Source: Desulfocapsa sulfexigens DSM 10523
GTDB lineage: Bacteria; Desulfobacterota; Desulfobulbia; Desulfobulbales; Desulfocapsaceae
DNA length: 32,000 bases
Direction of reading: 5' to 3'
Assembly (NCBI RefSeq): GCF_000341395.1
Contig: NC_020304.1
Location: 3,900,001-3,932,000 of the forward strand
Shown: piece after piece, positions 1-32,000 of the stretch
Layout: every line of letters begins with the position of its first letter
Numbering within the stretch: position 1 is the first letter of the stretch
Notes under the pieces: model-generated
Databases searched by the model: none
Told to the model about the DNA's origin: nothing
The model's input: only the letters and a program-made list of their open reading frames with translations
Made by a program: the position numbers and the translations under genes

Positions 1-794
1 TTGTTCAACGCTGCCAGACTGTGACCAAAAACATCAAGATGGTGAGATTCCGGTTGAGTAAGCCCCACCCCTTCTTTTAAGGCAGGAATCACCTGAAACA
101 ACAGTCCCGATTCCACCATTGCAGAGATAACCTCATGGGCACGACTGGAGGCCATAATCAGGTCCATTTCATAACTAATCCGCTCAACTGAAACTCTGGA
201 TAAAAGAGATGCATGCTCGGTGATAGCCGCAAGCGTTTTTTCCTCAATCCTAAAACCAAAGCGCGACCAGAGGCGATAGCCACGCAGCATGCGCAGGGGA
301 TCGCTGACAAAGGCATTGGGACAAGCTCGTAAAATTCCATTATCCAGATCCTCCCTTCCTCCGAGAGGATCAAGGATCGGTAAGATTCCTGATGGAACCA
401 TAAATTCACTAAAACTGATCCCCAGAGCATTCAGGGTAAAATCCCGCATAGACAAATCCTCATCGATGGTGCTTGCTCCCGAGCGGAAACTTGAAAAATC
501 GATGATCAGGCCTTTCCAGGCAACCCTGCCGGCATCCTCCTCGGCGGTGCCAAGTGGCACAAAGGTTCCACCATTGAGTTCCCTGATCAGCAGACGACAG
601 CAGTGAACAGCATCACAATCCACTGTAAAGTCAAGATCGTTGGGTTTTCTTTCTAAAAGCCAGTCTCTAACAGTACCACCGACCAGAAACATATCCCTGC
701 CACGTTCCTTGGCAACGGCTGTCAAGGCCTTGAAAAGCTGAGGAGGATAATCGGAACTGTGGCTACGCAGCTCGGCAACATTGCTCACGAGCAT
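1..794 (-). CDS. tRNA nucleotidyltransferase / poly(A) polymerase family protein (CCA-adding-enzyme-like); C-terminal part lies beyond the window edge
   Basis: Absent from the ORF track because it runs off the window. My translation of the minus strand from the ATG at 794 gives MLVSNVAELRSHSSDYPPQLFKALTAVAKERGRDMFLVGGTVRDWLLERKPNDLDFTVDCD..., which carries the GG-x-VRD-x-LL...D-x-D nucleotidyltransferase head motif. Near position 1 the same frame reads ...QPESHHLDVFGHSLAALN (HD-domain-like). Confidence 0.8.
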   Translation of the reverse strand, partial: MLVSNVAELRSHSSDYPPQLFKALTAVAKERGRDMFLVGGTVRDWLLERKPNDLDFTVDCDAVHCCRLLIRELNGGTFVPLGTAEEDAGRVAWKGLIIDFSSFRSGASTIDEDLSMRDFTLNALGISFSEFMVPSGILPILDPLGGREDLDNGILRACPNAFVSDPLRMLRGYRLWSRFGFRIEEKTLAAITEHASLLSRVSVERISYEMDLIMASSRAHEVISAMVESGLLFQVIPALKEGVGLTQPESHHLDVFGHSLAALN

Positions 795-912
795 CTTCTC
801 TCCTCTTTCTTTTTTTTATTTCATGTTTATACTTCACGCGTATGTCTCACATGTATAGTTGTCAGATGAGAAAGTGTACCACTTAACCCAAAAAAATAGA
901 ACTGAAACGTAT

Positions 913-1401
913 ATGGACACCCCCACTCAGCGTATGCTCAAGGTCGGCAAGGCCACCATTGGCCTAATCGGTCTTGATATCGCCCTAAACAACGCCCTGG
1001 TCAACAAAATCCCTGTTGAATCCATTTCCGAGCATCTTTACAGAGAAATTCGGCGGCAGAATTATATCCCACCAGGAATGACAGAGACATACAAAGCTGC
1101 GCTGAAACGAGAATACAGAAAATTACTTGGTGAAGACGTTACTGAAGACGGTGATCTCACAATTCGGATTTTCGGCACCGGCTGTATCAGTTGTAACGGA
1201 CTGCGTGATGCTGTAATCGATGCCATGATGAAGGCAGGCATCGCTGCCGATATTCACATGATTCATGATCCTGACGAAATAGGCAGACATGGCATCCTGG
1301 CCACACCTGCGCTTATGATCAATGGAAAGGTAAAAATGGCCGGGATTCATCCTACTCCGGTGCAGCTTGAAGCCTGGCTGCTCGAGGCAGCAGAACAATA
1401 A
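913..1401 (+). CDS. thioredoxin-fold CxxC protein with an unrecognised ~85-aa N-terminal extension
   Basis: The C-terminal ~80 aa (LTIRIFGTGCISCNGL...GILATPALMINGKVKMAG) look like the small redox-active-disulfide thioredoxin-like family. I prefer the in-frame ATG at 913 to the TTG at 859 given in the track. The N-terminal half matches nothing I recognise. Confidence 0.65.
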   Translation: MDTPTQRMLKVGKATIGLIGLDIALNNALVNKIPVESISEHLYREIRRQNYIPPGMTETYKAALKREYRKLLGEDVTEDGDLTIRIFGTGCISCNGLRDAVIDAMMKAGIAADIHMIHDPDEIGRHGILATPALMINGKVKMAGIHPTPVQLEAWLLEAAEQ

Positions 1402-1402
1402 T

Positions 1403-2350
1403 ATGAAGTCAAAACAGCCTGAACTTGTTCTGGCACCCATCCGAGGAATCACAGACTGCCATTTTCGTTCGCTTTTCCAGCGCCATTTCCCCGGCTTTGA
1501 CTCAGCACTGGCACCCTTTATAAACCCCCAGCGCCACTCCCAATTCAACACAGGACAGTTAAAGGACATTTTACCGGTTGCCAACCTGGAGTTACCGGTC
1601 ACCCCACAGTTCCTCCACACCAACCCGGAAGATTTTCTCTTTCTGGCAGGCCGTTTACAGGAACTCGGGTACAGGGAAGTAAACTGGAATCTGGGCTGCC
1701 CCGCTCCCATGGTTACCAAAAAGCAAAGAGGCTCCGGCCTTCTCCCCTTCCCAGAAAAGATCTTTGATTTTCTTGACCAAGTACTGCCAAAACTGACACA
1801 ACTCGGGATACGGCTCTCCATAAAAACACGTTTGGGCTACGAAAACAGGCAGGAACTCCTTGATCTTCTACCACGTCTTGACCAGTATCCTCTGGCCGAA
1901 ATCATTATTCATGGACGCCTGGGTTCGCAGATGTACAAGGGTGAAGTTGATCGGGACGCTTTTGGTCATTGTTTAGAATGCACTCAACATTTCATCGTCT
2001 ATAATGGTGACATCACGTCAAAAGAAGTTTTTGACACATTGCAGCAACAATTCCCGAAGGTGGACAAATGGATGATAGGAAGAGGAGCGTTAGCCAACCC
2101 ATTCCTCCCTGCAGAAATAAAGGGCAAAGAGATCTCTGGACAACGGCAACAGTTACAACTGTTTCACGATGAACTCTACACCTGCTACGCAGATCTCCTC
2201 GATGGCCCGGCACACCTCCTTGGACGAATGAAACAACTCTGGATTTATCTCAGTGCCTTTTTTCCACCAGAACATAAAACATGGAAACTGATAAAAAAGT
2301 GTAAGACTGAATCCAGCTATCAAGAGATCATCAAAAGGCTTTTTGACTGA
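1403..2350 (+). CDS. tRNA-dihydrouridine synthase (Dus family)
   Basis: Motifs LAPIRGITDCHFR, NLGCPAPMVTKKQRGSGLL and IIHGR fit the Dus flavin TIM-barrel pattern. The ATG at 1403 lies 1 nt after the upstream stop and is preferred to the overlapping start at 1367. Confidence 0.8.
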   Translation: MKSKQPELVLAPIRGITDCHFRSLFQRHFPGFDSALAPFINPQRHSQFNTGQLKDILPVANLELPVTPQFLHTNPEDFLFLAGRLQELGYREVNWNLGCPAPMVTKKQRGSGLLPFPEKIFDFLDQVLPKLTQLGIRLSIKTRLGYENRQELLDLLPRLDQYPLAEIIIHGRLGSQMYKGEVDRDAFGHCLECTQHFIVYNGDITSKEVFDTLQQQFPKVDKWMIGRGALANPFLPAEIKGKEISGQRQQLQLFHDELYTCYADLLDGPAHLLGRMKQLWIYLSAFFPPEHKTWKLIKKCKTESSYQEIIKRLFD

Positions 2351-2358
2351 AGAGAATA

Positions 2359-3237
2359 CTAAACCAGCAGGGTATCTGAGAGATCCGTCCCCTCTTCAAT
2401 CCTCACTCCATCCCAGACCACACAGCGTGTCAATGTGACATCTTGACCAAAACGTGCGCTCCCCACGCAGCACCAATCCTTAAGTGTAACACCCTCGGTG
2501 CCAATATGGTCAGCAATGAGAAAGGAACTCTCTGGAGTAATGGAAAATTCCTGCCAGAGAGGAATTTCTTTTTTCAGCAATTTACCGTGTAAGGCAAGAT
2601 AATCAGCCACTGTTCCCATATCCGTCCAGGAGCAGCCATCAACCCGTAACGCCTGAATAGGCAAGTCTTCAAGCAACAACTCGCAATAACGATCAATAAT
2701 GGAATTTTTTTGGGCCAAAGGGATTGTTTCCAGCACTTCGGGGTCCAGCACATGCAATCCAGTAAAAGCCAGACATTTTTCTCCACTCTGGTCGTCAAAA
2801 CTAGTTACCCGGTCGTCCTCAACAGTGACCTTATTAAAACGTGGATAGTCATGCATGGCCATGGTCACCAAGGTACCACCAGACTTGTGACTCCGGTACA
2901 GATCGAGATAATCTACCGTGTGATAAATATCACCATTGCTTATCAGTAGCGGTTCATCCCGCATATGGGACAGGGCCATGCGCAGGCCACCACCAGTGCC
3001 GAGTACCATCTCTTCTTCCTGAATGATCACACCGGATATCCCAGCCAGTGCATCAACAATCTGCTCCTTCAAATGATGACAGTTTACAATAATACGATCA
3101 AAACCAGCCAATTGGAGACGGCGAATTGTGAGCAGCAAAAGTGGTTCATTCAGAAGAGGGAAAAGCGGTTTGGGACGAAGTTCCGTGAAAGGAAGAAGCC
3201 TGGTGCCGAAACCTGCTGCAAGAATCATAGCCTGCAT
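2359..3237 (-). CDS. sugar-phosphate nucleotidyltransferase (MurU/ManC/GlmU-like N-terminal domain)
   Basis: The N-terminus MILAAGFGTRLLPFTELRPKPL carries the G-x-G-T-R-L...K NTP-transferase signature. The sugar specificity cannot be determined by eye. Confidence 0.7.
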   Translation of the reverse strand: MQAMILAAGFGTRLLPFTELRPKPLFPLLNEPLLLLTIRRLQLAGFDRIIVNCHHLKEQIVDALAGISGVIIQEEEMVLGTGGGLRMALSHMRDEPLLISNGDIYHTVDYLDLYRSHKSGGTLVTMAMHDYPRFNKVTVEDDRVTSFDDQSGEKCLAFTGLHVLDPEVLETIPLAQKNSIIDRYCELLLEDLPIQALRVDGCSWTDMGTVADYLALHGKLLKKEIPLWQEFSITPESSFLIADHIGTEGVTLKDWCCVGSARFGQDVTLTRCVVWDGVRIEEGTDLSDTLLV

Positions 3238-3319
3238 CGAATACCGTCTCCCAAAAAGACTGCCTTAGCCGAACAAGGGATTACTCTGTTCATTGTTTGT
3301 AACAATCTTTTTTTAAACT

Positions 3320-4162
3320 TCAATAATCGAGAGTCCCATCTAAATTTTCACTGACACCAACTACTATAATTCCAGCCTCATCTGCCGCACGAATCATGGC
3401 TTCGGGATCAAAGAGGAGTGATTGTCCAGCTTCCACGGCTAGAACCGCTCCCCGGACAGAGGCAAGTGTCTCGATGGTTTGAATACCGGTTGCCGGAAGG
3501 TCAAAACGGAAATCTTGTCCGGGTTTTCGTACCTTCACCACAACGGCCTGCTCTTTGGCAAGATTTCCACCTCTGATAATGGTTGCATCGGTGCCATCAA
3601 TTGCCTCAACTGCCAGCACGGAGCGATTCCTGACAACAACGCACTGTCCGATATCCAAAGCCCCGATGGCACGGGCGTTCTTCCAGCCAAAAGCAATATC
3701 CAGGCGCTGGTTATTATCGGGTTTTTTTCTTGTTAAAACACCATGCGGAAAAAACAGATGCTGCAGATAACAGGTGGATTCCAGTACCTGAATGCCTTCC
3801 TGCTCAAGTGCCCCGGCAACAGCGCGAAGAATAGCATCGTCCTGTTTGGAATCTATCTTGTTCCAGAGAGACAAGGCTTTTATGTCGGGCAGGATATCAC
3901 GAAAAATCTTTGTCTTGGTGATGGCTCCGACAAAGACCGTCTCTCCCACTCCTCTGGAATGAAAGAACTTCAGTAACTTTCCCAACTGTCCAAGTTTCAG
4001 CCAGCACACTTCATCGGCCGCCGCCGCCACTTCATCGCCTGTCTCGTTTCGATGAGCAATGAGCACTGTTCTGCGACCGGCCTTTTTCGCAGCCTCAATA
4101 AAGAGTAGGGGAAATTGGCCGGAACCTGCAATGACTCCAATTTTATCAGGATCAACTGCCAT
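3320..4162 (-). CDS. lpxI: UDP-2,3-diacylglucosamine pyrophosphatase LpxI (DUF1009 family)
   Basis: IGVIAGSGQFPLLF at the N-terminus and DIGQCVVVRNRSVLAVEAIDGTDATIIRGG in the C-terminal domain. It sits immediately downstream of lpxA (3-nt gap). Confidence 0.8.
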   Translation of the reverse strand: MAVDPDKIGVIAGSGQFPLLFIEAAKKAGRRTVLIAHRNETGDEVAAAADEVCWLKLGQLGKLLKFFHSRGVGETVFVGAITKTKIFRDILPDIKALSLWNKIDSKQDDAILRAVAGALEQEGIQVLESTCYLQHLFFPHGVLTRKKPDNNQRLDIAFGWKNARAIGALDIGQCVVVRNRSVLAVEAIDGTDATIIRGGNLAKEQAVVVKVRKPGQDFRFDLPATGIQTIETLASVRGAVLAVEAGQSLLFDPEAMIRAADEAGIIVVGVSENLDGTLDY

Positions 4163-4165
4163 GGT

Positions 4166-4975
4166 TCAACGTCTCTTGATGCGTTTCACCACACCGCGCT
4201 TTGAGCTTCGAATAAAGGCAAGTAATCCATCCACCTCCTCACAGCCGCCAAGCTCATGTTCCACCCTGTCGAGTGCCTCGTTGTGGAGCAGCTCTGGAGA
4301 ATGGAAGAGTATACGGTAGGCTGCATCAATTCTGGAAATGATTTCACGGCTAAAGCCATTCCGACGCAACCCCACTTTGTTCAGACCAGAAATATGCATC
4401 TGGCCTCTTTCACCTGTCACCATGGCGTAAGGTGGGACGTCCTTACTCACAGCAGAGCCACCGCCAATAAAGGCAAACGTGCCGATACGGGAAAACTGAT
4501 GGGTACCAGTTAGTCCACCAACGGTAGCCCTGGCGCCAACTTCCGTGTGACCGCTCAAATGGGCCGCATTTACAATAATCACATAATCCTCAATAATACA
4601 GTCATGTCCTATATGGGCATAGGCCATTATCAGACAGTTATTGCCAATCACTGTCCTCCCTCCACCCTTCACAGTTCCACGGTGAATGGATGCATATTCA
4701 CGAATATGGTTATTATTTCCAAGAATAAGCTCTGTCGGCTCACCAGTATAACCGAGATCCTGTGGTGCTCCTCCAAGGGCTGCAAAGGAATCGATGATAT
4801 TGTTTTCCCCAATCTTACAGGGGCCAGAAATCCTCACATGGGTAGCAACGGTTGTACCGGCGCCAATTATCACGCCATCCTCGATCACGCTAAATGGGCC
4901 GACAATCACACTTTCATGCAACTTAGCTTTTACAGAAACCACTGCCGTGGGATGAATATTCATATCTTTAGTCAC
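4166..4975 (-). CDS. lpxA: acyl-ACP--UDP-N-acetylglucosamine O-acyltransferase
   Basis: Left-handed beta-helix hexapeptide repeats ([32 protein letters not shown]...) plus an LpxA-type C-terminal helical domain. Its position within lpxD-fabZ-lpxA synteny supports the call. Confidence 0.9.
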
Positions 4976-5421
4976 CCAAATGATGCCATAAGCTCTGCTT
5001 CGGCAACCACTTTATCATCGACAAAAGCCTTCCCCGCAAGTTTCCAGATACCGCGTTTCTTTTTCAAAACCTCAAGTTTATAAATCAATTGATCTCCAGG
5101 ACCCACTGGCCGGCGAAAGCGTACCTTGTCAATCCCGGCGAAATACAACAGCTTCACACCTACATTTTCAAGTTCTGTGCTATACGCAAGCACTCCTCCC
5201 GCCTGTGCCATTCCTTCCAGCATTAACACCCCTGGCATCACAGGCTTTGCAGGAAAATGGCCCTGAAAAAAAGGCTCATTAATTGTCACATTTTTCAAAG
5301 CTTCAATTTTCTGATCAGGAACAAGAGAAAGAACCCGATCAATCATTACAAATGGATACCTGTGCGGCAACAGACGTAAAATTTCTATTATATCTATATT
5401 TTCAATAAGTTCCTCACTCAT
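4972..5421 (-). CDS. fabZ: 3-hydroxyacyl-ACP dehydratase
   Basis: [14 protein letters not shown] and [18 protein letters not shown] are hot-dog-fold FabZ signatures. There are 4-nt ATGA overlaps with both neighbours. Confidence 0.92.
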
Positions 5422-6497
5422 TTTGCACTCCCTGATTGTTCTTCTGCAACGGCTTCACATTTAGCCATCTGCTTTTTTAATTTTCGTATATCACGCCCCA
5501 TCTCGGACAACTTTCCAAACTGGATAGCAGCTCTTGCAAATATATTCATGGGAATGGCAGGTGACCCGCCAACCCGGGCTCCAGCATCCAAATTCGTATG
5601 TATTCCACTCTGTGCTGCAACCATCACAGTATCTCCCAGGGTAATATGACCGGCCACCCCAGCCTGCCCCCCAAGGACAACATTTCTGCCAAGGGTTACT
5701 GAACCGGCAATTCCAACTTGGGAAACGATGAGACTGTTCTCGCCAACAACCACATTATGGGCTATCTGAACCAGATTATCAATTTTCGTTCCCGATTTTA
5801 TGTGGGTCACTCCATAGGCAGCTCTATCCACACAGCTGTTGGCACCAATTTCCACGTCATCATCAATCTGGACAATCCCTACCTGAGGACGTTTTGTGTG
5901 AAAGCCCTGTTTGTCGGTGGCATACCCATAGCCATCACTCCCGATCACTGCACCGGAAAAAATGGTTACTCGTTTGCCGATTTTACACCCTTGGGCTATG
6001 GTGGTATTGGCTTTTATGGTGGTATCATCTCCAATCTGCACATCGTCTCCAAGAACGACTCCGGCTTCAAGGGTCACCCTCTCTCCAATTGTCACTCTAT
6101 CACCAATGGATACAAATGGAGCGACGCTGATCTGCTCAGGAAGAGAGGTTTCCTTTCCTATCCAGGCCTGAGGATGTACCCCTGTTGCAACAAACGGTTT
6201 TTCAAGAAGCCGACCATGTATTTTAGCCGAGGCCAGATAAGGATCGTCAACACGAATAACTGCTACAGGTGCCTTTTCGATGCTCATGGGGACTATAACC
6301 GCACTCCCTCCGAACTCTTTTAATCTATGCACATCTCCAGCTTTAGCCAGAAAACTGATATCGCCCTTTCCTGCTGTTTCCAGCGGAGCAAACCCAGTAA
6401 TCTCCAACTGCCCATCTCCTGCAACTATACCATTTACCGCAGTTGCTAATTCTTCCAGACTAAAACATGTTTTGCTCACATAAACCTCGCTACTCAT
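5418..6497 (-). CDS. lpxD: UDP-3-O-acylglucosamine N-acyltransferase
   Basis: An N-terminal uridine-binding-type domain ([10 protein letters not shown]...GDISFLA) is followed by a long run of hexapeptide repeats. The gene lies directly upstream of fabZ-lpxA. Confidence 0.9.
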
Positions 6498-7666
6498 CAG
6501 AGAGTGTAAATAAGATATTTTTTTCTTCTTTCTAAAAATCGCTCCAACTCAGGCTGCCACCTCTTTTCAAGCAGGGAAAGAGATTCGCCACGCTCCAAAG
6601 CCTTGCGCAGAATCGTATCACCCAAAATAAGATCCATGGGAAGCCGTTCAAACTCATATTCATAGGGTGGTTCTTTATACGCGAAATCATCAGGATAACA
6701 TTGCATCACCGCCTGCAGCAATGCCAGACTGGTTCGATAGGGTAAAAATGTTTCAGGGTCCGTTACATGAAGTTGAAACCCGGTACAAGCCTGCTCGGCC
6801 CATTTTCCCGACGTTGGCTGAAAGACAAGGGGTCTGAGATAACAACCGGGCAATTGCGTCGCCTCTAAATACTTCAAGATCTTCTCATGCTCCCAGAAGG
6901 GTGCTCCTGAAAACTCAAAGGGCAGTGTTGTGCCCCGCCCCTCAGAACAGTTTGTTCCCTCCCAGATGACCTGACCCGGATACACAAGAGCCGTTTCAGG
7001 AGTTGGCATATTTGGAGACGGCGCAACCCAGGGAAATCCCGTATCACGAAAAAGCATGGAACGTTTCCAACCCTGGATAGGAATAACCTGCAGGTCAGCA
7101 CCGATGGAAAACTCCTCATTGATATAAAGAGCAAGCTCACCAAAAGTCATGCCATGCCGCATGGGGATAGGATAGAGTCCTACAAAAGAACTGCAATCCT
7201 CCTGAAGTATATTTCCTTCAACCGACAGACCATCAATGGGATTTGGCCGATCAAGAACCACAATCTGTTTTCCGTATTTGGCCGCAGCCTCCATGCAGTA
7301 AGCCATGGTGTAGAGAAAGGTGTAGACCCGGGTTCCCACATCCACAATGTCGATCAGGAGAAGGTCGAGGTAGGAAAACATGGATTCTGTCGGTTTCCGG
7401 GATTCGCCGTAAAGAGAAAAAACAGGCAGGCCACTCACTGGATCGGTACAGTGATCAGATTCGATCATGTTATCCTGTTTTTCAGAGAAAAAGCCGTGCT
7501 GAGGGGAAAAAAGGCAGGTTAGCTGACTCCCGTAGATATCCAGTAGGAAGTCCCTGCTATGACGCAGGGTATGATCGGTGGATGCCTGATTACAAAGCAA
7601 GCCGAGGCGCTTGCCGGAGAGTTCTACATCCGACCCAGATAAATTTTCGAGACCGATAGTGATCAT
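6497..7666 (-). CDS. DUF1343 family protein (NamZ/YbbC-like putative exo-beta-N-acetylmuramidase)
   Basis: The ~390-aa size and motifs GLLCNQAS, SPQHGF, DIVDVGTRVYTF and LDRPNP match what I remember of DUF1343. It shares 1-nt overlaps (TAATG, TGATG) with glmS and lpxD. Confidence 0.7.
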   Translation of the reverse strand: MITIGLENLSGSDVELSGKRLGLLCNQASTDHTLRHSRDFLLDIYGSQLTCLFSPQHGFFSEKQDNMIESDHCTDPVSGLPVFSLYGESRKPTESMFSYLDLLLIDIVDVGTRVYTFLYTMAYCMEAAAKYGKQIVVLDRPNPIDGLSVEGNILQEDCSSFVGLYPIPMRHGMTFGELALYINEEFSIGADLQVIPIQGWKRSMLFRDTGFPWVAPSPNMPTPETALVYPGQVIWEGTNCSEGRGTTLPFEFSGAPFWEHEKILKYLEATQLPGCYLRPLVFQPTSGKWAEQACTGFQLHVTDPETFLPYRTSLALLQAVMQCYPDDFAYKEPPYEYEFERLPMDLILGDTILRKALERGESLSLLEKRWQPELERFLERRKKYLIYTL

Positions 7667-9507
7667 TATTCGACGGTTACACTTTTAGCGAGATTCCGTG
7701 GCTGATCCACATCACAGCCGCGTCGGGAGGCAATTTCATAGGCGAGCAACTGCGCAGGAATTGTATAGAGTATAGGGTTAAGCTCTTCATTCACCTCAGG
7801 TAGATAGAGGACATCGTCGGTTATACTTTTGAGATGCTCATCACCTTCAGTTCCTATAAGTATGAGACGGCCCTGCCTCGCCTTAATTTCTTCCACATTA
7901 GAAATGGATTTCTGATATACGGCATCTTTTGGCACCAATCCCAAAATTGGCATATCCTTATCGATTAGGGCAATTGGACCATGTTTCAACTCACCCGAAG
8001 CATACCCTTCAGCATGAATATAAGAAATTTCCTTCAGTTTCAGCGCACCTTCAAGAGCAATGGGAAAGTTCAGCCCCCTGCCCACAAATAGAAAATCACG
8101 ACTGTCATAATAGTTTTCTATCAATTCCTGTATTTCACCCTGAAGCACGGGAAGAAGTTTTCCTATAACGGCAGCAAGGTGAATAAGATCCCTGCCCAGC
8201 TCCAGACGTTTTTCCACTGCCATTGTTCCTCTTTTTTCTGCAAGAAAGAGAGTAAAGAGAAACAGTGCTGCAAGCTGTGAGGTAAAAGCTTTGGTGGAAG
8301 CCACTCCAATCTCAGGTCCTGCATGAGTATAAACGGTACCATCTGCAATCCTGGTCATAGTGGAACCAACAACATTGCAGATGATCACTATTTTGGAGCC
8401 AAGTTTCCTGGCAAGGCGAATCCCGGCAAGAGTATCTGCTGTTTCCCCGGATTGCGAGATGGCAACGGTGAGAACCCTCTCGTTGATAATAAGCTTCCGG
8501 TACCTGAATTCAGAGGCGATGTCTACTTCAACAGGAATTCCGGCCCAACGCTCAATCCAGTATTTGGCAACCAGCGCTGCATGCCAGGACGTACCGCAGG
8601 CCACCAGAAAAATACGGTCAATTCCGGCAAGATCCTCATCACTGAGATTCATCTCCGCCAGCTCAATACTGCCGGTTTCAGGATTTATACGGCCACTCAC
8701 CGTGTCGATTATGGCCTGGGGCTGTTCATAAATCTCTTTCAGCATGAAATGCTTATACCCACCCTTCTCCGCCATGGCGGAGTTCCAGGAAATGGTATTC
8801 ACCTCTTTCTCGACCTCTTCGCCACTAACCAGGGAATAGACAGTATGACTATCAGCTTTTAAAACGACAAGCTCCTTGTCATCAAGAAAGATAACCCTGT
8901 TGGTATAGGGAAGCAGCGGCGGAACATCGGAGGCCATAAAACCACCCTCTTCCTCATGGACGCCAATAACCAATGGACTGTGGTTTCTGGCGGCGATCAG
9001 AGTGTCGGGCATCCCTGTCCAGAGAACACCGATCCCGTAGGAACCTTCCACCCTGCCAAGAGCTTTGGTCACTGCAGCTCGCAGATCGGTATCAAGATAC
9101 TCTTCTATGAGGTGCGCCAGAACTTCAGTATCGGTCGCCGAGGAAAATGTGTGTCCTTTTTCCAACAGTTCCTTTCGAAGCGAATGATAGTTTTCAATAA
9201 TCCCATTATGAACAACGACAAGATTTCCGGTGCAGTCACTGTGCGGATGGGCATTTTCCGTCGTGGGAGCACCATGAGTTGCCCAGCGAGTGTGACCAAG
9301 ACCGATATTAGAGGGTGCACCAATAGCTTCTCCCATAATGTTCTCAAGATTCTGGAGTTTCCCCTCACTGCGGTATTTTATCAGCCTTCCATCATGCAGA
9401 TAAACAATGCCAGCAGAATCATACCCTCTGTACTCCAGACGTTTTAATCCCTCCAGTACAACCGGAACCACACGTCTTCTTCCCACATACCCTACAATTC
9501 CGCACAT
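7666..9507 (-). CDS. glmS: glutamine--fructose-6-phosphate aminotransferase
   Basis: MCGIVGYVG provides the N-terminal Cys nucleophile, two SIS domains follow, and the protein ends in the canonical ...DQPRNLAKSVTVE. I set the start at the ATG at 9507 rather than the track start at 9561. Confidence 0.95.
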   Translation of the reverse strand: MCGIVGYVGRRRVVPVVLEGLKRLEYRGYDSAGIVYLHDGRLIKYRSEGKLQNLENIMGEAIGAPSNIGLGHTRWATHGAPTTENAHPHSDCTGNLVVVHNGIIENYHSLRKELLEKGHTFSSATDTEVLAHLIEEYLDTDLRAAVTKALGRVEGSYGIGVLWTGMPDTLIAARNHSPLVIGVHEEEGGFMASDVPPLLPYTNRVIFLDDKELVVLKADSHTVYSLVSGEEVEKEVNTISWNSAMAEKGGYKHFMLKEIYEQPQAIIDTVSGRINPETGSIELAEMNLSDEDLAGIDRIFLVACGTSWHAALVAKYWIERWAGIPVEVDIASEFRYRKLIINERVLTVAISQSGETADTLAGIRLARKLGSKIVIICNVVGSTMTRIADGTVYTHAGPEIGVASTKAFTSQLAALFLFTLFLAEKRGTMAVEKRLELGRDLIHLAAVIGKLLPVLQGEIQELIENYYDSRDFLFVGRGLNFPIALEGALKLKEISYIHAEGYASGELKHGPIALIDKDMPILGLVPKDAVYQKSISNVEEIKARQGRLILIGTEGDEHLKSITDDVLYLPEVNEELNPILYTIPAQLLAYEIASRRGCDVDQPRNLAKSVTVE

Positions 9508-9735
9508 AGTAAATTCCTCATTTCCAATCTCTAGAAAAACTATTCCATTTTCCTGCTGCAATACAAGTAGTCGACCAAACTAACATGCCAATTTTTAATA
9601 TTGCGAGTTTTTTCTTGTTCCTCGGCGAAAAATGAGTATTTTTAGTGAAGATAGATTCAAAAAAAAAATTCATTCCGGGTTCTATCTTTTTTTTAACTTA
9701 CCTCAACAACCAAAACTTTTACAAAGAAACTTCCC

Positions 9736-10287
9736 ATGGACAACAGACAACGACTAAAAGAAATCCTTCTTGAGAAATCATACAGAAAGGGCGAATTCAC
9801 TCTCACATCCGGTAAAACATCTGATTTTTATATCGATGTCAAACAAACATCTCTCTCAGCTGAAGGAAGCTATCTCTGCGGCAAACTCATTTTGGAGCTT
9901 ATGCTGAAAAACGACAAGCCCATTCAGGCAGTTGGAGGAATGACACTGGGTGCTGACCCTCTTGTCTCTGCAGTATCCGTTGTCAGCCACCTTGAAGGCC
10001 ATCCGGTACCAGCTTTTATCGTTCGCAAGGAAGCAAAAGGCCATGGCACCGGAAACTATATCGAAGGACTCAGTAACATGCCTGATGGATGCACAGTGAC
10101 CCTGCTTGAAGATGTGGTCACCACAGGTGGTACCCTGGTTCAGGTAATAAAACGAGTTGAAGATGCAGGGTTTACCGTGGGACAGGTTATTACGGTTGTT
10201 GAACGTCAGGAAGGCGGTGTGGACGTTCTTGCCGATGCCGGATACAAACTTGAGGCACTCTTTACCCGCGAACAACTCCTGAGTTGA
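9736..10287 (+). CDS. pyrE: orotate phosphoribosyltransferase
   Basis: FTLTSGKTSDFYID and the PRPP-binding loop VTLLEDVVTTGGT. Confidence 0.9.
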   Translation: MDNRQRLKEILLEKSYRKGEFTLTSGKTSDFYIDVKQTSLSAEGSYLCGKLILELMLKNDKPIQAVGGMTLGADPLVSAVSVVSHLEGHPVPAFIVRKEAKGHGTGNYIEGLSNMPDGCTVTLLEDVVTTGGTLVQVIKRVEDAGFTVGQVITVVERQEGGVDVLADAGYKLEALFTREQLLS

Positions 10288-10290
10288 GCC

Positions 10291-10461
10291 ATGAGATGCC
10301 GGAAATGCTCAGAAAAGCTGGAAGTACTTCGTCAATGTCGCCGTATTCGTTTACGTTGCACTGGCTGCAAACATGAGTACCGTATTCACGAGGTAGCCAG
10401 TGACCTGGATCCTGAAACAGAAAAAATCCTGGAACGTTACACTGTTCTTATCTACGATTAA
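10291..10461 (+). CDS. 56-aa dual-CXXC (zinc-ribbon-like) miniprotein, below the ORF-track size cutoff
   Basis: My translation is MRCRKCSEKLEVLRQCRRIRLRCTGCKHEYRIHEVASDLDPETEKILERYTVLIYD*. It has two CxxC pairs (C3/C6 and C23/C26), and its ATG lies 3 nt after the pyrE stop. Confidence 0.55.
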   Translation: MRCRKCSEKLEVLRQCRRIRLRCTGCKHEYRIHEVASDLDPETEKILERYTVLIYD

Positions 10462-10667
10462 TTAGTATCATTGTTGACTTCTTAACTTTAGCAATGGCTG
10501 TTTTCACACGTTCAGGCGTACCAGAAGAAGACAAAGATAAGAAATTAGGTAATTATACCTATGGTAAAAATCTTAGAAGATGCTAAAATAATATTAGTAT
10601 TCAGGGAAAAAATCCCTGATCGAGAAAGTAAATAGTATTTCCTGCCCTGTAAGTGAGGTAGCCGGTA

Positions 10668-11162
10668 ATGTTGAGTGACCAGCAATATGGTATGAAGGTT
10701 CAGAAATCATTTGTAAAAACGAATGATACCGCCTCCATCCGCTGCCCTGAATGCGCTCTTGTGAAAAACATTGCCGTAGGTAAGTTTCGCAGTAACAGAC
10801 ACACCCTTAAAACCCGGTGTAGCTGTGGAAACACTTTTCTGGTGGCCCTTGATTTCAGGAAACATTACCGAAAACCTACAAACATAATGGGTATGTACTC
10901 TCTCATAGGCTCTTCTTCCCGTGGTGGCGGCCAGATGCAGGTTAATAACATCTCCCGCAGCGGCCTTGCATTTTCCATCTCGGGACACCACTCCATAAAG
11001 ATTGGTCAGCAAGCGCTCCTTAATTTCAAACTGGACGACAAGAAACAGACCGAACTTACAAAAAAAGTAATCGTTAAAAATATCCGGGACAATAATATCG
11101 GATGTGAATTCCTGAATCAGAGCCAGATTGGTAAAGACCTGGGGTTTTATCTTCAGCCCTAA
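10668..11162 (+). CDS. PilZ-domain protein with N-terminal Cys4 zinc-ribbon-like segment
   Basis: The c-di-GMP-binding motifs RxxxR (RKHYR) and (D/N)xSxxG (NISRSG) occur in the correct order and spacing. The N-terminus reads CPEC...CSCG. A GAGG Shine-Dalgarno sequence lies upstream. Confidence 0.75.
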   Translation: MLSDQQYGMKVQKSFVKTNDTASIRCPECALVKNIAVGKFRSNRHTLKTRCSCGNTFLVALDFRKHYRKPTNIMGMYSLIGSSSRGGGQMQVNNISRSGLAFSISGHHSIKIGQQALLNFKLDDKKQTELTKKVIVKNIRDNNIGCEFLNQSQIGKDLGFYLQP

Positions 11163-11187
11163 AAACTTTTATTTTTCTAATAGAATA

Positions 11188-12825
11188 TCAGTCTTGCAGG
11201 ATCTTCCCCATCATCCCCTGGGCCTTCTCTAAAAATGGCGTCAGGGTTTCAATCTGTAGGGCACTGACAACAACTCCTTCTCTTGCCACATCTGCCAGTA
11301 ACATTTCATCGTTTTCAACCTGATCAGCTTTATTGAAAAGTTTCAAACAGGGAATGGTATTCAAATCAAGTTCCTGTAGTAAATCATCCACCACCTTCAT
11401 CTGCTCACGGAAGCAGGGGTTGGACAGATCAATTACATGGACGAGCAGATCAGCTTCCTCAAGTTCCTCAAGGGTTGCTTTAAAGGCCTGAAGGAGTTCA
11501 GCCGGGAGCTGTCGAATAAAACCAACGGTATCAGTGATAACAACTTCCATATCTCGCGGAAAACGTAGACGACGGCTGGTGGGGTCGAGCGTTGCAAAAA
11601 GCTTATCTTCAGCCACAATATTACTCTGGGTCAAGGTATTGAGCAGTGTGGATTTTCCGGCATTTGTATAGCCAACCAGAGAGAGCACCGGCAAATCCTT
11701 CTTCCTGCGTCTTGAGCGGCGCCGATAGCGCTCCCTGCTCACCGTCTTGAGTTCTTTGGCAAGTCTTGCCAGTCGATCATTAATGCGCCGCCTATCAATC
11801 TCAAGTTTTGTTTCACCGGGCCCTCTGGCTCCAATCCCGCCGGTCAAGCGAGAAAGTGCATCGTCACGGGAAGAGAGCCTTGGTAGCATATATTTCAACT
11901 GAGCCATCTCCACCTGCAACTTCCCTTCACGGCTCAATGCCCGATGAGCGAAGATATCGAGAATCAGTTGAGTTCTGTCTATGACCCGAAGCTCAGTGTA
12001 ATCGGTAATGGATCGGATCTGGGAGGGATTCAGTTCCTGATCAAAAATAAGAAGATTGGCATTAAGCTGCAATGCCTGGATCATTATATCTGCGAGCTTT
12101 CCCTTACCAAGAATAAAGCGGGGATTTATTTTTCGTCGCTGTTGCAGAACCCGCTCCAGCACAACAACATTGTCGGACCGTGAAAGTTCCGACAATTCAC
12201 GCATGGACTCTTCAGCCCGAATTTTAGACAGGTTGCTCACACTCACTAAAATTGCACGATCCTGCCCACTTTCAACTTCCTCTGATGACGTTTTTCTGGT
12301 GAATTCTCCCTCGAGTGCATGAATAAACTCTTCAAAGGAATCTTTTTGGTTGGCAGGATGAACCGGTGGCAGAAAAGCCCAGTTTTTCCCTTCACGGGAA
12401 TCAGGAAGGAGATGTACTGAATACAATCGTTCGGGCAGACCATCCGACGCCACCTTGATAACAGACAGCATATCAAGGCGGAGAAAGAGAAGATCCATCA
12501 AGTCCTCATCACTGATGTCTTCCCGGGCCAGATGAGTATGAACAAGACGCAGCCCCTTAAGACGGCCCCGGCTGCGGATATGGGAGAGCTGAGGAATCAT
12601 TATTCCTTTAAAATCACCAACAACCACAGCTTCAACTTTTCCGGAACGCTGCAAAAGCAGGCCGATCTGTCTGTTCAGTTCAAAAGACAGTTGACAGAGA
12701 GAGCGTGCCATCTCGGGACCGATTATGTCGTCCCTGCCGCTCCGTTTTCCACCAAGACGCTCCAGCTGTTTGAGCTGGTTTGTTTTCAATCCGGAAGTGT
12801 TCCCGCTGACAAGTGCTATAGCCAA
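11188..12825 (-). CDS. hflX: GTPase HflX (long form with N-terminal extension)
   Basis: G1 GYTNAGKSTLLN, G3 DTVGF and G4 NKAD follow an HflX N-domain (ILDIFAHRA...LQVEMAQLKY). Confidence 0.88.
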   Translation of the reverse strand: MAIALVSGNTSGLKTNQLKQLERLGGKRSGRDDIIGPEMARSLCQLSFELNRQIGLLLQRSGKVEAVVVGDFKGIMIPQLSHIRSRGRLKGLRLVHTHLAREDISDEDLMDLLFLRLDMLSVIKVASDGLPERLYSVHLLPDSREGKNWAFLPPVHPANQKDSFEEFIHALEGEFTRKTSSEEVESGQDRAILVSVSNLSKIRAEESMRELSELSRSDNVVVLERVLQQRRKINPRFILGKGKLADIMIQALQLNANLLIFDQELNPSQIRSITDYTELRVIDRTQLILDIFAHRALSREGKLQVEMAQLKYMLPRLSSRDDALSRLTGGIGARGPGETKLEIDRRRINDRLARLAKELKTVSRERYRRRSRRRKKDLPVLSLVGYTNAGKSTLLNTLTQSNIVAEDKLFATLDPTSRRLRFPRDMEVVITDTVGFIRQLPAELLQAFKATLEELEEADLLVHVIDLSNPCFREQMKVVDDLLQELDLNTIPCLKLFNKADQVENDEMLLADVAREGVVVSALQIETLTPFLEKAQGMMGKILQD

Positions 12826-12922
12826 CCCTCCAGATTATTCATACTTTCAGACAGAAGCTCAGGGAATGCAGTAAAACCGGATCCACAAGGGTACAACTCA
12901 CAGTAAATATTATTCACCCCCG

Positions 12923-14227
12923 TTAACTTTCCAGATACTGATGAATAGCGATGGCAATGGTTTCAAACACTTCACGAAAAACTGCCTCATCACGTTCAAG
13001 CAAAGTAACTCGGAACCCCTGAAGGTCGGTGGCGAAAGAGGTAAGAGGGACAACACAAACGCCCGTTGCACCCAGCAGGTAGTAGACAAACCGTTTATCA
13101 AGGGAGGTTCCCTCCGGACTGACTAGGGACTCCACCATAGCACGAACTTCCTTATTGTCTATTACCAGAGTCTGATCATGGGTCAATGCACCGCTTTCAA
13201 AACAGACACTCATATAAAAAGCACCATTAGGACGATTCACCAGTACACCTTTAACATCCTTTAAACAGTCATGGGCAATATTTGAAAATTTTTCATAGCG
13301 GGCAATGCGCTCTTGTAAATAGCCCTGATACTTTGGATGCTGAACCACCTTGGGGAAGACCACCTGAGGCAGGGTGGTAGAGCAAACCTCCACCATTTTG
13401 GCATTCAAAATGGACTGAATATATTTTGCAAACATGGGGTCTTTATCCCCGTTATATACTTCAATCCAACCGCAACGAGAACCTGGCCAGGGCATTTCCT
13501 TAGAGATACCACGCATGGCAATGGCAGGGACATCCCCAATCACATCAGATAGAGGAGAGGTGGACGTGCCATTATAAACGATATTATGATAAACCTCGTC
13601 ACAGACGATAAAAAGATTATATCTCTTGGCAAGTTCAACAATGGACTCAAGAATATGAGTAGGGTACACTGCTCCAGTGGGATTATCAGGATTGATGATC
13701 AGGATTCCAGCAACTGCTGGATTGTACTTGATCGATTTTTCCAGATCATCCAGATCGGGATACCAGTGATGATTGGGATCGAGAATGTAGGTCAGTGGTT
13801 TATCACCTGCATGGGCGGCTTCTGCGGATGAATGTGTAGTATAACTTGGGGTTGGCACCAGCACCCGAGCGGTTCTTTTCAGAAACCCGAAAATTTTTGA
13901 AATAGCATCCCCCAGACCATTGAAGAAGAGAATGTCATCGGGAGTAATCTGCGCTCCGCCACGTTTATTGGTTTCCGCGGCAATAAATTCACGGGTACTC
14001 AACACACCCCTAGTCGGGCAATAGCCATAGGTCAGATCCTGCATAACGGCGTCAGCAACAATCTCTTTCATCCAGGAAGGTATTTTCTCCCCCTTTGCAA
14101 TAGGGTCGCCTATGTTTTCCCAGTTTGTCGTCAGGCCAAGCTTCTCCAGTTTATTTCCGACATTCACGATATTGCGAATCTCGTAGGTCAGTTCACCTGC
14201 ACCAATATGGACTATATCTGTCCTCAT
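12923..14227 (-). CDS. PLP-dependent class I/II aminotransferase (alanine/aspartate aminotransferase-like)
   Basis: ILIINPDNPTGAVY and the PLP-lysine context GISKEMPWPGSRCGW. I set the start at the ATG at 14227 (MRTDIVHIG...). The track start at 14305 would add a basic leader that runs through a T9 tract. Confidence 0.8.
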   Translation of the reverse strand: MRTDIVHIGAGELTYEIRNIVNVGNKLEKLGLTTNWENIGDPIAKGEKIPSWMKEIVADAVMQDLTYGYCPTRGVLSTREFIAAETNKRGGAQITPDDILFFNGLGDAISKIFGFLKRTARVLVPTPSYTTHSSAEAAHAGDKPLTYILDPNHHWYPDLDDLEKSIKYNPAVAGILIINPDNPTGAVYPTHILESIVELAKRYNLFIVCDEVYHNIVYNGTSTSPLSDVIGDVPAIAMRGISKEMPWPGSRCGWIEVYNGDKDPMFAKYIQSILNAKMVEVCSTTLPQVVFPKVVQHPKYQGYLQERIARYEKFSNIAHDCLKDVKGVLVNRPNGAFYMSVCFESGALTHDQTLVIDNKEVRAMVESLVSPEGTSLDKRFVYYLLGATGVCVVPLTSFATDLQGFRVTLLERDEAVFREVFETIAIAIHQYLES

Positions 14228-14444
14228 TTTACTTACTCCGTTTGTGTATATACTGAAGTTTTTTTTTGGTCTAAGACGCCCCCACAGGAAGTACCCCTGG
14301 GGCACTGAAGAAGAAGAAAAAAAAACGAAAATCCTGCTTTTCCACCCACAGTTTAGTTCACACTTCAGCCTGTCTCAATACCACAGCCATCAGCCATAGT
14401 CAACAGGGGCTGCAAACTGTCATTTTCTTGTCACTTTCCTGTCA

Positions 14445-15797
14445 TCATTCAGAATACTTATGTAACTTATTCTGTAGAGTCTTACGGGTAACTCCAAGCC
14501 TCCTTGCGGCTTCACTTTTATTGCCGTCGGTCTCTTCAAGGGTTCTTAAGATCAAAACCTTTTCCTGTGCCTGAAGAGATGAGTCCTGTCCAACTTCTCT
14601 CTCACTCCTCCTCTCCCGCACCTGTTTCTGAATTGGTACGGGGAGACTTTTTTCAGTAAGGTATTCACCACGCATTAGAATAACCCCGCGCTCAATTGCG
14701 TTTTCAAGCTCCCGCACATTTCCGGGCCAGGAATAGCTGCACAGCAGTTCCATGCACTCCGAGGTGACTCCTGCAACCTCACGCCTGTTCTTTTCTGCAA
14801 ATTTACGGACAAAATGTTCGACCAGCGTGGGGATATCATCTCTTCGTTTGCGAAGCGGTGGAACAGTCACTGTCACCACGTTTAATCTGTAATAAAGGTC
14901 TTCACGGAAATTCCCATTATGAACCTCCTGTTCAAGGTCCCGATTGGTGGCAGCAATAATCCTGGCATCGGTACGAATCGTCTCTTCACCACCAACCCGC
15001 TGCAATTCATGCTCCTGCAACACACGCAACATCTTCACCTGCATGGCCTGGGAAGTTTCGCCAATCTCGTCAAGAAAAAGGGTTCCACCATCCGCCTGGA
15101 CAAACTTCCCTTCACGCTGTTTATCGGCCCCGGTAAATGCTCCTTTTTCATGACCAAAAAGTTCTGACTCAAGCAAACTCTCAGCAAGAGCGGCACAATT
15201 CACCTTTACAAAAGGTTTATCACGCCTCTCACTGTTATTATGCAACTCAGCTGCCACCAGCTCCTTTCCGGTACCAGACTCACCATTGATAAGGACAGTC
15301 GCTTCTGTGGGGGCCACATAGGAGATCATTTCGAGAAGTTCCCGCATTAAGAGAGAACTCCCGAGAATAGAGGAGGAATTTTCCTCAGGAATGCTCTTCT
15401 GCGCCACCTGTTTTCGCTCTTCGACCTGTTTCTTATCCACTGCCCGCTCAAGGGTCAGCCGGAGACGATCAAAATCAAGGGGTTTGGTCATATAATCATA
15501 GGCTCCATGCTTTATGGCTTCGACCGCCGCATCCACAGAAGAATACGCCGTCATGATAATAACGGGCAGAGCCGGATGAGTGGCGTGGATTTTAGCAAAG
15601 GCCTCCATGCCATCCATTCTGGCCATGCGCACATCCATAAGAACTGCGTCATAGGAAAACTTCTGAACGGCATCAACCGCAGTTTTACCATCATCTGCCT
15701 CCACACACTTCCAGCCCCACTCTTTAAACATGGAACAGAGCATGTAGCGATGCACCTGCTCGTCATCGACCACCAGAATGGTTACCTGTTTTGCCAA
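14445..15797 (-). CDS. sigma-54-dependent response regulator (NtrC family: REC + AAA+ + Fis-type HTH)
   Basis: REC domain (ILVVDDE...LMDVRMARMDG...TKP), Walker A GESGTGKE, the GAFTGA motif (HEKGAFTGA) and a C-terminal HTH (SEAARRLGVTRKTLQNKL). No cognate histidine kinase lies adjacent. Confidence 0.9.
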   Translation of the reverse strand: MAKQVTILVVDDEQVHRYMLCSMFKEWGWKCVEADDGKTAVDAVQKFSYDAVLMDVRMARMDGMEAFAKIHATHPALPVIIMTAYSSVDAAVEAIKHGAYDYMTKPLDFDRLRLTLERAVDKKQVEERKQVAQKSIPEENSSSILGSSLLMRELLEMISYVAPTEATVLINGESGTGKELVAAELHNNSERRDKPFVKVNCAALAESLLESELFGHEKGAFTGADKQREGKFVQADGGTLFLDEIGETSQAMQVKMLRVLQEHELQRVGGEETIRTDARIIAATNRDLEQEVHNGNFREDLYYRLNVVTVTVPPLRKRRDDIPTLVEHFVRKFAEKNRREVAGVTSECMELLCSYSWPGNVRELENAIERGVILMRGEYLTEKSLPVPIQKQVRERRSEREVGQDSSLQAQEKVLILRTLEETDGNKSEAARRLGVTRKTLQNKLHKYSE

Positions 15798-15873
15798 AAC
15801 ACCTCTCCCGTACCATCATTTACAATCTTTACCACAACCGTATCCATCAGAGCACATATCAGAGAAAAAAGTT

Positions 15874-16449
15874 TCACGAAGCCATTTGTTTTAAGGCCCA
15901 TGCCATGTTCTGACCAAGCACTTTCATGGTGTTCATACCCTCTTCATCTTTGGCAACCTCTTCTTTCTCGCGCCCCATTCCAATGTTCCAGTAATTTGAG
16001 CCAATCACAATCATCTGTCCGATAAGGAAAAAATGATTCATGGTATCAAAAACATGTATAGCCCCGGCCCGTCTTGCAGCAACCACGGCGGCACCGAGCT
16101 TTCTCTTAAACATATCATCATTGGCACGACTCACCATGCCGCACCTGTCCATCAAGGCCTTCATCTCTGTTGAAACGTCCGCAAAATAGGTTGGAGAGCC
16201 AAGAAGAATGGCATCTGCCCCCTTCATCTTCTCAAGACAATCGTTGATACAGTCCTTTTCAACAGCACAGCGACCATCCTTCTTCTGAAAGCATTGATAA
16301 CAGGCGATACAACCGTTAATCTCAGTTCCTGCAAGCTGCACCAGCTCAGTTTCTATCCCTTCGGCCTCGAGTTCAGCCAAGGCAGTACGTAACAACAATG
16401 CTGTATTTCCATTCTTTCTGGCACTTCCACTAAAGGCGACTACTTTCAT
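15874..16449 (-). CDS. NADPH-dependent FMN reductase / iron-sulfur flavoprotein (Isf-like)
   Basis: MKVVAFSGSARKNGNT is a flavodoxin-like start, and the compact Cys motif CIACYQCFQKKDGRC (CX2CX2CX7C) is typical of Isf proteins. I chose the ATG at 16449, which follows a GGAGG. Confidence 0.7.
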   Translation of the reverse strand: MKVVAFSGSARKNGNTALLLRTALAELEAEGIETELVQLAGTEINGCIACYQCFQKKDGRCAVEKDCINDCLEKMKGADAILLGSPTYFADVSTEMKALMDRCGMVSRANDDMFKRKLGAAVVAARRAGAIHVFDTMNHFFLIGQMIVIGSNYWNIGMGREKEEVAKDEEGMNTMKVLGQNMAWALKQMAS

Positions 16450-16689
16450 AATTCCTCCAATAAACAATACATTTGTCATTTATTCCTGTTTACAACCTCA
16501 CCTTCCTCTTTTATACAGTATCTTGTGCCTTTTTTCCGAAATAATCCATAAAAAATTCCACTCAACGATAAGGTTTATAAAATACACAACAATTTATCTT
16601 TTCCCTTCATTTCTCCATTTTTTTTCGATATCATCAACTCAGTTTTTTTTCATCAATAAAGCATGTTATATTAGTGGTTCAGGAGCTCC

Positions 16690-18402
16690 ATGGCAGGAAA
16701 AAACAGAATAACAAAAATTCCAGCTGATACATTGGTAAATAAAAACAGCAACAGATTTTACCTGATGCTGTCGACGCTTGTCATCAACCTGCTGGCTCTG
16801 GCAATGCCTATTATGATGCTGCAGACCTATGACCGTATCCTTCCAAGTCACGGAATAGGTACCCTGGTGTTACTCATCTCAGGAGTTGCCTGTGCGGTAA
16901 CGCTTGAAGTCGGCCTTCGTCTGGCACGATCATATCTCACCGGCTGGTCCGGGGCAGTTTTTGAACATAAAACTGCTTGCGCCGCCATGTCTCACCTGCT
17001 CAATGCCAATGTTCAGGCATTTGAAAAACAGGGTGCAGGAGCGTACATCCAAAAGATGGCGGCAATCACCAGATTGCGAAGTTTCTACTCCGGCCAGGCA
17101 CTGATGACCATGGTGGACCTTCCCTTTGTTATAACTTTTCTTGTCCTGATTGGCTATATCGGAGGAGATCTGGTTTTTGTACCACTCACTCTGTTTATTC
17201 TTTTCTGCATTATATCCTGGATTGTGGGAATACGCCTCAAACAGGAGGTAAAAGAACAGGACTTCAGCGACAAGATCCGCTACAACTTTCTCATAGAGAC
17301 CCTGACCGGTATTCACTCCATAAAGAGTCAGGGGCTTGAAAAATTCTTTTTCCGCCGTAACGATCGTCTTCAAAATCGTATCTCGGCTGCTCACTTTCAA
17401 GTTGCACTTTCCAATAATATCGCCATGAGCTCGGGAATGCTGTTTGGCCAAATCATGACCGTATCGGTTGTATCTTACGGGGCGATCAAGGTTTTGAACG
17501 GTGACATGGGAACCGGTGGTCTTGCCGCCTGTCTCCTGCTGTCTGGAAGAGTCATGCAACCCGTGCAGAGGGCATTGGGGCTATGGACCAGATTTCAAAG
17601 CTTTTTTATCGACAAAAAAGAACTGGAAGATATTTTTGCCCTCCCAGGATCGTCCTACGGTGACACTGAAACAGTGATGCAGCCCACGGGCCTTGTCAGC
17701 TGTAGAAACCTCAGTTTTTCTTACGGAGAAAAAAGCTCTCTTCTCTTCGACGACATCAACCTCTCGCTGCGAACGGGCCAGTCCATATCTCTTATTGGAG
17801 AGCAGGGTTCGGGCAGAACAACATTTATCAACCTTCTCACCGGCTTGTACAAACCGACAGAGGGGCAAATCACCATCGATGGAGCAAATCCATCACAGGT
17901 TTCTCCTGTACAGCTTGCCTCACATATTGGATATCTCCCGGAAAAAGGAGCTATTTTCCACGGAACGATCATGGAGAATCTTACTTTTTTTGGAACAATA
18001 CCTGAAAAGGACGCCCTGAAAGCTGCCGAGCATCTTGAAGTGAGCGAAGCGGTGGCACTTTTACCGAATGGATATAAAACAGTACTCAGCGATTCCGTAA
18101 CCGACCCCATTCCTCCAGGCCTCAAACAACGAATCTCAATAGCACGCGCTCTCGCCACAAGGCCCCGGATTATTCTGTTCAACAACGCCGACAGAAATCT
18201 TGACCGCTCCGGCTACAACCTGGTCTTCAGGATACTCGGGCGCCTCAAAAAAAACACCGTCCTTATCATCATTTCCGATGATCGCAATATCCTTCGACTG
18301 GCAGACAAGGAATACTACATCGTCAACGGAAAACTAGAGGAGAACGCTCCTGTTGACTCCAAACTCTTCTCGGTTCTGCCATTCAGAGAGTTACGGGCAT
18401 GA
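16690..18402 (+). CDS. T1SS-type ABC permease/ATPase (PrtD-like length, no N-terminal peptidase domain) with a degenerate nucleotide-binding domain
   Basis: A six-TM exporter domain is followed by an NBD. Walker A reads GEQGSGRTT (K to R, 17797-17823), the signature reads PPGLKQR (18112-18132), Walker B reads IILFNNAD (D,E to N,N, 18169-18192), and the H-loop region reads IISDD. An AGGAG Shine-Dalgarno sequence lies 4 nt upstream of the ATG. Confidence 0.85.
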   Translation: MAGKNRITKIPADTLVNKNSNRFYLMLSTLVINLLALAMPIMMLQTYDRILPSHGIGTLVLLISGVACAVTLEVGLRLARSYLTGWSGAVFEHKTACAAMSHLLNANVQAFEKQGAGAYIQKMAAITRLRSFYSGQALMTMVDLPFVITFLVLIGYIGGDLVFVPLTLFILFCIISWIVGIRLKQEVKEQDFSDKIRYNFLIETLTGIHSIKSQGLEKFFFRRNDRLQNRISAAHFQVALSNNIAMSSGMLFGQIMTVSVVSYGAIKVLNGDMGTGGLAACLLLSGRVMQPVQRALGLWTRFQSFFIDKKELEDIFALPGSSYGDTETVMQPTGLVSCRNLSFSYGEKSSLLFDDINLSLRTGQSISLIGEQGSGRTTFINLLTGLYKPTEGQITIDGANPSQVSPVQLASHIGYLPEKGAIFHGTIMENLTFFGTIPEKDALKAAEHLEVSEAVALLPNGYKTVLSDSVTDPIPPGLKQRISIARALATRPRIILFNNADRNLDRSGYNLVFRILGRLKKNTVLIIISDDRNILRLADKEYYIVNGKLEENAPVDSKLFSVLPFRELRA

Positions 18403-20582
18403 GTGATGATTTTCTAAAAAAAAGCAGCTTGCTGCAAAGCAGGATCGAACCCTATGGCTGGCTTTCCAAAACCGGCCTGCCTTCGCCCTTCGCCTCATGT
18501 GTGGCACCGCTCCTCACTGCTCTTTCCTGGAACGGAGAAGTGCATCAGATCTGTGAATCCCTGCCCCACTACCCTGACCAGATCGACCGAGTGGATTTCA
18601 TTAACACCATGGCAAATCTGAATTATCAGATTCAACATGCCAGCGTAAAACAATTAACAGGTTTTGATGCACGCCTTGCCCCCTGCCTCGTTGTTGTCAA
18701 TGAGGGGGGAGACCAAGAGATCCCTTATATTGTCTTTAGCGACTCAAAAAGTACTCTCCACGCCTTCGATGGAAAAAGTCAGGAATGTGTTCCCTTTACT
18801 ACAATCACAAAAAGCAGTGGAACAATTTACACTTTTCAGGCCCTCGATGAGAATGGACTGGATAAAAACAAACTGAACCAGCAGGTCCATGAAAAACCGA
18901 GCCGCTGGGCCCGGTTTCTGGGCAGCCGCTTTACTCCTGTCTTCAAGCAGATATTTGTTTCAAGTTTTGTGATCAATCTGCTGGCCCTTGTATCATCACT
19001 TTTTGTCATGGCCGTATATGACAAAGTAATCGGCAACAATTCCCCTGACACCTTGTATTTCTTAGCAATTGGTGCACTTATGGCCATAGGTTTCGAGTCT
19101 TTGCTTCGCTACCTGCGCGCAAGAAGTCTTGCCTTTTTCGGGGTTCGCCTTGACTCCATTATCACCCAATCCATTTTTGAGCGTCTCCTGTATCTTCCAC
19201 CCCGTATCGTGGAAAGTTCATCCATTCCGGCACAGATTGCCCGCCTGAAAGATTTCGACTCCGTCCGTAATTTCTTCTCAGGCCCCGTGGGGACGAATCT
19301 GGTTGAAATTCCCTTTACCCTGATTTTTATTTTCACCATTTATTTTATCGGAGGACCACTGGTACGCATTCCCATTCTTCTGGCGCTTTTTTATTCTTTA
19401 CTCGGGTTCATCATGCTTCCCCGGATTCAGAACTGCACTGAAGAGGGAGCCGTTGCCAGCGTTCAGCGACAGACGCTCATGGTGGAAACCATGCAGAAAT
19501 TCAGACCTATCCGTATCCATGGCGCCATGGATACCTGGTTTGAGCGCTTCAGGAAACTCTCGGGTATCTCAGCATACACCTCCTTTAAAAGCTCCCAGCA
19601 GACAGCATTTGTGGAAGCAATTGCCTACGGACTTTCGGTCGGAGCGGGTGTAGGTACTCTGGTTTACGGTATCTTTCTGGTCTGGGAACAACAAATCACA
19701 ACAGGTGCACTTATTGCCAGTATGATGCTGGTATGGCGAGTTATTTCTCCCCTGCAATCCATCTGCAACTCTCTGGTGCGTATTCGTTATATTTTCCGCA
19801 GCGTGGGTCAGGTGCACAAACTCTTGCGCTCGGCCCCTGAAAACAGTACTACCCTTTCTGATCAACCATTCACTATCACCGGAAATATTTCATTCAGTGG
19901 CGTGGGCCTGCGCTATACTGCAGATCGAGGAGCAGTCTTCAGCGGAATGACGCTCAACATCAAGGCAGGTGAAGTTGTTGCCGTGGCAGGTCCCAGCGGC
20001 TCCGGGAAATCATCTCTGCTGAAAATCATTATAGGCCTCTATCCACCGCAGATGGGTGCAGTACTGATAGATGGGCTTGATATACGACAACGGGACCCCA
20101 TAGCACTGAGGCGAAATATTGCCTATACCCCGCAAACACCGGAGCTTTTTCACGGCTCAATCGAACAAAACCTGCGCATGTGTAAACCCGACGCAACCCC
20201 TGAAGAACTCAACAACTGTTTATACCTTGCAGGGGCACTCGACGATGTCAATCACTTTGAAGAAGGTATCTCGTACTTTATTGGAGACTACAAATCTGAA
20301 CAACTCTCCACCACCCTCACCTATCAGTTAACACTGGCACGCACCTACCTAAGGGATGCATCTATCTTTTTATTTGATGAAATGCCGCCAACACTTCTAG
20401 GAAAAAAAACCGGCATATTTTTCCGTGAATTCTTGCAGAACAACCGGGGCAGCAAAACCATGCTCTATGTAACGGACCACGAAGAAGACATACTCAAGGC
20501 TGACAAATTAATCTATCTGACCGGAACCGGTCAGGTGCTGATCGGAGATCCTGCCGAACTACTGACAGCTCTCAAAAAATAA
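18399..20582 (+). CDS. T1SS-type ABC permease/ATPase with N-terminal C39-like domain; canonical Walker A/B but degenerate signature motif
   Basis: It overlaps the upstream ABC gene by ATGA. The N-terminal ~160 aa resemble a C39 peptidase-like domain (SCVAPLLTALSWNGEVHQICESLPH...). Walker A GPSGSGKSS (19989-20015), Q-loop YTPQTPELF and Walker B IFLFDE (20364-20381) are canonical. The signature position reads LSTTLTYQLTLAR (20304 onward). Confidence 0.85.
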   Translation: MSDDFLKKSSLLQSRIEPYGWLSKTGLPSPFASCVAPLLTALSWNGEVHQICESLPHYPDQIDRVDFINTMANLNYQIQHASVKQLTGFDARLAPCLVVVNEGGDQEIPYIVFSDSKSTLHAFDGKSQECVPFTTITKSSGTIYTFQALDENGLDKNKLNQQVHEKPSRWARFLGSRFTPVFKQIFVSSFVINLLALVSSLFVMAVYDKVIGNNSPDTLYFLAIGALMAIGFESLLRYLRARSLAFFGVRLDSIITQSIFERLLYLPPRIVESSSIPAQIARLKDFDSVRNFFSGPVGTNLVEIPFTLIFIFTIYFIGGPLVRIPILLALFYSLLGFIMLPRIQNCTEEGAVASVQRQTLMVETMQKFRPIRIHGAMDTWFERFRKLSGISAYTSFKSSQQTAFVEAIAYGLSVGAGVGTLVYGIFLVWEQQITTGALIASMMLVWRVISPLQSICNSLVRIRYIFRSVGQVHKLLRSAPENSTTLSDQPFTITGNISFSGVGLRYTADRGAVFSGMTLNIKAGEVVAVAGPSGSGKSSLLKIIIGLYPPQMGAVLIDGLDIRQRDPIALRRNIAYTPQTPELFHGSIEQNLRMCKPDATPEELNNCLYLAGALDDVNHFEEGISYFIGDYKSEQLSTTLTYQLTLARTYLRDASIFLFDEMPPTLLGKKTGIFFREFLQNNRGSKTMLYVTDHEEDILKADKLIYLTGTGQVLIGDPAELLTALKK

Positions 20583-20599
20583 CAGGTAAGCAAACCATC

Positions 20600-21904
20600 A
20601 TGGCAAAAAAAACGAAACATGATAACAACCAGCAGCTTCGGCTTCTCGGGCTCACAGCAGTACTTGAAGAGGCGACCACTCCGTACCTGATCCGCACCTC
20701 AACCCTTATTGTTTCAGTGGCATTTCTTTCCTTTCTGGTCTGGACAGGTTTTGCTAAAATCAAAGAAGTGGCAAGAACCGTAGGAGAGATCGTACCATCC
20801 GGTCACATTCAGGTCATTCAGCACCTTGAGGGAGGGATCGTTGATGAAATTCTTGTGGAGGAGGATGACCTCGTCAATCCCGGCCAGGTTTTGCTGCGAA
20901 TTCGTGGAGAATCCATAAAAGCCGATCGCGCCCGCCTAGTCACCAGAAAGAACCTTCTCGAACAACGTCATGCCCGTCTCACTGCATTTCTAAACGACAA
21001 GACCCCTTCTGATCCTTCTCACTCGGACAATGCTATCCTCTCTGGAATGTTCCTTGCTCAAAACGACGAGATTCAGGTATTAAAAGAACAGATTGTTCAG
21101 AAAAATGAACAAATAAGTCTCCTCAAACGTGAACAGGCAACCATCCTGAAAAATCTTTCAATTGCCAAAGAATCTTTCGAGACTCAAAAAAAACTTTATG
21201 AGGAACGATTAGTTCCCCAAACGAACTACCTCAATGCTCTGCAGGAAATCAATGCCCGAAAAGGACAGCTCGATGCCATGGTTATCCAGATCAGACAGGC
21301 TGAACAGGCAGTTAAAGAGTTTGAGTGGCGCCTCCAGTCACAGGGTTCCAAAAGCAAGGATAATGTTCTGCAACAATTAGCTGTACTTGAGGATGACCTT
21401 GCAGAAAACAAGGATTTAATTGAAAAACTCAATCAGCAAATCAGTCGTCTGGAACTCAAATCTCCTACCTATGGTCTTGTCAAAGGACTCGAGATCCATA
21501 CCATTGGAGGTATTATTCCACCTGGTCAATCCCTGATGGAAATAGTCCCCCTGGGTGAGGAACTGGTTGCAGAAGTCAAGGTGTCACCGAACGATATTGG
21601 CCATATAAAAACGGGTGACCATGTCACGGTAAAGGTGACTACTTTTGATTTTTCCCGCTACGGATCCATAGATGGTACATTAACCGCCCTATCAGCAACA
21701 ACATTCACAAACCCACAGGGAACACCGTATTATAAAGGTATGATAAAACTTAGTAAACACTATGTTGGAAATGACCCAGAGATGAACAAGGTTCTCCCCG
21801 GTATGATAGTCAATGCAGATATTATCACCGGTGAAAAAAGCCTGCTTGCCTACTTATTAAAGCCTATTCACCGCTCGTTGAATTCGGCATTTATCGAACG
21901 CTGA
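20600..21904 (+). CDS. HlyD-family type I secretion periplasmic adaptor (membrane fusion protein)
   Basis: It has one N-terminal TM helix, a lipoyl-like segment (GHIQVIQHLEGGIVDEILVEEDDLV), a long coiled-coil and a C-terminal beta-barrel ending ...GEKSLLAYLLKPI, which is typical of HlyD/PrtE proteins. Confidence 0.88.
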   Translation: MAKKTKHDNNQQLRLLGLTAVLEEATTPYLIRTSTLIVSVAFLSFLVWTGFAKIKEVARTVGEIVPSGHIQVIQHLEGGIVDEILVEEDDLVNPGQVLLRIRGESIKADRARLVTRKNLLEQRHARLTAFLNDKTPSDPSHSDNAILSGMFLAQNDEIQVLKEQIVQKNEQISLLKREQATILKNLSIAKESFETQKKLYEERLVPQTNYLNALQEINARKGQLDAMVIQIRQAEQAVKEFEWRLQSQGSKSKDNVLQQLAVLEDDLAENKDLIEKLNQQISRLELKSPTYGLVKGLEIHTIGGIIPPGQSLMEIVPLGEELVAEVKVSPNDIGHIKTGDHVTVKVTTFDFSRYGSIDGTLTALSATTFTNPQGTPYYKGMIKLSKHYVGNDPEMNKVLPGMIVNADIITGEKSLLAYLLKPIHRSLNSAFIER

Positions 21905-21959
21905 CAAGCCAGGATAGCACTCCATTTTAATTTTAATTTAAAAAAAATCTCAAAATCAT

Positions 21960-22898
21960 ATGACTATCACACAGGATGCTCCTCTTTCAATACTTGCCGT
22001 AGATGACAATCCAACCACACTACGCCTCCTCGAAACCATGCTGAAGCGTAATAAATTCGATGTTCGCACTGCCGTAAATGGAGTCGAAGCCATGGCTGTT
22101 CTCAGCGAGTCTCATGACACCATTGACATTATTCTTCTTGACAGAATGATGCCTGAGATGGACGGAATCGAAGTCTGTAATGCCATGAAGGCGGATGAAA
22201 ATCTACGCCACATCCCCATTATAATGCAAACCGCAGCGGACCGCCCTGAAGAGATCAGTGAAGGAATTGCAGCCGGAGTCTTTTATTATCTCACCAAGCC
22301 ACTGAATGTTGAAATGCTGCTCTCAATTGTTGAGGCTGCAGGAAAGCAGATCCGCCGCCACAGACAGTTGCGCCACGAAATGGAACGACGCAAAATCAGT
22401 TTTGGTCTTGTTCAGATTCTGAAATGTACCTTCAGGACATTGGATGAAGCCGAAGGACTTTCCATATTTTTGGCAAACTATTTTGATGATCCCGACAGGA
22501 CCCTCACCGGTATTTCAGAGCTTCTGGTAAATGCGGTGGAACACGGAAACCTTGGTATCAGCTATGCGGAGAAAAGTGAACTGGTGGCAGAAAAAAAATG
22601 GCAAAACGAGATCAACAACCGCCTCAACGATCCACGCTATGGAGATCGAAGGGTAACTGTGATATTTGAACGTAAGGAAAAAGCCTGCTATATCCAGATT
22701 ACCGACGAAGGGGATGGCTTTGACTGGAAGCAATACATGGAGGTTGATCCCTCACGTGCCATGCACAATCACGGTCGTGGAATTGCCATGGCCAACATGC
22801 TCTGTTTTAACAAACTGGTATACAATGAGAAAGGAAATCAGGTTACCGGAATAATAGAAAGCGATACAAGAGAGGATAAAGACGATTTTTGGGATTGA
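21960..22898 (+). CDS. response-regulator receiver fused to a GHKL ATPase/kinase domain (RsbW/SpoIIAB-like)
   Basis: The REC domain has all key residues (VDDNP, LLDRMMPEMDG, MQTAA, TKP). The C-terminal half has an N-box ELLVNAVEHGN, a G1 box ITDEGDGFD and a G2 box GRGIAMA. Confidence 0.8.
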   Translation: MTITQDAPLSILAVDDNPTTLRLLETMLKRNKFDVRTAVNGVEAMAVLSESHDTIDIILLDRMMPEMDGIEVCNAMKADENLRHIPIIMQTAADRPEEISEGIAAGVFYYLTKPLNVEMLLSIVEAAGKQIRRHRQLRHEMERRKISFGLVQILKCTFRTLDEAEGLSIFLANYFDDPDRTLTGISELLVNAVEHGNLGISYAEKSELVAEKKWQNEINNRLNDPRYGDRRVTVIFERKEKACYIQITDEGDGFDWKQYMEVDPSRAMHNHGRGIAMANMLCFNKLVYNEKGNQVTGIIESDTREDKDDFWD

Positions 22899-23071
22899 GA
22901 TGAAGCCCATTTCACTTTCGTAATCTGGAGTACAGAACCTTCTAGGTATTTGCCTAGGTGTTTTGCCTAGGATACGGCTAATCACCTAAAAATACATGGA
23001 CATTGCATTCATTCCTTTCACAAGAAACAACGGAACGCTTATTGCATCACCCAACCTGTAACCACAACAAC

Positions 23072-23153
23072 TGATAGCAGTTTGCCAAACTCATCGTAAG
23101 GTGAGGACGGAAAGCCACGGGTCCTTTAGAGGATAGCCGGGTTGCCAGCATCA
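23072..23153 (+). promoter_or_regulatory. candidate GEMM-I (cyclic-di-GMP-I / cyclic-dinucleotide) riboswitch aptamer in the leader of the giant gene
   Basis: Manual comparison with the Vc2 aptamer as I remember it. The elements occur in the same order: a GCCAAA junction, a 6-bp hairpin CTCATC-GTAA-GGTGAG with a GNRA loop, GACGGAAAGCC (one mismatch to the conserved GACGCAAAGCC), a second hairpin CGGGTCC-TTTAGA-GGAT(AG)CCG, and TAGCCGGGTTGCC (Vc2 has UAGCGGGGUUACC). Confidence 0.5.
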
Positions 23154-23174
23154 AGGGGTAACCCGGTTTTTTTT
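23137..23174 (+). terminator. rho-independent terminator overlapping the 3' strand of the candidate aptamer (expression platform)
   Basis: CCGGGTTGCC (23137-23146) pairs with GGTAACCCGG (23157-23166) to form a 10-bp stem containing one G-U pair. The loop is 10 nt, and T8 follows at 23167-23174, about 46 nt upstream of the ATG at 23221. Confidence 0.75.
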
Positions 23175-23220
23175 GTGTTCGCCATACTGTTTATCCAAAA
23201 AATAGAGTATCGGAGTCCTT

Positions 23221-26200
23221 ATGTCTTCAGAGAACAATCCAGTTAGCTCTTCTTCCAGCCCCATTGGCAATTCAACAGAGAATACTCAACAGGACTGGAT
23301 GGATCTTGACCAGCAGGGAGTAGCAGGAGAAACCCTTAAGGCAAAGAAATGGACGACCCAGCGACGCCTTGTCGACGATGCATCCTATCAAGGCAACATT
23401 CATACAGGAACTGAAGCGACTACTGAGCTGAATAAAAGCGACACTCTCTCCGGGGATGCCCTGAACTATCAGTCAATTGCTAATGAAGGTAAAGAGACAC
23501 AGGACAACAACGGCCCAGAGGAATTTTCAGACGAATCCCAACGGGGCTTATCACCCGACATGGATTCCCTGAACAGAACCGACACACCATCGGCCACATC
23601 TGCAGCATACGAACATACGACTGAAGCTGAAAGTCTTGTTACATCCAGCGGAAGTGACACACTGAAATTTGAAGAACATATTGATGAAGCCAAATCACAT
23701 GGACGCACTGCGACTGAAAACAAATCTACAACACGATTGGCCCAGCCTGCAGCAACAGAAACGCCTCCGGAAGATCTCCCCCTGGAGAATAGCAGTCAGG
23801 AAAGGAACACAGCCACCGTATCGGAGTTACAGCAGAAATCAGAGATTAGTGACGCTGTTGATCCCTCCACACAAACACCCACCACAGCTCCTGGATCTGC
23901 CCCTGAACCTGTACCTGACCATGAAATAATCACAGAAAGTAGTGCATCCGCGCCTATTTTGACCACAGCTGATGCTATCGGTGTCGAAGATACAATGATA
24001 GCAATTGATATTTCAAGTCAGCTTACAGACACCGACGGTTCAGAATCCCTTGCTATCACCATAGGCGGTGTTCCTGAAGGAGCATTCCTTTCAGCCGGTA
24101 CAAGCCTTGGTAATGGAGAATGGCAGCTCACTCCGGATCAGCTCGAAAATCTCAGCCTGACACCACCTGCCAATAGCGACGAAGACTTCAGTCTTACGGT
24201 CACCGCAACCAGCACAGAAAGCCATGGCGGTCAGCAAAACTCCAGATCTGAAATCATCGATTTTTTTATAGAAGCTGTTCCCGACACGCCAGAGCTAACA
24301 ACTGTCGCCGCAACCGGCACAGAAGACACGGCAATTACCCTCGACATCAGCACTGCTCTCACCGAGCTTGATGGTTCAGAAATACTCTCAGCAATCACAC
24401 TATCAGGCCTTCCTGAAGGTTCCATTGTATCCGCCGGAACACAAAACATTGATGGTTCCTGGAGTGTTGCACAAGACGACCTTGAAGGACTACAGCTCAC
24501 TCCACCAAAAGATTATTCCGACAATTTTGAAATCAATTTGTCGGTCACGGCAACCGATTCCAATGGTTCCACTTCAACCAGCACTGCAGTCCTTCCAGTC
24601 ACTATCACAGCAGCGCCCGACGAAGCAGTTATCAGTGGTAGTGGAGCTATACTTGCCGAAGATACCCTTCAAACAGCGTCAGGTCAGTTGACTGTTGTTG
24701 ATCCCGACGCAGATGAGGCCCACTTTACCGCTGAAACGATTGAAGGAACATACGGTTTTCTTGACGTTGCGACAGACGGATCGTGGACATACAATCTCAA
24801 CAACGACGCTGACACAGTGCAGCAGCTCGGTACTGGTGATACTGTTACCGATACCCTCACGGTAACTTCTGCTGATGGCAGTACCCATGATCTGGTCATG
24901 ACCATAACCGGTACAAATGACGCCATTAGCGTAGTGTCAGATAGCAACACAGCACCAAACACTATTATGGAGAATGCCGCAGACGGCACAGAAATCCACC
25001 TCTCTGGACTGGCAACCGATGCAGATGGAGACGCCATACTCTATACACTCGTAGATGATCAAGGAAATGAAATCACCAATGGTCCATTTAGTATTAATAG
25101 AGAAAGTGGCGTTGTTACTCTTCAGGATCGTAGCCTGATAGACTACGAAACTGAAAGCAGTCACACCCTGCATATCCAGGCAAGCAGTGCAGACGGCACC
25201 TCGAGCACCAGTGATTTCCAGGTACAGATTGAAGATGTTGACATTATCAAAACAACCGATCTTGGTGGTGATGTAAATGGCACTGCTGTTACCTTTACAG
25301 TAACAGGAGATCATTACGACCCAAAAAACATTCAAGATGTAGGTGCCGGATCCCCCCACTACCGTATCAGGGTCAACGGCGAACCTCTGGAAATTGACGG
25401 CCAGAACACTTTTTCAGTTGAAGCCAACCGTGGCCATATTGAAGATAACCATGTTGTCCGAGACGGAAATGATGTGGAACTGGTGACTTTCAGGGTACCC
25501 CAAGGAACTGATGTCGATTCTGTTTCAATTGAATTCATTAACGATGCCTATGATACCTCCAGTGACAGGGATGGTGACGGAATCACCACCGAAGATCGAA
25601 ACCTTGTAGTAAAAGAGTTGAATATCGGAGGCACTGTCAACGATGACGGAAGTATTGACGGAGGCACGACCTTGCAGGCTGAGGATATCGAAGTGTCCCA
25701 ATACATTGCCAGTAATGGTGCTGACGTCTCTGGACGCGAAGTTATGCCATGGCAGGGAAGCATGACCTTTTATCCGGATGGTGTGCCACAGGAAGCACCC
25801 ATATTGGTCGATGATAACGCAAATATTTCAGAAGACAGTGCTGTAGTTCTTACAGGCAATATTTTATCCAATGATACCGATGCAAACAACGGGAGCAACT
25901 TCAGTGTGACTGGATTATCTGGAGTCACTGTTCTCCAGGATAATTTCGATGATGGCAATGCTGATGGCTGGGTAGAAATCAGTTCCAATGGCGCTGATAC
26001 TGATAGATGGCAGGTAGTTGACGGGGCTATTGGTGAAAAAAGCAACTCAGCAAAGGGAATCATGGCCCATGACATGGGGGATTCTGCCGACAGCACCAAT
26101 TACGAGGTATCAGTTGATATACATGCCAATGCCGGGGATACGTACAATAACAATGTTGGCCTTACCTTTGGTTATGAAGACAATGCCAATTATTACATGA

Positions 26201-29200
26201 TTAAATGGGATGACTACTCCGACAACTATTCAGAAAGCAGCACCCACAAAGATTTTCAGCTGATCAAAGTTGAGGATGGCCACCAAACAATAATTGACCA
26301 GATAGATCACGCCGAATTACCCAGTGATTTCACATTATCAGTCAATGTATCCAACGATAGCGGCATATCAATATCTGTTGACGGTGAAGAAAAACTCAGA
26401 GCTGCAGATGAACATCCAGCCATCAACACAATTGGCCTCAATACTGGCGATAACGATAGCGGTATCAGTTATGACAATGTATCGGTTATTAATAATGATA
26501 TTCCAATAGAAGATACAACATCTATTGACGGTACCTATGGTACATTAACCCTTAACCAGGATGGCAGTTATTCTTACGAACTCAATGATGCCAATAACGA
26601 TGTACAAATGCTTCATGATGGTGAACAGCTCACAGAGACCTTCGCTGTCAATGTCCTTGAAAACCACTCAGGAGAAGCAGGAACTGAAACACTGAACATT
26701 ACCATTAATGGAAGCAATGACGGCCCCGTTGCAATAAACGACAGTACAGTATCAGAACTCGCAACAGTCTTCCAGGATGATTTTAACGATGGCAATACTG
26801 ATGGCTGGACTGAGATTAGTTACAACGACGCTGATACTGGCAATTGGCAAGCTGTTGATGGTGCTATTGGCGAAAGAAGTAATTCCGCAAGAGGAATCAT
26901 GGCCCATAACATGGGTGATGATGCAGAAAGCACCAATTTTGAAGTTTCGGTGGACGTTCATGCCAACTCTGGACAAACTGGAAATAATAATGTTGGAATT
27001 ACATTTGGATATGAAGACAACAGTAATTACTACATGGTCAAGTGGGATGATTACTCCGAAAACTACTCAGAAAGCAGTACCCATAAAGATTTCCAGTTAA
27101 TCAAAGTTGAAAATGGCCACCAAACAATAATTGATCAAATAGATCAGGCAGATCTGCCCAGTGATTTCAACTTGTCAGTAAATGTGTCCGACGATAATGG
27201 TATAGCTATTATGGTTGATGGTAAAGAAATGCTGACAGCAGTAGATGAACATCCTGCTATTAACACGATCGGCCTTAACACTGACGACAATGACGGCGGC
27301 ATCAGCTACGATAATGTCTCGGTTAAAGTAGCATCCGACCAGACAATTGTGACCGACGAAGATAGTTCCATTGTTGTCACTGCTGACAGTCTCCTTGCCA
27401 ACGATACAGATGTTGAGGGAGACACTCTGTCCATTTCCGCTGTATCCGAAAATGTGCTTGATGTTGATGGCAATATTGTTGGCACCGCCTCCCAGGATGA
27501 CAGTGGCAACATCGTATTCACCCCTGGTGATGCCCTTGATGCTCTTGCGGAAGGTGAGAGTACAAATGTCAACTTCACGTACACGGTCAGTGATGGCCAG
27601 GGTGGAACTGATACAGCCACCGCTACGATCACCGTCACAGGAAAAGATAACGACCTCACCTATGTTTCTGAATCAGCTGGCTATAAAAATGTCGTCGGAA
27701 TGTATGAAACCGACGACCAGGGCAATCCTGTCAGTGGTACCGTGATAATCGACGATCAAAATGGCATGGCAGGTGGCACCCATCTTGCCGATCTGGAACC
27801 TGGCAATTATGAATTTTTCATTATAGCCAACGGTGCAAATGAGGTGGATACTGAGAGCAGTATCAGCTTTGATACCAGCGGAGATAAACCAATACTTTTG
27901 ATTGATGGAGAACCCGCTGCCCACCCCGTCTATTTCACCGAACCAGGTTTTAACCCTGACGGCAAGGATCATTTTCATTTCGAATCAGACGGTGAAGGTG
28001 GCACCTTCATCAAGATAGAAGACTTACCCGACCTTGGGGATGCTGATTTTGAAGATGTGGTGCTTCACACCAACTTCGAGATGGATGACAGAACAGCCAG
28101 TGGCGAGCTTTCTGACGGTGATCAGGCAGCAAACAGTGTGGTGGAAAATACTGCTCCAGAGGCCATCGCTGACATAGCTGACATCAAAGCCTTTGAACTA
28201 CCCGAAGGCGGCAGTATTGTCTCAACGGAAAGCAATACCATCGTGGTCAAAGGTGAAATTGTCACTGAAGGTGACACGGGGTCGAGTGTTGACCAGTGGA
28301 CATTTCACCATGGCGGAGGACCATTGACCATCGATACCCTTTCGGAGAGTGGCACAAACTTCACTGACATTGACGGTGACGGTGCTAAGAACCACATCGA
28401 CACCATGATGCGTCTCTATGACGAGGACGGGAACCAGGTCGCCATGAATGACGACAGCAGCATGCAGACCGGTGACGGTTCAACCAATGATTACTTCTCT
28501 CATATTCAGGACTCCTATATCCAGGTCGATGATCTGCCTCCCGGTAATTACTCTCTTGCCATCGGGTCCTGGGAGCTTACCCAGGATGAAGTAGCAAATG
28601 GCCATAACGACAACTCTGATCAGAATATACGCTATGACCATGCCCAGGATACCGGCCCCTATCAAATAACCCTCACAGGAGACGTATCCTTCTCAGAGGA
28701 AAGTCCTCTTGCCACTGATGAAGACACAGGACTCACCATCAACGCTGACACCCTTCTTGCTAATGATAGCGATGTTGATGGGGACAGCCTCAGTATCGTG
28801 GCAGTGGGTACACCGGTGGATGCAGACGGCAAGGTGGTGGGAACCACCGAACTTGTAACAGAAAACGGCGAACAGCAGATTCGCTTTGTACCGGGTGCTC
28901 AGCTCGATTCCCTTGAAACTGGAGAATCAAGCAGTGTCAGCTTCAGTTACACCATCGATGACGGCCAGGGGGGGACCGATACAGCCACTGCTACGATCAC
29001 CGTTGCAGGAACAGATAACGACCTCACCTATGTTTCTGAATCAGCTGGCTATAAAAATGTCGTCGGAATGTATGAAACCGACGACCAAGGCAATCCTGTC
29101 AGTGGTACCGTGATAATCGACGATCAAAATGGCATGGCAGGTGGCACCCATCTTGCCGATCTGGAACCTGGAAATCATGAGTTTTTCATCATAGCCAACG

Positions 29201-30366
29201 GTGCAAATGAGGTGGATGCTGAAAGCAGCATCAGCTTTGATACCAGCGGAAACAAACCAATACTTTTGATTGATGGAGAACCCGCCACACACCCCGTCTA
29301 TTTTACCGAACCTGGTTTTAACCCCGACGGCAAGGATCATTTTCATTTCGAATCAGATGGTGAAGGTGGTACCTTCATCAAAATAGAAGACTTACCCGAC
29401 CTTGGGGATGCTGATTTTGAAGATGTGGTGCTTCACACCAACTTCGCGATGGATGACAGGACAATAGTAGAAGAATCCATACTTGACGAACAGTTAAATA
29501 ATTCCATAGCAACAGGGATTGCCACAGCCGGATTTGATACTTCCATAACCGATACTGAAGCAAACGGCATCCATAGCGAAGCGATGGAAGATCTCTCTCT
29601 CAATATGCCATTCCTTACTCTGCCAGGTGACGCTGAAGGGAGCGAACAGGCGGCCGAACCCCAGGAAACAGCAATTGTAACGCAGGACACAGTTCTTCAG
29701 GCTGACACCCCTGTTTCAGAATCATTCACGGAAGACAGCCAACAGAGTTTGAATCCACCCACAGATGATGACCTGGCGCTTTCACTCCCCTCCATATCTC
29801 TCAATGATCTCTTTGACGAACCGGCTGACAACAATTACGATCCTGCAGTAACTACTGAAAACGAAACAAGCGCTGTTAGTAATACCGATGAGAATACGAA
29901 TCCTGCAAATGAAGCAGCAACAGACACAACTGATGAGACATCGACTACCGAAGCTGTGGGTCAGGAACCTCAGGAAGAACTTGTAGATGATGCCACTGAT
30001 TTACATAGTATTGCTGGCAGTGAGGTTGAAGAAACTGAATTAAATACCGATAACTTACATATAGATCTTGCGAGTGATACTGAATCCGAGTCGTCAACAA
30101 ATTCAGAGGACGAAAGCAGCAGTCTTGATCGATTTGCAGCAACATCAGCCAATGCATCGGAAGATAACGATAACTCTCCTCTTGACAACTTCTCTGCCTG
30201 CAGTCAGTCCGAAGAAACATCAGAATTCTCATCGGTTGAAGAAATTGACACCATAGACGACAATGCCACAGACCAGGTAGACGATGCCGGGTTAAATGAT
30301 GTTAATGCTATCCAGGAAGACCTTTCCCAAGAAGCGGAACAGGTTGACGCGAATGGTGCATGTTGA
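23221..30366 (+). CDS. 2381-aa mosaic adhesin-like putative T1SS substrate (tandem DTDGSE-type repeats, VCBS, cadherin-like, CBM-like, 2x LamG/lectin-like, 2x cadherin-like+DUF4114, PPC-like; acidic disordered termini)
   Basis: A single uninterrupted ORF preceded by a GGAG Shine-Dalgarno sequence 5 nt upstream. The recognised segments are: VCBS-like (GTYGFLDVATDGSWTYNLNND...TGTNDA at 24640-24925, and GTYGTLTLNQDGSYSYELND at 26488-26745); cadherin-like (24958-25245); FINDAYD...DRNLVVKELNIGG, which resembles a Ca-dependent CBM (25246-25760); DEDxxxxxxADxLLANDTDVxGDxLS plus FTYTVSDGQGGTD, which resemble tandem-95/cadherin-like repeats; GYKNVVGMYE...FIKIEDLPDLGDADFEDVVLH, which resembles DUF4114; and a PPC-like beta-sandwich (28280-28683). 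Confidence 0.9.
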   Translation: MSSENNPVSSSSSPIGNSTENTQQDWMDLDQQGVAGETLKAKKWTTQRRLVDDASYQGNIHTGTEATTELNKSDTLSGDALNYQSIANEGKETQDNNGPEEFSDESQRGLSPDMDSLNRTDTPSATSAAYEHTTEAESLVTSSGSDTLKFEEHIDEAKSHGRTATENKSTTRLAQPAATETPPEDLPLENSSQERNTATVSELQQKSEISDAVDPSTQTPTTAPGSAPEPVPDHEIITESSASAPILTTADAIGVEDTMIAIDISSQLTDTDGSESLAITIGGVPEGAFLSAGTSLGNGEWQLTPDQLENLSLTPPANSDEDFSLTVTATSTESHGGQQNSRSEIIDFFIEAVPDTPELTTVAATGTEDTAITLDISTALTELDGSEILSAITLSGLPEGSIVSAGTQNIDGSWSVAQDDLEGLQLTPPKDYSDNFEINLSVTATDSNGSTSTSTAVLPVTITAAPDEAVISGSGAILAEDTLQTASGQLTVVDPDADEAHFTAETIEGTYGFLDVATDGSWTYNLNNDADTVQQLGTGDTVTDTLTVTSADGSTHDLVMTITGTNDAISVVSDSNTAPNTIMENAADGTEIHLSGLATDADGDAILYTLVDDQGNEITNGPFSINRESGVVTLQDRSLIDYETESSHTLHIQASSADGTSSTSDFQVQIEDVDIIKTTDLGGDVNGTAVTFTVTGDHYDPKNIQDVGAGSPHYRIRVNGEPLEIDGQNTFSVEANRGHIEDNHVVRDGNDVELVTFRVPQGTDVDSVSIEFINDAYDTSSDRDGDGITTEDRNLVVKELNIGGTVNDDGSIDGGTTLQAEDIEVSQYIASNGADVSGREVMPWQGSMTFYPDGVPQEAPILVDDNANISEDSAVVLTGNILSNDTDANNGSNFSVTGLSGVTVLQDNFDDGNADGWVEISSNGADTDRWQVVDGAIGEKSNSAKGIMAHDMGDSADSTNYEVSVDIHANAGDTYNNNVGLTFGYEDNANYYMIKWDDYSDNYSESSTHKDFQLIKVEDGHQTIIDQIDHAELPSDFTLSVNVSNDSGISISVDGEEKLRAADEHPAINTIGLNTGDNDSGISYDNVSVINNDIPIEDTTSIDGTYGTLTLNQDGSYSYELNDANNDVQMLHDGEQLTETFAVNVLENHSGEAGTETLNITINGSNDGPVAINDSTVSELATVFQDDFNDGNTDGWTEISYNDADTGNWQAVDGAIGERSNSARGIMAHNMGDDAESTNFEVSVDVHANSGQTGNNNVGITFGYEDNSNYYMVKWDDYSENYSESSTHKDFQLIKVENGHQTIIDQIDQADLPSDFNLSVNVSDDNGIAIMVDGKEMLTAVDEHPAINTIGLNTDDNDGGISYDNVSVKVASDQTIVTDEDSSIVVTADSLLANDTDVEGDTLSISAVSENVLDVDGNIVGTASQDDSGNIVFTPGDALDALAEGESTNVNFTYTVSDGQGGTDTATATITVTGKDNDLTYVSESAGYKNVVGMYETDDQGNPVSGTVIIDDQNGMAGGTHLADLEPGNYEFFIIANGANEVDTESSISFDTSGDKPILLIDGEPAAHPVYFTEPGFNPDGKDHFHFESDGEGGTFIKIEDLPDLGDADFEDVVLHTNFEMDDRTASGELSDGDQAANSVVENTAPEAIADIADIKAFELPEGGSIVSTESNTIVVKGEIVTEGDTGSSVDQWTFHHGGGPLTIDTLSESGTNFTDIDGDGAKNHIDTMMRLYDEDGNQVAMNDDSSMQTGDGSTNDYFSHIQDSYIQVDDLPPGNYSLAIGSWELTQDEVANGHNDNSDQNIRYDHAQDTGPYQITLTGDVSFSEESPLATDEDTGLTINADTLLANDSDVDGDSLSIVAVGTPVDADGKVVGTTELVTENGEQQIRFVPGAQLDSLETGESSSVSFSYTIDDGQGGTDTATATITVAGTDNDLTYVSESAGYKNVVGMYETDDQGNPVSGTVIIDDQNGMAGGTHLADLEPGNHEFFIIANGANEVDAESSISFDTSGNKPILLIDGEPATHPVYFTEPGFNPDGKDHFHFESDGEGGTFIKIEDLPDLGDADFEDVVLHTNFAMDDRTIVEESILDEQLNNSIATGIATAGFDTSITDTEANGIHSEAMEDLSLNMPFLTLPGDAEGSEQAAEPQETAIVTQDTVLQADTPVSESFTEDSQQSLNPPTDDDLALSLPSISLNDLFDEPADNNYDPAVTTENETSAVSNTDENTNPANEAATDTTDETSTTEAVGQEPQEELVDDATDLHSIAGSEVEETELNTDNLHIDLASDTESESSTNSEDESSSLDRFAATSANASEDNDNSPLDNFSACSQSEETSEFSSVEEIDTIDDNATDQVDDAGLNDVNAIQEDLSQEAEQVDANGAC
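23953..24624 (+). repeat. two tandem 112-aa (336-nt) coding repeats of the DTDGSE/LDGSE type
   Basis: Copy 1 reads P-ILTTADAIGVEDTMIAIDISSQLTDTDGSESLAITIGGVPEGAFLSAGT...LTPPANSDEDFSLTVTATS. Copy 2 reads P-ELTTVAATGTEDTAITLDISTALTELDGSEILSAITLSGLPEGSIVSAGT...LTPPKDYSDNFEINLSVTATD. The offset is exactly 336 nt. Confidence 0.85.
25933..27324 (+). repeat. duplicated ~185-aa LamG/concanavalin-like lectin-fold domain (copies 25933-26487 and 26770-27324, period 837 nt) separated by a VCBS-like unit
   Basis: LQDNFDDGNADGWVEISSNGADTDRWQVVDGAIGEKSNSAKGIMAHDMG...ISYDNVSV aligns with FQDDFNDGNTDGWTEISYNDADTGNWQAVDGAIGERSNSARGIMAHNMG...ISYDNVSV. Protein identity is high by eye, and I estimate roughly 80% at the nucleotide level. 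Confidence 0.85.
27613..28094 (+). repeat. copy 1 of a 482-nt near-identical direct repeat (end of cadherin-like unit plus DUF4114-like domain)
   Basis: It aligns base-for-base with 28981-29462 at an offset of exactly 1368 nt. I counted about 20-25 substitutions and no indels, which is roughly 95% identity. Confidence 0.9.
28981..29462 (+). repeat. copy 2 of the 482-nt near-identical direct repeat
   Basis: See copy 1. The twin antisense shadow ORFs at 27673-27978 and 29041-29346 in the track reflect the same duplication. Confidence 0.9.
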
Positions 30367-30557
30367 ACAAACAAAACCGGATAACCTGACAGTTTGTCGG
30401 ATATCTTTTTCAGGGCCAGAGGTGAATTGTTTAAAGTTAAGCAGTGACAAAGCTACTTTAATAACATAGGATTATGGAGTAGCATCTGTTTATGTCATGT
30501 ACAGAATAGTTTTTAATCCTGTATGTTAGTATTTACTCTTAACTTGTATTCATTTGC

Positions 30558-32000
30558 ATGATTGTGACATTTTGTGCCATCTTAGGATTGTCACCAAAAA
30601 TTCGTTCAAACATCAGTACGCTGGTGTTGTGTTTAAGTACACTGTGGCTGACAGGATTATTACTTCCAACTCCTGCCCATACAACATCCATCCGTCTTCA
30701 TGAGATCAAGACGACAGATTCTTTTACCACCAGCAGCCTTTCACTACCGAGAACTATAACTACAAAAGAAACAGAAGACCAGGCAACAACTGAATTTTTC
30801 AGCCCCGGTTCAACACGTTCCGAGCCCGATATTCTCAAGGTATATAAAGCACTGTTCAAGCAAACCTGGGAACAATCACCTGATATTCAGGTTGCCAGGA
30901 AAATGAAACAACAGAAAGCAGCAGAGCAATACACCGCCTGGGCCAACAGAATTTCCCCACAACTCGATTTTGAAATTGCTCAGAAACGTTTCCTGAACAA
31001 AGACCTAGCCGACGACACCATACAGACCAGCCTTGAAGAAGAAGTCCCATACACTGACGGAAAGGATATAACAGACTGGAATTTTGATCTGGATATTCCT
31101 CTCTACCGCCGTCCCCTTTCACTGGCTATTGATGTATCACGGATAGAATACGAGCTCGCAGCCAATAATCTTGAAATTAAAACCCGTGAACTTGATGCCC
31201 GGCTCCATGAATTGCTTGGGAACTACATGGTTGCCTCCTACAACCTGCATAATCTCGAAAACTCCATTTTTATTTCCGGTGAACATGTTAACAAAATTCA
31301 GCGTGGTTACGATTTACGGGACCAGACCAAACTGGCCCTACTGAGAGCTCAGGCGAACCTGAAGGAACTTGAAGCCAGAAGAGACCTCAACGGACAGAGA
31401 CGTGACACCACATTTCGGGAGCTTCTCGATTTCACTGCTATCCCCGAGAATGACCCCACTTGGCACTGGCTAAAAGAACTTCTTAACAGTGAACAACGTA
31501 CAGCAGGCTGTATTAACAGCTTTTCAGCATTACAGACAGGCACTGAAAAGATGCAGCCATTTCTGACTGAAGCATTAACGGAGGCGGAGCTACGTGATTT
31601 TTTTGTAAACAACAGCCTGCTCTATAAAAAGATTCTCCTCGAACGTAATCTCGGCAAAATCAAAGCAAAAAAATATACGCAACAGGAATGGCCGGCACTC
31701 TTCGTACGAGGAGAGTTTGACAGAAAAGCAGACACGCAGTTTAACGACTACAACGGTGAGGGCTCCATTGGCCTGGTTCTAAGCGTACCACTCTTCAGTG
31801 GCGGAACAATATTCAGTAATATCAAAACAGAAACTATGGCTTCCGATATTACTTCCATAGAAGAACATTCAACTATTTTAAGAACCTTCAATTCCATTGC
31901 CAATAAGAAAAAAACAATTTCCAGCTTACGCGATATATATGAAAAACAGCAAATCCACCTGCAGCAGCAGCAGGAGATTGTACGACTATCCCTCAAGTCC
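30558..32000 (+). CDS. TolC-family outer-membrane efflux/secretion protein, C-terminus beyond the window edge
   Basis: Absent from the track because it is open at the window end (the frame is in phase through 32000). My translation is MIVTFCAILGLSPKIRSNISTLVLCLSTLWLTGLLLPTPAHT... (signal-peptide-like), then ...PDILKVYKALFKQTWEQSPDIQVARKM...LDIPLYRRPLSLAIDVSRIEYELAANNLE...GLVLSVPLFSGGTIFSNIKT.... This is the typical OEP/TolC repeat pattern. Confidence 0.75.
   Translation, partial: MIVTFCAILGLSPKIRSNISTLVLCLSTLWLTGLLLPTPAHTTSIRLHEIKTTDSFTTSSLSLPRTITTKETEDQATTEFFSPGSTRSEPDILKVYKALFKQTWEQSPDIQVARKMKQQKAAEQYTAWANRISPQLDFEIAQKRFLNKDLADDTIQTSLEEEVPYTDGKDITDWNFDLDIPLYRRPLSLAIDVSRIEYELAANNLEIKTRELDARLHELLGNYMVASYNLHNLENSIFISGEHVNKIQRGYDLRDQTKLALLRAQANLKELEARRDLNGQRRDTTFRELLDFTAIPENDPTWHWLKELLNSEQRTAGCINSFSALQTGTEKMQPFLTEALTEAELRDFFVNNSLLYKKILLERNLGKIKAKKYTQQEWPALFVRGEFDRKADTQFNDYNGEGSIGLVLSVPLFSGGTIFSNIKTETMASDITSIEEHSTILRTFNSIANKKKTISSLRDIYEKQQIHLQQQQEIVRLSLKS

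Follow-up and report, generated by a model that had tools for sequence, protein, structure and literature searches.

A probable two-ABC type I secretion system of Desulfocapsa sulfexigens with an embedded REC-GHKL protein and a predicted c-di-GMP riboswitch before its giant cargo gene

Layout and conservation of the locus

The window analysed here is the whole 32,000-nucleotide stretch of Desulfocapsa sulfexigens DSM 10523 DNA. From position 16690 to 32000 it holds six genes on the + strand (ABC1, ABC2, a HlyD adaptor, a REC+GHKL protein, a large cargo protein and a TolC-like outer-membrane protein), whose open reading frames lie in the positions and order given by an earlier note on this DNA, which had counted five genes. 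The genes and the elements beside them are listed below.

14445-15797, - strand: NtrC-type sigma-54-dependent response regulator (REC, Sigma54_activat and HTH_8; Pfam)
16450-16689, + strand: AT-rich promoter region of the secretion operon (GC 30%; blocks kept in 8 Desulfocapsa-clade loci)
16690-18402, + strand: ABC1, a 570-aa half-transporter with a predicted catalytically dead NBD (Pfam, NCBIfam, motifs)
18399-20582, + strand: ABC2, a half-transporter of 727 aa including an additional N-terminal domain (~175 aa) (Pfam, NCBIfam, motifs)
20600-21904, + strand: HlyD-family type I secretion periplasmic adaptor (MFP), 434 aa (TIGR01843, HlyD_3, HlyD_D23)
21960-22898, + strand: LvrC-like protein of 312 aa with REC and Bergerat-fold (HATPase_c_2) domains (Pfam, PDB match, AF2 model)
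23221-30366, + strand: cargo of 2381 aa, probable surface adhesin (Pfam, NCBIfam, composition)
23272-23445, + strand: conserved N-terminal cargo module (aa 18-75; ...LKAKKWTTQRRLVDDASYQGNIHTG...; HMM, motif search)
30558-32000, + strand: TolC-like outer-membrane factor running past the window end (PF02321 OEP, TIGR01844)

Searches with family HMMs, which the earlier note had proposed, matched the ABC, MFP, REC, GHKL and OEP domains. The adaptor scored 338.5 bits against TIGR01843 (cutoff 208.65). The outer-membrane protein, which starts at either ATG 30558 or GTG 30624, matched OEP (PF02321) with an E value of 4e-16 and TIGR01844 weakly; its full-length orthologues of ~526-528 aa are located 3' of the cargo gene in loci L011, L047 and L089.

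The region had been called an island that abruptly follows a housekeeping block. No compositional foreign signature was found (46.3% vs 47.0% GC); by composition it is no island. The AT-rich spacer at 16450-16689 is real, with 30% GC against 47% overall, but the block upstream of it is more than a set of housekeeping genes, since it contains the sigma-54 response regulator. A homologue of this regulator is found immediately 5' of the secretion operon in the Desulfocapsa-clade loci L005-L011, L021 and L089, as judged in those loci of the clade that reach upstream. In alignment A4 of 8 Desulfocapsa-clade loci, blocks at ~16510-16540 and 16599-16636 (TTTTCCCTTCATTTCTCC...TTTTCGATATCATC) were kept although the upstream neighbours vary; no good sigma-70 match was reported in 16450-16689.

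The comparison covered 80 loci of Desulfobulbales, Gammaproteobacteria, Rickettsiales, Micavibrio and Bdellovibrionota. Behind orthologous ABC pairs the adaptor gene came next in nearly every case, with the REC-GHKL gene directly after it (order kept in 59/61 loci) and an acidic cargo-like gene adjoining the secretion genes in all clades, while ABC1 identity among the cassette-bearing lineages was only 39-48%. The neighbourhood comparison that the earlier note had asked for came out in favour of its reading. It is hardly credible that the linkage is fortuitous and that an ordinary T1SS happens to stand among unrelated genes: REC-GHKL paralogues without a T1SS exist and the riboswitch described below is missing from most related loci, but a fixed order of four genes at such low ABC1 identity speaks strongly against chance.

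The ABC pair and the exported protein

Both ABC1 and ABC2 contain ABC_membrane and ABC_tran domains. Their genes share a 4-nt ATGA overlap, a 4-nt overlap being present in 68/73 loci, and appear to be translationally coupled; at 24% identity, the two proteins are ancient paralogues. ABC1, named 'LapB' by JGI, scored 362 bits against TIGR03375, under the cutoff of 693, and has no N-terminal accessory domain. In the window its motifs read GEQGSGRT, PPGLKQR and LFNNAD, and the H-loop His is missing. The catalytic Glu is missing as well, with N instead in 68/79 orthologues, and the H-loop position is D in 79/79. The signature PPGLKQR is non-canonical and essentially invariant in the orthologue motif statistics, and the Walker A K is replaced by R in the window's clade. 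From these motifs, the ATPase domain of ABC1 is predicted to be catalytically dead family-wide.

ABC2 has an LSTTL signature in the window and intact Walker A and Walker B motifs, with the Walker A K in 68/68 and the Walker B D-E in 67/68 orthologues, while across orthologues the signature is variable and degenerate and the H-loop His is not conserved. Its closest solved structure is HlyB (7SGR, E = 1e-52, residues 177-722). The idea that both ABC proteins are motif-degenerate is thus right for ABC1, which is fully degenerate, but not for ABC2, whose Walker A and B remain usable. A dead ABC1 together with an ABC2 that keeps Walker A and B implies an asymmetric heterodimer. The two proteins would then form an obligate pair of the TM287/288 type, in which the working ATP site may be built from the ABC2 Walker A/B and the ABC1 signature, with the other site dead. 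In Azospirillum sp. B510, ABC1-like and ABC2-like halves are fused in one 1363-aa protein, whose gene adjoins a HlyD gene and a gene for a 5519-aa Ig-like protein; this fusion supports the heterodimer reading.

TM287/288, TmrAB and BmrCD have one consensus and one non-catalytic ATP site (PMC7756269, PMC8277102), and resemble the present pair in that one NBD lacks the catalytic carboxylate and H-loop His and the partner's signature is degenerate. They differ in being drug or peptide exporters without MFP or OMP partners. Moreover, the presumed active site here uses PPGLKQR, often without the H-loop His; since the ABC1 signature is not LSGGQ and the ABC2 His is not conserved, even the predicted "active" site is unusual.

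The cargo contains cadherin-like, VCBS, Big_9, DUF4114 and TSP-type Ca-binding domains and internal duplications, and has no signal peptide. It is very acidic (D+E 20%, K+R 3%) with 2 Cys, a composition that fits a T1SS cargo, and from the domain content it is probably a surface adhesin. The GGxGxD nonapeptide was absent across the cargo sequence, in agreement with the earlier description of a substrate without RTX repeats. At its N-terminus, an HMM of the conserved module matched every Desulfobulbales cargo (E = 1e-15 to 1e-25) and fell below significance in cargo outside Desulfobulbales. In 1.84 billion representative proteins the module gave 27 matches (E<=1e-3), nearly all at residues 18-75. 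A looser motif, which outside Desulfobulbales was defined post hoc from the data, occurred in 27/2622 ORFs, all of them in cargo position and none elsewhere. The module may be a recognition or retention element, and the N-terminal domain of ABC2, which aligns with the N-terminus of TIGR03375 (model positions 3 onward) and is perhaps C39-like, may read it. The ABC pair, the HlyD adaptor and the TolC-like channel would export the cargo, which would then act as a surface adhesin.

We consider it very improbable that the pair is instead a peptide/bacteriocin-type or small-molecule exporter with the giant protein merely nearby. Database names of ABC1 ('ABC-type bacteriocin/lantibiotic exporter', 'peptidase domain-containing ABC transporter') point that way, the ABC2 N-terminal domain occupies the location of a C39 peptidase, and the cargo motif occupies that of a bacteriocin leader. 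However, no C39 catalytic domain was detectable in ABC2, the adaptor is above the T1SS-specific TIGR01843 cutoff, a TolC-like gene is within the locus, and LssB is the best family match and HlyB the best match among structures. In addition, an acidic signal-less large protein adjoins the secretion genes in every clade and is the sole carrier of the motif.

Among known secretion systems, MARTX RtxB-RtxD-RtxE/TolC of Vibrio also needs two ABC proteins, for which a heterodimer was suggested, and has a very large cargo (PMC3034196, PMC4316617). Both are atypical T1SSs with two different ABC proteins and a very large exported protein. Yet the MARTX genes run ABC-MFP-ABC, where the present locus has ABC1-ABC2-MFP and a 4-nt overlap; in MARTX, tolC and the regulatory genes are located elsewhere in the genome, no REC-GHKL gene is present and the cargo is an RTX toxin. 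The cargo here is non-RTX, and ABC1 has neither an N-terminal domain nor any of the catalytic residues. In the LapBCE-LapA system with LapD/LapG (Pseudomonas fluorescens; FrhA and CraA in V. cholerae), c-di-GMP decides adhesin display (PMC3032545, PMC6890996). Shared with it are a giant non-toxin cargo that is probably an adhesin here too, an LssB/LapB-like ABC, an important N-terminal cargo element and, as predicted here, c-di-GMP control. In contrast, the Lap system has a single ABC gene, LapA carries RTX repeats, Pfam gives no match for the N-terminal module here, and Lap control is post-translational through the LapD receptor and LapG protease instead of, as predicted here, at the mRNA through a riboswitch. 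No LapD/LapG genes were found among the Pfam-scanned window genes (5418-16479 and the locus). HlyB-HlyD-TolC shares the tripartite architecture, the ABC N-terminal accessory domain and the closest solved structure to ABC2, but HlyB works as a homodimer in which both ATP sites are canonical, the exported protein is RTX and the operon has no embedded signalling protein.

The leader of the cargo gene

Between the regulator gene and the cargo gene, four elements were located.

22941-22968, + strand: weak hairpin with T-tract 3' of the regulator gene (terminator-like match)
23031-23046, + strand: sigma-54-type -24/-12 element CGGAACGCTTATTGCA (2 mismatches to TGGCAC-N5-TTGCW)
23075-23150, + strand: c-di-GMP-I riboswitch aptamer (Rfam RF03167)
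23135-23176, + strand: intrinsic terminator, the riboswitch expression platform (MFE fold)

The hairpin region, in which TGCCTAGG is partly kept in alignment A3, could be an operon terminator or an upstream activator site. In the -24/-12 element, GG and TTGC were invariant in 8 Desulfocapsa-clade loci with poorly conserved surrounding spacer (A3), and the form GG-N8-TTGC was also present in the regulator-to-cargo spacer of L027, L014, L016, L018 and L024. We infer that the NtrC-type regulator at 14445-15797 is a candidate activator of this promoter; a sigma-54 activator, plausibly this neighbour, would start cargo transcription.

The structured leader described before turned out to be a canonical c-di-GMP-I riboswitch by Rfam match. 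The aptamer scored 60.3 bits against RF03167 of the c-di-GMP-I clan (gathering 59, E = 5e-12), 19/21 Rfam model pairs form, and the predicted binding-site triple is G23084, A23111 and C23145. The aptamers in 8 orthologous loci scored 51-64 bits, some with RF01051 (gathering 35) and others with RF03167. The terminator has a 12-bp stem (23135-23146 / 23157-23168) followed by U8, and its 5' arm overlaps the P2 3' strand of the aptamer (23137-23143). Stem and U-tract were kept in the riboswitch-bearing orthologues (A3). The computed energy is -41.5 kcal/mol for the terminator fold against -34.2 when the aptamer is imposed as a constraint, which favours the terminator when ligand is absent. From this architecture we infer an ON switch acting via the terminator: binding of c-di-GMP would block termination, so that high c-di-GMP would turn adhesin production on.

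An element sensing another ligand, either a c-di-GMP-I-GGC variant or a cGAMP-type GEMM-I, is improbable. The top Rfam family is indeed RF03167, 60.3 bits standing just over the gathering value, and Geobacter-type GEMM-I variants sensing cGAMP exist in related Deltaproteobacteria. Nevertheless, consensus position 37 of RF03167 is G, while the window (23111) and every displayed orthologous aptamer have A; the junction G (23084) and C (23145) match canonical c-di-GMP-I; and close orthologues with a longer P2 loop match RF01051 at 51-64 bits against a gathering value of 35, which means that the RF03167 assignment reflects loop length and not the binding site. Compared with the Vc2-type c-di-GMP-I (GEMM-I) riboswitch, the aptamer consensus, binding-site nucleotides and standard terminator platform are shared and nothing essential differs, except that the element here precedes a T1SS cargo gene behind a sigma-54-type promoter and that its short P2 loop makes Rfam prefer the GGC-variant model. 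Since it was found only in the Desulfocapsa clade, the riboswitch is outside the conserved core of the cassette.

The REC-GHKL protein and the system as a whole

The embedded two-component/partner-switch-type protein proposed earlier was confirmed to carry REC and GHKL domains, with LvrC as its closest solved relative. It matched Response_reg (E = 1.6e-25) and HATPase_c_2 (30.0 bits, cutoff 27.4), and PDB 9QIH (LvrC) matched it in phmmer over residues 8-296 (E = 1.5e-14), the C-terminal domain alone giving E = 8.4e-10. The AF2 model (pLDDT 81) had 9QIH as its top Foldseek match (E = 2.7e-17). The REC phospho-acceptor residues were kept in at least 58/62 orthologues (D58, D59, T60, K60); in GHKL, the core residues of the N, G1 and G2 boxes were invariant in 62/62. 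Judged by sequence, the protein is an LvrC homologue with intact phospho-acceptor and ATP-binding motifs.

LvrC belongs to the LvrA/LvrB/LvrC relay of pathogenic Leptospira and shares the REC and Bergerat (RsbW/SpoIIAB-like) architecture of ~300 aa, but identity with the regulator here is only ~22%, and the role ascribed to LvrC is global regulation of virulence and not that of a secretion-operon member. It is phosphorylated via a REC-containing kinase relay and was interpreted as an anti-sigma factor (PMC13269768). The homology does not fix the mechanism of the regulator. Outside Desulfobulbales, a hybrid histidine kinase gene usually comes next after the REC-GHKL gene, which places a kinase/Hpt relay adjacent to it.

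Tentatively, and at somewhat less than an even chance, REC phosphorylation may toggle the Bergerat domain so that it alternately holds and releases a partner, which, as was proposed for LvrC, would most likely be a sigma factor. In this way, the secretion genes and the cargo gene would be transcribed under the control of an environmental phosphorelay. That REC-GHKL paralogues also occur apart from T1SS loci favours a partner that is generic and soluble.

A rather unlikely alternative is that the protein gates the transporter directly and not transcription, so that the phosphorelay switches secretion. In one phosphorylation state, the Bergerat domain would bind or Ser/Thr-phosphorylate a T1SS component, for which the dead NBD of ABC1, the N-terminal domain of ABC2 or the N-terminal module of the cargo were proposed. 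The position of the gene inside the secretion operon, directly 3' of the adaptor in 59/61 loci of at least five lineages, agrees with gating, as do the lack of a sigma-factor or STAS gene among 126 neighbouring ORFs of 30 loci, the sigma-54 type of the cargo promoter and one orphan paralogue that adjoins another secretion ATPase, of the MshE type. The non-catalytic NBD of ABC1 also shows strong purifying selection at non-canonical positions, as a regulatory interface would. On the other hand, the sole characterised relative, LvrC, was read as an anti-sigma factor, the orphan paralogues located away from secretion genes hint at a target that is generic and soluble, and more distant two-ABC relatives, among them the Azospirillum locus, have no REC-GHKL gene.

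The guess of a sigma partner is weakened by the sigma-54-type look of the cargo promoter, by the lack of sigma-factor and STAS genes among the neighbouring ORFs of those 30 loci and by the very small number of sigma factors in Rickettsiales. No RsbW-type anti-sigma factor is known to act on sigma-54.

Taken as a whole, the region is likely a complete T1SS of a distinct cross-phylum subtype, with two ABC proteins and signal control, exporting a giant cargo. The earlier view of an atypical two-ABC T1SS with its own regulator and RNA switch, not mappable to a described system, is supported, and no description of this cassette was found in the literature. The subtype would be previously unremarked and widely conserved, combining one "dead" and one live ABC motor with a built-in phospho-switch protein, to which the locus of this bacterium would add a c-di-GMP RNA switch on the cargo gene.

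A type I secretion locus with paired ABC genes

Six plus-strand ORFs with short gaps between them extend from position 16690 to the end of the window. We have high confidence that they belong to a functional, conserved subtype of type I secretion system (T1SS) with a cargo gene controlled by a c-di-GMP-I riboswitch and sigma-54. The ORFs are as follows.

16690-18402, + strand, ABC1, ABC transporter protein (PF00664 + PF00005), 100% identical to a D. sulfexigens DSM 10523 protein
18399-20582, + strand, ABC2, ABC transporter protein (PF00664 + PF00005), ATGA overlap with ABC1
20600-21904, + strand, MFP, HlyD-family T1SS adaptor (TIGR01843, 338.5 bits, cutoff 208.65)
21960-22898, + strand, REC-GHKL protein (Response_reg + HATPase_c_2)
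23221-30366, + strand, cargo of 2381 aa (Pfam/NCBIfam domains)
~30558 to window end (incomplete), + strand, TolC-like outer-membrane protein, OMP (PF02321, OEP, E 4e-16)

The three parts of a T1SS are present, namely an ABC protein of HlyB/LssB type with fused TMD and NBD, an HlyD adaptor and a TolC-like factor; full-length OMP orthologues were found in the related loci L011, L047 and L089. The best families for ABC1 and ABC2 were TIGR03375 (LssB type), TIGR01846 and TIGR01842, all below their curated cutoffs and TIGR03375 well below, and no curated NCBIfam model exceeded its cutoff for ABC1, ABC2 or the REC-GHKL protein. The HMM searches suggested in the earlier note were run against Pfam and NCBIfam, and they confirmed the assignment it had given to each protein. 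Its count of five genes becomes six, and the foreign genomic island it implied is ruled out by composition, since GC is 46.3% within the locus and 47.0% outside. The region it had described as AT-rich (16450-16689) has indeed 30% GC.

Upstream of ABC1, a block at 16599-16636 (CTTCAATTCTC...TTTTCGATACCATC, consensus of 8 loci) is conserved and unlike a sigma-70 promoter. It may be recognised by an alternative sigma factor, and that factor would be an obvious target for a regulator of anti-sigma type. A sigma-70 promoter scan of both spacers gave nothing convincing. In one Desulfocapsa MAG, 3-4 copies of a tandem palindromic unit, CACCCCTCAAGGGGGTATAAA, are inserted in the ABC1 promoter region (L009, ~9510-9600). 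About 5.5 kb upstream, among metabolic genes, a 164-aa PilZ-domain protein is encoded (10668-11162, +), a possible c-di-GMP receptor.

The locus was compared with known systems. MARTX secretion likewise needs two ABC proteins, but it has an rtxB-rtxD-rtxE layout, unlinked tolC and regulators, and an RTX toxin as cargo (PMC3034196, PMC4316617), whereas in the window MFP comes third, after ABC1 and ABC2, and the OMP gene belongs to the locus; gene order and linked OMP rule out MARTX-type (RtxBDE) membership. The Lap system likewise has a giant adhesin, a cargo whose N-terminus matters and control by c-di-GMP, but it has a single ABC protein and relies on proteolysis through LapD/LapG (PMC3032545, PMC6890996). 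Pfam searches found no LapG or LapD domain in window positions 5418-16479, in the six locus genes or among 126 neighbours of related loci, and the cargo N-terminus had no Pfam match, by which Lap-type (BTLCP-linked) membership is ruled out. The closest structure is HlyB (7SGR, E 1e-52 to ABC2), but it is a symmetric homodimer. Literature searches of partial coverage on the cassette (ABC1-ABC2-MFP-REC/GHKL), on two-ABC T1SSs and on RF03167 found no description of the cassette, in line with the earlier remark that the combination could not be mapped to a described system. The database names of the ABC genes, bacteriocin exporter or generic ABC, are generic or misleading.

The ABC1/ABC2 pair

Motifs were compared in alignments of 79 ABC1 and 68 ABC2 proteins, the window protein included in each, from 80 loci of species-representative genomes. 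ABC1 and ABC2 are 24% identical. The catalytic Glu after Walker B is absent from all 79 ABC1 proteins (Asn in 68), and the H-loop His is never present, its place being taken by Asp in 79/79. The ABC1 signature is a non-canonical, almost invariant PPG[L]KQR, and the Walker A Lys is found in 65/79, with Arg in the Desulfocapsa clade. ABC2 has the Walker A Lys in 68/68 and the Walker B Asp-Glu in 67/68, and the Q-loop Gln is mostly retained; the two glycines are missing from its variable signature, and the H-loop His occurs in 14/68. The earlier description of both ABC proteins as motif-degenerate is thus correct for ABC1 and for the ABC2 signature, while the Walker A and B motifs of ABC2 are retained.

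The motif pattern is that of a degenerate-site heterodimer, ABC1 lacking the Glu and the His and ABC2 having a degenerate signature. Each ATP site combines the Walker motifs of one subunit with the signature of its partner. Together these predict one dead site, formed by the ABC1 Walker motifs and the ABC2 signature, and one candidate working site, formed by the ABC2 Walker motifs and the invariant ABC1 signature. Heterodimeric exporters with one degenerate site follow the same site logic (PMC7756269). The heterodimer is supported indirectly, by a 4-nt overlap of the ABC1 and ABC2 genes in 68 of 73 loci and by an ABC1-ABC2 fusion in Azospirillum, and we hold the predicted asymmetric mechanism with moderate confidence. 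The fusion, on plasmid pAB510c of Azospirillum sp. B510 (L085, 8887-12978), is one protein of 1363 aa with the ABC1-like and ABC2-like halves in the same order and the extra N-terminal domain between them; its gene adjoins an HlyD gene and a divergent gene for an Ig-like protein of 5519 aa, with no REC-GHKL gene.

The extra 175 N-terminal residues of ABC2 align with the beginning of the LssB model. One match came from a database search with residues 1-180, an AF2 model of the domain built from two sequences reached pLDDT 38, and a 42-sequence profile matched none of the PDB sequences. Pfam C39 reached E 0.22 at best, in one orthologue. By hhalign, a weak but colinear alignment to the C39-like domain of HlyB was obtained (E 0.012, probability 3.5%; approximate HlyB sequence), and a comparison with SpoIIAA/STAS (also an approximate sequence) found nothing. 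Our best guess is a C39-like domain that is divergent and lacks the catalytic His.

The cargo gene and its leader

The cargo is acidic (Asp+Glu 20%, Lys+Arg 3% of 2381 aa), contains two Cys and has no signal peptide; acidity, few Cys and the lack of a Sec signal fit a T1SS cargo. The earlier claim of a substrate without RTX repeats was upheld, as neither strict nor relaxed matches to the nonapeptide GGxGxDxUx occur in the 2381 aa, and the absence of these tandem repeats rules out an RTX-type cargo. The domains detected are cadherin-like, VCBS, Big_9, DUF4114, thrombospondin-type Ca-binding and CBM60-like, a set typical of non-RTX T1SS adhesins, from which we infer an adhesin role. Recent duplications over 300 nt are seen in the gene (27567-27866 and 28935-29234, 92%; 25927-26226 and 26764-27063, 76%), corresponding to repeated DUF4114-containing and LamG-like segments; in such repeats assembly collapse or length variation is possible.

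An acidic, Cys-poor protein of 561 to >4400 aa stands in the cargo position at every related locus, its gene lying downstream of the regulator in Desulfobulbales and Bacteriovoracaceae and directly upstream of ABC1 in Alphaproteobacteria, Rickettsiaceae and Gammaproteobacteria. Conservation of the C-terminal 200 aa is limited to sub-clades. In three Rickettsiaceae MAGs (L033, L035, L036) the cargo encoded upstream of ABC1 is >3000 aa and Gly/Asp-rich with GGDGDD-type repeats, and these three have a common C-terminal segment, DDTDDW...SNW.ED, not seen in other clades.

An N-terminal cargo module is solid within Desulfobulbales. An HMM of residues 20-66 finds all Desulfobulbales cargos (E 1e-15 to 1e-25) and has no other significant match; with residues 18-75, only 27 of 1.84 billion representative proteins match at E<=1e-3, nearly all aligning at residues 18-75, with lengths up to 5081 aa. 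In other clades the HMM did not reach significance; its matches in L044 and L072, though correctly placed, had E 1.6-5. A looser motif, A[KDR]x[WYFM]...[DE]D...GN[ILVM]x[YT]G, was found in 27 of 2622 ORFs, all in the cargo position and at residues 29-68, with no match elsewhere in 667,648 residues; six of these ORFs were not used in writing it. Beyond Desulfobulbales only this regular expression generalises, and since it was written after seeing the data the module across clades is a lead only. Confidence in its precise role is low.

The spacer ahead of the cargo gene contains three elements.

23031-23046, + strand, sigma-54-type -24/-12 element CGGAACGCTTATTGCA (consensus match)
23075-23150, + strand, c-di-GMP-I clan aptamer (Rfam RF03167, 60.3 bits, E 5e-12)
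23135-23146 / 23157-23168, + strand, terminator (12-bp stem, then U8)

The aptamer accounts for the RNA switch that had been proposed ahead of the cargo gene. Its binding-site triple is G23084/A23111/C23145, and 19 of the 21 model pairs form. The RF03167 family is named GGC, which we take to refer to the three binding-site nucleotides. The RF03167 variant has G at model position 37, whereas the window RNA and every orthologous RNA with an inspected alignment carry the canonical A, and this diagnostic nucleotide rules out a GGC-variant riboswitch. The orthologous aptamers score 51.4-63.8 bits on the canonical RF01051 (gathering 35), among them close orthologues with a longer P2 loop. Near-identical aptamers (window, L006, L008, L009, L011, L021, L005, L089) fall to RF03167 or RF01051 according to P2 loop length. 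Because of the canonical A and the RF01051 scores of close orthologues, the leader RNA is read as a predicted ordinary c-di-GMP-I aptamer, and it follows from the A shared by RF03167 and RF01051 aptamers that gathering-threshold RF03167 matches can be ordinary c-di-GMP-I riboswitches. The terminator stem and the 3' strand of aptamer P2 have seven nucleotides in common, and without ligand the terminator fold is preferred (-41.5 vs -34.2 kcal/mol); by this folding, the leader is a predicted ON-switch architecture. The riboswitch occurs in the window and in eight Desulfocapsa-clade loci and is absent from the close relative L012, other Desulfobulbales and Bacteriovoracaceae, so that it is a clade-specific addition to the conserved cassette.

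In eight Desulfocapsa-clade loci, one of them without the riboswitch, the promoter GG and TTGC never vary amid otherwise drifting sequence; five Desulfobulbales loci that are more distant have the same form in the equivalent spacer. A gene for an NtrC-type sigma-54 activator (14445-15797) lies just upstream of the locus, as it does in the Desulfocapsa-clade loci that extend upstream. With GG at -24, TGC at -12, fixed spacing and an enhancer-binding protein, the element is a candidate sigma-54 promoter from its sequence.

The REC-GHKL regulator in a conserved cassette

The order ABC1-ABC2-MFP-REC/GHKL is kept in 59 of the 61 loci (out of 80) with enough downstream sequence; in one of the two exceptions the REC-GHKL gene lies on the other side, beyond the cargo gene. 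These loci are spread over several lineages at only 39-48% ABC1 identity: Desulfobulbales, Rickettsiales including Ca. Megaera, Micavibrio and other Alphaproteobacteria, Bdellovibrionota, and the gammaproteobacteria Ca. Endobugula sertula, Cellvibrionaceae and Marinagarivorans. The earlier proposal to compare neighbourhoods of ABC1/ABC2 orthologues for a co-occurring regulator and giant gene therefore found both, the regulator at 59/61 loci and an acidic protein at every locus. The reverse linkage is weaker, as three of six REC-GHKL homologues with inspected contigs sit in the cassette. The other three are paralogues 64-66% identical to the window protein (L003, 10001-10981; L087, 7001-7948; L088, 313-1263), one beside an MshE-type ATPase and an HDOD protein and two downstream of yajC near an adenylate/guanylate cyclase gene.

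In the 312-aa REC-GHKL protein, the phospho-acceptor residues of REC are retained in 58 or more of 62 orthologues (Asp in 58, Asp in 59, Thr in 60, Lys in 60), and the core GHKL residues are invariant in all 62, including the N-box (N, E-H-G), G1 (DxGxGF) and G2 (GxG within HGRGI). Among solved structures, PDB 9QIH is the sole relative over the full length (phmmer E 1.5e-14, and 8.4e-10 with just the C-terminal domain), and it was also the top Foldseek match of the AF2 model (pLDDT 81; E 2.7e-17). This structure is LvrC of Leptospira interrogans, a REC joined to an RsbW/SpoIIAB-like Bergerat domain and crystallised with ADP-Mg, and LvrC is phosphorylated by the REC-controlled kinase LvrB (PMC13269768). 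From the homology in sequence and fold, together with phospho-acceptor residues in REC and the N, G1 and G2 boxes in HATPase_c_2, the window protein is a predicted LvrC-like switch; we have low confidence in its precise role.

The reading we tentatively favour, as a proposal by analogy, is that the protein would sequester a sigma factor as its partner; LvrC homology and the existence of orphan paralogues speak for it. No sigma-factor or STAS family was among the 25 most frequent in 126 neighbouring ORFs of 30 loci, so a co-encoded partner of either kind was not found there. A serious rival, in our estimate the less probable of the two, is that REC-GHKL acts directly on the transporter or cargo. 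The strict placement of its gene inside the secretion operon, the conservation of the dead NBD of ABC1, the lack of a linked sigma gene and the sigma-54 type of the cargo promoter all favour direct action.

A phosphorelay could feed such a switch. A large REC-containing gene follows REC-GHKL in 29 of 50 loci with at least 2.6 kb downstream, mainly outside Desulfobulbales; all six such genes scanned encode hybrid histidine kinases (HisKA-HATPase_c-REC), five with Hpt, and in Rickettsiaceae they are followed by a small Hpt protein encoded separately. In the Desulfocapsa locus L010 a hybrid kinase lies directly upstream of ABC1. The recurrent Pfam families in 126 further neighbours of 30 loci were REC, OEP, HATPase_c, Trans_reg_C, HisKA and Hpt. 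At L054 (Methyloligellaceae; 5761-7038 and 16952-20761) the cassette is flanked by a c-di-GMP phosphodiesterase of REC-EAL type and a hybrid kinase bearing a nitrate/nitrite sensor domain (NIT); this again hints that the secretion system is a meeting point of c-di-GMP and environmental sensing. Direct action could extend to a signal-gated T1SS class, in which a relay would run from hybrid kinase through Hpt and REC-GHKL to the asymmetric ABC1/ABC2 transporter, the dead NBD of ABC1 would serve as a regulatory subunit, and the transporter would recognise the cargo by its N-terminal module instead of, or besides, a C-terminal signal. We regard this class as unlikely and give it the least credence of these readings.

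The textbook T1SS is a simple three-part machine, constitutive and with a homodimeric ABC motor. If our reading is true, a widespread lineage, carried by sulfur-cycling Desulfobulbales, predatory Micavibrio and Bdellovibrionota, aquatic Rickettsiales and marine symbionts, departs from it in three ways: one ATPase subunit of the motor is dead, the secretion operon has a dedicated phosphorelay output protein wired into it, and the cargo has an N-terminal signature. Annotation would benefit, as the present labels of the ABC genes are bacteriocin exporter or generic ABC protein. As against LapD/LapG proteolysis, a riboswitch acting on the cargo mRNA would be a second c-di-GMP route to a T1SS adhesin. 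The REC-controlled, anti-sigma-like proteins of the LvrC class are newly described and still partner-less, and the cassette also offers a concrete, genetically tractable setting in which to study them; since D. sulfexigens DSM 10523 is cultured, such work is feasible.

Follow-up and report, generated by a model that had tools for sequence, protein, structure and literature searches.

ABC exporters composed of unlike halves that are encoded together include TAP1/TAP2, TM287/288, TmrAB, BmrCD and, as an extreme case, Pdr5. In these degenerate-site exporters, one nucleotide-binding domain (NBD) carries an altered Walker B glutamate and H-loop, and the other carries an altered signature. The degenerate site of Pdr5 has a changed Walker A lysine, asparagine in place of the glutamate, tyrosine in place of the histidine and the signature LNVEQ (PMC7756269). 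Two different ABC proteins are also required by the type I secretion system (T1SS) RtxB/RtxD/RtxE, which handles the very large MARTX substrates of Vibrio, and an RtxB/RtxE heterodimer was proposed by Boardman and Satchell (2004), as cited in PMC3034196 and PMC4316617. At the same time, the ABC proteins of the HlyB/HlyD/TolC and LssB/LapB-type (group 2) T1SS are homodimers bearing a C39-like domain (CLD), and the motifs of HlyB are canonical. Finally, tandem T1SS-like ABC genes adjoin a gene for an HlyD-like protein in the NHLP/Nif11 bacteriocin export pair (TIGR03796 and TIGR03797). A pair of overlapping ABC genes from Desulfocapsa sulfexigens, referred to here as ABC1 and ABC2, was compared with all of these systems in the present study.

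Organization of the ABC1/ABC2 locus

ABC1 (16690..18402, 570 aa) and ABC2 (18399..20582, 727 aa) lie on the plus strand of the window, i.e., the whole 32,000-nt stretch of DNA that was analyzed, as do all of the features described below. Both are T1SS-type half-transporters with Pfam ABC_membrane and ABC_tran domains: ABC1 comprises a transmembrane domain (TMD) and a degenerate NBD and has no N-terminal accessory domain, while ABC2 comprises a C39-like domain, a TMD and an NBD whose Walker side is catalytically equipped, as judged by alignment to HlyB. The two genes share the tetranucleotide ATGA (18399..18402), in which the ABC2 start codon occupies 18399-18401 and the ABC1 stop codon TGA occupies 18400-18402. 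The first-pass annotation of this DNA, made from the sequence, had placed both reading frames correctly and had regarded the 4-nt overlap as fitting 1:1 production, and this overlap recurs in 67 of 73 related loci (ATGA in 65 of them).

ABC1 is 100% identical to a protein of D. sulfexigens DSM 10523. HlyB is the top PDB match of both proteins (E 7e-62 for ABC1 and 1e-52 for ABC2). The LssB-type model TIGR03375 is the top NCBIfam model of ABC1 (362 bits) and scores 418 bits on ABC2, aligned from residue 31, but both values are well under the cut-off of 693 bits, and neither protein reached the curated cut-off of any NCBIfam T1SS ABC model. The HlyD-type adaptor, the C39-like N-terminal domain and the adjacent giant adhesin-like putative cargo likewise resemble the HlyB/LssB/LapB types, but here the CLD is present on ABC2 alone and the putative cargo lacks RTX repeats. 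The likeness to the NHLP/Nif11 pair goes no further than the gene arrangement: ABC1 scored 209 bits on TIGR03796 (cut-off 853) and 188 bits on TIGR03797 (cut-off 709), ABC2 scored 147 and 167 bits, far under the same cut-offs, and the locus contains neither an active peptidase nor small precursor peptides.

The comparison with RtxB/RtxE that the first-pass annotation had suggested fails at the motif level. RtxB and RtxE of Vibrio vulnificus pC4602-2 (701 and 722 aa), both with N-terminal extensions, carry entirely canonical Walker A, Q-loop, LSGGQ, Walker B, D-loop and H-loop motifs, and ABC1/ABC2 was therefore ruled out as a system of this kind. Moreover, the Rtx gene order is B-D-E, with the adaptor gene between the ABC genes, whereas the order here is ABC1-ABC2-adaptor, and the MARTX system lacks the REC-GHKL gene of the present cassette.

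Nucleotide-binding motifs of the two halves

The motif register was set by pairwise HMMER alignment to HlyB (7SGR), and the family counts were taken from a MAFFT alignment of 129 sequences, which used the HlyB NBD as its anchor and covered 64 gene pairs; the two alignments were concordant on all ABC1 motif calls. They upheld the first-pass reading that the Walker A, Q-loop, Walker B and H-loop of ABC1 are all degenerate. In the Walker A motif GEQGSGRTT (17797..17823), R376 replaces the lysine, a position occupied by K in 50, R in 9 and L in 3 of the 64 family members; in four loci the P-loop is obliterated, with the ABC1 signature and D-loop intact. The Q-loop YLPEKG (17932..17949) has E418 for glutamine, which is missing in most of the family (E in 24, T in 12, S in 11 and others among the 64 pairs). 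The Walker B and D-loop segment IILFNNADRNLD (18169..18204) contains IILFNN, with N498 and N499 in place of the aspartate and the catalytic glutamate, and the latter position is asparagine in 54 of 64 sequences. In the H-loop region IIISDD (18265..18282), D530 stands for the histidine (D in 49, N in 7 and E in 4 of 64), within a conserved S-D-D-x-N motif in which the aspartate after the histidine position is found in 64/64 and the asparagine two residues on in 63/64.

The D-loop of ABC1 is retained (RNLD, Asp505), its A, D, L and D positions being conserved in 64, 64, 63 and 64 of 64 members, respectively. The ABC1 signature IPPGLKQR (18109..18132) is a clade-specific variant of LSGGQRQR. It had been called only partly degenerate; degenerate it is, but the qualifier proved too mild, since IPPGL shares just one of five residues with LSGGQ, the second glycine. 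Far as it is from LSGGQ, this signature is almost invariant within the clade (P in 63, G in 64, Q in 64 and R in 63 of 64; mean column entropy 0.51 bits).

ABC2 was confirmed to have canonical Walker A, Q-loop glutamine and Walker B residues by alignment to HlyB: GPSGSGKSS (19989..20015; K537, Lys in 64/64), YTPQTPELF (20124..20150; Q579, Gln in 54/64) and IFLFDE (D660 and E661; Asp in 64/64, Glu in 63/64), the last of these lying in the segment 20364..20405, which continues into a lost D-loop (MPPTLL). The loss of its signature also held: the sequence is LSTTL (20304..20318), and this region varies in the family (mean entropy 2.02 bits). The D-loop SALD has become PTLL, with the D-loop aspartate changed to N, S or G across the family. 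This loss in ABC2, against the RNLD kept in ABC1, is a point missing from the first-pass annotation.

No canonical K, D-E or LSGGQ was found close to the degenerate motifs, which would have pointed to misplaced motif calls, and only the ABC2 H-loop had been mis-registered. The reported TDH belongs to the region MLYVTDHEED (20460..20489), where T-D-H aligns with A-H-R of HlyB, so that D693 occupies the position of HlyB His662 and H694, one residue past it, occupies a position that is arginine in HlyB and in 62 of 64 family members. The residue at the histidine position depends on the clade (D/E, Q, Y or H); some clades keep the histidine, and most of its replacements are polar (D, E, Q, Y, N). 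Note that Zaitseva et al. (2005), as cited in PMC7756269, described the H-loop histidine of HlyB as the linchpin of hydrolysis, and that transport by MRP1 is kept after the histidine of NBS2 is changed to glutamine or asparagine (PMC7756269).

Neighboring genes and putative cargo

Immediately downstream lies the gene for an HlyD-family type I secretion membrane-fusion protein (MFP; 20600..21904), which exceeds the TIGR01843 cut-off (338.5 against 208.65 bits). The next gene, RRK (21960..22898), encodes a receiver (REC) domain with the phospho-acceptor D61 and a GHKL HATPase_c_2 domain (Pfam); a full-length PDB homologue is 9QIH, "SenB". As the fourth member of the cassette, RRK is co-conserved, being present in 59 of the 61 loci that have room for it. 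The REC aspartate is kept in 50 of 51 sequences, and conservation extends to the N-box, G1 and G2 motifs of the GHKL domain; any role of this protein is tentative. A terminator-like hairpin (22941..22958) likely marks the end of an ABC1-ABC2-MFP-RRK operon, a weak call since it comes from a consensus scan alone.

Beyond the hairpin, the gene at 23221..30366 encodes an adhesin-like protein of 2381 aa with VCBS, cadherin and DUF4114 domains, whose C-terminal region is acidic (25% D+E in the last 400 aa), and homologous giant proteins are encoded in the matching position in the Desulfobulbales loci. It contains no RTX GGxGxD repeats and no recognizable T1SS C-terminal domain, so its assignment as the likely cargo of the ABC1/ABC2 exporter is made by adjacency. 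A TolC-like gene is absent from the window.

Discussion

With a probability of about 0.75, ABC1 and ABC2 combine as unlike halves into a heterodimeric T1SS ABC exporter of the inner membrane that has a single catalytic site. Translational coupling at the ATGA overlap would supply the two proteins in a fixed ratio, and their NBDs would dimerize head-to-tail to give two unlike ATP sites. Site A, formed by the Walker A/B motifs, Q-loop and H-loop of ABC1 with the signature and D-loop of ABC2, would be unable to hydrolyze ATP, and in D. sulfexigens even ATP binding may be weak there (K376R). Site B, in which the ABC1 signature IPPGLKQR and D-loop would face the Walker A/B motifs and Q-loop of ABC2, would power the transport cycle, albeit as a non-canonical site with a clade-specific LPxG..Q-type signature and the polar D693 at the H-loop histidine position. 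Its partners in secretion would be the HlyD-type adaptor from the neighboring gene and an unlinked TolC-like channel.

Across the 64 gene pairs, this asymmetric reading is strongly supported at the level of sequence conservation: the parts of site B are nearly invariant, with the exception of the ABC2 H-loop residue, whereas those of site A are lost or variable. From this pattern we infer physical heterodimerization, its obligate nature and hydrolysis at one site. The heterodimer proposed in the first-pass annotation is thus favored by complementary conservation, synteny, gene fusions and selection, but its presumed catalytic site is itself non-canonical. As in Pdr5, every motif of the degenerate site has changed; unlike in the degenerate-site exporters, the "consensus" site is altered as well (IPPGLKQR, and often D/E/Q/Y for histidine), some ABC1 relatives lack any P-loop in the degenerate site, and the pair is a T1SS component with an HlyD-type adaptor and a CLD on one half.

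The loss from site B of the signature serine and first glycine and, at this locus, of the H-loop histidine (a loss shared by most clades) means that this site could be slow or inactive. An ABC1/ABC2 heterodimer without useful hydrolysis, operating as an ATP-binding switch, with very slow turnover or on another input such as control or energy from the REC-GHKL protein, would agree with these losses, with the co-conservation of this GHKL ATP-binding protein and with one relative, L087, in which both halves are degenerate. It nevertheless appears unlikely, as the near-invariance of the ABC2 lysine, aspartate and glutamate is hard to explain without catalysis and some clades retain the H-loop histidine; moreover, LPxG..Q signatures stand beside K, Q, DE and H residues that are all canonical in fused and sister relatives, and such a signature is therefore compatible with an active site. 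It is quite improbable that separate homodimers co-assemble in a larger T1SS complex, with working ABC2 dimers and structural or regulatory ABC1 dimers. The HlyB/HlyD structures 7SGR and 8DCK, which hold several ABC dimers per assembly (a trimer of ABC dimers), are among the PDB matches, and the two proteins are only 24% identical and thus old paralogues whose roles could have diverged. However, an ABC2 pair would join invariant catalytic residues to an unconserved signature and a lost D-loop, and an ABC1 pair would join an invariant signature and D-loop to a dead Walker side, or to an obliterated one in four loci; the near-universal overlap fits 1:1 production, and fusion proteins of the ABC1-CLD-ABC2 type (1284-1393 aa), found in Azospirillum, Magnetococcales and other lineages, hold one half of each kind per chain, the N-half being closest to ABC1 and the CLD and C-half closest to ABC2. 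The loss of every catalytic residue from ABC1 might suggest a decaying, dispensable duplicate beside an ABC2 homodimer, but this notion is effectively refuted by the conservation data. The mean pairwise identity of ABC1 is no lower than that of ABC2 (NBD, 0.484 against 0.476; TMD, 0.506 against 0.481), which argues against decay; its variant motifs PPGLKQR, NAD.xLD and SDDxN are nearly invariant, relatives covering 157 species-level genomes have the gene present and intact, and ABC2 was never met without ABC1 in the loci examined.

The N-terminal domain (18471..18923), which is confined to ABC2 as first annotated, has an AF2 model with a pLDDT of 87.3, and its best Foldseek matches are 3B79, 3K8U, PCAT1 and 3ZUA (probability 1.0, TM 0.55-0.66 by target length). 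Whether it is an active peptidase or an inactive CLD had been left open. The matches to the ComA and PCAT1 peptidase domains and the position of Cys34 (in SCVAPLL) in the first helix turn, where papain-like nucleophiles lie, would suit a C39 peptidase cutting a double-glycine leader from its cargo, as in a bacteriocin or PCAT-type exporter. However, this cysteine, although present as annotated, lies in an unconserved column (C, A, T, S or L), the catalytic-histidine column contains Cys, Gly, Thr, Ala or Ser and no histidine among the aligned members, and the domain has neither a Pfam C39 match nor a PDB sequence match; the neighbor is the giant adhesin rather than a small leader-peptide gene, and proteolytic activity is very doubtful. 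Since the catalytic histidine is missing from a C39-like fold, sequence and model together predict an inactive CLD, and, by analogy with the CLD of HlyB, this single domain would probably dock unfolded substrate.

Loci of this kind occur in Desulfobulbales, Rickettsiales, Micavibrio, Bdellovibrionota and Gammaproteobacteria, with ABC1 preceding ABC2 in 66/66 of them and the MFP gene following ABC2 in all 62 with room for it. On sequence grounds, the degenerate ABC1 NBD is under purifying selection, and the relative with two degenerate halves may indicate that further drift of the design is possible or that ATP is not hydrolyzed at all in certain members. The two-half design, previously undescribed, recurs in about 150 bacterial species.

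Family assignment and ATP-site motifs of ABC1 and ABC2

ABC1 (16690-18402, + strand, 570 aa) and ABC2 (18399-20582, + strand, 727 aa) are half-transporters, each with an ABC exporter transmembrane domain (TMD) followed by a nucleotide-binding domain (NBD) (Pfam ABC_membrane and ABC_tran), and both can be aligned with HlyB over the full length. The top NCBIfam model for both proteins was TIGR03375 (LssB-type ABC protein of type I secretion systems, T1SS), with 361.9 bits for ABC1 and 418.0 bits for ABC2 against a curated cut-off of 693.1 bits. Since both also fell below the curated cut-offs of the TIGR03375, TIGR01846 (HlyB) and TIGR01842 (PrtD) models, they are claimed by no curated family, and the ABC1/ABC2 family carries generic annotations only at present.

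The motif register was set by HMMER alignment to HlyB (PDB 7SGR and 8DCK), and a direct BLAST alignment of ABC1 with ABC2 (24% identity) gave the identical register. On this basis, the degeneration of ABC1 described in the first-pass annotation is real: its Walker A reads GEQGSGRTT (HlyB GRSGSGKST), with R376 in place of Lys, the Q-loop Gln is replaced by E418, Walker B is FNN (HlyB FDE; N498/N499), and the H-loop is SDD (HlyB AHR), with D530 at the His position. The canonical Walker A, Q-loop and Walker B ascribed to ABC2 were upheld as well (GPSGSGKSS with K537, Q579, and FDE with D660/E661), as was the loss of its signature (LSTTL for the LSGGQ of HlyB). The SALD D-loop of HlyB corresponds to RNLD in ABC1, where the Asp is kept, and to PTLL in ABC2, where it is lost. 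At the same time, two of the earlier readings had to be corrected. The ABC1 signature, considered only partly degenerate, is indeed degenerate, but IPPGL differs from LSGGQ at four of the five positions. The TDH of ABC2 had been taken for its H-loop in a shifted register; A-H-R of HlyB aligns with T-D-H, so that D693 stands at the His position and H694 at the column where HlyB and 62/64 family members have Arg, and ABC2 is therefore less canonical than previously thought.

In the composite site that would be formed by the ABC1 Walker A/B motifs and Q-/H-loops with the ABC2 signature and D-loop (site A), the NN and SDD of ABC1 together with the LSTTL of ABC2 leave the Walker B Glu, H-loop and signature non-canonical. 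The opposite site (site B, with the Walker A/B motifs and Q-loop of ABC2 and the signature and D-loop of ABC1) is not fully canonical either, carrying IPPGL for LSGGQ and D693 for the H-loop His.

Organization and spread of the gene cassette

Five co-directional genes are present in the window: ABC1, ABC2, a gene for a HlyD-family adaptor (20600-21904, + strand; TIGR01843, 338.5 bits against a cut-off of 208.65), a gene, RRK, for a response regulator fused to a GHKL HATPase_c_2 domain (21960-22898, + strand) and a gene for an adhesin-like protein of 2381 aa with VCBS, cadherin and DUF4114 domains (23221-30366, + strand). The start of ABC2 overlaps the stop of ABC1 in the sequence ATGA; this 4-nt overlap, already recognized at first reading, recurs in 67/73 loci, as ATGA in 65. 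A terminator-like hairpin, predicted by consensus scan only, lies at 22941-22958, 43 nt past the RRK stop, and a further ~260 nt separate it from the adhesin gene; hairpin and gap together suggest that ABC1, ABC2, the adaptor gene and RRK form one transcription unit and the adhesin gene another. The genes 5' of the cassette are of the housekeeping kind (lpxA/D/I-type, GlmS-like, HflX-like, aminotransferase, sigma-54-type regulator and FMN reductase genes), the sigma-54-type response regulator gene (14445-15797) being on the opposite strand. No TolC-like gene was found in the 32-kb window; OEP genes adjoin one fused relative (locus L085).

Approximately 330 relatives were found for each of the two ABC proteins, of which 120 each were inspected. 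When each GTDB species was represented by a single genome, they were present in 157 species, and 80 loci drawn from this set were inspected; they belong to Desulfobulbales, Rickettsiales (including Candidatus Megaera), Micavibrio, Bdellovibrionota, Gammaproteobacteria (including Candidatus Endobugula) and other Alphaproteobacteria. Wherever the contig left room, the gene order was nearly invariant: ABC1 was followed by ABC2 in 66/66 loci, ABC2 by the adaptor gene in 62/62 and the adaptor gene by RRK in 59/61.

Complementary conservation of the two NBDs

The NBDs of an ABC dimer are arranged head-to-tail, each ATP site combining the Walker A/B motifs and Q-/H-loops of one NBD with the signature of its partner, and the D-loops lie at the centre of the dimer interface (PMC7756269). 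The argument from complementary conservation rests on this established arrangement and was applied to 64 ABC1/ABC2 NBD pairs aligned to the HlyB NBD.

In site B, ABC2 retains the Walker A Lys in 64/64 pairs, the Q-loop Gln in 54/64 and the Walker B Asp and Glu in 64/64 and 63/64, respectively; ABC1 contributes the signature xPPGLKQR (P in 63, G in 64, Q in 64 and R in 63 of 64; mean column entropy 0.51 bits) and a D-loop of the form A-D-x-x-L-D (64, 64, 63 and 64 of 64 at the four fixed positions). The exception is the residue at the H-loop His position of ABC2, which differs by clade. In site A, the Walker A Lys of ABC1 is present in 50/64 pairs (R in nine, L in three), the Q-loop Gln is lost from most of the family, Asn replaces the catalytic Glu in 54/64 and Asp the H-loop His in 49/64; the ABC2 signature reaches an entropy of 2.02 bits, and its D-loop Asp has given way to N, S or G. 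The P-loop of ABC1 is gone altogether in four Micavibrio-type loci (e.g., AAMPAALTA), although these preserve the signature and D-loop of ABC1. The A-loop Tyr is found in 51/51 ABC2 and 39/51 ABC1 proteins.

As judged from these alignments, the complementary pattern is what would be predicted for a heterodimer with one working site; for two homodimers, the opposite would be expected. The loss of so many ATP-site residues might also be expected of a decaying paralogue, and ABC1 was considered as such; the mean pairwise identity is the same for its NBD (0.484) as for the NBD of ABC2 (0.476), and this explanation was rejected.

A separate observation is the basic residue (R in 47, K in 12 of 64) at the D-loop Ser position of ABC1, where SALD becomes [RK]xLD (18187-18204, residues 500-505). 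It would face the ATP site of ABC2 in the heterodimer, and a role in trans for this residue is pure speculation.

Natural fusions and the non-canonical features of site B

A tblastn search of plasmids revealed a 1363-aa fusion protein on pAB510c of Azospirillum sp. B510 with the order TMD-NBD-CLD-TMD-NBD (CLD, C39-like domain), whose gene adjoins those for a HlyD adaptor and a giant Ig-like protein, and a protein search extended such fusions (1284-1393 aa) throughout Azospirillum, to one Magnetococcales bacterium and to several metagenomic lineages. In every case inspected, the N-terminal half was nearest to ABC1 (31-38% identity), and the CLD with the C-terminal half was nearest to ABC2 (31-36%), cross-matches reaching only 22-27%. 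By their sequence relationships, these fusions are independent evidence that ABC1-type and ABC2-type halves would work as a unit. The related protein P0238 (1035 aa), a further candidate fusion, was rejected, since it proved to be ABC2-like and to carry a long Pro-rich extension at its N-terminus.

The fused relatives and the split sister locus L084 have mostly canonical Lys, Gln, Asp-Glu and His residues in both halves, together with signatures of the form LPxG[VI][RK]Q. Since these signatures stand beside otherwise normal ATP sites, IPPGLKQR is to be seen as a clade-wide variant signature, which, according to the alignments, is retained in ABC1 and lost in ABC2.

The H-loop His position of ABC2 is occupied by D or E in Desulfobulbales, by Q in Rickettsiales, by Y in Micavibrio-type loci, where Lys in some cases replaces the Q-loop Gln as well, and by H in Gammaproteobacteria and several other groups. 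Most of the residues that replace the His can form hydrogen bonds, and transport by MRP1 was kept when the His of NBS2 was changed to Gln or Asn (PMC7756269). That the Asp found here would serve in place of the H-loop His is the weakest step of the proposed mechanism. Additionally, both halves are degenerate at one metagenomic locus, L087 (5274-9223), where the ABC2-like half has K→R in Walker A, Q→H in the Q-loop, E→Q in Walker B and H→Q in the H-loop, and RRK is not recognizable up to the contig end; this locus may represent a copy in decay or a variant that does not hydrolyse ATP.

N-terminal domain of ABC2

The N-terminal domain of ABC2 has no Pfam C39 (PF03412) match, and its family profile retrieved nothing from the PDB sequences, even at E ≤ 10; its fold was therefore obtained by AF2 modelling and Foldseek. 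The AF2 model, built from 29 sequences with a pLDDT of 87.3, matched the Vibrio C39-like structure 3B79, the ComA peptidase 3K8U, PCAT1 and the HlyB CLD 3ZUA most closely (probability 1.0, TM 0.55-0.66 by target length), in agreement with the C39-like domain that had been proposed for ABC2 only. Cys34 of the model falls within the first turn of a helix (residues 30-41), where the nucleophile is usually located; across the family, this column holds C, A, T, S or L, and the strand position of the C39 His (residue 96, motif LPC[LF]) is never His in the 19 + 29 aligned sequences. The choice between an active peptidase and an inactive CLD, left open earlier, is thus decided by the variable Cys column and the absence of His at the catalytic column in favour of a C39-like domain predicted to be inactive, which is present on one half of the transporter only.

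Candidate substrates

A giant adhesin-like gene lies 3' of RRK in the Desulfobulbales loci, and large proteins are encoded next to the cassette in related loci also. The adhesin-like protein in the window is, by adjacency, the candidate cargo. It has neither RTX repeats nor a recognized T1SS C-terminal domain, and its C-terminal 400 residues contain 25% Asp+Glu; the Desulfobulbales adhesin homologues have a common acidic C-terminus with a V[DE]DAGL-like element. Two pairs of long, near-identical internal duplications were noticed by eye in the 2381-aa protein (residues ~925-1330 and ~1470-2160), the first block beginning FDDGNADGWVEIS.../FNDGNTDGWTEIS... and the second DNDLTYVSESAGYKNVVGMYETDDQGNPVSG..., twice and almost verbatim. 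LapG-type retention was considered and rejected, there being no AAG within residues 1-250 of the adhesin and no LapD/LapG gene in the window.

A 640-1100-aa protein with no Pfam domains is encoded by the gene ending just 5' of ABC1 in Micavibrio-type, other alphaproteobacterial and Bdellovibrionota loci ( L046, L053, L056, L058, L061, L063, L064, L066, L068, L070-L075, L077, L078 and L081). These proteins have the common C-terminus ...LPDPxGxVxEGLGxL...GGLFG-COOH, 19 of them ending in GLFG, and this shared GGLFG terminus may be a family-specific secretion signal. The corresponding upstream protein of Rickettsiaceae carries RTX repeats and DUF4114 (locus L031, 6062-9832), the latter domain being common to this protein and the adhesin-like protein of the window.

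RRK and possible regulation

RRK is a co-conserved cassette gene for a predicted response-regulator/GHKL protein. Its phospho-acceptor Asp (D61) is kept in 50/51 sequences, and the GHKL domain shows conserved N-box, G1 and G2 motifs. Among solved structures, only PDB 9QIH, "SenB," is a full-length relative of RRK, and the literature searched yielded no paper on it. At many loci, RRK is followed by a gene for a hybrid histidine kinase or an Hpt protein. The hybrid kinases, found in many non-Desulfobulbales loci, are of the HisKA-HATPase_c-REC type, some with Hpt, and have CHASE/MASE1, PAS or DAHL sensor domains (e.g., L030, 16176-19331; L026, 7327-10668; L048, 16158-18710), and a stand-alone Hpt protein takes the place of the kinase in L088 (11485-11835). 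The window has no hybrid kinase or Hpt gene 3' of RRK.

The presence of RRK was compared with the state of the ATP sites in the small sample of L084, L085, L086, L088 and L001 against L002-L081. Of these, the split locus L084 and the fused loci L085 and L086 lack RRK, and K, Q, DE and H are canonical in both of their halves; Azospirillum, also without RRK, is only partly degenerate, and L088, which has RRK, has a degenerate ABC1. So, site-A degeneration appears to accompany the REC-GHKL gene (59/61 degenerate-clade loci plus L088), an association that is suggestive, correlative and drawn from a small sample. A functional tie between the two is conceivable, although we consider it rather improbable: the dead NBD of ABC1, which has invariant motifs of its own (NAD[RK]xLD, SDDxN), would serve as a platform through which a two-component phosphorelay, often with a neighbouring hybrid histidine kinase or Hpt protein, gates secretion via site B. 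The site gated in this way would operate with a signature of the LPxG..Q type and lack the H-loop His; the basic D-loop residue of ABC1 may act on it in trans.

Comparison with known systems

In the usual description of type I secretion, the driving force comes from a symmetric ABC homodimer, and RtxB/RtxE is the one well-known T1SS with two ABC proteins. The latter had been put forward as a comparison for ABC1/ABC2. RtxB and RtxE of V. vulnificus pC4602-2 (NC_009703) are both canonical at six motifs (GxSGSGKST, LQE, LSGGQ, LDE, SALD and AHR), unlike the pair in the window, and the Vibrio order is rtxB-rtxD-rtxE, with the ABC genes flanking the adaptor gene and divergent from rtxC and rtxA, in contrast to the order ABC1-ABC2-adaptor-RRK-adhesin. 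With canonical motifs in both proteins and an adaptor gene flanked by their genes, the MARTX pair is thus a symmetric-looking two-ABC T1SS of a different design, and an RtxB/RtxE-type system was rejected on motif pattern and gene order alike. An NHLP bacteriocin export pair (TIGR03796/TIGR03797, cut-offs 853.3 and 709.4 bits) would also bring two ABC proteins together; ABC1 scored 208.6 and 188.0 bits and ABC2 147.1 and 166.9 bits with these models, far below the cut-offs. An active C39 peptidase exporter of the PCAT/AMS, ComA or CvaB kind was rejected as well, the fold of the ABC2 N-terminal domain being of the C39 type, with a variable Cys column, no His at the catalytic column and no PF03412 match.

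The comparative evidence (complementary conservation, synteny and fusions) supports the asymmetric ABC1/ABC2 heterodimer, originally proposed from the sequence of the window, as the main interpretation. We infer the physical heterodimer and one-site hydrolysis, as well as every other function given here for ABC1 and ABC2, from such comparisons. The closest likeness is to exporters of the TAP1/2, TM287/288 and TmrAB type, which likewise consist of two different co-encoded and co-inherited half-transporters with one degenerate composite site; their consensus site, however, is fully canonical, and site B of ABC1/ABC2 is not. The system would therewith be a variant of both the asymmetric ABC heterodimers and the two-ABC T1SS. 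No such T1SS heterodimer with a degenerate site was described in the literature searched, an absence that is no proof of novelty.

If this interpretation is correct, the family represents a natural T1SS with a single usable ATP site, which works without a canonical LSGGQ and often without an H-loop histidine, and with only one substrate-docking CLD per transporter. It would make it possible to test how many ATP sites and CLDs a T1SS needs for threading a giant protein, whether the "linchpin" histidine is dispensable, and why degenerate sites evolve repeatedly, in a family that is widespread, with relatives in 157 representative genomes, among them those of endosymbionts of the Rickettsiales and of the predators Micavibrio and Bdellovibrionota.

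Follow-up and report, generated by a model that had tools for sequence, protein, structure and literature searches.

The leader analysed here lies in a type I secretion locus within a 32,000-nucleotide stretch of DNA (the window), and the sequence at 23072-23174 was identical to that read in an initial annotation of the window. Two ABC permease/ATPase genes (16690-20582) and an HlyD adaptor gene (20600-21904; 338.5 bits compared to a cut-off of 208.65) are followed by a gene encoding a fusion of a response-regulator receiver and an RsbW-like HATPase_c_2 domain (anti-sigma/serine kinase; 21960-22898, plus strand, REC-HATPase), by the leader, by a large repeat adhesin gene (23221-30366, plus strand) and by a TolC-like gene running from 30558 to the window end. 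The adhesin gene encodes 2381 residues, and a ribosome-binding site, GGAG, was read from the sequence 5 nt before its ATG (23212-23215, plus strand). Its product contains the Pfam domains Cadherin_5, Big_9, Cadherin_4, DUF4114, TSP_C and Cadherin as well as an NCBIfam VCBS domain (139.9 bits), and there was a partial, below-threshold match to BapA/Bap/LapF. It is a probable type I secretion substrate, and the type I secretion genes on both sides were counted as evidence for this assignment. Identical 16-mers occur inside the gene at 27774-27789 and 29142-29157, 1368 nt apart, and the protein carries two near-identical long blocks (DUF4114-containing, TYVSESAGYKNVVGMYETDDQGNP...), indicating large recent internal duplications. 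The LapD/LapG protease circuit is the usual control of such adhesins, and the window ORFs that were scanned included neither a LapD nor a LapG gene. Besides the riboswitch, a small PilZ-domain protein encoded in the window (10668-11162, plus strand) may also be a c-di-GMP receptor.

Orthologous loci were found by tblastn of the window proteins against fetched loci. An uncultured Desulfocapsa metagenome-assembled genome (MAG) has proteins 77-94% identical to those of the window, and at its orthologous locus (L118) the HlyD, REC-HATPase and adhesin proteins were 83%, 85% and 77% identical, respectively. In a Desulfobulbus MAG (L071) the HlyD and REC-HATPase proteins were 55% and 58% identical, respectively. 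The order HlyD, REC-HATPase, aptamer plus terminator, adhesin was kept in both loci. The REC-HATPase gene stands directly upstream of the riboswitch in all three.

Upstream of the aptamer, the sequence CGGAACGCTTATTGCA at 23031-23046 (plus strand; CGGAACG-CTTA-TTGCA, with GG at 23032-23033 and GC at 23044-23045) has 2 mismatches to the sigma-54 consensus TGGCACGNNNNTTGCA, and on this match it is a candidate sigma-54 promoter. Seven such matches occur in the window compared to 2.8 expected by chance. The two orthologous leaders retain the GG-N10-GC arrangement with TTGCA at the same place, 39-47 nt before the nucleotide equivalent to G20 of the Vc2 aptamer, and a promoter scan of 22600-23500 found no sigma-70-like site. 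Transcription probably starts near 23057, about 18-20 nt before the aptamer, and may do so from this candidate promoter. If the promoter is real, the adhesin would be doubly gated.

A direct repeat, TTTGCCTAGG, is present at 22949-22958 and again at 22962-22971, and CTAGGT occurs a third time at 22942. The repeats follow the REC-HATPase stop codon, precede the sigma-54 site and are kept in the Desulfocapsa MAG; they may bind an activator or may form the terminator of the upstream operon, and a segment overlapping them (22941-22958) was flagged as terminator-like by a scan. Elsewhere in the window, an NtrC/ZraR-type sigma-54 activator gene (14445-15797, minus strand; REC, AAA+ and HTH domains, plus a VpsR-domain match below threshold) encodes a candidate activator of the adhesin promoter.

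The aptamer and its covariation

When the whole window was searched with cmscan (Rfam 15) at the curated gathering thresholds, the only match was found at 23075-23150 on the plus strand, to RF03167 "c-di-GMP-I-GGC", with 60.3 bits (gathering threshold 59), an E-value of 4.9e-12 and model positions 1-80 of 80. A second, lower-scoring model of clan CL00126 was also above its own threshold on the same aptamer. The orthologous aptamer of the Desulfocapsa MAG, which is near-identical to that of the window, scored 58.2 bits on RF01051 (threshold 35) compared to 58.1 bits on RF03167. The element is a member of the c-di-GMP-I (GEMM-I) clan. The initial annotation had proposed a GEMM-I aptamer at this site, to be checked with a covariance model, and the above-threshold clan match together with the hairpin covariation described below bears this out.

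The anatomy of the aptamer was read off the cmscan alignment, and all pairs were verified base by base, including those of the 6-bp hairpin with a GNRA loop and of the second hairpin that had been drawn by eye. G23084 (model position 10), and not C23085, corresponds to Vc2 G20, the residue responsible for recognising the first base of the ligand; the initial annotation had left this choice undecided. G23084 is followed by the CC of the junction helix (23085-23086), in which C23085 pairs with G23110, the inverted form of Vc2 pair 21-46, and C23086 pairs with G23109. In the first hairpin (23090-23105; Rfam P1a, Vc2 P2), CUCAUC and GGUGAG form 6 bp, one of them a U.G pair, closed by a GUAA tetraloop (23096-23099). 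The junction CGGAAA (23108-23113) leads into the second hairpin (23113-23143; Rfam P1b, Vc2 P3), which has 12 bp with bulges at A23117 and A23135/G23136. All of these features are on the plus strand. In Vc2 numbering, C23108, G23109 and G23110 correspond to C44, G45 and position 46, respectively, A23111 to the intercalating base A47, A23112 to A48, G23136 to G83, and C23145 (plus strand; model position 75) to C92, the Watson-Crick partner of the second ligand base. The pocket residues at positions 20, 47 and 92 are therefore G23084, A23111 and C23145, and both residues of the C44-G83 inter-helix pair are present (C23108 and G23136). The Hoogsteen recognition of one guanine by G20, the Watson-Crick pairing of C92 with the other and the role of A47 have been described (PMC5888326, PMC6140456), as have the C44-G83 pair and a list of highly conserved positions (PMC3764141, PMC4744006).

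Covariation was assessed by aligning 84 aptamers that share the inverted 21-46 pair and counting pairs for the Rfam structure. Standard pairs were found in 90.3% of cells compared to 78.3% in shuffles, and the covariation score was 0.391 compared to 0.155 in shuffled alignments, none of 500 shuffles equalling it; slid controls gave scores of 0.126 or less. The first hairpin was 98.6% paired with two-sided changes at five of its six pairs, and the second was 94.9% paired with covariation at three pairs or more. These findings show that both hairpins are supported by covariation across 84 relatives. The position of G23136 was invariant (84/84) and that of C23145 was C in 83/84, whereas C23108, GAC and AAA were constant in 84/84 because the search pattern fixed them, and the C-G pair at 23085-23110, also found in 84/84, was likewise built into the pattern.

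J1/2 (23079-23083) reads AGUUU and is U-rich; the family consensus is A-rich, with AAA present in 52 of the 84 relatives and all three adenines absent in 8. A small 5' hairpin (23069-23082) can take up J1/2 in the minimum-energy fold. The initial annotation had also proposed a closing P1 helix between 23072-23078 (plus strand) and 23148-23153. The complementarity exists and its pairs were verified, with A23076 bulged, but the duplex (-5.2 kcal/mol compared to a shuffle mean of -2.75) was equalled by 6.5% of shuffled flanks and is no better than chance. The helix was absent from both orthologous leaders, and as a conserved feature it was rejected. At the P1 positions in the family register, the cmscan alignment places C.C and G.A mismatches in the window. 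P1 was just 48.8% paired across the 84 aptamers, which suggests that a weak P1 is normal in this subclass.

The shared-strand terminator and the predicted switch

An intrinsic terminator (23135-23174, plus strand) overlaps the 3' strand of the aptamer. Its core, CCGGGUUGCC (23137-23146) paired with GGUAACCCGG (23157-23166), is the 10-bp terminator with T8 reported in the initial annotation, and was found to extend to a stem of 12 bp formed by AGCCGGGUUGCC (23135-23146) and GGUAACCCGGUU (23157-23168), with 7 G-C pairs, a loop of 10 nt (23147-23156) and a T8 tract (U8 in RNA) at 23167-23174. The consensus terminator scan accepts loops of up to 8 nt, which is the sole reason why it passed over this hairpin; it flagged the weak one at 22941-22958 instead. 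AGCCGGGUUGCC doubles as the 3' strand of the second aptamer hairpin and as the 5' arm of the terminator, making the two structures mutually exclusive.

The minimum-energy fold of the full leader was -37.9 kcal/mol and included the terminator, compared to -33.2 kcal/mol when the aptamer was forced, so that the full leader favours the terminator fold by 4.7 kcal/mol. In transcripts ending at or before 23156, the aptamer fold was the minimum. The aptamer is thus preferred until the 3' arm of the terminator has been transcribed, and the terminator afterwards, as in a kinetic ON switch. The leaders of both orthologous loci folded in the same way. Their aptamer cores were nearly invariant, the flanks were diverged, and changes in the 3' arm of the terminator were one-sided and preserved pairing (G-U to G-C and the reverse). 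A strict scan of 118 related leaders found a shared-strand terminator in no fewer than 29, and more cases were visible by eye when a single mismatch was allowed. The ON switch through terminator competition that had been predicted from the sequence is supported by the fold energies and by this recurrence in orthologues and in at least 29 other leaders. Control of the adhesin gene, which had also been proposed, is supported by an ORF that starts 47 nt past the U tract and by the conserved synteny in L118 and L071.

A class-I c-di-GMP (GEMM-I) riboswitch acting as a transcriptional ON switch is the best explanation of these findings, and one that we hold with good confidence. The nascent RNA would fold first into the two-hairpin aptamer, and c-di-GMP would be bound with G23084 contacting one guanine, C23145 the other and A23111 stacked between them. 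In the bound state the second hairpin would stay closed and hold AGCCGGGUUGCC; with that strand held, the terminator could not form and RNA polymerase would read into the adhesin gene. In the absence of ligand, AGCCGGGUUGCC would re-pair with GGUAACCCGGUU, and the 12-bp hairpin followed by U8 would end transcription before the gene. We infer that the predicted outcome in vivo is production of the type I secretion adhesin at high c-di-GMP. Points that count against this explanation are the U-rich J1/2 and its possible capture in the small 5' hairpin, the mismatches at the top of P1 in the family register, the poor conservation of the alternative P1 and the weak response of natural elements such as Bc1.

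An unlikely alternative, and the one that survives best, is that the aptamer is intact and the regulation weak or absent, the terminator acting as a constitutive attenuator and the promoter exerting the main control. The weak or absent P1, the atypical J1/2, the candidate sigma-54 promoter and the possible upstream activator site agree with it, and there is a precedent, since certain c-di-GMP-I elements found in nature show hardly any response in vivo despite an intact pocket; Bc1, for one, scarcely affects the genes downstream of it (PMC11218506). However, the core and the shared-strand terminator were near-invariant in three orthologues amid diverged flanks, which argues for selection on the switch, and the subclass-wide frequency of P1 pairing given above would make a weak P1 unremarkable.

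Other arrangements were seen among the related leaders. In four of them (L007, L021, L038 and L069), a downstream ...CCGGAUUACCGUGGC... repeats the GCCACGG strand of the aptamer and can be paired with a GGUAAUCCGG-U tract further on, which suggests a second recurrent expression platform, either a three-state or a differently wired switch. Four tandem aptamers occupy approximately 350 nt in a Desulfosudis oleivorans MAG (L113, 7165-7514, minus strand), two tandem aptamers each occur in Desulfoluna limicola and in a Desulfobacteraceae MAG (loci L121 and L080), and six GEMM-I matches lie within 14 kb on a metagenome contig (L126).

The inverted junction pair, the ligand and the variant label

The initial annotation had noted a C-to-G change in the junction, GACGGAAAGCC, and suggested that it was compensated by a change in the 3' element. 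The change is compensatory, but the cmscan alignment gives a different partner: G23110 in GACGGAAAGCC pairs with C23085 in GCCAAA, itself a G-to-C change relative to GGCAAA, so that the G21-C46 pair of Vc2 is inverted to C23085-G23110, which cmscan flags as a compensatory pair. The listed highly conserved positions (PMC3764141) include neither 21 nor 46. When 185,579 species genomes were scanned with the pattern CCAAAC-N4-7-GNRA-N4-7-GGACGGRAAGCC, leaving position 20 free and allowing A or G at position 47, at least 120 loci were found compared to approximately 17 expected by chance according to our own estimate, and the inverted pair is common to at least 118 aptamers in public genomes. Among the 132 matches listed, position 47 was A in all 132, and position 20 was G in 127, A in 4 and T in 1, the last of which looks like a chance match. 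The hosts of the matches listed were mostly Thermodesulfobacteriota, with some Campylobacterota and Gammaproteobacteria. With at least 118 aptamers carrying the inversion and A47 throughout, the inverted pair is a common natural variant of the ordinary aptamer. No experimental data on an aptamer of this kind were found, and a full-text search for GACGGAAAGCC gave unrelated primers only.

A joint reading would make the compact GEMM-I aptamers with the inverted pair a distinct subclass which, together with sigma-54, forms an AND gate replacing LapD/LapG in Desulfobulbales. Beyond the inverted pair, a U-rich J1/2 and an absent P1 in the window aptamer are part of this reading. It is improbable as a whole and ranks behind an aptamer that regulates weakly. 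If the subclass were distinct, affinity, kinetics or cyclic-dinucleotide preference could differ from those of Vc2-type aptamers, and the inputs of the gate, over a giant type I secretion adhesin, would be an enhancer-binding protein and a second messenger.

The combination of G20, A47 and C92 leads us to predict c-di-GMP as the ligand of the window aptamer. Riboswitches for cGAMP carry A20, and wild-type Vc2 with G20 binds cGAMP at 10 uM compared to picomolar c-di-GMP, which is about a million-fold weaker (PMC6140456). The initial annotation had left the ligand open between cyclic dinucleotides; the choice is narrowed by a pocket that has the signature of c-di-GMP and not the A20 signature of cGAMP. 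As position 23084 is G and not A, assignment to the cGAMP type (GEMM-Ib) was rejected. Candidate switches of that type outside Geobacter were found among the relatives, where four aptamers (L078, L082, L095 and L116) combine the inverted pair with A20, one of them from a Desulfocapsaceae MAG.

The window aptamer could still be a variant of altered specificity, sensing 3'3'-cGAMP or another cyclic dinucleotide through its inverted 21-46 pair and U-rich J1/2, a reading that we consider less probable again than the AND gate. The inverted pair does adjoin the intercalating A47, J1/2 is unusual, the Rfam model with the best score, RF03167, describes a variant, and related bacteria have this scaffold with A20, as just described. 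Against this, position 20 is G, and Vc2 with G20 discriminates against cGAMP (PMC6140456); the residues at 47 and 92 are the canonical ones; the list of highly conserved positions does not include 21 or 46 (PMC3764141); and the inversion is widespread, with A47 retained in every match listed. A c-di-GMP ligand remains the preferred prediction.

Membership of the true c-di-GMP-I-GGC variant is very improbable, even though RF03167 was the top model with a score above its threshold. The RF03167 consensus reads ...GGCAAAC...GGGACGCGAAgCc..., in which model position 37, flanked by the junction pair and AA, is G; in the window this position (Vc2 47) is occupied by A23111. From the consensus and from real G47 sequences, we infer that position 47 is the base that defines the variant, and on this ground GGC membership was rejected. 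Real G47 sequences (GGCAAAC...GGACGCGAAGCC) exist and are rare, with 18 stretches, approximately 10 aptamers, in the metagenome collection. True GGC sequences share the compact scaffold of the window aptamer, for which RF03167 gave the highest bit score, but they keep the junction pair as G-C, whereas it is inverted in the window, and they have the apparently defining G47 in place of A23111. On RF03167, true G47 aptamers scored 59-76 bits and A47 aptamers with the inverted pair 59-75 bits, indicating that the label reflects the shared compact scaffold and not the pocket. The GGC label was given to 22 of 23 A47 aptamers tested, at or above the gathering score of RF03167, and the clan models are said to recognise the same RNAs (PMC9943018). 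Canonical A47 aptamers labelled RF03167 include L011, L016, L019, L030, L032, L037, L054, L058 and L065, and further ones are L074, L075, L092, L093, L100, L105, L107 and L108. RF03167 thus routinely out-scores the parent model on aptamers with a canonical pocket, automated annotation will over-call the variant, and variant labels should be confirmed at the nucleotide that defines the variant. A chance resemblance without any structured RNA has a negligible probability and was excluded by the E-value of 4.9e-12 across the full model, the retention of the element in orthologues and the covariation of its hairpins.

Comparison with known c-di-GMP systems

The window element is a c-di-GMP-I riboswitch of the compact, GYRA-loop type with a canonical pocket. 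It shares with Vc2 (RF01051, clan CL00126) the two-hairpin aptamer, the GNRA first loop, the CAAAC and GACG-AAAGCC junctions, the G20, A47 and C92 pocket and the C44-G83 inter-helix pair. It differs from Vc2 in that its 21-46 pair is C-G and not G-C, its second hairpin is compact and lacks the 11-nt tetraloop receptor, its loop, GUAA, is of the GYRA type, its J1/2 is U-rich and it has no conserved P1. The GEMM-Ib (3'3'-cGAMP) riboswitches of Geobacter, such as Gs1761, have the same fold, but theirs is A20 where the window has G23084. Related former Deltaproteobacteria harbour GEMM-Ib switches, and many switches of this type work by terminator read-through.

In LapD/LapG systems, c-di-GMP governs giant type I secretion adhesins (PMC3032545, PMC6890996), including LapA of P. 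fluorescens and FrhA and CraA of V. cholerae, and the target in the window would be of the same kind. There, control is post-translational, through a protease and an inner-membrane receptor, whereas in the window it is proposed to act at transcription elongation.

A position in the 5' leader of a gene for a surface or secreted protein is shared with the c-di-GMP-I class, and ON switches of this class have been described before adhesin genes, namely Bc2 before cap, the collagen adhesion protein gene of Bacillus thuringiensis (PMC11218506), and Vc1 before gbpA of V. cholerae (PMC4744006), with the adhesin going up at high c-di-GMP. The window differs in phylum, being probably from Thermodesulfobacteriota (Desulfocapsaceae, judging by the protein identities to the Desulfocapsa MAG), and in its target, a type I secretion repeat adhesin of 2381 residues inside its own secretion locus. 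The switch type is already documented by Bc2/cap and Vc1/gbpA, and the window adds one example to a large, well-understood class. It is a known kind of switch in a new place, the leader of the gene for a 2381-residue secreted adhesin, and it marks where a type I secretion adhesin locus of a sulfate-reducer relative would be controlled, attachment being predicted to be switched on by c-di-GMP during transcription elongation.
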